DNA from: Mobula hypostoma
Taxonomy: Eukaryota
Reading direction: 5' to 3'
Length of the DNA stretch: 64,000 bases
Assembly (NCBI RefSeq): GCF_963921235.1
Contig: NC_086097.1
Span: forward strand, 74,712,001-74,776,000
Made by a program: the position numbers and the translations under genes. Shown piece by piece: positions 1-64,000 of the stretch; within the stretch, counting starts at the first letter, position 1, and every line of letters begins with the position of its first letter. The notes beneath the pieces were generated by a model that saw only the letters and a list, made by a program, of their open reading frames with translations, was not told where the DNA came from and did no database searches.

Positions 1-568
1 CAAGTCTGTGAGCAAACGTATAGCTGCAAAATCTATTTGTTTGAATAGCAATATGGTGAAGTTTTGTTTGGGGGATTAGAGATTATTCCAGTTCATTTCT
101 GTTGGGTATCCTACTGCAATCTCAAAAAAAAATTAGAAATTTTTTTGTAACTCTTTGAATCGCGTGTCCCCTAAACATTGTGCATCATTTATCTGTGTCA
201 ATTACATCTAACTGGTTGCTTCTGAACAATATCAATGGCCTGAATTAAACAGGCTGCTAGTTTTTGGTTGATATACTGTAAATAAATCATTGTCCCACAG
301 GAAGTTCAAGGGCTTGCTGAGTTGTAAATTCTGCATTCTTTTGGCGCATGCATGCTTGGCAAAGAGTATTTGCATCACTGCCGAACAAAGGAAATTATAT
401 TAATGGCAACACTTTTCGCTTGCGGAAGTGGAGGAGTGAAAAGAAAATAAATAACAATATATTGATCATCTATTCTTTTGTTTCAAATTACTTTGGATGG
501 ATTAAGAAATTATCTTTATTTGTCTGTCAAAACTGACATTAAATCAATCATCATATTTAAATATATGA

Positions 569-705
569 TCAAGGTAACAAGAGATTCTTCAGAAGCTGGG
601 AATATGGAGCAGCGCATGAAATGCTGAAGGAACTCAGCAGATCACGCACCGTCCATGAAGAGGAGTAAACAGTGGATATGCCAGGCTGAGACCCTTCATT
701 GGGAT
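569..705 (-). mobile_element. Short degenerate Penelope-like terminal fragment
   Basis: Matches the aaatgctg.aggaactcagcag...gagacccttca terminal unit repeated throughout the window. Confidence 0.65.
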
Positions 706-755
706 ATTTGCCCAGCTTTCTAAATTTTTACTAAATTAGTTTCTGGGAATGTCAT

Positions 756-1465
756 AAACACGAGAAAATCTGCATATTCTGAATATCTGAGCAACACACA
801 CAAAATGCTGGAGGAACTCAGCAGGCCAGGCTGCATCTATGGAAAAACGAAACCCTTCAGCAGGACTGGAGAAAAAAGACTGAGGAGTAGATTTAAAGGG
901 TTGGGGGGTGGGGAAGAAACGCCGGGTGATAGGTGAAACTTGAAGGGGAGGGATGAAACAAAGAACTAGGAAGTTGATTAGTGAAAGAGACGGAAGCTCA
1001 TGGAAGAAAGAAAAAATGCGGGAGGAGCACTAGACTAAGGCAATGAGTGGGCAAGGAGATAACATGAGAGAGGGACAAGGGGATGGGAAATGGTGAAGGG
1101 GGGGCATTACTGGAAGTTTGAGAAATCGATGTTCATGCCATCAGTTTGGAGGTTACCCAAACGAAATATAAGGTGTTGTTCCTCCAACCTAAGTGTGGCT
1201 TATCCCAACAGTGGAGGAGGTCATGGATGGATATATCGGAATGGGAAGTGGAATTAAAATGGGTGACCACTGGGAGACCTCGCTTGTTCAGGCAGACGGA
1301 GTGTAGATGCTCGTCGAAGCGGTCTCCCCGTTTACGTCAGGTCTAATCTACTCTTCAGCTTTTTTCTTCAATCCTGCGAAAGGTTTTTGCTCAAACCACT
1401 GACTGTTCCTTTTTCCATAGATGTTGCCTGGCCTGCTGAGTTCCTCCAGCATTTTGTGTGTGTTG
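756..1465 (-). mobile_element. Truncated Penelope-like element with inverted terminal copy
   Basis: Perfect 13-bp TSD ctgggaatgtcat (743-755, 1466-1478). Minus-strand GIY-YIG C-terminal remnant (..GDRFDEHL..). The terminal unit is repeated in inverted orientation at about 1350-1465. Confidence 0.85.
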
Positions 1466-2635
1466 CTGGGAATGTCATTCCTTGATTTATAAACAAAGAC
1501 TATACCCAGAATTCTACAGAAAGGCAAATGGATAATTCCACCAAAAGTTAACCTTTTTGTTGAACAGCCTTTATTGAGATTGGAAAGGAAAGGGGCAGAA
1601 GCCAGAATAAGAAGGTGGGGAAGTACAAGCTGGCAGAAGATAGCTGAGAGGGAAGATGGCTGGGTGGAGGGAAGGGGTGATAAAGTAAGAAGTTGAGAAG
1701 GGATAGATGGAAGAAGTAAATGGCTGAAGAAGAATTCTAATAGGAAAGGACACTGGACCATGAAAGAAACAGAAAGAGGAGGGTAACTAGAGGAGATGAT
1801 GGGCAGGTGAGAGGGTAACCAGAATGAGGAATGGAAAGAAGAGAGAGGGGGGAATACAAGCAGGTGATAGGTGAAACCAGGGGAAGGTGGGTGGGTGGGG
1901 GAGGCATCAACTTTGCCTTCAACTTCCACCCTGCTCTCAAATTTACTTCGTTCATCTCTGACACTTCTTTCCATTTCCTTGATCTACCTACCTCCATCTC
2001 TGGAGACAGACTATCTACTGACATATTTTACAAACCGACTAACTCTTGTAATTATCTTGACTATATCTCTTCCCACACTGTCAGTTGTATGCAGGCTATT
2101 CCCTTCCTTTAGTTCTTCTGTCTTTGCAGCGTCTGTTCTCAAGATGTAGTTTTCCGTTCCAGACCATCTGAGATGTCCTCATTGTTCAAGTAATAGCGTT
2201 TCCCTACCACTACCATTAATGCTGCCCTCAGCCGCATCTCCTCCATTTCCCACACATCTGCCCTTACCCCATCCTCCCACCATCATAACAAGGTTCCCCT
2301 TGTCCTTATCTACCACCCCAAGAGCCTTCATATCCAGTACATCATTCTCACTAACTGCCGCCATCTCCCAACAGGATCCTAACACTGAGCACATCTTTCC
2401 CTCCCCTGCACCCCCCCAGTTTTTACACAACTCCCTTGTCCACTCCTCATTGATCTCTGTACTGACACTTAACCTCCAGCATTTGGTGTATGTAGCTCAT
2501 CTATTGTATTCCGTGCTTCCAATGCAGTCTCCTCTTCATTAGTGAGGCACCAGGCAGTTAGGAGGGTTACTTTACTGAGCACCTTAGCTCTGCCTCTGCA
2601 AAAGGCAGTATCTCCCAGTTGCTACCCATTTCAAT

Positions 2636-3956
2636 TTGAATTGAATTGACTTTATTACTTACATTCTTCATATAATGGAGTAAAAGTCTTTACATTACGT
2701 CTCCATCAAAATGTTCAATTTAAAGTAATTTAGAGTAGTATGTACAATTGAACAGTCAATATAACATAGAAATACAATTGTATCAGAATGAATTAATCAG
2801 TCTGATGGCCTGGTGGAAGAAGCTGTCCTGGAGCCTGTTGGTCCTGGCTTTTATGCTGTGGTACTGTTTCCTGGATGGTAGCAACTGGAACAGTTTGTGG
2901 TTGGGATGACTCTGGTCTCCATTGATCTTTCGGGCCCTTTTTCCCACATCTGTCTTTGTAAATGTCCTGAATAGTGGGAAGTTCACATCTGCAGATGCAC
3001 TGGGCTGTCCGCACCACTCTCTGCAGAGCCCTGCGATTGAAGGAAGTACAGTTTCCATACCAGGCAGTGATGCAGTCAGTCAGGATGCTCTCAATTGTGC
3101 TCTTGTAGAAAGTTCTTCAGATTTCAGGGCCCATACCAAACTTCTTCAACCATCTGAGGTAAAAGAAGTGCTGTTGTGCTTTTTTCACCACACACCCAGC
3201 ATGTACAAACCACTTGAGATCCTCAGTGATGTGTATGCCGAGGAACTTAAAAGCTGTTCACCCTCTCAACCTCAGATCCATTGATGTCAATAGGAGTTGG
3301 CCTGTCTCCATTCCTCCTGTAGTCTACAACCAGCTCCTTTGTTTTTGCGACATTGAGGGAGAGGTTGTTTTCTTGACACCACTGTGTTAAGATGATGACT
3401 TCTCCTCTGTAGGCTGCCTCATATTATTTGAGATTAGGCCAAGCAGTGTAGTGTCATCATCAAATTTAATTAGCAGATTGGAGCTGTGGGTGGCGACACA
3501 GTCATGGGTATGCAGAGATTAAAGGGGGGGCTTAGGACACAGCTCTGAGGGGCACCTGTGTTGAGGGTCAGAGGGGCAGAGGTGAGGGAACTCACTCTTA
3601 CCACCTACCGGTGATGTGATAGGAAGTCCAGGATACAGCTACATAAGGCAGGGTGAAGGCCGAAGTTTCTGAGCTTCTTGTTGAGCCTGGAGGGAATTAT
3701 GGTGTTAAATGCTGCACTGTAGTCCAAGAACAGCATTTTCACACAAGCGTCTTTCTTCTCCAGATGTGTAAGGACGGTGTGTAGAGCTGTGGCTATTGCG
3801 TCATCTGTTGATTGGTTGTGTCGGTAGGCGAATTGTAAGGGGTCCAGTGTGGGTGGTAGCATGCTGCAGATTAGTGCTTGACCAGCCTCTCAAAGCATTT
3901 GCTTACTATTGAGGTGATTGTGACATGAAGCCAGTCATTCAGATATGTTACCTTGG
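2636..3956 (-). mobile_element. Rex1/Babar-type LINE, 5'-truncated
   Basis: [29 protein letters not shown] motif; C-terminal LFQLLPS...SFFHQAIRL; AATAAA plus (TTCAA)n tail at 2636-2656 on the minus strand. Confidence 0.85.
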
Positions 3957-4353
3957 TCTCCTAATTTCCATTCTGACATGTCTAACCACGGCCTCTTCTA
4001 CTGCCATAATCAGGCCAAACATGGGTTGGAAGAGCAGTACCTCGTATTCCTTTTGGATTGTTTCAGGCCTGATGGCATGAAAATTGATTTTTTCAATTTC
4101 TTTTAATTTATTGCCCTTCCCCTTTGGTCTTTTTCCATTTCCTCCTTTTTTCACCTCCCTCTGGTTCTCCACCTCCTTCTGCCCTTTATCTCATCCAACT
4201 ATTACCTCCCAGCTTCTTACTTCATCCCCCCATCCCACCGAACCACCTTCCCCCTCAGTTACATTCACCTATTCCCTGCAGTTTGTATTCCTCCTCCTTC
4301 CCCTTCCCCCACATTTTTTTTTATTCTTGCCTCTGAACACCCCCCTTCCTTTC

Positions 4354-4391
4354 CAGTCCTAATGAAGGGTCTCAGTCTGAAACATCGACTG
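4354..4391 (+). ncRNA. Degenerate minimal hammerhead ribozyme motif (PLE terminus)
   Basis: CAGTC-CTAATGA-AGGGTCTCAGTCT-GAAAC-ATC-GACTG: stem I / core / stem II / GAAA / cleavage triplet / stem I. Confidence 0.65.
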
Positions 4392-7002
4392 TTTACTCCC
4401 CTCCATAGCCTGATCTGCCAAGTTCCTCCTACATTTTGTGTGTGTTAAACAATGCAATATTCCTGATTTGTGGTCTATCTGTAGTACTATCTACAAGATG
4501 GACTGCAACAGCTAGAGCAAATTTCTTTGATTATATCACAGAAACTCACAACCTCAGTTACTAAGAGAAATGAGACCAACAAGCCCATAATCGCATCACC
4601 CTTCCAGTCGCAGATGTATCACCATTCCCTCTTTCTTGCTACTCAGGATCCCAGTCAAATCTACCTAATAACTGTTCAGTTATATCTGCAAAGGCACTAT
4701 TGTTCTCACTGCTTTCTCAAGAGCAGCGTGGAGTCGATGATATATTCTGGTTTATCAGCAATATCTGAACTAAAAAATTAAAAGGAATGGTAGAAAATTG
4801 CAATCTGCTGCATTTAGTCTGGCACTGTAAGCAGACCATGCACAAAAAAATGGCTTATTTTTTATCCCCAGAAAAGGAGTCAGTAATTAACAATTAATCT
4901 GCATTACTGGCTATCACTTTTCCGAATATATGCTGGAGCTTCTTTACAGTGGTGTATTGGGTCAGGCAGGAATTCAGGATAATGATATCTCAACTCCTTG
5001 CGTTGAAACCTGGAGACATTTGAATGAGAACAGCTAGAGACCAGATCCAGAGCACGTTTTTAATGAACTACTGAATTGAAAATGACTTTTATGTATGTTT
5101 AGTATTATTTTCGACTTTTTTCCACTGTAAAATCTGCAAGAAGGCACAACACTACATGATGACTTGCCTGGAATAGGTAGGGTGTTACCTGTGTAACTTG
5201 ACCCCAGTATTTCTATGGATTTTAGATAAATGAATTTGAGAATTGGTCTGATGCCAAGAGAAAAACAAATTATTTTTGCTGCAGTAAGAATGAAATGCAT
5301 CTAAATCTGGCTACAGATTACTATGGAAGTGAGGGGGAAAATAGAGATCAAATGTGACGGGTAATCGAAATTGAATGATAGATTGGAGAGAGGAGACCAA
5401 AAGAAGGAACTTCAAAAAATAGAGAATTTCTAAGCGTGAATGCTTGACACTGATGAACAACAAGAGAGATCATGTGCATTTTTACTACATGTTTGAGCAA
5501 TGTTATTGCATTTGTAATAAGTAGAGATATTCTTTAGTTTATGAATATTTGAATTTTTAATTTTCACAATAATGCCACTTTTACAAAACTATTTTTCACT
5601 ACAAGGAAAGGGATGCCATTCTACAGAAGAGCAAATCGATAATTTCACAAATTGGGGCTCCACATTATACCTACATGATTCATGGAAGTGTTACCAAATA
5701 AATGGTATAATTTTGCATTGACTTCCAGGAAGACATATTGGAACAGAGAACCAAATATGTGATCCAAGAGAGGTTTTAAAAAGCATTTAAAAGGGCAGTT
5801 GAGAGGTGGAGATACATGTCTCAATTTTATCATCCCTCTGTCTCTTTAATCATTTTAATGGTAAAGTTCAGATTACACTAATCTTAGATCCAGTCGAAAT
5901 ACCAGTTCTTACAGTCTAATTGTTAGGGTTTTCCTGGCATGAATAGTAATGTTGAGACCAGAGGTTTTTATAACATTTTGAATTAAATTTCAACTCTATT
6001 TCTCAGCTTGCAATCATTAGAAAAAGAAAACTGAGCAAGATGAAATCAAATTCCTAAAGTGCTGACTGTAAACAATCTTTTTGAATTAAATGACAAACAT
6101 AAAATTGTGGGCTGTTTGTTTAAAGTTTAGAAGACCGAAGTGAGATCAGAAGAAAACTTCTTCCCTCCAGTATTTCATATCTGTCCTGAATAGAACTACA
6201 GAGAAAGCAGTTATTATTCTATTAAATTAACCCTTTCCAGAAAAGGAACTGGGCAATAACATAGTTCAAAAAAAAGACTGGCAGTTAAAGAGATGTGCAT
6301 AATTTCAAATGATCAAAAATTCTACATATAGAAATAAGAGTGGCAAGGCTTTTGCACTATCAATGTAACAAGTTTAAGCTCAGAAGTTCTGTTGTGGTTA
6401 CAAATGTTACTTATGAGAATTTCATTAGAAAATTGATTGCATATTTGCCATGTTTTTTACAAAGTTTTTGATTTTGCTTCAGTATCTTCCTTATTCAAAT
6501 ACATATAGAAATGAGGGGGAAAATAGAGACAAAATGTGCAGAAGGTGAAATTTACTGCAAATCGGAGGCCTGGTTTGCCAGTACTAAAGGAGAACTGAAT
6601 GAGGAAGCCAAGCTCTTAAGAGTCTGAACCATCTGGGTCTGATTCCATTTCTGGTCCCTAAGGTCCTGATACTCCAATCCACACAGCCTTGACTGATATC
6701 TTCCCTTCTCCCTCACTTTCTGGGCATCTCAATACCACAATGTGCATTGTGTTCAACATGCTGTTCATGGTGTATTAATGTTTCTTGTCGTTTACCGTTT
6801 TATAAAGAAAGACTTATTTCTTTCCATGTGTACTGTAGCAGCATGGGTCAGCCTCTTTTATTTTTACACTGCAGAAGTGTGAATGCCCTTCTCATCTGTT
6901 TTAGTGATGATGACTAGGGAGACAAATAGCTGCTTAGGCTCCAAAGACAAAGAACTGTTGCTTTTTCAATAAATCTTAATATTCTGATAGAGTGCAGGCT
7001 AT

Positions 7003-7528
7003 AATCAGAATCGGGTTTATTATCATGTGACGTGAATTTTGTTAACTTAGCAGCAGCAGTTCAATGCAATACATAATCTAGCAGAGAGAAAAAAAAATAA
7101 ACAAGTAAATCAATTAGGTATATTGAATAGATTTTTTAAAATGTGCAAAAACAGAAATACTGTATATATTTTTTTAAAAAGATGAGATAATGTCCAAAGC
7201 TTCAATGTCCATTTAGGAATTGGATGGCAGAGGGGAAGAAGCTGTTCCTGAATCGCTGAGTGTGTGCCTTCAGGCTTCTGTATCTCCTACCTGATGGTAA
7301 CAGTGAGAAAAGGGCATGCCCCGGATGCTGGAGGACTTTAATAATGGACACTGCCTTTCTGAGAGACTGCTCCCTAAAGATGTCCTGGGTACTTTGTAGG
7401 CTAGTGCCAAGATGGAGCTGACCAGATTTACAACCCTGTGTAGCTTCTTTTGGTCCTGTGCAGTAGCCCCTCCATACCAGACAGTGATGCAGCCTGTCAG
7501 AATGTTCTCCATGGTACAACTATAGAAG
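7003..7528 (-). mobile_element. Rex1/Babar LINE 3' fragment
   Basis: HPGHALFSLLPSGRRYRSL..RFRNSFFPSAI; (TTCTGA)n tail; near-identical to 11880-12360. Confidence 0.85.
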
Positions 7529-7840
7529 CTGTATGGATTTGAATAACATATTCCTCCCTAGTTTGCTAATTGTCTAATTTTGGGGGTTTTCTTCTTGATC
7601 CTTATTTAAGCTAACTGAAAAGAATAGATGATGGCATTGGGGTGTGTGTGTGGGTAATATTTGTGTTTGTAGAGGCATCAATAAAAAGAGTTTTTAAAAG
7701 AAAGTATGGGATCTAGCTTATAAAGCAGATTGGTTTCTCTAATAATTCCTAATGTTAACCTGTTCACTTTGCCATGTAATGTTCGAATATTTAATTGAAA
7801 ATTGAGTAATGCAATATTTATATGTTCTGTTTAATTATAG

Positions 7841-7946
7841 CTGTTGAAGGTCATGTGATCCATTGGATTGAAAGCAAGGCCTCGTTTGGCGATGAATGTA
7901 GTCACCAATCATACTTGCAGGACCAATTCTGGAGCTACTGGAACAG
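7841..7946 (+). CDS. CDIN1: CDIN1/C15orf41 penultimate coding exon (106 bp; phase 1 in, phase 2 out)
   Basis: Acceptor ttaattatAG (7839-40) and donor GT (7947-48). Translates (A)[34 protein letters not shown](R), which I recognise as nearly identical to vertebrate CDIN1, including the E-S-K of the PD-(D/E)XK motif. Confidence 0.95.
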
Positions 7947-8653
7947 GTGCCTTTTGTATAAAACATTTTTCTTGTACAAATGGTGCTGTTTACATGTTTT
8001 CTGAGAAAACACTGTCCTCAAAAGTTCGATGCTAATTATGCTTGAAGGTTCAACCCTTCATTGTATTGAAATCTCCTTTGAAGTTCATTTCAACATATTT
8101 TATAAATCCCTGGCTACAAAATTGACATCCATCATAGGAGAACTATGTACAGTAATTATTACTGGCATCAAAGTCTTACAATGCATCTAATGAATTCTGC
8201 TAATTCTGAGCAACTGGAAAAGGGAATATTTTTCCCAGTTCCACATAAACCTATACCTTCTGAAAAGTAGATAGTGGCCCATATTTTTGCAGTTATTGTG
8301 ACAATGAAACTTTTGGTTTTCAGCATTATTATGCATTGAAGCTGAGAGCAACTTTGAGATTTCCATATGTGCTTGGTTTAACTCGGAAATCCCAAAGTTA
8401 CTGTCAACTAATTAAACAACACACAATAAAAATTAGTTGAATTAAATTAAAGAGCATATATGTGATTCCATAGATACAGCAATAGAGTAGGAATAAAATC
8501 TGGCATCAGGCAAAACAACAGACAACACAATGCTTTACACTGGCAGAGGACACAATCAAAATGTGAGAATAATCATTATAAGGTACATATTAGTTCCAAA
8601 TATGTTGCACCTGGTGATAGCAAAAGGGTAAAATTAAGTTAATAGTCATTCTT

Positions 8654-8889
8654 GTGTGTTGGGCACGTGGCCAAGTGGTTAAGGCGTTCGTCTAGTGATC
8701 TGAAGGTCGCTGGTTCAAGCCTCAGCTGTGGCAGCGTGTTTGTGTCCTTGAGCAAGGCACTTAACCACACATTGCTCTAGTGTCTGTGCGAGGAGTGGCG
8801 CCCCACACAAACTTCCAACCTGCGCCTTGTAAGGCATAAAAATGCCCGACATAGGCCTCTCACGGTCTGAGTTGACGTTCCCTCCCTCC
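8654..8889 (+). mobile_element. tRNA(Thr-like)-derived SINE
   Basis: A box TGGCCAAGTGG (8668-78), B box GGTTCAAGCC (8712-21), central gtgtccttgagcaaggcacttaacc block, (CCCT)n tail, 7-bp TSD cattctt (8647-53, 8890-96). Confidence 0.85.
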
Positions 8890-9069
8890 CATTCTTTAAT
8901 TTTGATTGTAAACTGCATACATAATGTAATTCAGGTGGAAATGTTCTGTCTTTTGCCTTGTATTCTAAATTGTCCAAATCTTCTTCTTTATAAAAGGTGT
9001 AGAGTTATCAGAGGTTGGAAATGAGTGAATTAAGAAAGAAGCTTGCTTTCTGTCCTTTAGAATCAGAAT

Positions 9070-11879
9070 GCACACAACGTAAGGAATAAAATGGATGATC
9101 TTGAAATTCAGCTACAGATTGGCAAGTATGATGTTGTGGCCATCTCTGAAATTTGGCTAAAGGATGGCTGCCATTGGGAGCTGAACGTCCAAGGATATAC
9201 AGTATATCAGAAAGATAGGTTAGTAGGCAGAGGGGGTGGTGTGGCTCAGTGTATAAGAAATAATATTAAATCATTGGAAAGAGATGACATAGGATTGGAT
9301 GGTGTAGAATCTCTATGGATTGAGTTAAGAAATGGCAAGGTTAAAAGGACCCTATTGGCAGTTGTATACAGGCCTCCAAGCAGCGATTGGGATGTGGATT
9401 ACAAATTACATCAGGAGATAGAAAAGACATGTCAGAAAGGCAATGTTATGATAATTGTTGGGGATTTTAACATGAAAGTAGATTGGGAAAACCAGGTCAG
9501 TACTGGACCTCGAGAGAGAATTTGTAGAATGGCATTTTTGAAGAGCTTGTTGTCGAGCCTACTAGGGGATCGGCTATGCTGGATTGGGTGTTGTGCAATG
9601 ATCTGGAGGTGATAAGAGAACTTAAGGTTAAGGAACAGTGATCACAATATGATCGAGTTCACATTGAAATTTGAGAGGGAAGAAATAAAATCCAATATGT
9701 CAGTATTTCAGTGGAATAAAGGAAATTACAATGGCATGAAAGGGGAACTGGCCGAAGTTGACTGGAAAGGGACATTTGCAGGAAAGACAGCAGAGCAGCA
9801 ATGGCTGGAGTTTCTGTGAAAAATGAGGGAAGTACAAGACATATATATTCCAAATAAGAAATTTTCAAAGGGAAGAAGTACACTACCATGGCTGACAATT
9901 GGAGGCAGAGCCAAAGTAAAATCAAAAGAGAGGGCATACAAGGAAGCCAGAGCTACTAGGAAGATAGAGGATTGGGGAGCTTTTAAAAACTTGCAGAAGG
10001 AAACTAAGAAGGTCATTCGGAAGGAAAAGATGAATTATGAGAGGAATCTGGCAACTAATATCAAAGAAGATACTAAAAGCTTTTTTAAGTACACAAAGGG
10101 TAAAAGAGACTTGAGGGTAAATATGGGACCAATAGAAAATGACACTGGAGATATTGTAATGAGAGATACAGAGGTGGCAGAGGAACTGAGTGTGTATTTT
10201 GCATCAGTCTTCACAGTATATTGGACATTCAAGTGTGTCAGGGAGGTTAAGTTTGTGCAGTGAAAATTACGACTGAGAAGGTGCTTAGGAAGCTAAGTGG
10301 GCTAAAGGTGGATAAATCTCCTCGACCTGATGGAATGCACCCTCAGGTTCTGAAGGAAGAAGCTGGAGAGATTGCGGAGGCATTAATGATGATCTTTCAA
10401 GAATCAATAGATTGTGGCATTGTACCGGATAACTGGAAAATTGCAAATGTTACTCCGCTATTTAAGAAGGGTGGGAGGCAGCAGAAAGGAAACTATAGAC
10501 CTATTATCCTGACATCAGTGGTTGGGAAGTTGTAGGAATCGATTGTTAGGGATGAGATTATGGAGTACCTGGAGGCACATGACAAGATCGGCCAAAGCCA
10601 GCATGGTTTCCTGAAAGGAAAATCTTACTGCAATTCTTTGAGGAAATTACAAGCAGGGTAGACAAAGGAGATGCAATAGACGTGGTGTACTTGGATTTTC
10701 AGATTTTATGACAAGGTGCCACACATGAGGCTGCTTAGCAAGATAAGAGCCCATGGAATTACAGAGAAGTTACTAGCATGGGTGGTGCATTGGCTGGTTG
10801 GCAGAAAACAGAGAGTGGGAATAAAGGGACCCTATTCTGGCTGGCTGCCAGTTACCAGTGGAGTTCCACAGGGATCGGTGTTGGGACCGCTGCTTTTTAT
10901 GACATATGTCAGTGATTTGGACTATGGGATTAATGGATTTGTGGCTAAATTTGCCGATGATACAAAGATAGGTGGAGGAGCGGGTAGTGTTCAGAAAACA
11001 GAGAGCCTGCAGAGAGACTTGGATAGTTTAGGGGAATGGGCAAAGAAGTGGCAAATGAAATACAATGTTGGAAGGTGTATGGTCATGCACTTTGGTGGAA
11101 GAAATAAACGGGGAGACTATTATTTAGATGGGGAGAGAATTCAAAATGCAGAGATGCAAAAGGACTTGGGAGTTCTTGTGCAGGATACCCTGAAGGTTGA
11201 CCTTCAGGTTGAGTCGGTGGTGAAGAAGGCGAATGCAATGTTGGCATTCATTTCTAGAGGTATTCAATATAAGAGCAGGGATGTGATGTTGAGGCTCTAT
11301 AAGGCACTTGTGAGACTACACTTGGAGTATTGTGTGCAGTTTTGGGCTCCTTATTTTACAAAGGATATACTGACATTGGAGAGGGTTCAGAGAAGATTCA
11401 CGAGAATGATTCCAGGAACGAAAGGGTTACTGTAAGAGGAATGTCTGGCAGCTCTTGAGCTGTATTCCCTGGAGTTCAGGACAATGAGGGAGGACCTCAC
11501 TGAAACATTCAGAATGTTAAACGGCCTGAATAGATTAGATATGGCAAAGTTATTTCCCATGGAAGGGGATTCTAGGACAAGAAGGCACGACTTCAGGATT
11601 GAAAGATGTCCTTTTAGAACTGAGATGCAGAGAAATTACTTTAGTCAGAGGATGGTAAATCTGTGGAATTTGTTGCCACACGCAGCTGTGGAGACCAAGT
11701 CATTGGGTGTATTTAAGGCAGAGATAGATAGGTTAGACAGGGCATCAAAGGGTATGTGGTGAAAGCAGGGGGGTAGGGATGATTGGAAGAATTGGATCAG
11801 CCCATGATTGAATGAGACAGCAGACTCAATGGGCCGAATAGCCTACTTCTGCTCCTATATCTTACGGTCTTATGTTCTT
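9070..11879 (+). mobile_element. CR1 LINE, ORF2 (APE endonuclease + RT) pseudogenised
   Basis: Fragments ISEIW, VGDFN, NYRPI.LTS, GVPQGSVLGP, KFADD in shifting frames; CR1 3' end with (tcttatg.)n tail; 9-bp TSD aatcagaat (9061-69, 11880-88). Confidence 0.92.
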
Positions 11880-13703
11880 AATCAGAATCAGGTTTATTAT
11901 CACCGGCATGTGATGTGAAATTTGTTAACTTAGCAGCAGAAGTTCAATGCAATACATAATCTAGCAGAGAGAAAAAAACCTAATAATAATAAATAAGTAA
12001 ATCAGTTATGTATATTGAATAGATTTTTTTTTAAAGTGCAAAAACAGAAATACTGTATTTTTTTTAAGTGAAAAGCAAGGTCGTGTCCAAAGATTCAATG
12101 TCCATTTAGGAATCGGATGGCAGAGGGGAAGAAGCTGTTCTTGAATCACTGAGTGTGTGCCGTCAGGCTTCTGTACTTCCTACCTGATGGTAGCAGTGAG
12201 AAAAGGGCATGTCCTGGGTACTTTGTAGGCTAGTACCCAAGATGGAACTGACTAGATTTACAACCTTCTGCAGCTTCTTTCGGTCCTGTGCTGTAGCCCC
12301 TCCATACCAGACAGTGATGCAACTTGTCAGAATGCTCTGCACGGTACAACCGTAGAAGATTTTGAGTGTATTTGTTGACATGCCAAATCTCTTCAAACTC
12401 CTAATAAAGTATAGCCACTAACTTGCCTTCTTTATAACTACATCGATAATGTTGGGACCAGGTTAGATCCGCAGAGATCTTGACACCCAGGAACTTGAAG
12501 TTGCTCACTCTCTCCACTTCTGATCCCTCTGTGAGGATTGGTATGTATTCCTTCGTCTTGCCCTTCCTGAAGTCCGCAATCAGCTCTTTCATCTTACTGA
12601 TATTGAGTGCTAGGTTGTTGCTGCAACACCACTCCACTAGTTGGCATATCTCACTCCTGTATGCCCTCTCAACACCACCTGAGATTCTAGCAACAATGGT
12701 TGTATCGTCAGCACATTTATAGATGGTATTTGAGCTATTCCTAGCCACACAGTCATGTGTATTTAGAGAGTAGAGCAGTGGGCTAAGCACACACCCCTGA
12801 GATGCGCCTGTGTTGATCGTCAGCGAGGATATGTTATCACCAATTCGCACAGATTGTGGTCTTCCAGTTAGGAAGTGGAGGATCCAATTGCAGAGGGAGG
12901 TACAGAGGCCCAGTTTCTGCAACTTCTCAATCAGGATTGCGTGAATGATGGTATTAAATGCTGAGCTATAGTCGATGAACAGCATCCTGATATATGTGTT
13001 TACGTTGTCCAGGTGGTCTAAAGCCGTGTGGAGATCCATTGAGCTTGCGTCTGCTGTTGACCTATAGTGGCGATAGGCAAATTTCAATGAGTCCAGGTCC
13101 TTGCTGAGGCAGGAATTCAGTCTAGTCATGACCAACCTCTCAAAGCATTTCTCAATGTCGATGTGAGTGCTACCGGATGATAGTCATTAAGGCAGCCTAT
13201 GTTATTCTTCTTGGGCACTGTTATAACTTTGCCTTTTTGAAGCAAGTGGGAACTTCTGCCCGTAGCAGTGAGAGGTTGAAAATGTCCTTGAATACTCCCA
13301 TTAGTTGATTGGCACAGGTTTTCAGAGCCTTACCAGGTACTCCTTCGGGACCTTCCGCCTTGCTAGGGTTCACTCTCTTTAAAGACAGCCTGACATCGGC
13401 CTCTGAGATGGAGATCATAGGGTCATCAGGTACAGCAGGATTCTTCACAGCTGTAGTTGTTTTCTCCCTTTCAAAGTGAGCATAGAAGGCGTTGAGTTCA
13501 TCTGGTAGCGAAGCATCGCTGCCATTCATGCTATTGGGTTTTGCTTTGTAGGAAGTAATGTCTTGCAGACCCTGCCAGAGTTGTCCTGCATCCGATGTCA
13601 CCTCCAACTTCATTCGAAATTTGTCTCTTCGGCCTTGAAAGAGCCCTCTACAAATCTTACCTGGTTTTCTGCTACAGGCCTGGATCGCCAGACTTGAATG
13701 CCA
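11880..13703 (-). mobile_element. Rex1/Babar LINE, 5'-truncated
   Basis: ORFs 12401-13135 ([28 protein letters not shown]) and 13221-13739; (TTCTGA)n tail. Confidence 0.9.
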
Positions 13704-15035
13704 GTGGAGTGGAAACAGCAATAGTTCGTTTAAACGCATTAAGACATCTTTATTGACTGTACTGACCTTGGAAACAGTTGTGCTGTTTAGCTGTATCAGG
13801 CTAAAATGAGAATATTTAATAGTATCTATTGAGAGTACTGCTGCAACTCAAGTCGCGCTAGGCGCCCCGAAAGTAAAATCTGAGAAGTTAACTCATTCTG
13901 TTTCTGTTTATAAGCCAAATTACTTTCTTATATATTTACAGTGTTTGTTGATAGCTGCCAATGATTGTTACAGCCCAAGAGTTATTGCTGTCACGATTTA
14001 CTTATGGCTTCATTACAACTGCAAACTTTCAGGAAAGAAAGCAAATTTATTTACAGCTGTGTTGATATTGATTTATTTTTTCGTAAACTAGAATTAAATT
14101 GTAGCTCCTAATGATATGAGGATGATTTGCAGTAAGAGTTTAGTTTATTCTTGATATGGGCGACCACTAAAATAAGGACAGCTATGTAGAAAAATAATGC
14201 AAAAATTACAAATTCCAATAAAATTATTGAAAACGTGTTTTCTGTACCATCCGAAGTTAAATCCAATAACAGGAGCTAAATATGTATAGTGCATAGTTTG
14301 CCTGAAAAATGATTTTTTTAACTCTAAATGTTGGAAGAGGATAATATTTGTAATTTGTCCAAAATGCAGACAGCTGACCACTTGTAACAAATTAGTAGGC
14401 CATAATGAACACAAACTTGATTAAAAGCTGATAAAGAAAGTATTGAAATTCTTAATTCACTGGAAGAGGTGGTATGGCAATGGGAGAGAATATGGTCTTG
14501 AATGATTTTAAGTGTGACCTTGTATGATAAAATCAGTCAGCTGTTTTTTTTCACCATTTTCTTTTTTGTGGCCTGGTTCTGGTTCTTCATTTAAGTGTCT
14601 GTAATGTGGCCAGGAAGAGTAGAATGCTGCCATGTTATGGGATATGAAAGATTTTACAGGGTGACAAATTATTCCATGTCTTCAATAATTAACTTGGTAT
14701 GAAAAATCTCTTTTTAAATATTTCTCTGATTTCTTTGTGTAATATTTGTGAGATCATAATTCTTTTGGAAAAAACAGATCTAATGATTTACACAATCTTG
14801 TTTTGTGCCCAGGGCTGCATGACTAATTTAAATTTGGGATAATTTTGGCATATTTTGCGATAATTTTGATCGACTTGATAATCTTTTTGTATTTTCCTTG
14901 ATATTATTTTTCTCCTTCATTTTCTCACCAGTGTAAGAAATTTTTCCTGTAGTCTTCAAGTTCTTCACTATATGTTCCATAGTTTGGGCCTCTTAGGTTA
15001 CATATTTTTTTCATTTATTTACTGTTCTTTGTAAT

Positions 15036-18000
15036 AGAAACATAGAAACATAGAAAATAGGTGCAGGAGTAGGCCATCCGGCCCTTCGAGCCTGCACCGC
15101 CATTTATTATGATCATGGCTGATCATCCAACTCAGAACCCCACCCCAGCCTTCCCTCCATACCCCCTGACCCCCGTAGCCACAAGGGCCATATCTAACTC
15201 CCTCTTAAATATAGCCAATGAACTGGCCTCAACAGTTTCCTGTCGCAGAGAATTCCACAGATTCACCACTCTCTGTGTGAAGAGGTTTTTCCTAATCTCG
15301 GTCCTAAAAGGCTTCCCCTCTATCCTCAAACTGTGACCCCTCGTTCTGGACTTCCCCAACATCGGGAACAATCTTCCTGCATCTAGCCTGTCCAATCCCT
15401 TTAGGATCTTATACGTTTCAATCAGATCCCCCCTCAATCTTCTAAATTCCAACGAGTACAAGCCCAGTTCATCCAGTCTTTCTTCATATGAAAGTCCTGC
15501 CATCCCAGGAATCAATCTGGTGAACCTTCTTTGTACTCCCTCTATGGCAAAGATGTCTTTCCTCAGATTAGGGGACCAAAACTGCACACAATACTCCAGG
15601 TGTGGTCTCACCAAGGCCTTGTACAACTGCAGTAGTACCTCCCTGCTCCTGTACTCGAATCCTCTCGCTATAAATGCCAGCATACCATTCGTCTTTTTCA
15701 CCGCCTGCTGTACCTGCATGCCCACTTTCAATGACTGGTGTATAATGACACCCAGGTCTCGTTGCACCTCCCCTTTTCCTAATCGGCCACCATTCAGATA
15801 ATAATCTGTTTTCCTATTTTTGCCACCAAAGTGGATAACTTCACATTTATCCACATTAAATTGCATCTGCCATGAATTTGCCCACTCACCCAACCTATCC
15901 AAGTCACCCTGCATCCTCTTAGCATCCTCCTCACTGCTAACACTGCCACCCAGCTTCGTGTCATCCGCAAACTTGGAGATGCTGCATTTAATTCCCTCAT
16001 CCAAGTCATTAATATATATTGTAAACAACTGGGGTCCCAGCACTGAGCCTTGCGGTACCCCACTAGTCACCGCCTGCCATTCTGAAAAGGTCCCGTTTAT
16101 TCCCACTCTTTGCTTCCTGTCTGCTAACCAATTCTCCACCCACACCAATACCGTACCCCCAATACCGTGTGCTTTAAGTTTGCATACTAATCTCCTGTGT
16201 GGGACCTTGTCAAAAGCCTTTTGAAAATCCAAATATACCACATCCACTGGTTCTCCCCTATCCACTCTACTAGTTACATCCTCAAAAAATTCTATGAGAT
16301 TTGTCAGACATGATTTTCCTTTCACAAATCCATGCTGACTTTGTCCGATCATTTCACCGCTTTCCAAATGTGCTGTTATCACATCCTTGATAACTGACTC
16401 CAGCAGTTTCCCCACCACCGACGTTAGGCTAACCGGTCTATAATTCCCCGGTTTCTCTCTCCCTCCTTTTTTAAAAAGTGGGGTTACATTAGCCACCCTC
16501 CAATCCTCAGGAACTAGTCCAGAATCTAACGAGTTTTGAAAAATTATCACTAATGCATCCACTATTTCTTGGGCTACTTCCTTAAGCACTCTAGGATGCA
16601 GACCATCTGGCCCTGGGGATTTATCTGCCTTCAATCCCTTCAATTTACCTAATACCACTTCCCTACTAACATGTATTTCGCTCAGTTCCTCCATCTCACT
16701 GGACCCTCTGTCCCTTACTATTTCCAGAAGATTATTTATGTCCTCCTTAGTGAAGACAGAACCAAAGTAATTATTCAATTGGTCTGCCATGTCCTTGCTC
16801 CCCATAATCAATTCACCTGTTTCTGTCTGCAGGGGACCTACATTTGTCTTTACCAGTCTTTTCCTTTTTACATATCTATAAAAGCTTTTACAGTCAGTTT
16901 TTATGTTCCCTGCCAGTTTTCTCTCATAATCTTTTTTCCCCTTCCTAATTAAGCCCTTTGTCCTCCTCTGCTGAACTCTGAATTTCTCCCAGTCCTCAGG
17001 TGAGCCACTTTCTCTGGCTAATTTGTATGCTTCTTCTTTGGAATTGATACTATCCCTAATTTCTCTTGTCAGCCACGGGTGCACTACCTTCCTTGATTTA
17101 TTCTTTTGCCAAACTGGGATGAACAATTGCTGTAGTTCATCCATGCAACCTTTAAATGCTTGCCATTGCATATCCACCGTCAATCCTTTAAGTGTCATTT
17201 GCCAGTCTATCTTAGCTAATTCACGTCTCATACCTTCAAAGTTACCCCTCTTTAAGTTCAGAACCTTTGTTTCTGAATTAACTATGTCACTCTCCATCTT
17301 AATGAAGAATTCCACCATATTATGGTCACTCCTACCCAAGGGGCCTCTCACGACAAGATTGCTAATTAACCCTTCCTCATTGCTCAAAACCCAGTCCAGA
17401 ATAGCCTGCTCTCTAGTTGGTTCCTCGACATGTTGGTTCAAAAAACCATCCCGCATACATTCCAAGAAATCCTCTTCCTCAGCACCTTTACCAATTTGGT
17501 TCACCCAGTCTACATGTAGATTGAAGTCACCCATTATAACTGCTTTTCCTTTATTGCACACATTTCTAATTTCCTGTTTAATACCATCTCCGACCTCACT
17601 ACTACTGTTAGGTGGCCTGTACACAACTCCCACCAGCATCTTCTGCCCCTTAGTGTTACGCAGCTCTACCCATATCGATTCTACATCTTCCCGGCTTATG
17701 TCTTTCCTTTCTATTGCATTAATCTCTTCTTTAACCAGCAACGCCTCCCCTTCCTTCATGTCTATCCCTCCTGAATATTGAATATCCCTGAACGTTGAGC
17801 TCCCATCCCTGGTCACCCTGGAGCCATGTCTCTGTGATCCCAACTATATCATAATCATTAATAACAATCTGCACTTTCAATTCATCCACCTTATTACGAA
17901 TGCTCCTTGCATTGACACATAAAGCCTTCAGGCGCTCTTTTACAACTCTCTTAGCCCTTATACAATTATGTTGAAAAGTGGCCCTTTTTAATGCTTGCCC

Positions 18001-18988
18001 TGGATTTGTCGGCCTACCACTTTTACTTTTCTCCTTTGTACTTTTTGCTTCTACCCTCACTTTACACCCCTCTGTCTCTCTGCACTGGTTACCATCCCTC
18101 TGTTGTGAACTAACCTCCTCACGCCTAGCCTCTTTAATTTGATTCCCACCCCCCAACCATTCTAGTTTAAAGTCACCTCAGTAGCCCCCGCTAATCTCCC
18201 TGCCAGGATATTGGTCCCCCTAGGATTCAAGTGTAACCCGTCCTTTTTTTACAGGTCACGCCTGCGCCAAAAGAGGTCCCAATGATCCAAAAACTTGAAT
18301 CCCTGCCCCCTGCTCCAATCCCTCAGCCACACATTTATCCTCCACCTCATCGCATTCCTACTCTCACTGTCGCGTGGCACAGGCAGTAATCCCGAGATTA
18401 CTACCTTTGCGGTCCTTTTTCTCAACTCCCTTCCTAGCTCCCTATATTCTCCTTTCAGGACCTCATCCCTTTTCCTACCTATGTCACTGGTACCAATATG
18501 TACCACGACCTCTGGCTCCTCACCCTCCCACTTCAGGATATCTTGGACACGATCAGAAATATCCCGGACCCTGGCACCAGGGAGGCAAACTACCATCCGG
18601 GTCTCTGGACTGCGTCCACAGAATCGCCTATCTGACCCCTTTACTATCGAGTCCCCTATCACAACTGCCCTCCTCTTCCTTGCCCTACCCTTCTGAGCTA
18701 CAGGGCCAGACTCCGTGCCAGAGGCACGGCCACTGTCGCTTCCCCCGGGTAAGCTGTCCCCCCCCAACAGTACTCAAACAGGAGTACCTGTTGTTAAGGG
18801 GCACAGCCACTGGGGTACTCCCCATCACCTGACTTTTCCCCTTCCCCCTCCTAACCGTGACCCACTTGTCTGCCTCCCGTGGCCCTGGCGTGACCACCTG
18901 CCTTCCACTCCTCTCTATCACCTCCTCACTCTCCCTGACCAGACGAAGGTCATCGAGCTGCAGCTCCAGTTCCGTAACGCACAGTTCC
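15036..18988 (-). mobile_element. Young CR1 LINE: partial ORF1 (SGNH esterase) and almost intact ORF2
   Basis: 903-aa open frame 15132-17843 (GDFN, SDH, NYRPVSLTS, QGSVLGP, FADD); ORF2 N-terminus NARSIRNK..ITETW in ORF 17731-18156; ORF1 VIGDS..DGLH; (TTTCTATG)n tail at about 15036-15058. Confidence 0.96.
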
Positions 18989-21900
18989 GTAATTGCACAG
19001 TTAGAGCAATAAGGATGCCAGGCAGGATAGTGAAATGCTCCTCTTGCGGGTTGTGATAAGTCAGGGAGACCTCCAGTGTCGCTAACAACTGTACCTGTGA
19101 TAAGTGCATCCACCTGCAGCTTCCAACACTCCCTGTTAAGTACTTGGATCATTTGGGACTCTGAGACAGGACATATAGAGAGGTGGTAACATCCAAGGTG
19201 CAGGATACAGGAAACTGGGTGACAGTCAGGGGGGAGAAATGGGTTGTAGCCAGTGTGGAGTACCCATGTGATCATCCCCCTCAAAAACAGGTATACCACT
19301 TAGGATACTGTTTGGGAGTGGGGCGGAACTTAGCAGAGGAAAGTCAGATCTCTGGCACTGAGTCTGGCTCTGTGGCTCAGAGGAGAAGTGGGGAGAGAGA
19401 CGAGCTGTGATGATAAGGTGTTTGTTAGTTAGGGGAACAGAAAAGGGGTTCTGTGGATGAGAATGAGATTGCTGGATTGTATGATGCCTCCCCGGTGCCA
19501 GGGTCTGGGGCATCTTGGATTGACTCCTCAACATTCTTAAGTGGAAGGGTGAACAGCCAGAGATTGTGATGCATATGGATATCAACGACATAGGTAGGAA
19601 GAGGGTCGAGTTTCAGCAAAGTAAGTTCAGGGAGTTAGCTGCTAAATTAAAGGACAGTATCTACAGGGTAGTGATCTCAGGTTTGCTACCTGTACCAGAA
19701 ATAGGAAGATCATTCGGTTTAATGCATGGCTAAGGAGTTGGTGTAGGAGGGAGGGCTTGATATTTGGATCATTGGGCTCTCTTGCAGGGAAGATGGGACC
19801 TGTACAGAAGAAACATTTTGCACCTAACCTGCAGGGGGACTAATATCCTAGCGGGAAGGTTTGCTAGTACTGCACAAGGGGTTTTAATCTAGAGTTGCGG
19901 GGGGTTGAGAACCAGTGTGCCAGAACAGTGGAGTGGTTGTACAGACAAATGTTGATAAGACCACAGAGGAAGACAGGAGGCATTAAAGGCGGAGGGGGTG
20001 TTACCTCTCAGGGAAAATGTCATGGCAGTGCTCAGTCAGGACAAACTGGAGAACTTATCTAGTGAGGCTTTATGTGTGGGACTGAGAAATAATAAAGGTA
20101 TGACTGCATTAATGGGGCTATATTATAGACCATCCAGCAGTCTCCAGGATTAAGAGGAACAAATTTGTAGAGAGATCACAGCCTGTTGCAAGAAACATAA
20201 CGTTGTGATAGTAGGTGATTTTAACTTTCCGCATATTGACTGAGACTCCCATACTGTAAGAGGATTAGATGGGATAAAGTTTGTCAAATGTGATCAGGAA
20301 AGTTTCCTTTAATTGGTACATAGAAGTCCCAATGAGAGAGTGTGCAGTACTTGATCACCTATTATGGAATAGGGCAGGACAGGTAACAGAAGTTTTTGTA
20401 GGGGTTTACATCTAGTGATCATAATGCCATTAGTTTCAAAGTAATTAGGGAAAGGGATAGGTCTGGTCCTCGAGCTGAGATTCTAAATTGGAGAACGGCC
20501 AATTTTGATGTTATCAGGAAGGATCTGTCAAATGTGGATTGGAGCAGGCTGCTTTCTGGCAAAGGTGTACTTGGTAAGTGAAAGGCCTTCAAAAGTGAAA
20601 TCTTGAGTATACAAAGCTTGTACCTGTCAAAATAAAAGGCAAGGATAACGGGTTTAGGAAACCTTGATTTCTGAGAGATATGGAGGTTAAGAAAAAAAAT
20701 GGAGGTGTTTAGCACGTATAGGCAAGTACAAACAAATGAGGTAGTTAAATATAGGTAATGCAAGAGATGACTTAAGAAAGAAATCAAGAAAGCATGAGGT
20801 TGCTCTCGCAGGCAATGTGAAAGAGAACCCTACGGGCTTCTACAGATACGTTAAGCAAAAGGATTGCAAGAGACAAAATTGGTCCTCCAGAAGATCAGAA
20901 TGGTAATCTATGTGTGGAGCCCAAAGAGATGGGGGAGGTCATAAATTGATTTTTTTGTATTTGTATTTACTCTGGAGATGGGCACAGATTCTGTAGAACT
21001 GAGGCAAAGCAGCAGAGAGCCCTATCCAGATGACAGAGGTCAAGGTGTTTGCTGTCTTAAGACAAATTAGGGTGGACAAATCTCTAGAGCCTGACGAGGT
21101 GTTCCCTCAGACCCTGTAGAAGGCAAGTGCAGAAATTGCAGGAGCCCTAGCAGAGATAATTAAATCATCCTTAGCTACAGGTGAGGTACCGGAGGATTAG
21201 AGGATAGTTGATATTGTTTCTGCTGTTTAAGGAAGGCTGTATGAATAAACCGGGAAATTATAGGCCAGTGAGCCTGACATCAGTAGTGGGAAAGTTATTG
21301 CAAGGTATCCTAAGGGGCATAATATATGAGCATTTGGATAGATAGGAACTGATTAGGTATAGTCAGCATGGCTTTGTCGTCATGTCTAACCAATCCTATA
21401 GAGTTTTTTGAGAAAGTTGCCAGGAAAGTTGATTAAGGCAAGGCAGTGGATGTTGTCTACATGGACTTTAACAAGGCATTTGACAAGATCCCTCATGGGA
21501 GGTTGGTTCAGAAGGTTCAGTCACTTGGCATTTCAGATGATGTTGTAAATTGGATCAGACATTAGCTGTGTGGGAGGAGCCAGAGAGTGGTAGTAGATGG
21601 TTGCCTCTCTGACTGAAGGCCTGTGATTAGTGGAGTTCTGCAGGTATCGGTGCTGGGTCTGTTGTTGTTTGTCATCTATATCAACTTTCTGGCTGATAAA
21701 GTGATTAACTGGATCAGCAAATCTGTGACTAACACGAAGATTAGGGGTGTAATGGACAGTGAGGAAGACTATTAAAGCTTGTAGCAGAATCTGGGCCAGC
21801 TGGAAAAATGGGCTGAAAGACAGCAGATGGAATTTAATGCAAACAAATGTGAAATATTGCCCTTCGGGAGGACCAACCAGGGTAGGCCTTACACAGTGGG

Positions 21901-22572
21901 CGATAGTGTGGTAGAACAAAGGGATTGGGGGATACAGATTCATAATTCATTGACCACCATAGATCAAAGTATTGAATACAGGAGATGGGCTGTTATGTTG
22001 AAGTTATATAAGGCATTGGTGAGGTCTAATGTGGAGTATTCTGTATAGTTTTGGTCACTTACCTGCAGGAAAGAAAGAAATAGAATTGGAAAAGTTATGA
22101 GAAAATTTACCAGTATGTTGCCGGGTCTGGAGGATCTGAGTTATAAGGAAAGATTGAATAGGTTAGAACTTTATTCCTTAGAACATAGAAGATTGAAGGG
22201 AGATTTGATAGAAATATACAAAATTACGAGGGGTTTAGATAGGGTAAATGCAAAGGCTTTTTCTACTGATGTTGAGTGAGACTACAACTAGAAGTCATGG
22301 GTTACAAGTGAAAGGTGAAAAGTTAATAGGGAACATGAGGGGAATCATCTTCCCTCAGAGATGGTGAGATTGTGAAACGAACTGCTGGTGCAAGTGGTGG
22401 AAACTATTTTGACTTCAACGTTTAAGAGAAATTTGGATAGGTACATGGATTGCAAGGGTATGGAGGGCTATGGTCGAGGGGCAGGTCGATAGAACTAGGC
22501 AGTTTAAATGGTTGGGAACAGACTAGATGGGCCAAAGGACCTTTTCTGTGCTGTAGTTTTCTATGACTCTAT
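18989..22572 (+). mobile_element. Older near-full-length CR1 LINE (degenerate ORF1 and ORF2)
   Basis: ORF1 start MPGRIVKCSSC..CTCDKC zinc finger, decayed esterase region, decayed APE/RT, tail ttttctatgactcta. Its 5' UTR probably continues at about 14980-15035. Confidence 0.88.
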
Positions 22573-23584
22573 ACTAGATAGATCGGTTTGTACATTAGAT
22601 ATTACATATAAGAATATACAAATAATAGCATTTCCTTACATAAGTTGAGCTTTTTAATTTGCCAAAAGATTAATGTATAACTTCCTTGTAAAGTTTGCTG
22701 CAAAGTAAGTTTTTCAGTACTTGAAAGACAATACAGAATGTTTACTATCAGGAACATGCCAAAGTAACAGGAATATATTTAAAATTTGATAACTTAAATC
22801 GTTTAACATTTGTTAAAGTTTCCACCATCTTGTAATTATCTGACCAAATTTTTTTTTGGATATGGAGGGAGCTTGATCTTAAATTATTGTGGTCCCAAAG
22901 CATCAAGCTACAGGATGATGTCTCCTAATATTTGTTGTCAGTATGTTATGTTGCAACAAATGGAACTGATTATTTTTATTGAGCAGAATATAATTTTGCT
23001 CAAAAGTAACAATCTCTGTGCCAAGACAACCGCACTGTAATTCTCCTGTTGAAACTCCAATATTCTTGTGTTAGTCCCTCAAATAAAATTTCTCTTCTCC
23101 TCTTCACTGCACCAAATATTTTTCTCTTTTTGGTTATTTAAGAGCTAGTTTGTGGTTTGGTAAAGTATTTGGCATACTACAAAGTACTGCACAAATACTG
23201 GTTATTGAATGTCAATATAATTTCATATATTTAGTTATGTGTTGAAATCTGTTTCAATTTAATGCAGCTCTTTTTGAAGGAAAATGTTTTGTTTTCAGTT
23301 CACTCTGAAGGCACATACCATACCTAAATTATTTGGATTTTGTAAGAGTGAGACCACTAATTTTAAAGTTAGCTGCCTTTAATAATTTGATGATCCATGT
23401 TACATGAAATTAAGACCTCTGTTGGTATTTGGGTGTCAGTTCAAGGCAACAGAATGTGAGAAACTTAGAGCACAGAAGTCTATTCTGCTTACCATTTCAA
23501 TGTCAGTAAATCCACTTCTTACTTTTGCTCCAGAGCTCTGTAAGTTATAATTTTCAAGTGTGCATCCAAGTATTTTGTAGCAAA

Positions 23585-24632
23585 GATACTACCATGGATA
23601 GAAGATTGGCTGACTGGCATGAAGCAAAGACTGGGAATAAAGGGGGCTTTTCTGGTTGGCTGCCAGTGACAGTTGCAGTGTTCCACAGGGGTTGGCGCTT
23701 GGAATGCTTCTTTTCACATTTTATGTCATTAATTTGGATGATGGAATTGATGGCTTTGTGGCCAAGTTTGCGGACATTACGCTGATGGGTGGAGAGGCGG
23801 GTAGCGGAAGCAGGGAGTCTACAAAAGTACTTAGATTGGGAGAATGGGCAAAGAGGTGGCAAGTGGAATGTAGTGTAGGGAAGTATACGGTCATGAACTT
23901 TGATAGAAGAAATAAAGCCAGAGACTATTTTCTTAATGAGGGTGAAAATTCAAAAAATCAGTGGTGCAAGGGAACTTAGGAGTCCTTGTGCAGGATTCCT
24001 TAAGTGTTAACTTGCTAGTTGAGTCATTGGTATGGAAGGCAAATGAAAAGTCAGCACTCATTTTGAGAGGACTAGAATATAAGAGCAAGAATGTGATGTT
24101 GAGGCTTCGTAAGACATTGATCAGACTGCACGGAGTCCTATGAGCAGTTTTGGGCCCCTTATCTAGGAAAAGATGCGCTGGCATTGGAGAGGATCCAGAG
24201 GACAGTAACATATGAAGAGTGTTTGATAGCTCTAGGTCTGTATTCACTTCAGTTTAAAAGTACCAGGGGGGATCTCACTGAAACCTATTGAATTTTGAAG
24301 GACCTAGATAGAGAGGATGTTTGTTATAGTAAGTGAGTCTACGACCAGAGAGCATAGCCTTCAAATAGATTTGGAACAGATATGAGGAGGAATTTCTTTA
24401 ACCAGAGTAGTGAATTTGTAGAATTCATTGTCCTAGACAGTAGTAGAGGCAAGTCATTGGGTATATTTAAAGCAGAGGTTGATAGGTTCCTGATTAGTCA
24501 GAGTGTCAAAGGTTACAGGGAGAAGGCAGGATAATGGGGTTGAGTGGGACAATAAATAAGCAGCGATGTAATGGCAGAGCAGACTTGATGCTTTGAATGG
24601 CCTAATTCTACTCCTATGTCCTCTATCATATT
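23585..24632 (+). mobile_element. CR1 3' fragment
   Basis: VPQG.ALG, GFVAKFAD, WAKRWQ; CR1 3' UTR ending ggcctaattctactcctatgtc. Confidence 0.88.
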
Positions 24633-24947
24633 GTACTTCTCTGCCTCCACCACCCCTTTTAAGACAGTAGTTTCTAGACCATGCCATTTGTTGATTGATT
24701 TTTTTCAGCTCCCCTCAAATTCTTCTACTAAATAAGTCAATTGTGTGCCTCCTGAATAATAACGTCCCTGCCAAAGGAGATGTATCTATCATTTACAGTG
24801 CCTTGTCTACTCGACAATTAAATATTACTTTAGCCTACTTCTTTCCAAAGAAAAGAACTTTACCCTAGATGAGAGACATACACAATTACAAAAGCTAGAA
24901 TAGGAAGCAAAAAAAAACACTTGGAGAACCAGAAATGTCAATCATCA

Positions 24948-27770
24948 CCATAAAGACCATAAAATATAGAACCAGAATTAGGCCATTCGGCACATTGAGT
25001 CTGCTCTGCCATTTAATCATGTCTGATACATTTTCCCTCTCAACCCCATTCTCCTGCCTTCTCTCTGTAACTTTTCAGACCCTGACTAATTATGAACCTA
25101 TCAACCTCTGCCTTAAATATATCCAATAACTGCCTCCAGAGACACCTATGGCAAAAAATTCCACACATTCACCACCCTCTGACTAAAGAAATTCTCCTCA
25201 TCTCTGTTCTAAATGGACATCCCTCTATTCTGACGCTGTGCCCTCCAGTCCCAGACTCCCCCACTGTAGGAAACATTCCCTCTATATCCACTCATTCTAG
25301 GCCTTTCGACATTCAATAGGTTTCAGTGAGATCCTCCCTCATTCTTCTAAATTCTTCTCCGGGTGAGTGCAGGCCTAGAGCCATCAAATGCTCCATGTAT
25401 GATAATCCTTTCATTCCTGGAATCATTCTCATGAACCTCCTCTGAACCCTCTCCAATGTCAGCACACCCTTTCGTAGTTAAAGGGCCCAAAACTGCTCAC
25501 AGTACTAGAAGTGGGGCCTCACCAATGCCTTATAAAGCCTCTGCATTACATCCTTGCTTTTATATCCTAGTCCTCTTGAAATGAATGCTAACATTGCATT
25601 TGCCTTCCTCACCACAGACTTAAGCTGGTTAACCTTTAGGGAATCTTACACGAAGACTCCCAAGTCCCTTTGCACCTCAGATTTTTAAATTTTCTGCTCG
25701 TTTAGAAAATGGGCTACGTTTTTGCTGCTTCTACCAAAGTGCATGACTGTATACTTCCTGACACTGTATTCCATCTCCCACTTCTTTGCCCATTCTCCAA
25801 ATCTGTCTACGACCTTCTGCAGCTCCCCTGCTTCTCCAACACTCACTGCCCCACCACATGTCTTCGTATCGTCTGCAGACTTGGCCACATACCATCAATT
25901 CCATATTTCAAACCATTGACATATAACATAAAAACATAAAAAGTCCCAACACCAACCACTGAGGAACACAACTAGTCACTGGCAGCCAACTAGAAAAGGC
26001 TCCTTTTATTCCCACTCTTTGCCTCTTGTCACAGCCAATCCTCTATCCATGCTAGTTTCTTTCTTGTGTTACCATGGGCTCTTCTTAAGCAGCCTTGTGT
26101 CAAAGGCCTTCTGAAAATGCAAGTACACAACATCTACTGATTCTCCTTTGTCTATCCTACTCGTTATTGCCTCAAAGAATTCCAACAAATTTGTCAGGCA
26201 AGATTTCTCCTTAAGGAAGCCATGAAGACTTAGGCCGATTTTAACTTTTGCCTCCAAGTACCCTGCGACCTCATCCTTTACGGTTGACTCCAACATCTTC
26301 CCAACCACAGAGGTCTAACTGATTTGCCTATAATTTCTTTTCTTCTGCCTTTCTCCCTCCTTGAAGAGTGAAGTGATATTTGAAATTTTCCAGTCCACTG
26401 GAACTATTCTGGAATCTATTGACTCTTGAAAGATCATTACCGATGCCTCCACAATATCCCCAGCCACCTCTTTCAGAACCCTGGGGTGTGGTCCATCTGG
26501 TCCAGGTGACTTATCCATCTTCAGACCTTACAGCTTCCCAAACACAGTCTCCCTAGTAATAGTAATTACACTCACTTGTGCCCCTGACACTCACAAACTT
26601 CCAGCATTCTGATAGCATCTTCCACAGTGAAGATGGATGCAAAATACTCATTAAGTTCGTCCTCCATTTCCTTGTCCCCCATTACTACCTTTCCAGTGGT
26701 CCAATATCTACTCTTGCCTCTCTTTTACTCTTTATTTGTCTGAAAAAAAACTTTAGGTATTCTCTTTATTATTGGCTAGCTTTCCTTCATATTTCATCTT
26801 TTTCCTCCATATGGGTTTTTAGTTGCTTCTGTTGGTTTTTAAAAGCTTCCCAATTCTCTAACTTCCCATTAATGTTTGCAATATTATATGCCCTCTTTCA
26901 TTTTTCTGTTGTTTTTGACTGCCCTTGTCAGCCACAGTTACACCATCCTGCCTTTAGAATAGTTTTTCTTTTGGATGTACCTATCCTGTGTCTTCCAAAT
27001 TGATCCCAGAAACTCCAGCCATTGCTGTTCTACTATCATCCCTGATAGTGTCTCCTTCCAGCCAACTTTGGCTAGATCATCTCTCATGCTTTTATAATTC
27101 CCTTTACTCCACTGATATATCAGACTTTAGCTTCTCCCTCTCAAACTACAGAGTGAAGTCTATTATATTGTAATCACTGCCTCCTAAGGGTTCTTTTACT
27201 TTAAGCTCCCTAATTTAATCCGGTTCATTACACCACACCCAATCCAGAATAGCCTTTTCTCTGGTGGGCGCAGCCGGTAGCTGTGTCTCCCCGCAGTAGA
27301 TCATCTCCCTCAGCAGTATCCAAACCAGTAAACCTATTATTGAGGGGAGCAATAGGTGCCCATTTCCTTTTCCTCTCCTTACAGTCACTCAGGTACCTAC
27401 CTATGCAACTTGAGGTGACTACTTCCCTATAGGTCCTATCTATCACCTCCTCAGTTTCCCATATGAGCTGAGGGATATCGAGCTGCAGTTCTATTCCTTA
27501 ACACATTTCCTGAGGAGCTGGTGCTCTCCCAGAATTCCCACATCTCACACATAGCCCTTTATCACTGCACTAACTGATGAGCAATGGAGAAGAACAAACT
27601 TACCTCACCAAAGCCTCATCACTCTACACTAGTCCACTCACGCAATGGCCGCTTTGTTTGTCTCTACCTTATTTTTATGTTTTATTTTTATTTGATTGGG
27701 CAGCTGGAAAAAATTGAAATCCTGCATACGCTTGTTTTTAAATTATTTTTGAAGTGGAGTGTTTTATCTA
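24948..27770 (-). mobile_element. CR1 LINE with internal deletions (5' boundary approximate)
   Basis: Minus-strand fragments DKSPGPDG.HPRVLKE, KSCLTNLLEFFE, ADDTK and ORF1 PLNNRF; tail ccataagaccata at the left end. Confidence 0.85.
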
Positions 27771-28046
27771 CCACACAGACTTCTATAATGTGAAATTTAA
27801 TTTTGACTCAATGCAGATCTGAGTGCAAGTACAACCTGTAAAAGATGTGTTATTACAGTCATATAATTAAATAGTTTTATTATGAAAATGCAATCCCAGT
27901 AATCATTATTTTCTATTAATCCACTGAAATTAATGTGATAGAATTTTGGCATCAATCAACAGTGATGCCTTTAATCATAATAAAGAATTCTCCAGATAAC
28001 AAAGTAGGAAGTAAAAAGTACAATTTTTAGACAGTGTCTTAAAGTA

Positions 28047-28367
28047 TGAGGGGTGATTGATAAGTTCATGGCCTAAGGTAGAAGGAGTCAATTTTAGAAA
28101 ACCTAGTACATTTATTTTTCAATATAGTCACCTCCTACATTTACACACTTAGTCCAGTGGTCGTGGAGCATACAGATCTTGGACCTCCAGAAAGTGTCCA
28201 TAGCAGGGGTGATTGATAAGTTGGTGGCATAAGGTAGAAGGAGATGAGTTATACAGCTCTCGTTACATGCACGTGCAGTTCAATTCTTTGAGTGATTATG
28301 CAGAAAGTTTGAAGTTAATATCTCATCTCCTTCTACCTTAGGCCACGAACTTATCAATCACCCCTCG
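28047..28367. mobile_element. Mariner-type MITE
   Basis: TIRs of about 40 bp, (C/T)GAGGGGTGATTGATAAGTTC.TGGCCTAAGGTAGAAGGAG, flanked by TA (28045-46, 28368-69); no ORF. Confidence 0.9.
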
Positions 28368-28409
28368 TATGATGTATATTGAAGTGGGGGTAGAGAACAC
28401 AACCTAACA

Positions 28410-29767
28410 TCCTCGATCGAAAATCAATTAATGAGAACTAGAAGTGATTTTTATATTCATAGCGATAAATCAGGTAAATTACTGGCTAACCAATTGAAAT
28501 TTGATTCGGCTAAACGTCAAATTACTAAGATTCGCAAACAGGATGATACTTTTACAGTTGATCATGTTGGGATAAACCAAACCTTTCAAGAATTTTATAC
28601 CTCTTTATATCACTCTGATTTTCCTCATGATTCTAATTTCATGCATGATTTTTTAAGTAAATTGAGTTTTCCGAAACTATCACCCGAAGATTGCCTATCA
28701 TTAGAAACTTCCATTTCAGAGGAAGAAATAATAACTGCAATCTCATCATTGAATTCCGGTAAAGCACCTGGTCTGGATGGGTTTACAGTGGAATTTTAAA
28801 AAATTTTTTCCTCCATTCTTTCTTCTAAGTTGTCTAGAATATTCAAGGAAACAATTAGCTTAGGTAAATTACCACAATCGTTTTATGAAGCCTCTATTTC
28901 CTTAATTCTTAAAAAGAATAAAGATCCTACTGATTGTGCATCATACAGACCGATATCTCTTCTGAATGTAGACTCTAAAATTTTTTCAAAAATTCTAGCA
29001 ACTAGACTGGAGAAGGTGTTACCTCAAATTATTTCTATGGATCAAACTGGATTTATTAAAAATCGCTATTCATCCTTTAATATTAGGAGGTTAATGAATA
29101 TTGTTTATACCCCCTCATTTACTACCCCAGAATGTATTATCTCATTAGATGCTGAGAAAGCCTTTGACAGAGTTGAATGGCCTTATTTATTTAATGTTCT
29201 TGAGAAATTTAATTTTAATTTGACATTTATATCTTGGATTAAATTGTTATATTACTCCCCGGTAGCCTCGGTTTGTACAAATAATTATAGATCTTTTTTT
29301 CGTCTTTTTCGTGGTACTAGGCAAGGTTGCCCTCTTAGTCCTTTACTATTTAATATTGCTCTTGAACCTTTAGCAATTGCTATTCGTGACTCGCCAAATA
29401 TTGTTGGTATTACCCGTGGGAACGAAATACATAAATTATCATTATATGCAGATGATTTGTTGTTATACATCTCTAACCCGGAGAAGTCAATTCCTGCTAT
29501 CCTAGATCTGTTAGCTCAATTTAGTAACTTCTCTGGTTACAAATTGAAACTTAGTAAGAGTGAATTATTCCCTTTAAATAAGCATGTACCTATTTATGGA
29601 CATTTACCATTTAAATTGGTTACTGATTCATTTATATATTTAGGGATAACAATTACGAAAAAATATAAAGATTTATTTAAAGCTAATTTTTTACCTTTAA
29701 TTGATCAGATTAAACTTTTATTTACCAAATGGTCCCCAATCTCTTTGTCTTTGATTGGTCGGATTAA
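28410..29767 (+). mobile_element. L1-clade LINE ORF2 (RT) fragment, cut off by the assembly gap
   Basis: KAPGLDGFTVEF, SYRPISLLNVD, LDAEKAFDRVEW, GTRQGCPLSPLLF, LYADD. ORFs 28431-28799 and 28830 onward are in the same frame, separated by one TAA. Confidence 0.92.
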
Positions 29768-29967
29768 NNNNNNNNNNNNNNNNNNNNNNNNNNNNNNNNN
29801 NNNNNNNNNNNNNNNNNNNNNNNNNNNNNNNNNNNNNNNNNNNNNNNNNNNNNNNNNNNNNNNNNNNNNNNNNNNNNNNNNNNNNNNNNNNNNNNNNNNN
29901 NNNNNNNNNNNNNNNNNNNNNNNNNNNNNNNNNNNNNNNNNNNNNNNNNNNNNNNNNNNNNNNNNNN
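29768..29967. other. Assembly gap (200 N)
   Basis: Run of N; the true length is unknown. Confidence 0.99.
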
Positions 29968-32189
29968 CCAGATGTCAGAGAAAAAGGTTGTAAACGTGCA
30001 AGGCACTCTCCGATTATGTAGATATCATCTTGCAGTGGCCTTGAAATGGTCTTCCAGTTCAAGTCCTAAAAATAAACACCTATTAATCATCCATTCCTTG
30101 ACCACCGCTTTAAGTGTGGAAACCCAAAACGGTTTCCTACATTTGCAAGCCCAGTGTACTCCGTCACCCAGGATAAGGAACAGTTTGCCTAGCAATTTTT
30201 TGCCAATAAAGAGGCTGGCTCTAACGAGTTGTTTTCAGCCATCTCTAACTGGCCTATCACTGATACAGCACTCCAAGTCTTGGATACTGCACAATACAAG
30301 CTTTGTCCAAACTCTTTGGGGAGAAAATAGCAAGGAAAAGGCCTTCTGTTATCCAAACATTACCCTAAAATTTTAAAGGATTCAGATCTGCAGTTGCTGT
30401 GTACAGAGGGAAACTCTGACTATTTTTTTCCATGATAGGAATAATACTCAGCCTTGAAAATAAAAAGCTGTTCTGTTCATAAGGCACACCTTTGAGTTTC
30501 TTTAAGTATATTTTAATTGATTTGGTTTTTTTTGCGTAAAGGGCATGTTTGACAGTGATATTTCAGTACCATTTTTTGTGTGTTGGCATTATTGCAATTA
30601 GTGATTCTGTGTGTAACCACTCAATTGTTTTACTTTGAAATCTTACTAATGATGGTAAGGCCACTGAAATCTCAGTCATTAAAAAAAGCTACAAAGAATT
30701 TTAAAGCCCAAAGCAGGTGTTTATTTCTGATGTATAATTTTGGTACAAGTTTATGTTAAGGAGAAGGAATATACTGAATGCTTTGCCAGTACAGATTTCA
30801 ACACAGAACTGCGTTCTTAAGCATTATTTGGTAGATTTTCCCAATTTTTGAGTGGTATGAATATTTGGCATTGCAGCTGGGTATATTTTCACCATGCATT
30901 GGTGTTAAGATTATAAATATCTCGTCCTTTTATAGTTTCAGACATAATTTTGGTACTGATGATGGTGGAAATGTTTTTAACAGTACTGAGATTTAGATTT
31001 TGAGAGAAAAAAAATCCAACTCGTGAGAGAAATTTATAATGTTGTTTCATGTTTTACCAAATGTGTTGTGCCAGTGTTATAGAAGCATTTTTTTTTAACT
31101 GCTTTGTACAATGAGTTCCTGATCTTGGGCACATTATAAGAAGCCAAGTGATTCGCCCTGGATGGAAAAATCAGCTGGTCCATCCATGCATACTTTCAAC
31201 TAATTACAGTGACTAAAGATGAAGTAAGCATTCCAATCTAGCCCTTCTGCAGAAGCAAACTGCATGATTTAAAGAAAGTTGTAGATAAAATAAGTAAAAT
31301 CAGTGATTTTTTTTTGAAAGTGTGCCACATTTACAGAAGAGATTTGTTAGTATTTCTTTTCATGATTGCAACACAGCTAAATCATAGTACCATTGTGTTA
31401 AATTGATCCTTAGTTCTTTTGTTTACTCACTGGAAAATAAAATATAACTTTAGTTTTGTTTAAGGCATTTCCCTTTTAAAGCAACTTAGATGGTTATTAT
31501 GTATTTTATTTTTACTACTTGTTCTTGTAACTTGCTGTTGTAGAATGTGGCTTGTTGGCACTTCTGTATGTCAATTCCCAGACTTGAACAAGCCATGTAC
31601 AGCCCTTCCATATTTAAAAACATACTGGATCCATGTGAAGACTGCACAAATTATGAACAGACCAAACAAAATTCCATCTTGATTGCACTTCAGAATGTAA
31701 ATTGACCAGACGTTCTCCATTTAAAAGAGGACATAAATAATGCTACTGAAAAATTCATGGAGTGTGCCACAAATGTAAAATTTTGAGACCTTGTTACATC
31801 CTTTATGAAATAATATATTTTATTATTAGTTTCAGCAAAGGTGTGCTCAATTTTTTAGGGAGGGTGTTTCTTATATACAGCTCCGTTTTAGTGGATAGCA
31901 TAATAAAATCAACAAAGGAAGATGTATTATTGCATGCCCATGACACGTGTATATTGAAGCAAAATAGTGCACAAAATTTGCAGCCTGTTTTCCTTTTATT
32001 GGATATTTAATGCTAGTCTGCAAATTTGAATCGTGTTCTGGCAGTGAACCCTGTTCAGTAAGTGGTTAAAAGTACTTATCTGGATACATTCCAACTGCTG
32101 CAGACAAATTTGTTCCCAAACTCGACACAGCTGCTCTCACTCTGCCCAAAGTGCACATTCTATTCTCAAGTTTGCTCTTAAGTTGACTT

Positions 32190-33760
32190 TGGTCTTGTCT
32201 TTCCTGTTAGGCGTTCCTGGTCTCCTGATGGTGAAGGATAATCCATTAAATAGGGAGGCCAGTGGGAAAGAAGATGAGGTACCTCATTCATAAGGGGAAA
32301 ACGTAAGATTAACAAATGGAATGGGTGCAGTCAAGGTGCTCTCAACAATACTGGAGGGTGATCCTCAGTTGAGGAACAAGGAAGTCAACTTAGAAGCACA
32401 TGTATGGAAGGTGGCATTGTTAGAGCAGACATGACAAAAGCAGACCATGGAACTGTGTCCTTAAAGGAAATGAAATGGTAAGAAATATAACTGTGGTAGC
32501 TATGGTGGACATTGATTATTCACTTGTCCTCAGAACTGAAGAAGGAAAATGTATTACAAGTGAATCATATGAAGGTGAAAGAAGGGTGGAAAATGGGAGC
32601 AAAGTTGATGAAGTTATGTAGTTTGGCATGAGAATGGAACGACATGCCATTGTGGTCATCGGTCTATTGGGAAAAGGGTGAGGTGAGAGATTTTGATAGA
32701 CTGGAATAAAGAATGCTCTGTGTGTCTTGCAAAGAGGTACACGTACCTCAGACCCGCATTGTTTCTCAGCACCACCATTTATTTGGAGCAGATGAGATCA
32801 GATAAAGAAGTTGCTCCATGTGAGATCAATTTCATAGTCATGCAACTCAGAGAACATTTACATCACAAAGATTGCTACTGTGCCTGACAGTCAAAAAGGA
32901 GCTACCCAAGCAAATTCTGCTTTACAACATAAGGTCTGTAGTCTTGCAGGTACTTTGGTGGCACAGTGGTTAAATTTCCAAACAGTAATCCAGAGACCAG
33001 TAATCTGGCCACAGTACACCCTGAGACTTGATAACAAATTGAAAGTTTTATGTTGATGATGTGGTATTTTCTGTGTGGAGGAAACCTACAGAGATCAGGT
33101 GACTATTTTGCAGAAAGCCTCTATTCAGTATGCAAGCTTGACACTGAACTTTAACTTTTCATCCCAAACCACTCTGCTCTCTGTTTTCAGCCTTCTACAC
33201 TGTTCCAGGAACAGTGTAGAAAGCACAGTACTTCTTCATCCATTTGGCCACATTGAAGCCCTTTGGACACTATATTCAATTGAAACAGCTGATTATTTCC
33301 AGCTTTTTCCTTACTTTGGATTTCCAATGACTTTTCTGTTGTGCATCTCTCAGTTCCGGGTAGCCTTGATGAAAGTTTCGGCCCAAAATGTCAACTGCTT
33401 GTTTCCCTCCATAGAAGCCGCCTGATTTGCTGAATTCTTCAAACATTTTGTGTGTGTTGCTCAAGATTTCCAGCTCCTGCAGAATCTCTTGTGTCTCCAG
33501 ACAACTCTTGTTTTGTCTTCCTTTAATTCCCCTCCTTCATGAAATAATTGGTTGGAACCAAAAATAATGTGCTCCTGGACAATCATAGGTTCCTCTCTAT
33601 CACACATATTTCCCTTGTTCTCCCCATCCCTTCTTTTCTCTGCTACATAAAAAATAAGCTTTTTAACTTTTCCAATTCTAAAAGGATCATTGACCTGAAA
33701 TATTGTTTTCCTCCACACAGATGCGGCCTGATCCATTGAGTTGTCTTAGTACTTTCAGAG
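32190..33760. mobile_element. Cluster of old Penelope-like fragments
   Basis: Decayed minus-strand body at about 32190-32790; plus-strand 3' part at about 33040-33495 ending in the terminal unit; a second variant terminal unit at about 33670-33755. Confidence 0.55.
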
Positions 33761-35120
33761 TAAATGCTATTTAAAGAACACTGGGTTCAATTTTTATTGT
33801 TTCTCTTGGGCTTTTTTTTTTGATCAGTCTGCTATATAAAAATCCATCCAGTACACTGCCCTCAATGATTCCCTTGTTCCCTCAGAGAAATCAGTTGGTT
33901 GTTCATAACCATCCCTTGACAAATCTATGCCGTCCCTTATTTATCTGTGCCTTTATAAATGAAGGGTTACAATGTCCTTTGGAATGGATTCCAATAATTT
34001 TCCTATGACTGATGTTAAATTAACTAGCTTGTTATGTAATTTATCCCATCCTCCCTTTTTTATCCAAATGTAGAATGTTAGCAGTCTTCCAATCCTCTTG
34101 GCACCCCTTCTGTAGCCAGACGAGATTGAAAACTGTAGTTCAACTGATTTTTACAATTTTCTCCCATGTTTCATTGACAAATATGGGATATATTTCTTCT
34201 GAGGGAGGTTATCAAATTTTCAAAGATACTCAACTCTTTTGTGCATCCTTCATTTGTAAGAATCACAAAATATTCTTTAAGAATATCAACTTCCAGTCAT
34301 AGGTTTGTTTTTTTGGTCTCTACCCAACTTTACTGGTTCCTTAGTTATCATCTTGCTCTTTATATACATAAAGGATCTTTCCTTGTCCATATCTTTTCTT
34401 ATTCTCCTCTTGTTTTCCTCAGCTTTCTCTAGTATTAGGTTTATCTATGGCAGTGAGGTGCCAATAATGTGGTTACTTTTATTTTTAAATAACCAATAAG
34501 GTGGCTATTTTTGTAAAAATATTAGAGGTTTTTCATGAGGTGCATTGAGAAAGACTGTTTCCTCTGGTTGTGGAAGCAGTGTGGGTCATCAATTTAGAGT
34601 CCATAAAGGAGTGATATGAGGGCAGAGGTGAAATTTCTTTATCTGAGAAATTTGCTTTGAGAGTGAGAAGTAAAGAAATGGGAAGGTGAAGATGGTGGGG
34701 GTAAGAATGGGATGGTTTGAAGCAAGCGTAAGGGAAGTGAATGTTCAGGGGAGCAGGCTGGTCTGATTATGTTTGCAATGCTTTGATGAACCACTGGCTT
34801 AGAAACAACAAGCTGAATGTTTTTTTTGTTCTCGCTTCTTCTTTCTAGTGTAGATGAATATGAATGTGTTGTTCATTTAGATGCCTAGATGTTCAGACAG
34901 TTGCAATTTAGGGGAAGGAATATTGAAAGAAGTACTTCAACTAAATTGCAGAATTCAAAGACATGTCTTCCACAATTCTGAAGTTAAACCAAAATGACAG
35001 TTTTAAAGTTTTACTAACTTTAAGCTGATTGAGATTCCACCAAGGTGCATAGGAAATAGTCCTGTTCGTCAAATGCTGAATAAAGATTGCTGAATTATAG
35101 ATTTGTAGTGATAGAGTGAT

Positions 35121-35178
35121 GATGTTGACTCAGGCCTGAGAGGCCAGCGTCAGGCATTTTCATGCCCTACAAGGTACA
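35121..35178 (-). mobile_element. 3' tail fragment related to the SINE at 8654-8889
   Basis: Reverse complement ccttgtagggcatgaaaatgcctgacgctggcctctcaggcctgagtcaacatc aligns with 8826-8880. Confidence 0.75.
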
Positions 35179-35456
35179 CCAGGTAAACAACTTGGCACCT
35201 TTGCCGCAAACATAGCCAGCTAAATATTAATTGTTCAAAAACTAATGTTCCCCACTATCTACTGCTCAAGATTCATTCTATTGAATGTCAATGTTTACAC
35301 AATTTAAGAGACCACAAAAAAACAAACTAAATTGTGATTGGTGCACCAAAATTAAAATATAAGATGGACAGAGGATAATATTGCACTCTATATAGCAATA
35401 TAATTATTACAACAAAGTGACTTGTATGTTCATTATCATTCAGCATCTTGCATAAG

Positions 35457-35575
35457 AGTCATAGAAAAGTACAGCACAGAAGCAGACCCTTTGGCCCATC
35501 TAGTCTTGCCAAACCATTTAAATGCCTACTCCCATCAACCTGCAATGGGACCACAGCCCTCCATACTCCTACCAT
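35457..35575 (-). mobile_element. CR1 3' tail fragment
   Basis: agagtcatagaaaagtacagcacaga..ggcccatctagtc is the reverse complement of the 22520-22572 tail. Confidence 0.75.
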
Positions 35576-36199
35576 TTGGGTAACCAACAGTATTGCTGGA
35601 AAAAAAAGCAAGCTAAGAAAAATACTTAAGTCAGCCTGGGAAGAAACAGAGGGAGCTTATTCAGGTGAAATATTGATAGTATAATTGGACCACTACACTA
35701 AGTTATGCAATTGTATAAAGCAAGATTTTCAATGTGATTCACAAGTCACAAAGTATAATTATGCTTTTATTAAATAACGATTTATTACTATTTATACAAA
35801 AAGTTAACATTAATATGCTCAACATTTGTGTCTGTTCCAAATATCTTTGAGAACAAACCGCAGACACCCAAAATATACCTCTTTTGTTACAGTGTTGAAG
35901 AATGGCTCAATGAATATCCCAACCAGAAGGTTAAATGACAAAACAGATCTGTCCTGAACGATGCCCTAAAGATGTATCCATGAAAAGTACCAGGGATATG
36001 TCTTTAACAATGTACTAATAGCAGCAACATTCATCTATTGCCTTTCCTATGTAGTTTCAATGGGACTGTATCAGAATGTCTCAGCTCCATAACTGGTTTT
36101 ACTTGCCACATTTAGGAGTTGGAAGTTAAATTTTGTACAGGTTTTATTTCCTGAAGACTGGTTCTCATTTTAGTTAATTCATAGTATGTATGTGTTTTT

Positions 36200-36322
36200 C
36201 AAAGACTTTGTTGCATTTCTTTATTTTTCCTGTAACTGACTGAAAGAAAATGAATCTCAAGATGGTATATGGTAACATATGTACAGTATATGTACTTTGA
36301 TGATCAATTTACTTTGAACTTT
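36200..36322 (+). mobile_element. Rex-type LINE 3' tail fragment
   Basis: aaaatgaatctc..tatgtactttga..tttactttgaacttt, as at 45090-45161. Confidence 0.7.
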
Positions 36323-39300
36323 ACCACGGAGATATTGTGTGGCTCCATGTATTTGCTAAAATGGTAAGGTTAAACTTAATCTATAAAGGACTTATCTGGA
36401 GCTTCTGTGTCACTGAAATGCAAATTAATTTCACTTAAAGGTTAATTAATTTTTCTGCTTAGCAAAATCATGGGTGAGACAAACTAAAGAGTTGGATTTG
36501 GTAAAATTGCATGTTAGTTCAATACACAGTAGTAATCTCTCAGTTCATGTTTAATTTTTGAGCTCTGGCTTAAAGTTGAACAATCTTACATTTAACTGAC
36601 AAAATCATTTGGGACATAAATCAAGCAAATTCCAAAGAATGTACGTAAGTTTTAAGAGTATCCTTTAGAGACCAAACTTCTTTAGAATGTGCTACTGAAT
36701 ATAAACTTTTAAGGGTAAGATGCATAAAGCAAATTATAGTATTGCTATTGCTCAGATTTTTCACTTGTATTAGATTATGCTATTTTAACATGTTGCTCTG
36801 ATTTATTTGCCAATATTCTAGTACTCTGCAATTTAAGTTATTGATAATTTTGATTTCTTAGATACAGAGGCAGAAATGTTCTTCTTATATGTTATATTGT
36901 GTCTGAGCTGGCCATCTTTTAAAGACGTGGTTGATTTGCTCAAAGCAGACATACTCTGAGATGGGTAACAAATTAATTACTGTTGGATGCATCCTGTGAT
37001 CATTTAATGCAATTCTTGTTTTTCTTCCCTTCATGTTTGGTCTATTTTGAGTAAATAGTGGCTAGTCAATGTTTTACACAAAGTATTATATATGATATGC
37101 CTGCTTGAAAACTTTCAAAGATACTATTATTGATTATCATTCATTGGTAATTGACCCCTGTTTGCAAAATAATACTGTATATTATTAATTGACTATGTCA
37201 GTAATTATTTCCCATCATCCTTATTTTATGTAAGCAGAACTTAGTGGAACCATTTAAATCCTTATAATTTGCCTTGTGTCCTTAATTTTGCAATTTGAGA
37301 AACAAAGGATATAATTTGTGTGAAAATATAATTTCCTTTCAGATTTGTTATGTTATAAATGCAGTGGATCAGTGCTAGAACCTTAGCATGCATAATTTTA
37401 AGTAAACATTGAAGACAACTGGAAGTGTGAATAACAATAGTGCATTTCTGCCTATTAACCTTTTTCCTATTATTAAGGATGGTTTACTAACTTAGCAGTT
37501 TCTAGTTGAGCATCAGGCACAGAATCTAGCTTCTTGTTTAGAATCTCATTGTAAGAACAACTCTGATACTAATGTACAGACCAAGCAATGACAGGTTCTG
37601 ATTGATAGTGATTACATCTTCATGAACTCTTGCTGAAGGTCCCGAATTCCTGATGGGTCAACTATTCGACAGGGCTACTTCCTGAGAAAGCCCGGTGGGC
37701 TCAACATATCCATTTAAAGGCTGCACCCCAGTTCCTAGATTTAGAGCAATTTTTTAACCATTACTCTGTATTTAAAATAGTCAATTGTTTTAATTTACAG
37801 TAATAAATTTGACAATTATGTACAGCAGCAAATAAAAATTGTTAAATATTGACATTTATATTTTCATCAACCCCTAAATTTTAAACATTCAGATATTTTA
37901 ACATTTTTACTATTTTGTTTCCAAAATATTTGTTTTGTGGAGTAACATGCCAAAGTGGATGAATTATAAGTCATCGTAGGAAAGGTAAAGCATACCCTCA
38001 GCAATCATCAACAATTCTCCATGCAGTTTCCTGATGGAGTGCATCATAAATATGCAGCCCATTATCTTCTGTTATTTTCTTACTTTTCCCTTCACATGGA
38101 AGCTGCAACTTTGTCAGACTAGGTTACAGTCTCCACAGAAATCCTATGGATGTAATTGTTGCCTTTTGGCACAGTTTCCCAATAGTTGGGAAGTGACAGC
38201 CCCTCAGAGGCAGATTATTGTATCCTCAGGCATGGAGCACACAGAGACCGTTCAGTTTTGTGGAGTATGAGTTGCATTAGAGAGAGAAGAAATAATGTTT
38301 GCAATAAATATAGTGTGATGAACATGCTATAACATAACAAAACAAACATTCTAAGTCTACAGAATGACCTAGACTCTATCCAATGACAATATGGCTTCAA
38401 AATAGTGCCACTTGACATTATTTGGGCCACTGTTATCTTGAACCGAGTGAAACATGGGTGAAATTTAGCTTTGTTTGTTGATCTTGGCAGAAATAGCAGA
38501 AAATGTAAGTGCACTCTTTAACTCTTCTTGTTCATGGAAGATATGAAACTTTTGATCTAATTCATCAGATTCAGCAGCTGCCAAAGATACTGATTAGCCT
38601 GAAATACCAACTGGTGCAGTCATGCTGCCCAGCATTCTGACTCATGTCCCAGATAAATCCCCAAAGTATATTTTTCAGTGCAAGAGATAAAATAGGCATG
38701 TCCTATTACTTTAACTCAATGAATGCAGCCTCTTTGTTGTGCAGGTTACAGTCAGAGCTGCCATGATCTTATTGAATTGCAAAACAGTCTACTCCTGCTC
38801 TTAATCTGGTATCAATTACTCCAGTTGTAATCTCAAATCTGCAGTTCTGCTAATCAGTAATCTTTCACCCGCTAATTTGTCAAAAATCTAACTCTGCCTT
38901 TAAAATTTCCAAGGACTTGACTTCTGCTGCCCTTTGAGGAGAGGAGTTCAAAGATTCACAACACCATGAGGGCAGAAAATTCTAGAATACTGACTCTGGC
39001 AAGTTCTGGATTTTCCCTCAAAAGGAAACATCCTCTCCACATCTATCCTCTCAAGGTCACTCAGGATATACTTCAATCAAGTCATAGTTCGTTCTTTTAA
39101 ACCCTAGTGAATAGAAGCACAGTCTGTCAACTTTTCCTTAAATTTTCTAAGTTTCAAAGTACATTTAATATCAGAGTATATATACATTATACAATCTGAA
39201 ATTTGTCCTCTTTACAGAGTAATATTTTAGTTGTTAGTCTAGTCAATTTTCCTGCAGTGGCTTTCTGTTTCCTGGTAGCCAGCCAATCTTTTATTCATAC

Positions 39301-39573
39301 CAATAAGTTTTCAGCTCAACCATGAGCTTTTATTTTCTAAAGTAAAATTTGATGCAGCACCTTATCAATACCTCCTGGATATCATCAATACAGCACATGT
39401 TTTGTCAAGGGACAGCGACTTTCATTTGCATATTTTCACTTTGATAAAGCTATCACCTTCAATATGCAGATACTTATGTGAAAATTGTAAATAATACAGC
39501 CAGATGAGTTTAATTAAGACAACCAAGTTTTCTGAATGTAATTTAAAAATAACCTTTTACATCTGATTTTCAG

Positions 39574-39724
39574 ATTTGGACCCGGATTAGTGATCTACTG
39601 GTGTGGATTTGTTGAGGGTTTGGATTGTCATCGTGAACGTGGAATACTATTAAAAGATTGCTTCCCTGAAGACATTATAACCTACCACCACACAACAGCC
39701 AGCATTGACAGTGGAAAGAGGTGA
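39574..39724 (+). CDS. CDIN1: CDIN1/C15orf41 terminal coding exon
   Basis: Acceptor ttttcAG (39572-73). AG from the upstream exon + A gives Arg, then [49 protein letters not shown] (TGA 39722-24). Phase fits the 7841-7946 exon and the sequence matches the CDIN1 C-terminus. Too short for the ORF track. Confidence 0.95.
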
Positions 39725-40074
39725 ATCCGGAAGCAATTTTGCCTTCCTGCAGTGCTAACTGCTGGCAACATTTCTCCTGAACTTTAGTTGAACTTCTGCT
39801 GCCCTAGGTCACCATAATACCTCTTTAGAAAAACACATTCAGTGTTTCTGCTTTACTTCACCAACACACTCTGTGAGCAGCCAAGAACTACAAACACGTA
39901 CCTCTCATTATCAGCATCCCTGTCTGTGTCAAGACTTGTAGATAGTTTAATCTTTCTAACATCCGAACTCTAGTTCTGGAGAAGGGAAGAATTCTGGTGC
40001 TGGAAATCTAATTCAAAATTTTGGACTTGGCAGAAGAAAAAAAAATCATCTATCTTAAACTTTCAGCAATTAAT

Positions 40075-40080
40075 AATAAA
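40075..40080 (+). promoter_or_regulatory. Candidate CDIN1 polyadenylation signal
   Basis: First AATAAA I found after the stop codon (about 350 nt downstream), followed by T-rich sequence. Confidence 0.4.
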
Positions 40081-40179
40081 TGACATTTTGCTGTATTTTA
40101 ATGCATTACTTCTGCAGAAGAATATCATTTCTGGTATTTGCTAGTTTGAGCTCTGTCTTGGAAAAGATTACCAGGCAAT

Positions 40180-40510
40180 CAGCAAAAATAGATCCAATTA
40201 CGTGCTCAGGGCCTCCGTGAAGAACTGTAACATCTCCACTGACTCTTGATGATTTCTAGTCCATGACTGCTAAAAGTGGAGAAGGAGAACTTGGAATGGT
40301 ATTGAGAACCTCAAGTCCATGTGCCAGTAGCTCACAGAAACCCTGCGTAAGTGGCAGAAAGAGTACACCTCAAAGCAATGCCCGTGTCTGCCTCAACAGG
40401 TACTATTTACCCTATCTGTAGAAGAGTCTGTGATGGCCATCTCATACTCAACAAAAAAAAACAACATAAAAGCAAGTCAATCTCAATCCCAACAAAATGT
40501 ACAAGAGTGA
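40180..40510 (+). mobile_element. Old RTE-like LINE 3' remnant
   Basis: Decayed L.ASVK.CNISTDS..KWRR..GIENL and a C-terminal PIC.RVC..H zinc-knuckle-like remnant. Confidence 0.5.
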
Positions 40511-43111
40511 GAAAATTTTCTTAAATAATCTTAAAAGGTCCTTATATTCTTTATCTTCATTCATATTGGTTAATTATCATCTCCCTTAGGATATCTGTTT
40601 GTTTCAGTTTCAAAGTGGTAGATGATGAGATCTGGACTCTGAGTGGGTAAGATAAAAATTGAAAACTAAAAACTCCAAGCAGCAGATGCTATAAATGAAG
40701 TTACTTGTTCAAAGGTAGGAATGTAATTTAAGTTTCCACTTTAGGTGAAACCATGCCATTTCCAACTATGGCATGACAGTGAAGGTTTTGTGCAACCTTT
40801 TTGTTGCATCAATTAGTTCCATAAACTCAGCAAAAGTTTCACTGAGTGATTGTTTTGATATGTATGTATGTTTCGGAAAAGCATGAATCTAGATTTGGAA
40901 AGTAATGTGGATTGTCAATTTATGTCATCTTCCTAATAACTGCCCTGTTCACTGCTAATGGACATGGAGCAAATTAATTCCAACTTTTAAAATGACCACT
41001 TATCGTGAGAGCATTATTCTGTTATTTTTCACGTTTCTTATCCCTCTCTCTCCACCCAAAGTTGGCACTGAATATTCTGTAACCAACATAAAAGGTGTAC
41101 AAATAAGTTTCCAGTTCACATCCAATGCAGCAACAACTGAAGTTGCAAAGTTTTAGTATTTCCATCCCTTTGCCCTCACTTTCCTGTCATCTTTTTAACC
41201 ATAAAACTCACACAGTGGAAAAACATTAGATATATTTTACTTGCTCTATAGCATCAAATATTTGCCATGGTAACAATGCCACCGACTTTTTGATATAAAC
41301 ATGAAATCCTTAGTGCTTTTTGATCCTAATTTATTCTGAAGTTTCTGTGCTTAGACGAACCTCTTGACTGACCTGCCTGTTATTGATTGTAACTGTTCTA
41401 TTAAACACTATGACTGCTTTTTATAGATGTGTTCTGTAAGATCCAAGTATCATATACTTGTGAGTTGCTGTCTGCCGTGACTCTTTACTGGTCTGTTCTA
41501 TAAATAGAGCTAAGCGTATGTCTTGTGTACTGCAGTTAATGCACTTAAATGTGTGGTACTTACTGAGACTGGGGCTAACCCAGACTTCTCCTTTGAGAAA
41601 TGATTACAGTTTTATGTGCAAGGGATGTTTACTGAGAAGTTGAGAGCTTAATAATGTACAAATATACAATAACCAAACCTTAAAGAAGTGCACCGTGACT
41701 CCTTTGCAATGACAAGTGTTGTACAATTTTAAAAGAACTTCTCCTGAATGCCCTTGCCTCAGAAAGCTGCATTCTATGTAGTTTACAGCCGTGTAAGCGT
41801 TTAGAGGATGTGTTCTGACTGTCAGTGGTATAAAACCAAATGAACAGTTCAGTTTTACATGGTATGTCGACTTATCCAGTCAAAAGAAATGTGTGAGGAA
41901 TCAGAAATGTGTGTCAGTTTATTCAATAGATAGGATCTTCATTTGGTTGTTCCTTCTGAAACTTAGTTCAGGTGCATTGAAGTGCTTCTGCTAACATTCT
42001 CTTCTATTCCATGACTAATTATGAAGGAGGAAAGCTTCAAAATAATTTATTTGGAAGTTTGCAACTTTGATAAGTTTGTGCATTTACTTTGAAAGCATTT
42101 AAAATGAACGCAGTAACAAGAAATTCTCTATCATGTCTTGGATACTGATATATTTCAAGCCCAGGATTCATAAAGATTTAACCTTTCCAATTACATTGTA
42201 ACTGTATTCATCTTAAAACTGTTGGGGTATATGTCCAATCGAACTGTCAAATGAAGTTGCTCCTAATTCTGTAATCTTTTAAATAATAACTATAAATAAT
42301 AGTGGATTGTTACAAAACAGATTCTAAGAAAAATGTTCAGTTTGTTTGGTGTCTGCCTTTCCTCTTATTGTTTAAATGTGGCTTCAGTATAAACAGCAGC
42401 TTGGGTCATCTGTTTCAGCAATTGATCATTAAACCTTACTTAAAGCTGTAATGAATCATCTCAGTTTGTTTACTTCTTTAACTTGACTCTGATTACTCCC
42501 ATTCCCTTTTCTTTTGAAGGTCTTGAATATGGTTGCATGGAAGCCAGTGTCCTCCAGTACTAGACCCATGTATGTATTATTCCTCTTTGAGCCTCAATTG
42601 GACCACTGTTATAGCCAAACCCAATCGTGACCTCACAGCAGGAGGTCACTAGAATAGTATTTCAGCAGTGAATACCATGGCTGATTGACCTCTATCCATC
42701 ATTTCTTCCAGCCTAGAAATACCCTATCACCACGTGATTCTAGGCCTACACTGCTTGTCAAATGAGGTTTTAGCACAGAAAGATGCCCTTTATTCCAGTA
42801 AATGCTGGCTCCTTTCAATTCCATTTACGGTTCTTTCCCTCTGACGCTGCAGACTGTTTCCTGAACTGCTTATTTAGTTCCCTATTAAAAGTCATCTTTC
42901 TATCATGCTTGCCAAACAGTGAACTTCACATCATAATCACTGAGATTAAAAAAAAGTTTTCTTTAATTCACCTCTTGTACCTTTTGTTCATAACTTTAGA
43001 TCTGTTTTTGGTGGCTATTGAGCCATCTGCTAGTGGGGACAGCTTTTCTGTATTTCCTTTTGCTAAAGCAGTAATGACCTTGTACATTTCAATCACATCT
43101 TCACTCAACCT

Positions 43112-43325
43112 TCAGCGGGTCAGGCAGTATTTGTGGAAGGAGAAGCAGTTAATGCTTCAGGTCAAGGGCACTACCTTGGAAATGATTAGCTATTGTGATA
43201 AAGTACCCTGGTCCTGAAACATTAACTGTTTCTCTTTCCACAAATGCTCCTCGTTCTGCTGAACATTTTCACCATTTGCTGCCTTTATTTCAGATTTTTA
43301 ATATCTGCAGTTTTCTGATTTCATT
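43112..43325. mobile_element. Fold-back mini-element made of two inverted PLE terminal units, inside an old CR1 remnant
   Basis: 43112-43168 is the inverted repeat of 43207-43262. Confidence 0.7.
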
Positions 43326-43821
43326 TTTCCTCCACTCAACATTCCTTGCTGCAGGGCAAAAAGCCCCAGCTTTTCCAGTCTAAACATGTCTGGAATCCCT
43401 CAACAGAAGAAGTGTTCAAGTTGGATTTTTCTGCGTACTTTGTAGAACCTTCATGTTTTTCTTAATGTGAGATGTTCAGAATTGAATACAATATTTGTGG
43501 CCTAACCAATGTTACATAAGCATAGAAAGGTACAGTCCAGTACAGGCCTTTAAATTCATGATGTGCCAATCAATATAAAATTACTCCATGATCAGTCTAA
43601 CACTCCTTCAACCCATCCCTGCTACTTAGTCCGTAACAATTTTACTTCTACGTGCCTAGTCTTTTAAATGTCACTATTGTATCATCCTTTACCACCACCC
43701 CTGGCAGTGCATTCCAGGCACCCACCACTCTGTACAAAGAAACCTACTTCTGACATCTTCCCTAAACTTTCCTTCACTCACCTGAAACTGATGTCCTCTG
43801 CTATTGGCCATTGCTGCCTTG

Positions 43822-45161
43822 TGACAGGAGGAAACTGGAGGTCCATAAGCCAGTATTCATCAGGGATCAAAGATAGAGAAGGTCAGCAGCTTTAAATTCC
43901 TCAGTGTTATTATTTCAGAGGATCTGTCCTGGGTCCAGCATGTAAGTGCCACTAGGAAGAAAGTATGGCAGCGTCTCTAGTTCCTTAGAAGTTTGCAAAG
44001 ATTCAGCGTGTCAGCTAAAACTATGACAAACTTTTATAGATGTGTGGTGGAGAGTGTGTGACTGGCTGCATCATGGCTTGCTGTGGAAATACTAATGCCC
44101 TTGAATGGAAACCCTACAAAAATTAGTGGATATGGCCCAGTACAGCACAGGTAAAGCCCTCACCACCAGTGAGCACATCTACATGGAGTGCTCTCGCTGG
44201 AAAGCAGTATCCATGATGAAGGACCCTTACCACACAGGACATGCTCACTTCTCATTGGTGCCTTCAGGAAGAAGGTACAGCAGCCTCAGGACCAACATCA
44301 CTTGGTTCAGGAACAGTTATTTCCCCTCAACCATCAGGCCAGAACCAGAAGGGATAATTTCTTTCAACTTCACTCGCCCCATCACTGAACTATTCTCACA
44401 GCTATACACTCATTTTCAAGGATTCTTCTCATATTCTTGATATTTATTGCTTATTTTACAGTACTGTGCAAAAGTGTTAAGCACATATATAGATGGGATG
44501 CCTAAGACTTTGCACTGTACTGTATTTGTCAACATGGAGCGGACAGCGGTTTGTAAATCTGGTGGGAACAAAGGATGTTGGGAGTATTGAGGGTGGAGTT
44601 CCGTGGGAGGGAGTGTGAGACAAGTGACAGAGGAAGAGTACATGGGATGGGGGCTGGCATGGGTGCAGACACACCCAGCCATGAAAACCAGCCAAGGTAA
44701 TTTGATTCCAAATGATTGGTTTATCATTACAGAAGGTTCTCTGCTGCTTCCAGTTCACTCCCCTCTCCCTTCCCCTTTTCCCAACTATGATTCCCCTCTC
44801 CCTACCCCTTTCCCACTCTCAGTCCACGATAGATCCATATAAGAATCAGGTTTATCACCACTCACTCGTGAAATTGGTTCCTTTTTTGCGGCAGCAGTAC
44901 AGTGCAAAACATAAAATTACTACTGTACTGTGCAAAAGTCTTAGGTACCCTAACTATATATACATTATGTGCCTAAGACCTTTGCACTTTATATATTTTT
45001 TTGTATTCGTATAGTTTGTTGTCTTTTGCACATTGGTTGCTTGTCCATAATGATTCTATTGTGTTTGTTGGACTTACCGTGCCCGTCCGCAAGAAAATGA
45101 ATCTCAGAGTTGTATAGGGTAATGTATATGTACTTTGATAATAAATTTACTTTGAACTTTG
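43822..45161 (+). mobile_element. Rex1/Babar LINE 3' fragment nested in CR1
   Basis: FKFLSVIISEDLSW, KDPYHTGHAHFSLVPSGRRY..FRNSYFP; tail aataaatttactttgaactttg. Confidence 0.85.
44459..44988. mobile_element. Tc1-like composite MITE
   Basis: TA|CAGTACTGTGCAAAAGT TIR; palindromic units of about 65 bp at both ends (44459-44522, 44923-44988). The host Rex 3' UTR resumes afterwards. Confidence 0.8.
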
Positions 45162-45641
45162 AAAAAGTGCTGGCTGTCTATTCTATCTGTGCCTCTCATA
45201 ATCTTATACACCAATGTCAAGTTACCTCTCCTCCTCCATCACTCCAAAGATAAAAGCCCCAGCTCACTCGATCTTTTCTCATAAGACATGCTCTCTAATC
45301 CAGGCACCATTCTGGTAAACCTCCTCTGCACCCTCTCTAAAGCTTTCACATCCTTCCTTTGACAGGGCAACCAGAAATGAACACAGTACTCTCTTAGTGT
45401 GTTCGAAACATTGTTTTGTAGGGCTGCAACATTACCTTACGGCTCTTGAACTCAATCCCCTGACTAACAAAGGACAGCACAATGTGGGCTGCCTTAACCA
45501 CCCTATCAACTTCCATGGCACCTTTGAGGGACCTATGGAATTGGATCTCCATGATCCCTCTTTCCTCTAAACTGCTAACAATCCTGCCATTAATCTTGTA
45601 CTCCATCTGCCACTTTTCTACCCAACTGTGCATCCTGTGTA

Positions 45642-45774
45642 AAACAAGAGAAAATCTGCAGTTGCTGGAAATTTGAGCAGCACACACAAAATACTGGAGG
45701 AACTCAGCAGGCCAGGCAGCATCTATAGAAAAAAGTACAGTCAATGTTTCAGGCCGAAACCCTTCAAAAGGACT
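45642..45774 (-). mobile_element. 133-bp PLE terminal-unit insertion
   Basis: TSD tgcatcctgtgta / tgcatcctatcta (45629-41, 45775-87; 11/13). Confidence 0.8.
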
Positions 45775-46071
45775 TGCATCCTATCTATATCCCATTGTAA
45801 CCTACGACAAACTATTACACATTGTCCACAACACCTCCAACCTTCATGTCATCTACAAACTTAACCCACGCTATCATTTCCTTACCGAGGACATTTATAA
45901 AAATCACAAAAAGCAGGGGTCCCAGAGCAGATCCCTGCAGAACACAGCTACTCACCGAATTCCGGACAGAATATGCTTCATCTACTGACACCCTCCGCCT
46001 TCTGTGGAGAAGTGAATTTTGAATCCATGCTGCCAAGTTTCCATGGATCCTGTGCCTAGTTCATCCACCCC

Positions 46072-46480
46072 ACCCCAGTGTTGGATGATGATTCCAAGTA
46101 ATGGTGTCTCATCCCAGTGTTGCATAATGATTCTGCGTAATGGCATCCCATGCCAGTGTTGCATAATGATTCCAAATAATGGGATCCCATCCCAGTGCTG
46201 GATGATGATTCTGTGTAATGGGATCCTATCCCAGTGTTGCATAATGATTCCGAGCAATGGGATCCCATCCCAGTGTTGGATGATGATTCTACGTAATGGA
46301 ATCCTATCCCAGTGTTGCATAATGATTCCGAGTAATGGGATCCCATCCCAGTGTTGGATGATGATTCTGTGTAATGGGATCCCATCCCAGTGTTGCATAA
46401 TGATTCCAAGTAATGGGATCCCATCCCAGTGTTGCATAATGATTCCGAGTAATGGAATCTCATAACGATTCTCTGTAATG
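46072..46480. repeat. 39-bp minisatellite, 10 full units plus a partial one
   Basis: Unit atcccagtgttgcataatgattccgagtaatgggatccc starting at 46072, 46111, 46150 ... 46423. Confidence 0.97.
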
Positions 46481-49004
46481 CTCCTCCTTTGGTACACTTA
46501 ATTCAGCATCAAGTGCACATGGTTCCTCTGTTCCTGCACAAATGGCTACGTACAGCACATTTTTATCCACCTGCCAAAGTGCATCCACTGCACTTCTGTG
46601 TTTTAAATTCTGTCCTTCAGTTCACTTCCTATTCCTGTTCTATCAGTCTTATGTCCCCATGATGGAGACACAATATATTGCAGGTGGAAAGAAACTCAGC
46701 AGGCCAACTAGTATCTGTGGTTCAACTCAGATAAAGGGATTCAATTCAGAAAGTTAACTGTCCATTTCCCTTGGCAGAGTTCCTCCAGCAGCCTGTTTTT
46801 CATGATCTTCTAGTACTATTATTTACTATCACTCATCTGCTATTTTAACATTTCCCTGCACACCCATAACCAACAAATTAAATACATTAAAGTGTTCCTA
46901 GTGCTATCCCTAGGGAACATCACAGTGCACCTAAAGTGTGAAAACTGCTTATCACAGCTCTGCTTCCTGCCTGTCCTAGTCAAATACTTATTCAAGCTGC
47001 TTCTGACCCTTTTATTCAGTTTCGCTGAACTTAATTACTCATTAGATCATCATATTAAATCATTGTGACCCAAAAACTCAGAGTGAAAAGTAATTTTAAA
47101 GAACACAGATAGTAATACCACAGAGCAGGAATAAGTAAGCACGTGAAATATAGAGGACAAAAATGACCAAAATATTGTAAATTGAATATTAAGCACCAAC
47201 AGGTGCCGTCTGTTACGTGGCTGAGTACAAGCAATTCCAGTTATGATCATTTATTTTCAATTTTCTATTGTGCTTGGGTATCATAATTGTGAAAGGATGC
47301 CTAAAATCCAGCAATAAATATAGAATATGAGTTCTAACTTTATTTTGGAAATACATCCAGTGCATATCTTCAACAGATGTCTTGTGTTTTTACACTCTTA
47401 ACATCAGATGAACCTACTTTCTTTGGGACCATTCTTTCCCTTATTTTGATTCTGTGGTTCATATGCATATCTAAAGCACTAAAATCTATTAACTTAAATT
47501 GAGGATAAGGCATTCTGTATGAAGTTTGGCCAAATTTTACTTGATCCATAGCTACAGTATGCAGGTTTTAACAAATAACTTAAGGAAGAGAATTAAGGGA
47601 TTGTATTTAAACAGTTTTGACCTTAAATAGTATCAGTATAAATGTTGGTTACATTTATTGAGGAATAACTCGGGAGGGTACCAACTGCCTTGTGATAGTA
47701 TGTGAGATTGTGACTGATCTATGATATCCCCATTTACATTTTGTCCTGTATTCCTTACTACAGAAGTTCTTCAAAGTTTAATTTAAAATTAACAATGGCT
47801 GATTATCTACTGTACATCTCCCAATTCATTGCATGTAGAAACGTTTCTGTGCAACTTTCTTGAAAAGCCCGGTTCAAATTTTGAAAATCTTGTCCTCCAG
47901 TGAAGGCAACTTAATCATCAGAAATATTTTTCCCTCCCTATCTGATCAGTGTTTCTTAATATCTTGAAAAATGTTATTAAATTAATCCCCAGTTTTCTTA
48001 ATTCCCAGAGTTTAATCCATAGTTTGTGAAATCACTCCTTTCAATTTAGCCCTTGCAGGCAAGGCATCTTTTTTGTAAGTCTACATTACACTCAAGTCCC
48101 GTATATCCTTCCTGAGATGTGTTCAGAACTGAACACAATACTCTGGCTGTGGTCTAACCAGGGCGTCGTTCAACTGTAATTTAAAGTGTACCCTCTGGAA
48201 ATTAATTAATAGTCCAGATATGAGACTACAGATACTAAAATATTTTATGAGGCAGTTTCAGATATTAGAATTTAAATTTAAATTCTAGTCTTCTGCATAT
48301 AGAGATCAGAATTACGTTCACTTCTTTAATTATCTTCCATTCCTGTCCAAGATATTTTAAGGAGCAAAGATTTTCTCAAGGAAGTAGGAGCAGGACAAGT
48401 CCCTGAATGTTTGCTGTGATCATAGCTGATCTATGCTGGCCTCAACTCCTGCTTAGTTCTCCAGAATCCTAAATTTCTTGATCTTTCCAGTAGTAAATAT
48501 AAAATATGAATTTTGATCTTATTTTTAAAGAAAAGTAGTATATCTGTCCAATAAATCTGTTTCAGCATTCCTATTGCATGAGTCAAGTTTGCAGTTTCCA
48601 TTAGTAACAATCTCCACTTCAGTTTTTCTCCAAAGAGAGTACTTTTTTCTGTCTTTTAAGTACACAAAGTGGAAGGCATTACATGTTACTGAAACTTACT
48701 TACCAAGTTCTGGCCCTTAATCCTTAGCAATTTCATAGTTCCATGTATAATGCTTATGAAAGTATTCAAAAAAATTAATAGCTATTACCATGTGAAACAA
48801 AGATTAATGATTTGAGAACAGTGGCAATAGGCAAAATAATTCACTGTAATATTGGAAATCTGAAAGCTTGCATATGTTATTAATTAACTAGCCTCAAGAT
48901 CTCACCATTATCATTATTCACTCTGGATTGATTTTGTTTTTTTTTGTGTGAGGGATATCAAGGTTATAAAGAGGAGTACTTTTTTTTTAAATCAGAAAGC
49001 AAAG

Positions 49005-50945
49005 TCATTATGCCAGAAATTCAAGAGTGTCAGGGGCAGAAGTGAGTCTATTTGCTATTACTGAGGAGATGATGCTTGGGAAGCTGAAAGGTCTGCAGGC
49101 AGTTAAGCCACCTGGACTACTCCCCAAGGTTCTGAAAGAGATGGCTGAAGAGATTGTGGAGGCCTTAGTACTGATCTGTCAAGGATCACCAGATTCTGAC
49201 ATGGTTCTGGAGGACTGGAAAATTACAAATGTCACTCCACCCTCTAAGAAAGGAGAAAGACATTAGAAAGGAACTTATAGGCCGGTTAGCCTGACTTCAG
49301 TGGTTGGGAAGATGTTAAGGTTGGACTTTCAGAGTGCATGGTAAAATAGACCAAAGTCAGCATGGTTTCCTTAAGGGGAAATTTTGCATGTCAAATCTAT
49401 TGGCATTCTTTGAGGAAATAACAGTAATAACAGTCAGGATAGACAAAAGAGAATCAGTGGATGTTTGTTATTTGGGTTTTCAGAAGTCCTTTGTCAGGGT
49501 ACCACACATAAAACTGCCTAACAAAATAAGAATCCATGGTATTACAAGAAAGATGCTAGCATAGATAGAAGATTGGCTGACTGGTAGGAGGCAAAGTGTG
49601 GGAATAAAGGGAAGCTTTTTTGGTTGTCTTCCAGTGACTAGTGGTGGTCCACAGGGGTCAATACTGGGACCACTTTTTTATATTACATGCCAACGATTTG
49701 AACGATGGAATTGATGGTTTTGTGGCCAGGTTTGTGAATGATATGAAGATAGGTCAAGGGGCAGGTAATGTTGAGGAAGCCAAGCGTCTGCAGAAGAACT
49801 TAGACAGGTTGGGAGAATAAGCAAAGAAGTGACAGATGGAATATAGTGTGGAGAAGTGAATGGTCATATATTTTGGTAGAAGGAGTACAAGTGTAGACTA
49901 TTTTCTAAATGGGAAGAAAATTCAAAAATCAGAGGTGCAAAGGAACTTGGGAGTCCTTGTACAGGAATTATTCCAGGGTTAACATATGCGGAGTGTTTGA
50001 TGGTTCTGGGCCTGTATTCATTTAAGTTTAGAAGAATGATTCGAGATCTCATTATTACTCAGAGCATTGAGTATAGGAGTTGGGATGTAATGTTGAAATT
50101 GTATAGGGCATTGGTGAGGCCAAATTTGGAGTATTGTGTATAGTTCTGGTCACCGAATTATAGGAAAGATGTCAATAAAATTGAGAGAGTACAGAGGAGG
50201 TTTACTAAAATGTTGCTTGGGTTTCATCTGCTAAGTTACAGAGAAAGGTTGAACAAGTTAGGTCTTTATTCTTTGGAGCGTAGAAGGTTGAGGGGGGAAA
50301 TTGATAGAATTGACGTGGATAGGCTTTTTCCATTGAGAGTGGGGAAGATTCAAACAAGAGGACATGAGTTGAGAGTTAAAGGACAAAAGTTTAGGGGTAA
50401 CATGAGGGGGAACTTCTTTACTCAGAGAGTGGTAGCTGTGTGGCTTCCAGCAGAAATGGTTGAGGCAGGTTCGTTGTTGTTGTTTAAAGTTAAATTGGAT
50501 AGATATATGGACAGGAAAGGAATGGAGGGTTATGGGCTGAGTGCATGTCGGTGGAACTAGGGGAGAGTAAGAGTTCAGCATGGACTAGAAGGGCCGAATG
50601 GCCTGTTTCGGTGCTGCAATTGTTATATGGTTCTATCTCATTGAAGCCCTATCAAATATTGGAAGGTCTATATTGAGTGGATTTGGAGAGGATATTTCCT
50701 ATTGTGGGCGAGTCTACGACCACAGGGCACGGCCTCAGAATAGAAGGACATCCATTTAAAACAGATATATGGAGGCCAAGTTATTGAATATATTTAAAGC
50801 GGAGGTTGATATGTTCTTGATTAGTCAAAGCATTAAAGGTTACAGGTAGAAGGCATGAGAATAGGGTTGAAAGGGGTAATAAATGAGCAATGGTGGAATG
50901 GCAAAGCCAATTGGCCTAATTCTGCTCCTATATCATATGGTCTAA
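49005..50945 (+). mobile_element. CR1 3' part containing a second nested CR1 3' fragment (50054-50634)
   Basis: Decayed RT motifs; the nested copy is bounded by an 8-bp TSD atctcatt (50046-53, 50635-42); each has its own 3' tail. Confidence 0.88.
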
Positions 50946-51173
50946 TATTAGTATTTTAACTTTATCTTCTTGAAAGTGAAAGTTTTTATCTTGAAATGAA
51001 TTCATGTTGACTCACCTCTGTTTCTATTGGGCACCTACAATTTAAAATTAGTCTCAATTTGTCACAAATTGTTTATGCTTACTTGAAGAATTAAGAATGA
51101 AGATTGGTTTGGGTGTCACACACAAAAAGCTGTAGGAACTCAGCAGGCCAGGCAGCATCTGTGGTAAAAAGTA

Positions 51174-51211
51174 CAGTCGACACTTTTGGCTGAGACCCTT
51201 CAGCAGGACTG
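51174..51211 (-). ncRNA. Degenerate minimal hammerhead ribozyme motif
   Basis: Reverse complement CAGTC-CTGCTGA-AGGGTCTCAGCCA-AAAGT-GTC-GACTG. Confidence 0.55.
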
Positions 51212-52077
51212 GAGGGGGAAAAAAAGTAAATTTAAAAGGTGGGGCAAGGTGAGTGAGAAACACAAGGTGAGGGGTGAAACCGTGAGGCAGGAGGATGAAG
51301 TGAAGAGCTGGGAAGTTGGTTGGTAAAAGAGATACAGGGCTGGAGAAGGGGGGATTCTGATTGAAGGCAACAAAAGGTCATGAAAGAAAGAAAGGGAGGG
51401 GAGAGCACCAGAGGGAGGCAATGGGCAGGCAAGGAGACAAGGTGAGAGAGGGATAAGGAGATGGGGAATGGTGAAGGGGAGCCATTACCGTAAGTTCTAC
51501 ATCAGGTCTCATGGATATTGTGACTTCCTGTATATCGGTGAAACTCAATGTAGATTGGGAGACCACTTCGTCAAGCACCTGTGCCTCATCCGCCAGAAAA
51601 AGCGAGATCTCCCAGTGGCCACCCATTTTAATTCCACTTCCCATTCCCATTCCAATATGTCAATCCTTAGCCTTCACTACTGTTGCAATGGGGCCACACT
51701 CAGGTTGGAGGAACAACACCTTATATTTTGTCTGGATAGCCTCCAACCTGATGGCATGAATATCGATTTCCCGAACTTCCAATAATGCCCCCCTCCCCTC
51801 TCCTTCACCATTTACCATCCCCTTTTCCCTCTCTCACCTTATCTCCTCACCTGCCGCCTCCCTCTGGTGCTCTTCTCCGCCCTGCCCCCCACCCCTTTCT
51901 TTCTTCCATGGCCTTATGTCCTCTCCTATCAGACTTCCCCTTCAGCCCTGTATCTCTTTCACCAATCAATTTCCCAGCTCTTTACTTCATCCCTCCCCCT
52001 CCTGGTTTCACCTATCATCTTGTGTTTCTCACTCCCCTCCACCCACTTTTAAATCTACTCCTCATCTTTCTTCTCTC

Positions 52078-52115
52078 CAGTCCTGCCAAAGGGTCTCGGC
52101 CCAAAACGTCAACTG
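52078..52115 (+). ncRNA. Degenerate minimal hammerhead ribozyme motif
   Basis: CAGTC-CTGCCAA-AGGGTCTCGGCCC-AAAAC-GTC-AACTG; apart from the C in the core, the differences from consensus are CpG-type transitions. Confidence 0.6.
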
Positions 52116-53722
52116 TACTTTTTCCATAGATGCTGCCTGGCCTGCTGAGTTTCTCCAGCATTCCAGGTGTGTTGCTTGGATTTCCAGCATCTGCAAATTT
52201 TCTCTTGTTTGTGATTGGATTGAGTGTGTTGGTTAGGTTTTGTTACCAAAATAACACTTAATAGGTCCATATTAATTAAAGATAAATCTCCCAGTTTTCT
52301 GTGGAGCAAGCAATATTGCACAATTATTGGCCAGTTTGAATCACGCTGTCTTACAAAATGTCAATTCTCCTTCATGCTCCTGAAAGTTTCATGAATATAC
52401 TGTGCCTACAATCAACTCTAATAATGTTGTGATACCTAGGAGCTGTCCACAAACAAAAATATGAAGCACAATAAATAGAAGATCCACCATTTGATAGCTT
52501 AATTATCATGAGATTTATCTACTTGTATTGCCACTCGATCTGCCCTGCAGAGAAAATGAAGAGTTAATTCTGTAGCCTTGTTCTTGCCGGTATTAAATTG
52601 TCAGAACTTTTCAAAATGAGAACAAGTTCTTCTTCTTTCCCTCTTGTCTTTCAATGTCCGTTCATACTTTGATTTTATTCCGTGCCATCTTCTTCTCTTA
52701 GACCATCCTTAAATTCCTGTTGGATTGGACTGTGGTTCTTTCCCAGCCAATAATTGCAGTCACTAGTGTGCCAAAATCATCATGCTCTTACAGCTATTTG
52801 TATTACAGAACATCTTCGAGCTGAGAGACTCCAGCAAAAATCTGTGCTGTTGTGTTGCCAGAAAGCAGTCAACACAGAAATTGCTTTGAGTATTTATTTC
52901 GCAGTGTTAATATTCCTCAGAAAAAAAGGATATAGTTAAGTCCAAGTGATGATAGCATGCTAAGAAACATTTGCATTACAAATAAATTTGATTGATTTTT
53001 AAGTCTGCATTCTTAGCATGGACTTGTTTTTATGATTATCTGCCATTCAGGTACTTTTTCTTCATGCATTTTGTCTTCTGGGAAACCTTGGGTTTCATTC
53101 TTTCTCGTTGGGCTTGGGTGAAAGAGGAATGACATAAAAGGACACACCATCCCAGATTGAAATGATATTACAGAGTGATATGGACAGAGGCTTGAAACAT
53201 TTACCCAACTGCCCTTACAGAGGAAGAATTGGTTCATACAAGCTTCTTCAATGCATAACTGTGTAGCATCACCTCGCTTTAAATATCTCACTGAACAAGC
53301 CTTTTGATTTGGAGCTGTCAATTTTGATACATCGTGTTTTATTCTTATGTTTTCATGTAAAGTGTTATGTGATTATCCCAATTTAAAAGATCAAATTAAG
53401 AGCTGTTGACTTTTTCAGGACTGGGGCAAAATGAATATACTTTTGTATCATTCCTTGTCTAGGTGTCATTCACATGCAGAATATTCAGCATTGTTGAAAC
53501 CCGTGGAAAGTGTAGTTTATTATCCTTTCTATTGCAGATTAGAAATTGTATGTATTTTGTTTCTTAAGTGAATGTTTGGATGTAGAAATCACAACATGAG
53601 ACATGCTTGTCAGAAAAAATAAGTTTTTAACATTATTTGATGTGACAAAAATCTCTCTCCTTAAAACCAGAAAATGTTACATCAAATCAGTAATAATTAA
53701 AGAACAAGAACATTATAAACTG

Positions 53723-55450
53723 GTTCTCATCTTATTTTTACCATAGATGTCCAGTCCCTATACACCTCCATTTCCAATCAGGAAGGCCTCAAAACTCTCA
53801 GTTTCTTTCTGGGCACCAGACCCAACCAGTTCTACTCCACCACCACTCTCCTCCGTCTAGTGAAACTTATCCTCAATCTTAATAATTTCTCCTTTGGCTC
53901 CTCCCACTTCCTTCAAACAAAAGATGTAGCCATGGACACTCGCATGGATCCCAGCTACGCCTGGCTTTTTGTCAGTTACATGGAACAGTCTGTGTTCCAG
54001 GCCTACACTGTCCCCCACTTTTCCTATGCTACATCAATGACTGCGTTGGTGCTGCTCCGTGCACCCATGCAGAACTCATTAATTTCATCCACTTTGTCTC
54101 TAACTTCCACCCTGCCCTCAAATTAACCTGGTCCATTTCCAACATCTTCCCCTTTCTCGATCTCACTGTCTCTATCTCTGGAGACAGCTTATCTGTTGAT
54201 GTGTATTATAAACCCCATGGACTTTCACAGCTACCTGGACTATAAAAACATCATCACATTTCTCAATTCTTCTGTCTGCACCGCATCAGCTCTTGGGATG
54301 AGGCTTTGCATTCCAGAACGAAAGAGATGTTCTTCTTCAAAAAAAGGCTTCCCTTCCTGCACTATCAACACTGCCCTCAACTGCATCTCTTCCATTTCAC
54401 ACATGTCTGCTCTCACCCCATCCTCCCGCCACCCTACCAGGGAAAGGGTACCTCTTGTCCTCACCAGCCTCCGCATCCAGCATATATTTCTAAGCAACAT
54501 CCACCATCTCCAACTGGATCCCATCACCAAGCATGTCTCCCCCCGCCCCGCTTTCTGCTTTCTGCAGGGATCGCTCCCTACGTGATGCCCTTGTCCATTT
54601 GTCCCTCCCCACTGATCTCCATCCTGGCACTTAGCCTTGCAGGTGGAACATGTGCTTACCTGCTCCTACACCTTCTCCTTCACTACCACTCAGGGCCCAA
54701 AACTTCCCTTCCAATTGAGGCAACACTTCACCTGTGGGTCTGTTGGGGCCATATACTGTGTCCTGGTGTGGCCTCCCGTATATTGGTGAGACTCAACGTA
54801 GGTTGAGAGACCACTTCGCCAAGCACCAGCACTCCATCTGCCAGAAAAAGCAGGATCTCCCAGTGGCCACCCATTTTAATTTCACTTCCCATTCCCATTC
54901 TGAATCGTGCATCAATGGCCTCCCCTACTGTCACGATGAGGCCATACTCAAGTTAGAGGAACAACACCTTATATTCCATCTGGGTAGCCTCCAACCTGAT
55001 GGCATGAACATCGATTTCTCAAACTTCTGGTTATAACCCCAGCCACACCCCCCTCACCAGTCCCCATCCCCTTTTCCCTCTCTCACCTTATCTCCTTGCC
55101 TGCCCATCGCCTCCTTCTGCTGCTCCTCCCTGTTTTTCTTTCTTCCATGGCTATCTGTCCTCTCCTATTAGATTCCACCTTTTCCTGCCCTGCATCTCTT
55201 GCAACAAGCAACTTCCCAGCTCTTTACTTCACCCCTCCCCCTCCCGGTTTCACGTATCACCTTGAGTTTCCTCTCCTCCCCTCACCTTTTAACTCTACTC
55301 TTTTTTTTTTCTCTCTAGTCCTACTGAAGCGTTTCGGCCCGAAACATCGACTGTACTTTTTTCCGCAGGTGCTGCCTGGCCTGCTGAGTTCCTCCAACAT
55401 TTTGCATGTGTTGCTCGGATTTCCTGCATGTGCAGATTTTCTCTTGTTTG
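53723..55450 (+). mobile_element. Penelope-like element, 5'-truncated (RT + GIY-YIG remnants)
   Basis: DVQSLYTSI, NNFSFGSSHFLQ.K.VAM.TRM.PSYA.LF, CGLPYIGETQRRL; TSD acattataaactg / acattataagctg (53710-22, 55451-63). Confidence 0.92.
55316..55353 (+). ncRNA. Degenerate minimal hammerhead ribozyme motif
   Basis: TAGTC-CTACTGA-AGCGTTTCGGCCC-GAAAC-ATC-GACTG. Confidence 0.6.
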
Positions 55451-55463
55451 ACATTATAAGCTG

Positions 55464-55792
55464 TCATGGTTTCCTAGTAGTTAGCATGACGCTTTACAGC
55501 AACAGTGTTCGTGATCATCAGGATTCAATTCCCACTGCTGTCTGTGAGGAGTCGGTATGTTCTCCTCGTGACCACATAGTTTTCTCTGGGTGCTCTGTTT
55601 ACCTCCCGCATTCTAAAGATTTACTGGTTAGGGTCAAGATTAGTAAGCTGTGGGCTTGCTATGTTGTTTCTGGAAGCACTGTGACATTTGCGGGTTGCCC
55701 TCAGCACATCCTCATACTGTGTTGGTCAATGACACGAAAGAACACATTTCACTGTATGTTTTGATGTACTTGTGACAAATAAAGCTAATCTT
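55464..55792 (+). mobile_element. V-SINE-like tRNA-derived SINE
   Basis: Decayed A/B boxes (ggattcaattccc); V-domain-like ggagt..tatgttctc..gtg..ttctctgggtgctc.g.tt.cctccc.cattc.aaaga; tail aataaagctaatctt. Confidence 0.75.
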
Positions 55793-57344
55793 TGGGTGCA
55801 GTATAAAATCTGACCCGTAGCAGACAACGTAGCATCTCCCATCATAAATATTAGAAGACCCATCAGATTCAGCAGCAAAGGCCTAATCAGATCTTGCTTG
55901 CTGAAAACACCAAGAGAAGATGACCATGGAATAGGACCTAAATGCTGTTGTTCAACGTACTCAATGAGGACTGAAAAGTATCTGCATTTCATTGTATTGA
56001 GATAACCATGATGTTCCTTTGCATATCATCGAGGTTATTGCTGAGCGACATTCACATGGATTTAATTTATGCTTGATGTACAGAATGATGAGACATACCC
56101 AATGATGAAAACCAACATTTCTTTACTTTGAGGGGGGAAATAAAAGTTTAAACCTGAAAAGGTATTACAGGTGAGTGAAATTATTAAATTGTACAGCATC
56201 AAAAGAAAGCATTCAGTCTCTCAAGCTGCTCATTTGCTCTGCTGAATATGCTTTTATTCTATTAAGAACTTTTTAAGAAGATAAACATGAAATTTATACC
56301 AGACTGATTGGTTGGATTAAAATGGTCATGATAATTACAGTAGATGGTTATAATTAGTTTACATTTTGTAAAGGCTACTTTCAGACTTTACATTGTTCTG
56401 GACTTACCCCACAAATTAGAATATTCACAATATCATAGATTTAAGTGCTTCTGATTATATTAATTTGATGGTGACACCAAGCTTTGTGAAGTGACTTCAG
56501 TAAAGGTAATTTGTAGAAATGTGCAGATTAACTGATACGCCTACCAGAGTGTTGAAAAGTACACATTTGTCCCCGGACAGAAATTCATACTTGTTTATTT
56601 GGCTACAGCAGTTAATTCAAACAAGGTAGAAAGACCAAACATGACTTTAGTCAACAAATTAAATGATGCTTTTGGAGGATAGAAAAGATGTCTGTAGTTT
56701 TTCTCCAATGGGGATATACTTCCAGTGAGGAGCCCTGTCCATTAGGATACCCAATACCTGAAATGACTTCAGTAAACCAAAACCATTGGTAGTATCTAGA
56801 ATCTTTTCTCTGTGTACAGGATTCCTTATTGTTGTGTGTTGGGAAATCCATTCCATAGTTTCATTGTTACAGGGAAGAACTGATTTTCTGGGCAGGTTAC
56901 ATTAATCCTGTATATGTTAGTTCATGAAGAACGTTGAATGTCTTCACTTGTTGCAGTATTCTCCTGCAGCACCAAGTAACCTGCAGTCTCTTGTTCAAAT
57001 GGTCATTTTTGGGCTTCTTCCCTGTAGTAACCTGTATGTATCTGGCATCATTAATGTAGTCCCACAGCACTTCACAGGAACACCCTAGATGTTAGTTAAG
57101 TCTATGATCATTCCAAACAATCCCTATTTTTCCATTTGAGTTGCTGAAAATAAATCAAAAATTTGCTTGGTTTTTCTTCTCTAACCAGATTGGCAAGGAA
57201 ATCACTTATTACCCCACACCAACCTCGAAAATCCCTGTGAATTAACCTTGAGGCAATCATTGCCATATTCGGTCCCATTTTAACCCAAAGACCTGTTCTG
57301 ATCAACTGGCTGGAATGTTCTCTGGTATTTTTACCCTCTCACTT

Positions 57345-58858
57345 TGGCAGTCTACTTCAAGCAGGCTTCAATTATACCAGGGTCTAACAAGAATATGGTG
57401 ACCTGCCTCAATGACTATTGTCCAGTAGCACTTACCTCCACTGTGAGGAAATGCTGTGAGAGGTTGGCGATGAAACATATCAACTCCTGCCTCAGAAGCA
57501 ACTTGGATCCACTTTAATGTACCTACAGTCACAGCAGTTCAATGGCAGATGCCATTTCATTGGCTCTTCGCTCAACTCTGGAACATCTGGACAGTGAAGA
57601 TGCATACATTAGCATACTCCTCAATGACTACAGCTCAACGTTTAATGCTATCATCCTCACAAAACTAATCAATAAGCTTCAAGATGTAGGCCGCAATATC
57701 TCCTGCAACTGGATCCTCAATTTCCTCACTTGCGGATTCCAGGCAGTCTGTATTGGCAACAACACCTCCTTCACAATCTCCATCAGTATAGGCGCACCAC
57801 AAGGCTGTGTGCTTAATTCCTGCTCTACTTACTTCATACGTATGACTATGAGGCTAATCACAGCTACAATGTCATATTTATACTTGCTGACAACACCGCT
57901 GCTGTTGACCAAATCAAAGGTGTGATGACCCAGCATATAGGAGTGAGATTGAAAACCTAGCTGAGTGGTGCCACAACAACAACCTCTCACTCCGTGTCAG
58001 CAGACTAAGGAGCTGATTATTGACTTCAGGAGGAGGAAACCAGAAGTCCATGAGTCAGTCCTCATCGGGGGATCAGGGGTGGAGAGGGTCGGCAACTTTA
58101 AATTCTTTGGTGTTATCATTTCAGAAGACTTGTCCTGGGTCCAGCAGGTAGGTGCCATTGTGAAGAAAGCAAAGCTGTGCCTCTAATTTGTGAGGATTCG
58201 GCATGTCATCTAAAACTATGACAAACATATATAGATGTGCGGTGGAGAGTATATTGGCTAGTTGCATTACAGCTCGGTATGAAAACACCAATGCCCTTGA
58301 ATGGAAGATCTTAGTGGATACAGTCCTGTCCATCATAGGTAAAACCCTCCCCGCCTTTGAGCATATCTGCACAGAGTGCCGTCACGGAAAAGCAGCATCC
58401 ATCATTAAAGACCCCCCATCCAGCCCATGCTCTCTTCCCTCTGCTGTCATCAAGAAGAAAGTCCAGGAGCCTCAGGATTCACACTACCAGGTTCAGGAAC
58501 AGTTATTATGCCTGAAGCAACAGACCCTTGAACCAGAGGGGATAACTTCACTCAACTTCATTCGCCCCATTACTCAACTGTTCCCACAACCTATGGGCTC
58601 ACCTCAGGGATTCTTCATCTCATGTTCTCGTGTTTGTTGCTCATTTATTTTTTACTATTATTATTATTATTTTTGGTTCTTTTTGTATTTGCACAACTTG
58701 ACTTTTGCACATTAGTTGTTTGTCCTGCTGGGTGCAGTGTTTCATTGATTCTGTTTTCCTTGTATTTACTGTGAATGGCTGCAAGAAGATTTGCAGGGTT
58801 GTATACTGTGACACATAAATGTTTTGATAATAAGTTTACTTTCAACTTTGACCTTTGA
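57345..58858 (+). mobile_element. Rex1/Babar LINE, 5'-truncated
   Basis: ADAISLAL..LEHLD, DYSSTFNAI, GAPQGCVL, KELIIDFR, FKFFGVIISEDLSW; (ctttga)n tail. Confidence 0.88.
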
Positions 58859-59944
58859 AATTGTCTCAAGACAAATATTGTTCATGAATTATTTTCTTGG
58901 AAAATGACGCTATATCTAATAGTGAAGTGGAAGCTTGTAAGGATAAGGGTAAGCATATCGAAAGCATATTTTAGATAGAGGCTAAAATCTCATTATTTCT
59001 TCTCCATGGAAGTGCCATCTGTGGAATGCAGTCAATAGGTTTCAGTATATCTAATGTGCATTGATCTCTGCAAATTTAGATATTCAATAACTGAGTAGTA
59101 AAATATGTTTAGGTTTTGGAAATTCTGTTTCTGAGTGTTCATCACCTTGAAAAAAAATGTTTGTCAGAATAAATCACAATTTCTACGATAATTGCTTTCT
59201 TATAAAGAACAAGCTAAGAAGGCGAATTTGCCTCCATCAACCCCCCACCCCTGTGCCAAAATTAAATCAAGGCCTAATGAGCAGAAAGCAAAAGTGGGCA
59301 GAGATCCCCGCTGCTCATTGTTAACCAATGTTGTGTGTTTGCACTCAATTTGAGTACTGGAATCATCTACCAGAAAGAGGTGAGAGCTTTATTACAACAT
59401 TACGGAAGATATGCCACTTTCTGACCTATCTGTCAAGTGTACAGTGTTAGTTCTGCACAACTGAATTGCCACACTAATTTGCTGTGTTTTACATTATAAT
59501 GTTTCAGCATTGAAATATAAAATTTGTCATTCAGTTGGTTTAAAGTGCTCCTTATCAGGGCCTGGAATTTTTCAGTCAGTGGTGAAGCAACTCTCCTCTT
59601 CATTGACTTTGAAGGCAGCTTCCCACAAAGATACGGCTGAGCCAGACATCAGCTACTGTTAAGTGTCATCACGGGGAAATCTGGTGAAGAGCAACACTAG
59701 TGTCATCAGATTGACTAAGCAGCCAATCATATTGAAATATTCTGCTAGACCTCAAATATAAATTCCAGCATGAAAAAAAACACATATATATTCCAGGTAG
59801 AGATATAGTAACATAAATAAAGAACAAAAGATCTTGTAAAATTAATTATTGTATGTTTATCAGAGAATTAAATACCATAAATGTAAATTCATGTCCAGGC
59901 AGTTTCATAACAGTAACTGTCGCTTAGAATGCAATTTTAAATCG

Positions 59945-62110
59945 TGACAAAGCCCCTTGCATATCACCAACCAAAGGACTGCGGCATTTAAATTAGATGA
60001 CACCAACCTTTACAAGGAATCGAGATACGACCTTTGTAAAGCTATCAGGAAAGAGACAACACCAGTCCAAAATAGAGTCCCAGACCAGCCGTCATTTGTG
60101 GCAGGGCTTCATGCTATAGCAGGCCACAAGACAGAGGCAGCATTGCCAACAACAGTGCATCCCTTTCTGATGAGCTTAATACATTCTATGCATGTTTTGA
60201 ACAGAAGGGGATTGGAACGTCATCATCCAACCCAACAGTCTCCAATGTACCTGAGCCTACATTTGCTGTTGCGCACATAAGGTCAGCCTTCTGGAGAGTG
60301 AACCCGCAGAAAGCATTTGATTTGGATGGGGTCCCTGGCTGGTTCCTTGAATCCTATGTTGATCAGCTGGCGGAGATATCTGCAGACATTTTTAACCTCT
60401 CCCTGCTTCAATTCCTTCTTTAAGAAGATCAATCCCACCTGCTTTAAGAAGACTACTATCATCGTGGTACCTAAGAAAATACAAAGTAGCATGCCTTAAT
60501 GAACACCTCCCAGTGGCTCTAACATCCACCATTATGAAGTGATTCAAAAGGCTGGACATGGCATACATTAACTTCAGCCTCCAAGACAAACTTAACCCAT
60601 TGCAGTTTGCCTACCACCAAAATGACAGATACCATCTCCTGGGGCCTTGTCATGATCAGTCCGTGAAATCCGCATTCCGGTTCACGGTCCGGTCCATGTT
60701 CCTTATCCAGGTTTTCCGGTTTTCCTCTGTTTCTGTTGAGGCAGCTGATTCTCGTTTGGGCTGGCTTCATAAATACCTTCAGGATTCAGCCTCTGGCTGC
60801 TGGGTTGTTCTTGTTCTCACCCCCTGTCTCAATCCCTTCCCTGTCCCTTCCTCCTGATGTCTTGCTATGCCCCTGCAACCTGTGTCTGAAGCCTTCCCTC
60901 ACCTTGCCTCGTCTGAAGTTTTGCCTCACCTGTAACCCTCGCCTGCACCGCTGTCAAGTTCAATCGCCAGAGCAAGAAAAGGAACTGTCTGTCTTTGTTT
61001 TGAACTGTCTCTGTGACCACGCCTTCACTAGGTAGGTCTGGCTGTTTGCCGCTACCTAGTGTTGGGATCTGTCTTTGTGTCCTCGCCTTCGCTAGGTAGG
61101 TCCGGCCGTTTGCCGCTACCTAGTGTTGGGAACCATCTATATCCACACCTTTGCTAGGTAGGTCCAGCCGTCTGCCGCTGCCTTGTGTTGAGAACCGTCT
61201 CGTCGTATTCTGTATTCTGTGTACGAGTCCCAGCCCTATGTCCTGTTTCCAAGGAGGGGTCCTGGCTCTGTGTTCCATGTTCCTGTCTCTCCCTCAACCT
61301 AGTCAAGGCTTCAGGGTCTCGTCCAGTCCTAGCCACGTCCAAGAACCTTATCCTGTCCTGGCCACAGCTTTGTGTTCTCGTCTCGTCCATGTGCCTCGCC
61401 CAGCCCAGGAGTACCTTTCCCAGCCCAGTGCTGGAGATTTCTCGTCCTGGGCTGGAGTTCCCTCATCCTATCCTGGAGTCTCTTGTTCCATTCCATAGCC
61501 ACGCCACGTCCTATAGCCTCGTCATGTCCTCGCCTAGTTCTGGAGTCCGAGCCCGAGTCAAGACCCAGTTTCTGGGTCCTTGTCCAGTCTCTGGCTCGGA
61601 GCTCGAGCCCAGGCTCCTAGTTCCAAGTTCCATGCCCTGGTTCTGCTACCTTAGTCAAGTCCTAGCCCAGGCCCTGTATCCTTGTCTCGTCCAGGCCCTG
61701 TGTCATGTCCAGCGTCCTTTCTTCCCCACTTCCCTTGCTTTCTTGACTACCTAGTCCTATTCCTTGTACTTCAGTGTCTGTGTCTTGCAGTTGTGTTCAC
61801 CTCCCAGCGCCCCCATTATGACAGGCCTACACTCATCTTTGGAACATCTGGACAGTAAAGACATTTATGCTAAACCATTGTTTATTGAATATAGCTTCAT
61901 CTTCAGTACTCAATACTTCCATTTGCAATTGGGTCCTTAATTTCCTCACCAACAGGTTACAATCAATAAAGATAATCAACAGCTCCACCATGATTATCCT
62001 CAACACTGGTGGCCCACAAGATTGTGGCCTCACTCCGTTACTCTACTCCCTTTACACTTGCAACTGTGTGGTCAAATTCTACTCAGTCAAGTTTACAGAT
62101 GATACCATCA
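59945..62110 (+). mobile_element. Degenerate Rex1/Babar LINE fragment split by a solo LTR
   Basis: PTCFKKTTI..VPKK, LNPLQFAY. The [14 protein letters not shown] motif is restored when 60648-61823 and one TSD copy are removed. Confidence 0.82.
60648..61823. mobile_element. Solo LTR (1176 bp), probably Ty3/Gypsy- or BEL-type
   Basis: Termini TGTCAT...ATGACA, exact 5-bp TSD ggcct (60643-47, 61824-28), TATA-like cataaata at about 60768, no gag/pol. Confidence 0.85.
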
Positions 62111-62139
62111 TTTCATCAGACTCTTATGCTGAAATAAGT

Positions 62140-64000
62140 TTATAGCTGGGAGTTTAATGACCAAGGATACACATTGTATCAAAAGGATAGGCAGGAAAGC
62201 AGCGGGGATGGCATGGCTCTGTTGGTAAAAATGAAATTAAATCATTAGAAAGAGGTGACATAGGGCCGGAAAGTGTTGTATCATTGTGAATAGAGCCAAG
62301 GAACTGCAAAAGTAAAAAGACTCTGATGGGAGTTGTATACAAACTCCTAAACAGTAGTAAGGATGTTGTCTACAAATAACAACGGGAAATAGTAATTGCA
62401 TGCCAAAAGAGTAATGTTACAATAATCACGGGGGATTTCAATATGCAGGTACATTGAGAAAATCGGGTTGGTGCGGTATTTCAAGAGGGAGAATTTCTAG
62501 AATGCCTATGAGATGTATATAATATTGTATCATTTCTTAATGCATGCATTACTAAATGACAATAAAAGAGGACTGCTTGTCTTCATAATCTAAGATGGCT
62601 TGTTAAAGCAGCTCATGGTTGATTCCACTGGTGGATCAGCTATTCTGAATTGGCTGTTGTGCAATGAAGGGGAATTGATCGGAAAGCTTAAGGTAAAAGT
62701 ATCTTAAGGTAAAAGTGATCATAATATGATTGAATTCACCCTGAAATTGGAGAAGGAGAAGCTAAAGTCAAATTTATCAGTATTACAGTAGAGTAAAGGG
62801 AATTCCAGAGGCATGAGAGAGGAGTTGACCAGAATTAATTGGAAAAGTAACACTGGCAGGGATGACAGCAGAGCAGCAATGGCTGGAATTTCTGGAAGTA
62901 ATTCAGATCACACAGGATATATGTATATCCCAAACAGGGGGAAGTATTCTAAAGGCAAGATGACATGACCATGGCTAACAAGAGAAGTCAAAGCCAACAT
63001 AAGTGAGGGCATATAATAGAGCAAAATTTAGTGGGAAGTTAGAGGATAAGAAAACTTTTAAAAACCAATAGAAGGCAACTTTGAAAAATCATTAAGAAGG
63101 TAAAAATGGAATATGAAATTAAGGTAGCCAATAATATTAAAGGGGATACCAAAAGTTTCTTCAGATACATGAAGTGTAAAAGAGAGGCAGGAGTGGATGT
63201 CGGATTGCTGGAAAACGATGCTGTAGTGGTAGTAATGGGGGACAAGGAAATGGTGGACGAAATGAATAAGTACTTTGCATCAGTCTTCACCGTGGAAGTT
63301 CCAGGTGTCAGGGGCTGTGAAGTATGTGAAGTTACCATTACTAGAGAGAAGGTTCTTGGGAAACTGTAAAGTCTACAGGTAGATAAGTCACCTGGAACAG
63401 ATGGTGTACACCCCAGGGTTCTGAAGGAGGTGGCTGTAGAGCTTCTGGAGGCATTAGTAATAATCTTTAAAGATTCGTTAGACTCTGGAATGGTTCTGGA
63501 AGATTGGAAATTTGCAAATGTCACTCCATTCTTCAAAAAGGGAGACAGGCAGAAGAAAGGAAATTATAGGCGAGTTAGTCTGACCTCAGTGGTTTGGAAG
63601 ATGTTGGAGTTCATTGTTAAGGATGTGGTTTGGGGATACTTGGAGGCACATGATAGAATAGGCCATAGTCAGCATGGATTCCTCAAGGGAAAACCAGAGG
63701 GGAATCGGTTGATGTTGAGTACTCTCATTTTCAGAAGGTCTTTGACAAGGTGCCACACATGAAGCTGCTTAACAAGTTACAAGCTGTAATATTACAGGAA
63801 AGAATCTAGCATGGATAAAGCAATGACTGATTGGCAGGAGGCAAAGAGTGGTAATAAATGGAGTCTTTTCTGGTTGGCTGCCAATGATTAGTGGTGTTCC
63901 ACAGGGGGCTGTGGTGGGGCCGATTCTTTTTACGTTATACATCAATGGTCGAATTGATGGCTTTGTTGCAGAGTTTGCAGATGGTACAAAGATAGGTGAA
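62140..64000 (+). mobile_element. CR1 ORF2, degenerate, runs off the window; contains a 77-bp LINE-tail insertion (62516-62592)
   Basis: GDFN, SDHN, KSFFRY, NYRRVSLTS, SQHGF. The insertion is bounded by TSD agatg (62511-15, 62593-97) and ends aataaaag..taatcta. Confidence 0.88.

Follow-up and report, generated by a model that had tools for sequence, protein, structure and literature searches.

Relics of a minimal hammerhead ribozyme in the terminal repeats of a Penelope-like element from a ray, including a subfamily with C at core position 6

The window analysed here, a 64,000-nucleotide stretch of ray DNA (Mobula hypostoma), carries ten copies of a motif, all of which sit in the terminal repeat (pLTR) of a Neptune-type Penelope-like retroelement (PLE) with a reverse transcriptase (RT), a CxxC linker and a GIY-YIG domain (EN). 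Hammerheads of this kind are already known from PLEs, but in the commonest subfamily here the core carries C at position 6 (C6). We favour, with a probability of about 0.72, the reading that the motifs represent DNA copies, neutral and decaying, of a minimal type I hammerhead from the pLTR, and that the C6 lineage most likely had Mg2+ cleavage weakened or lost, its transposition not needing cleavage.

Each of the ten copies listed in a preliminary description of this DNA is real and lies within a few bases of where it had been placed (Table 1), although the motif proper of the copy given as starting at 33357 begins at 33361, and the copy given as 670–705 on the minus strand spans 670–707. Scored against a profile of the other nine, the copies reach 17.2–47.9 bits (the 870 copy on its 21 surviving columns), compared with top scores anywhere of 13.7–16.8 bits in 20 Markov-resampled windows, none of which reached the score of any copy. 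Extra faint relics are detected with nhmmer at approximately 1546–1599(-), 33668(+), 43112–43165(-), 46669–46721(-) and 46730(+). The assignment to Penelope termini stands with respect to the pLTR context, but not to their number of about ten, because 870/1369 and 51211/52078 each pair up as the two arms of a single fold-back insertion bounded by a target duplication, such that the ten copies represent at most eight insertions. To speak of a family of ribozymes was likewise an overstatement, the copies being relics of a ribozyme-bearing element. That no copy is perfect is borne out by the relaxed minimal-hammerhead descriptor, which yields no hit on either strand across the window with A or A/C at position 6, and an Rfam search over the window returns no hammerhead match at E values up to 10. 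Today, none of the ten copies would be likely to cleave.

Table 1. Motif relics and host insertions in the window (strand given as a point for fold-back insertions with arms on both strands)
Feature	Position	Strand	Details
Relic, A6 group	670..707	-	core broken at U4, G5, A13 and A14; heads short pLTR-end fragment (~564-707)
Relic, C6 subfamily	850..870	-	3' half deleted
Relic, C6 subfamily	1369..1405	+	lacks a base at position 6 or 7, leaving C6 ambiguous
Relic, A6 group	4354..4391	+	both stems fully paired; G5 broken; stem III ACAT
Relic, A6 group	33361..33397	+	head of solo pLTR-end fragment (to ~33496)
Relic, A6, oldest-looking	43191..43228	+	head-to-head with faint second arm 43112-43165(-); lowest score, 17.2 bits
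Relic, C6 subfamily, T at position 6	45738..45775	-	in solo insertion ~45639-45774
Relic, C6 subfamily	51174..51211	-	
Relic, C6 subfamily	52078..52115	+	sole copy with ACGT kept; predicted cut 52110/52111
Relic, C6 subfamily	55316..55353	+	C6 at 55324; predicted cut 55348/55349
Fold-back insertion A	743..1478	.	identical 13-nt target duplication 743-755 / 1466-1478
Insertion A, long arm	752-1328	-	EN end, pLTR, tail
Insertion A, short arm	1331-1467	+	without tail
Older element	1500..4450	+	inverted pLTR arm ~1500-1890(-) with faint motif; RT-linker-EN remnant 1906-2635; unrelated insert ~2640-3955 (borders read by eye); then EN end, pLTR, motif
Solo insertion	~45639-45774	-	10-nt target duplication 45629-45638 / 45775-45784; 5' end is second base of stem I
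Fold-back insertion C	51102..52227	.	15-nt target duplication, 13/15 identical
Insertion C, arm	51117-51500	-	without tail
Insertion C, arm	51519-52211	+	EN end, pLTR, tail
Element D, Neptune-type, 5'-truncated	53709..55463	+	14-nt target duplication, 12/14 identical; broken RT, CxxC linker region, GIY-YIG ORF (~53731-55033), pLTR, motif, tail
Optional ~35-nt tail	55417..55450	+	on only one arm in each of insertions A and C

The proposed type I minimal-hammerhead layout is upheld by the A6 form of a script-built consensus, which passes the relaxed descriptor and fits the published one by inspection. The consensus has a stem I of 5 bp, a stem II of 4 bp with a 4-nt loop and one extra A after A9, and thus lies within the limits of minimal hammerheads (stems I and II of 3–7 bp each, a loop of 3–10 nt and an optional base after A9). 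Upon folding of the A6 consensus, stems I and II adopt pair probabilities of 0.9–1.0 (lowest value 0.88). Stem II is more aptly represented by 4 bp, closed by a U-G pair, with 4 nt in its loop. Stem III is indeed loopless, but its ACGT palindrome is intact in one of nine copies and is otherwise deduced from CA, TG and CG variants. The CpG-aware consensus contains GAAA-NN-UH with palindromic positions 15.2/16.2, while the loose-end consensuses from reads of the other subfamily have ACAT (runs X15 and X16) or AAAT (X1), not ACGT. Across nine decayed and closely related copies, a small sample, none of the nine pairs exhibits a two-sided compensatory change and 76% of stem cells are paired, no better than in shuffles; the structure is therefore backed by its layout instead. 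The folds of six individual copies likewise fail to outdo shuffled sequences (z -0.8 to +0.2).

CpG decay accounts for much of the damage, as had been suggested, but for under half of it, since CpG-type transitions constitute 27 of the 66 mismatches to the CpG-aware consensus. This corresponds to 27 changes in 74 CpG cells, as against 267 non-CpG cells with 39 changes of other kinds; the count omits columns 9 and 18. Non-CpG core cells are changed in 6 of 50 cases, compared with 8% over the whole pLTR, and the core is conserved no better than the rest. A CpG at core positions 7–8 is backed by one copy and one loose-end consensus, and we do not claim it. In the reads of three runs from unrelated studies, the family majority restores the C at 55316 (79/89/69%), G5 at 55323 (92/92/68%) and the G at 55330 (97/98/94%).

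Position 6 of the core, given as A/C in the preliminary description, differs between the copies in a manner that decay does not explain. Within a six-copy subfamily, C is present in four copies, T in one and A in none, the 1369..1405 copy being ambiguous because of its missing base; the remaining four copies have A. Thus, C tracks one subfamily, whereas background A-to-C changes affect only 4 of 189 cells. The downstream flank alone clusters the six C/T copies, with a mean distance of 0.15 versus 0.35 to the A6 copies, and this set is the best among 210 six-copy subsets by flank distance; in a maximum-likelihood tree built on the 64 columns of the flank, no branch is supported. A loose-end consensus of nine contigs from run X15 also carries C6, but A6 contigs would tend to be clipped at position 6, which biases this table towards C. 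The read tables list 40 of 122 variant rows, and these include no row for position 6 (55324) or for the G of ACGT (55346). The earlier core CUGNNGA fits in this relaxed form, but masks the C at the normally invariant A6 in the commonest subfamily here; the stricter CUGANGA is absent from the six-copy subfamily, and agrees with the consensus in its A6 form as well as with the position-6 letter in four of ten copies. C6 was therefore ancestral to a lineage behind at least four insertions in the window and, given its restriction to one subfamily over a background of 4/189, we infer that this lineage transposed while carrying the A6C core. In other hammerheads, A6C is described in PMC7151607 as causing a strong loss of Mg2+ cleavage, while Mn2+ spares the cleavage of A6C hammerheads outside PLEs (PMC3088659 and PMC7151607). 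By analogy, weak activity in Mg2+ is predicted for the C6 subfamily. Literature searches on C6 in PLE hammerheads or on ray PLE ribozymes yielded phage A6C papers alone.

The host element is recognizable from ORF remnants upstream of the motif, which share 64–78% identity with their five best matches (68–78% with four named ray proteins) and whose homology is accompanied by matches to RT, a CxxC-CxxC linker and, weakly, GIY-YIG. The order of RT followed by a C-terminal GIY-YIG is seen in the alignment of the window remnants with the homologues P0001 and P0003 over RT and EN. Four of the five homologues match the Pfam GIY-YIG model, each slightly below the gathering score, and the five window fragments on their own have no Pfam match. 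A CX2-5CxxC linker precedes GIY-YIG in homologues P0001–P0004 and is degenerate in the window; the CxxC linker is common to Neptune and Nematis. In copies 870, 4354, 52078 and 55316, the motif is located approximately 290–300 nt downstream of the end of the GIY-YIG ORF, within the pLTR. Insertions A and C display 5' truncation, an inverted pLTR arm and a one-sided tail of 30–40 nt; the target duplications and the one-sided tail fit the anatomy of PLEs, for which an optional tail is known (PMC8557442). Neither 52078/55316 nor 1369/4354 are paired pLTRs of one full element, but separate insertions. Splicing that would join the end of the ORF to the stem I AG is absent among the 15 joints listed (with 399 further), and runs X15 and X16, which are RNA only by guess, mirror the DNA depth profile and therefore provide no evidence of expression.

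We suggest that reverse transcription begins close to the 3' end of the element and mostly halts early, a mechanism taken from the literature, such that the ORF would be copied much less frequently than the pLTR end and its motif. Early stops would yield solo stubs as well as fold-back pairs bounded by target duplications, an anatomy that is seen here. Judging from published relatives, the ancestral A6 form was probably a slow ribozyme cutting after GUC, which would have needed a second copy, an element protein or both for helix III. In one source lineage, core position 6 became C, and in this state the lineage appears to have made at least four insertions here, most likely with Mg2+ cleavage weakened or lost and transposition independent of cleavage. 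C6 copies could also have been mobilised in trans by the protein of an A6 element, which, if so, would weaken the case that cleavage is dispensable for the whole element.

It is conceivable, but unlikely, that C6 instead marks an active, retuned ribozyme that cuts after GUC with the element protein or Mn2+, C6 having been retained for preventing mispairing between the core and stem III. In folding, G5 of the A6 consensus is buried in a pair with C17 (P 0.95–0.98), while C6 opens the core (P 0.01–0.07), and the reconstructed motif of the subfamily retains both stems and all core positions but 6. Moreover, the natural A6C hammerhead of Bcep176 reaches 0.31 per min in 1 mM Mn2+ (PMC3088659 and PMC7151607) and protein is required for cleavage by the PLE hammerhead of the anole (PMC11167929). 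However, any published minimal hammerhead with CGUC can mispair likewise, so that no defect is in need of repair; cellular free Mn2+ is stated to be far lower than Mg2+; and an intact remainder is equally expected had C6 arisen shortly ahead of the burst of the lineage. In the solo insertion, the target duplication sets the 5' end, which lies 31 nt upstream of the cut site instead of coinciding with it. A successful vertebrate PLE subfamily with an A6C hammerhead in catalytic use, near-silent in Mg2+ and switched on by protein or Mn2+, is in our estimation marginally less probable again.

We give considerably less credence to one family of canonical obligate-dimer hammerheads in which the A/C split is ordinary decay. 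While the canonical dimer model suits the published consensus as well as the four copies with A6, and a Schistosoma minimal hammerhead is published as cleaving weakly as dimers or trimers and not as monomers, C6 follows a flank-defined subfamily and is much too frequent for decay. The window lacks a same-element tandem, 52078 and 55316, 3.2 kb apart, each having their own target duplication, and the paired motif copies lie on opposite strands. In addition, the 4-bp ACGU duplex contributes -1.7 kcal/mol, as opposed to -10.3 kcal/mol for a competing GUCGAC self-duplex. The obligate-dimer model is thus contradicted for the C6 subfamily, but is still likely to describe the A6 subfamilies. The missing Rfam match, covariation and folding signal, together with a pyrimidine tract ending in AG that overlaps the 5' strand of stem I, would also suit a signal conserved within the pLTR (splice acceptor, promoter or protein-binding hairpin) and resembling a hammerhead by chance. 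This we consider highly improbable, since the motif matches the published PLE consensus in its site just past the ORF in the pLTR, its core letters, two stems, extra base after A9, G10.1-C11.1 and CG palindrome, and an intron end at helix I has already been described for the Penelope hammerheads of D. virilis.

The minimal hammerheads of PLEs (Cervera & De la Peña 2014, PMC4209133) are likewise of type I, with a pyrimidine-rich 5' flank, an extra base after A9, G10.1-C11.1 and GAAA-CG-UC without loop III, and occur mostly as solo copies of truncated elements or as opposite-strand pairs a few hundred bases apart. Their table S1 and alignment S3 contain no cartilaginous fish, whereas the present copies are from a ray. 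All cores listed there have A6, the reported variant being U3-A8, in contrast to the C6 of the window subfamily, which cannot be found by their descriptor because it demands CUGANGA. The Poseidon element PAc of Anolis carolinensis (PMC11167929) is also a vertebrate PLE with a pLTR hammerhead, an optional tail and many truncated copies, but belongs to the Poseidon clade, whereas the window element has the CxxC linker of Neptune/Nematis. The PAc ribozyme cleaves with protein and is dispensable for insertion in vitro, where ribozyme-dead mutants still insert, whereas the window motifs are known by sequence. The phage Bcep176 hammerhead shares C at core position 6 (PMC3088659 and PMC7151607), but is a single assayed intergenic ribozyme rather than an amplified retroelement subfamily, and its stem III is not of the loopless form. 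Small hammerheads that are associated with PLEs and cleave in dimeric form (Lünse, Weinberg & Breaker, RNA Biol 14:1499, as relayed by PMC6765202) share the short palindromic stem III and the dimer model. Non-LTR retrozymes, with one chondrichthyan genome reported, likewise carry type I hammerheads from PLE pLTRs (bioRxiv 10.64898/2026.07.22.740005), but are head-to-tail tandem repeats; the window motifs lie outside tandem arrays, none of nine tandem-repeat rows overlapping a motif, and we reject this identity.

Beyond the window, exact motif patterns found nothing in metagenome, viral and prokaryote collections, and P0001 found no loci in viral sequences. In metagenomes, P0001 retrieves 29 loci of distant relatives, one of which has a minimal hammerhead of the canonical A6 type, located on the other strand from its ORF match; none of the 29 has a non-A6 form or matches the window pLTR profile. 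The motif is read through into predicted proteins in none of 21 candidates, and a larger protein library gave five weak matches, the three inspected being unrelated repetitive proteins.

Minimal hammerheads in PLE termini are ordinary in themselves, and surveys based on CUGANGA undercount PLE motifs. Hammerheads are near-universal in canonical PLE clades yet missing from the very successful Naiads (PMC8557442), and the spread of C6 despite a core change that impairs Mg2+ cleavage constitutes genomic evidence on the role of hammerheads in PLEs, a question made testable by how numerous the A6 and C6 subfamilies are within one genome and where their 5' ends fall. Were C6 still in use, an animal retroelement would carry a ribozyme gated by metal or protein, and the A6 and C6 subfamilies of one genome would offer a natural side-by-side test of the purpose of PLE hammerheads.

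All ten copies of the 38-nt hammerhead-like motif claimed in the preliminary description were recovered well beyond chance, scoring 17–48 bits in a leave-one-out profile compared with top scores of 13.7–16.8 bits in 20 resampled windows, and about five weaker relics lie near them. As also described, no copy is perfect, with at least one core position broken in every one of the ten. Across the window, a relaxed hammerhead descriptor, looser than the published one, gave no matches and an Rfam search found no hammerhead. CpG decay, to which much of the damage had been ascribed, accounts for 27 of the 66 mismatches. Following insertion, the core has decayed at about the general rate (6 of 50 core cells changed versus 8% for the remainder), and thus nothing indicates that the host uses the motif.

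The CpG-aware consensus retains the type I layout proposed previously, namely a 5-bp stem I, a seven-base core with an extra A, a stem II of 4 bp capped by a 4-nt loop, and finally GAAA, CG and UC. The version with A at core position 6 (A6) satisfies the relaxed descriptor used here and, by inspection, matches the descriptor and metazoan alignment of Cervera & De la Peña (PMC4209133). Contigs mapped to copy 55316 (copies are named by position) from three runs, each belonging to a different study (107,094, 6,033 and 9,946 pieces), provide the expected letters where this copy departs, namely C at 55316, G5 at 55323 and G at 55330. Against the hammerhead identification, no compensatory stem changes were observed among 9 copies, and six copies folded individually no better than shuffles. 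The proposed ACGT palindrome can be inferred from the pattern in the window (CA 5, TG 2, CG 1, TA 1), but in the other subfamily the consensuses of clipped contig ends at copy 55316 (loose-end consensuses) have ACAT or AAAT instead. The position of the palindrome's G does not figure among the best 40 of 122 contig variant rows.

Core position 6, written as A/C in the preliminary description, splits by copy group. It is C (C6) in 870, 51211, 52078 and 55316, T in 45775, ambiguous in 1369, where one base is missing at position 6 or 7, and A in 705, 4354, 33357 and 43190. Judged by the 3' flank of the motif only, the six non-A copies form the most compact of the 210 possible sets of six, with a mean distance of 0.15 among themselves versus 0.35 to the A copies; a flank tree of 64 columns supported no branch. 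The A-to-C background in these pseudo-LTRs (pLTRs) is 4 of 189 cells, and simple arithmetic places the probability of four such changes among five informative copies near one in a million. Since A-to-C changes are far too rare for chance, C6 was already carried by the RNA from which at least three insertions arose, and a fourth probably did too. One loose-end consensus from run X15 (nine contigs) also reads C6, with an agreement of 0.64. Position 55324 (core position 6) does not figure among the best 40 of 122 contig variant rows. By our own calculation, each of those 40 rows reaches ~58% in at least one run, suggesting that A does not predominate in the contigs mapped there; this applies to these contigs rather than to the genome-wide ratio because clipping favours C6 contigs. 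Metagenome contig L013 bears a complete canonical minimal hammerhead with A6 and a 7-bp stem II (position 1806, minus strand), and a distant relative of the element's RT lies on its opposite strand.

The motif is located ~290–300 nt past the 3' end of a broken ORF. The final 89 codons of this ORF share 68–78% identity with predicted proteins whose names point to Mobula and Hypanus (the four best of nine matches), which makes a ray the probable host. These homologues carry RT motifs, a CxxC-CxxC linker and a GIY-YIG domain, a domain layout like that given for Neptune and Nematis elements (PMC8557442). Two predicted ray proteins (P0003 and P0007), named DIPK1C isoform X2 and neuromedin-U receptor 1, join the RT/EN end of this element to host gene models, which may reflect annotation artefacts or exonisation.

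Features of the window
Feature	Position	Strand	Remarks
Fold-back pair	743-1478	both	one target duplication; ~35-nt tail on single arm
Fold-back pair	51102-52227	both	one target duplication; ~35-nt tail on single arm
5'-truncated element	53709-55463		third insertion
Solo stub	45639-45774
Tandem array	46069-46463		10 units of 39 nt, 83% matches
GC-rich repeat	61002-61200		three units of 62-64 nt
Long interspersed repeats	10241-11637, 21253-24209, 25189-27283, 49005-50298, 62609-63998	both	60-78% alike
tRNA-like stretch	8664-8730	+	Rfam 21.9 of 29 bits, below threshold
Inverted repeat	24452-24617 / 24966-25131		166-nt arms, 81% complementary, 348 nt apart

With two fold-back pairs among the ten motifs, the insertions number at most eight; target duplications were searched without a chance control, and only matches of 10–18 nt were relied on. 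The window contains no pLTR-ORF-pLTR tandem, and the paired motifs lie on opposite strands, such that a single transcript would hold a sense and an antisense copy rather than a dimer. Short copies start where the motif does, on its 5' side, rather than at the predicted cut (45775(-), 707(-), 33361(+) and 43179(-)/43191(+)), as fixed by a target duplication for 45775 and judged by eye for the others. Directly 3' of the motif, contig depth at 55364-55417(+) is about tenfold or more that of the motif in all three runs, indicating the segment most common to the subfamilies, possibly an RT-binding site or ORF start. The tandem array contains no hammerhead motif, the long interspersed repeats are probably LINE fragments, and the tRNA-like stretch, at which ARAGORN called no tRNA, is possibly the head of a SINE.

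A pyrimidine tract (76–88% C/T) ends in AG within the 5' strand of stem I at 55030-55318(+), 51779-52080(+) and the same place elsewhere, and is clear in four of the six copies displayed. Together with a GTAATG-type site just 3' of the ORF, the tract has the look of an intron, the removal of which would shorten stem I, resembling the intron described for D. virilis Penelope. P0003 passes from the final codons of the element into other sequence at this putative point, and no joint from ORF end to stem I is among the 15 listed for contigs on copy 55316. Position 8 is A in the oldest relics, 1562-1599(-), 43191-43228(+) and 46722-46759(+), one of which also has T at position 3, and A faces U in the final stem II pair of some faint copies (33668, 43165). 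These letters hint at a former U3-A8 subfamily, with decay too advanced for certainty.

Minimal hammerheads in the termini of Penelope-like elements (PLEs) are of an already published kind, as was correctly recognized, whereas the C6 subfamily is probably an unreported, modest variant: a literature search covering part of the small PLE-hammerhead work found A6C only in phage work and its reviews. In that work (PMC7151607), the cleavage rate of the natural A6C core of phage Bcep176 is 0.004 per min with 1 mM Mg2+ and 0.31 per min with 1 mM Mn2+, and at 0.3 mM the two metals differ by >10,000-fold (Mn/Mg) once A6C is built into another hammerhead. PLE minimal hammerheads are slow even without a core change. 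For an anole element, the ribozyme is reported to require protein, and insertion in vitro persists after the ribozyme is killed (PMC11167929). The simplest reading of C6 is that the source element would have lost most of its cleavage yet continued transposing, or been copied in trans. Alternatively, the C6 form could be a gated ribozyme: in folding predictions, the A6 monomer is dominated by a mispairing of the core with the stem III strand, which C6 abolishes, but such mispairing is generic to the minimal-hammerhead class.
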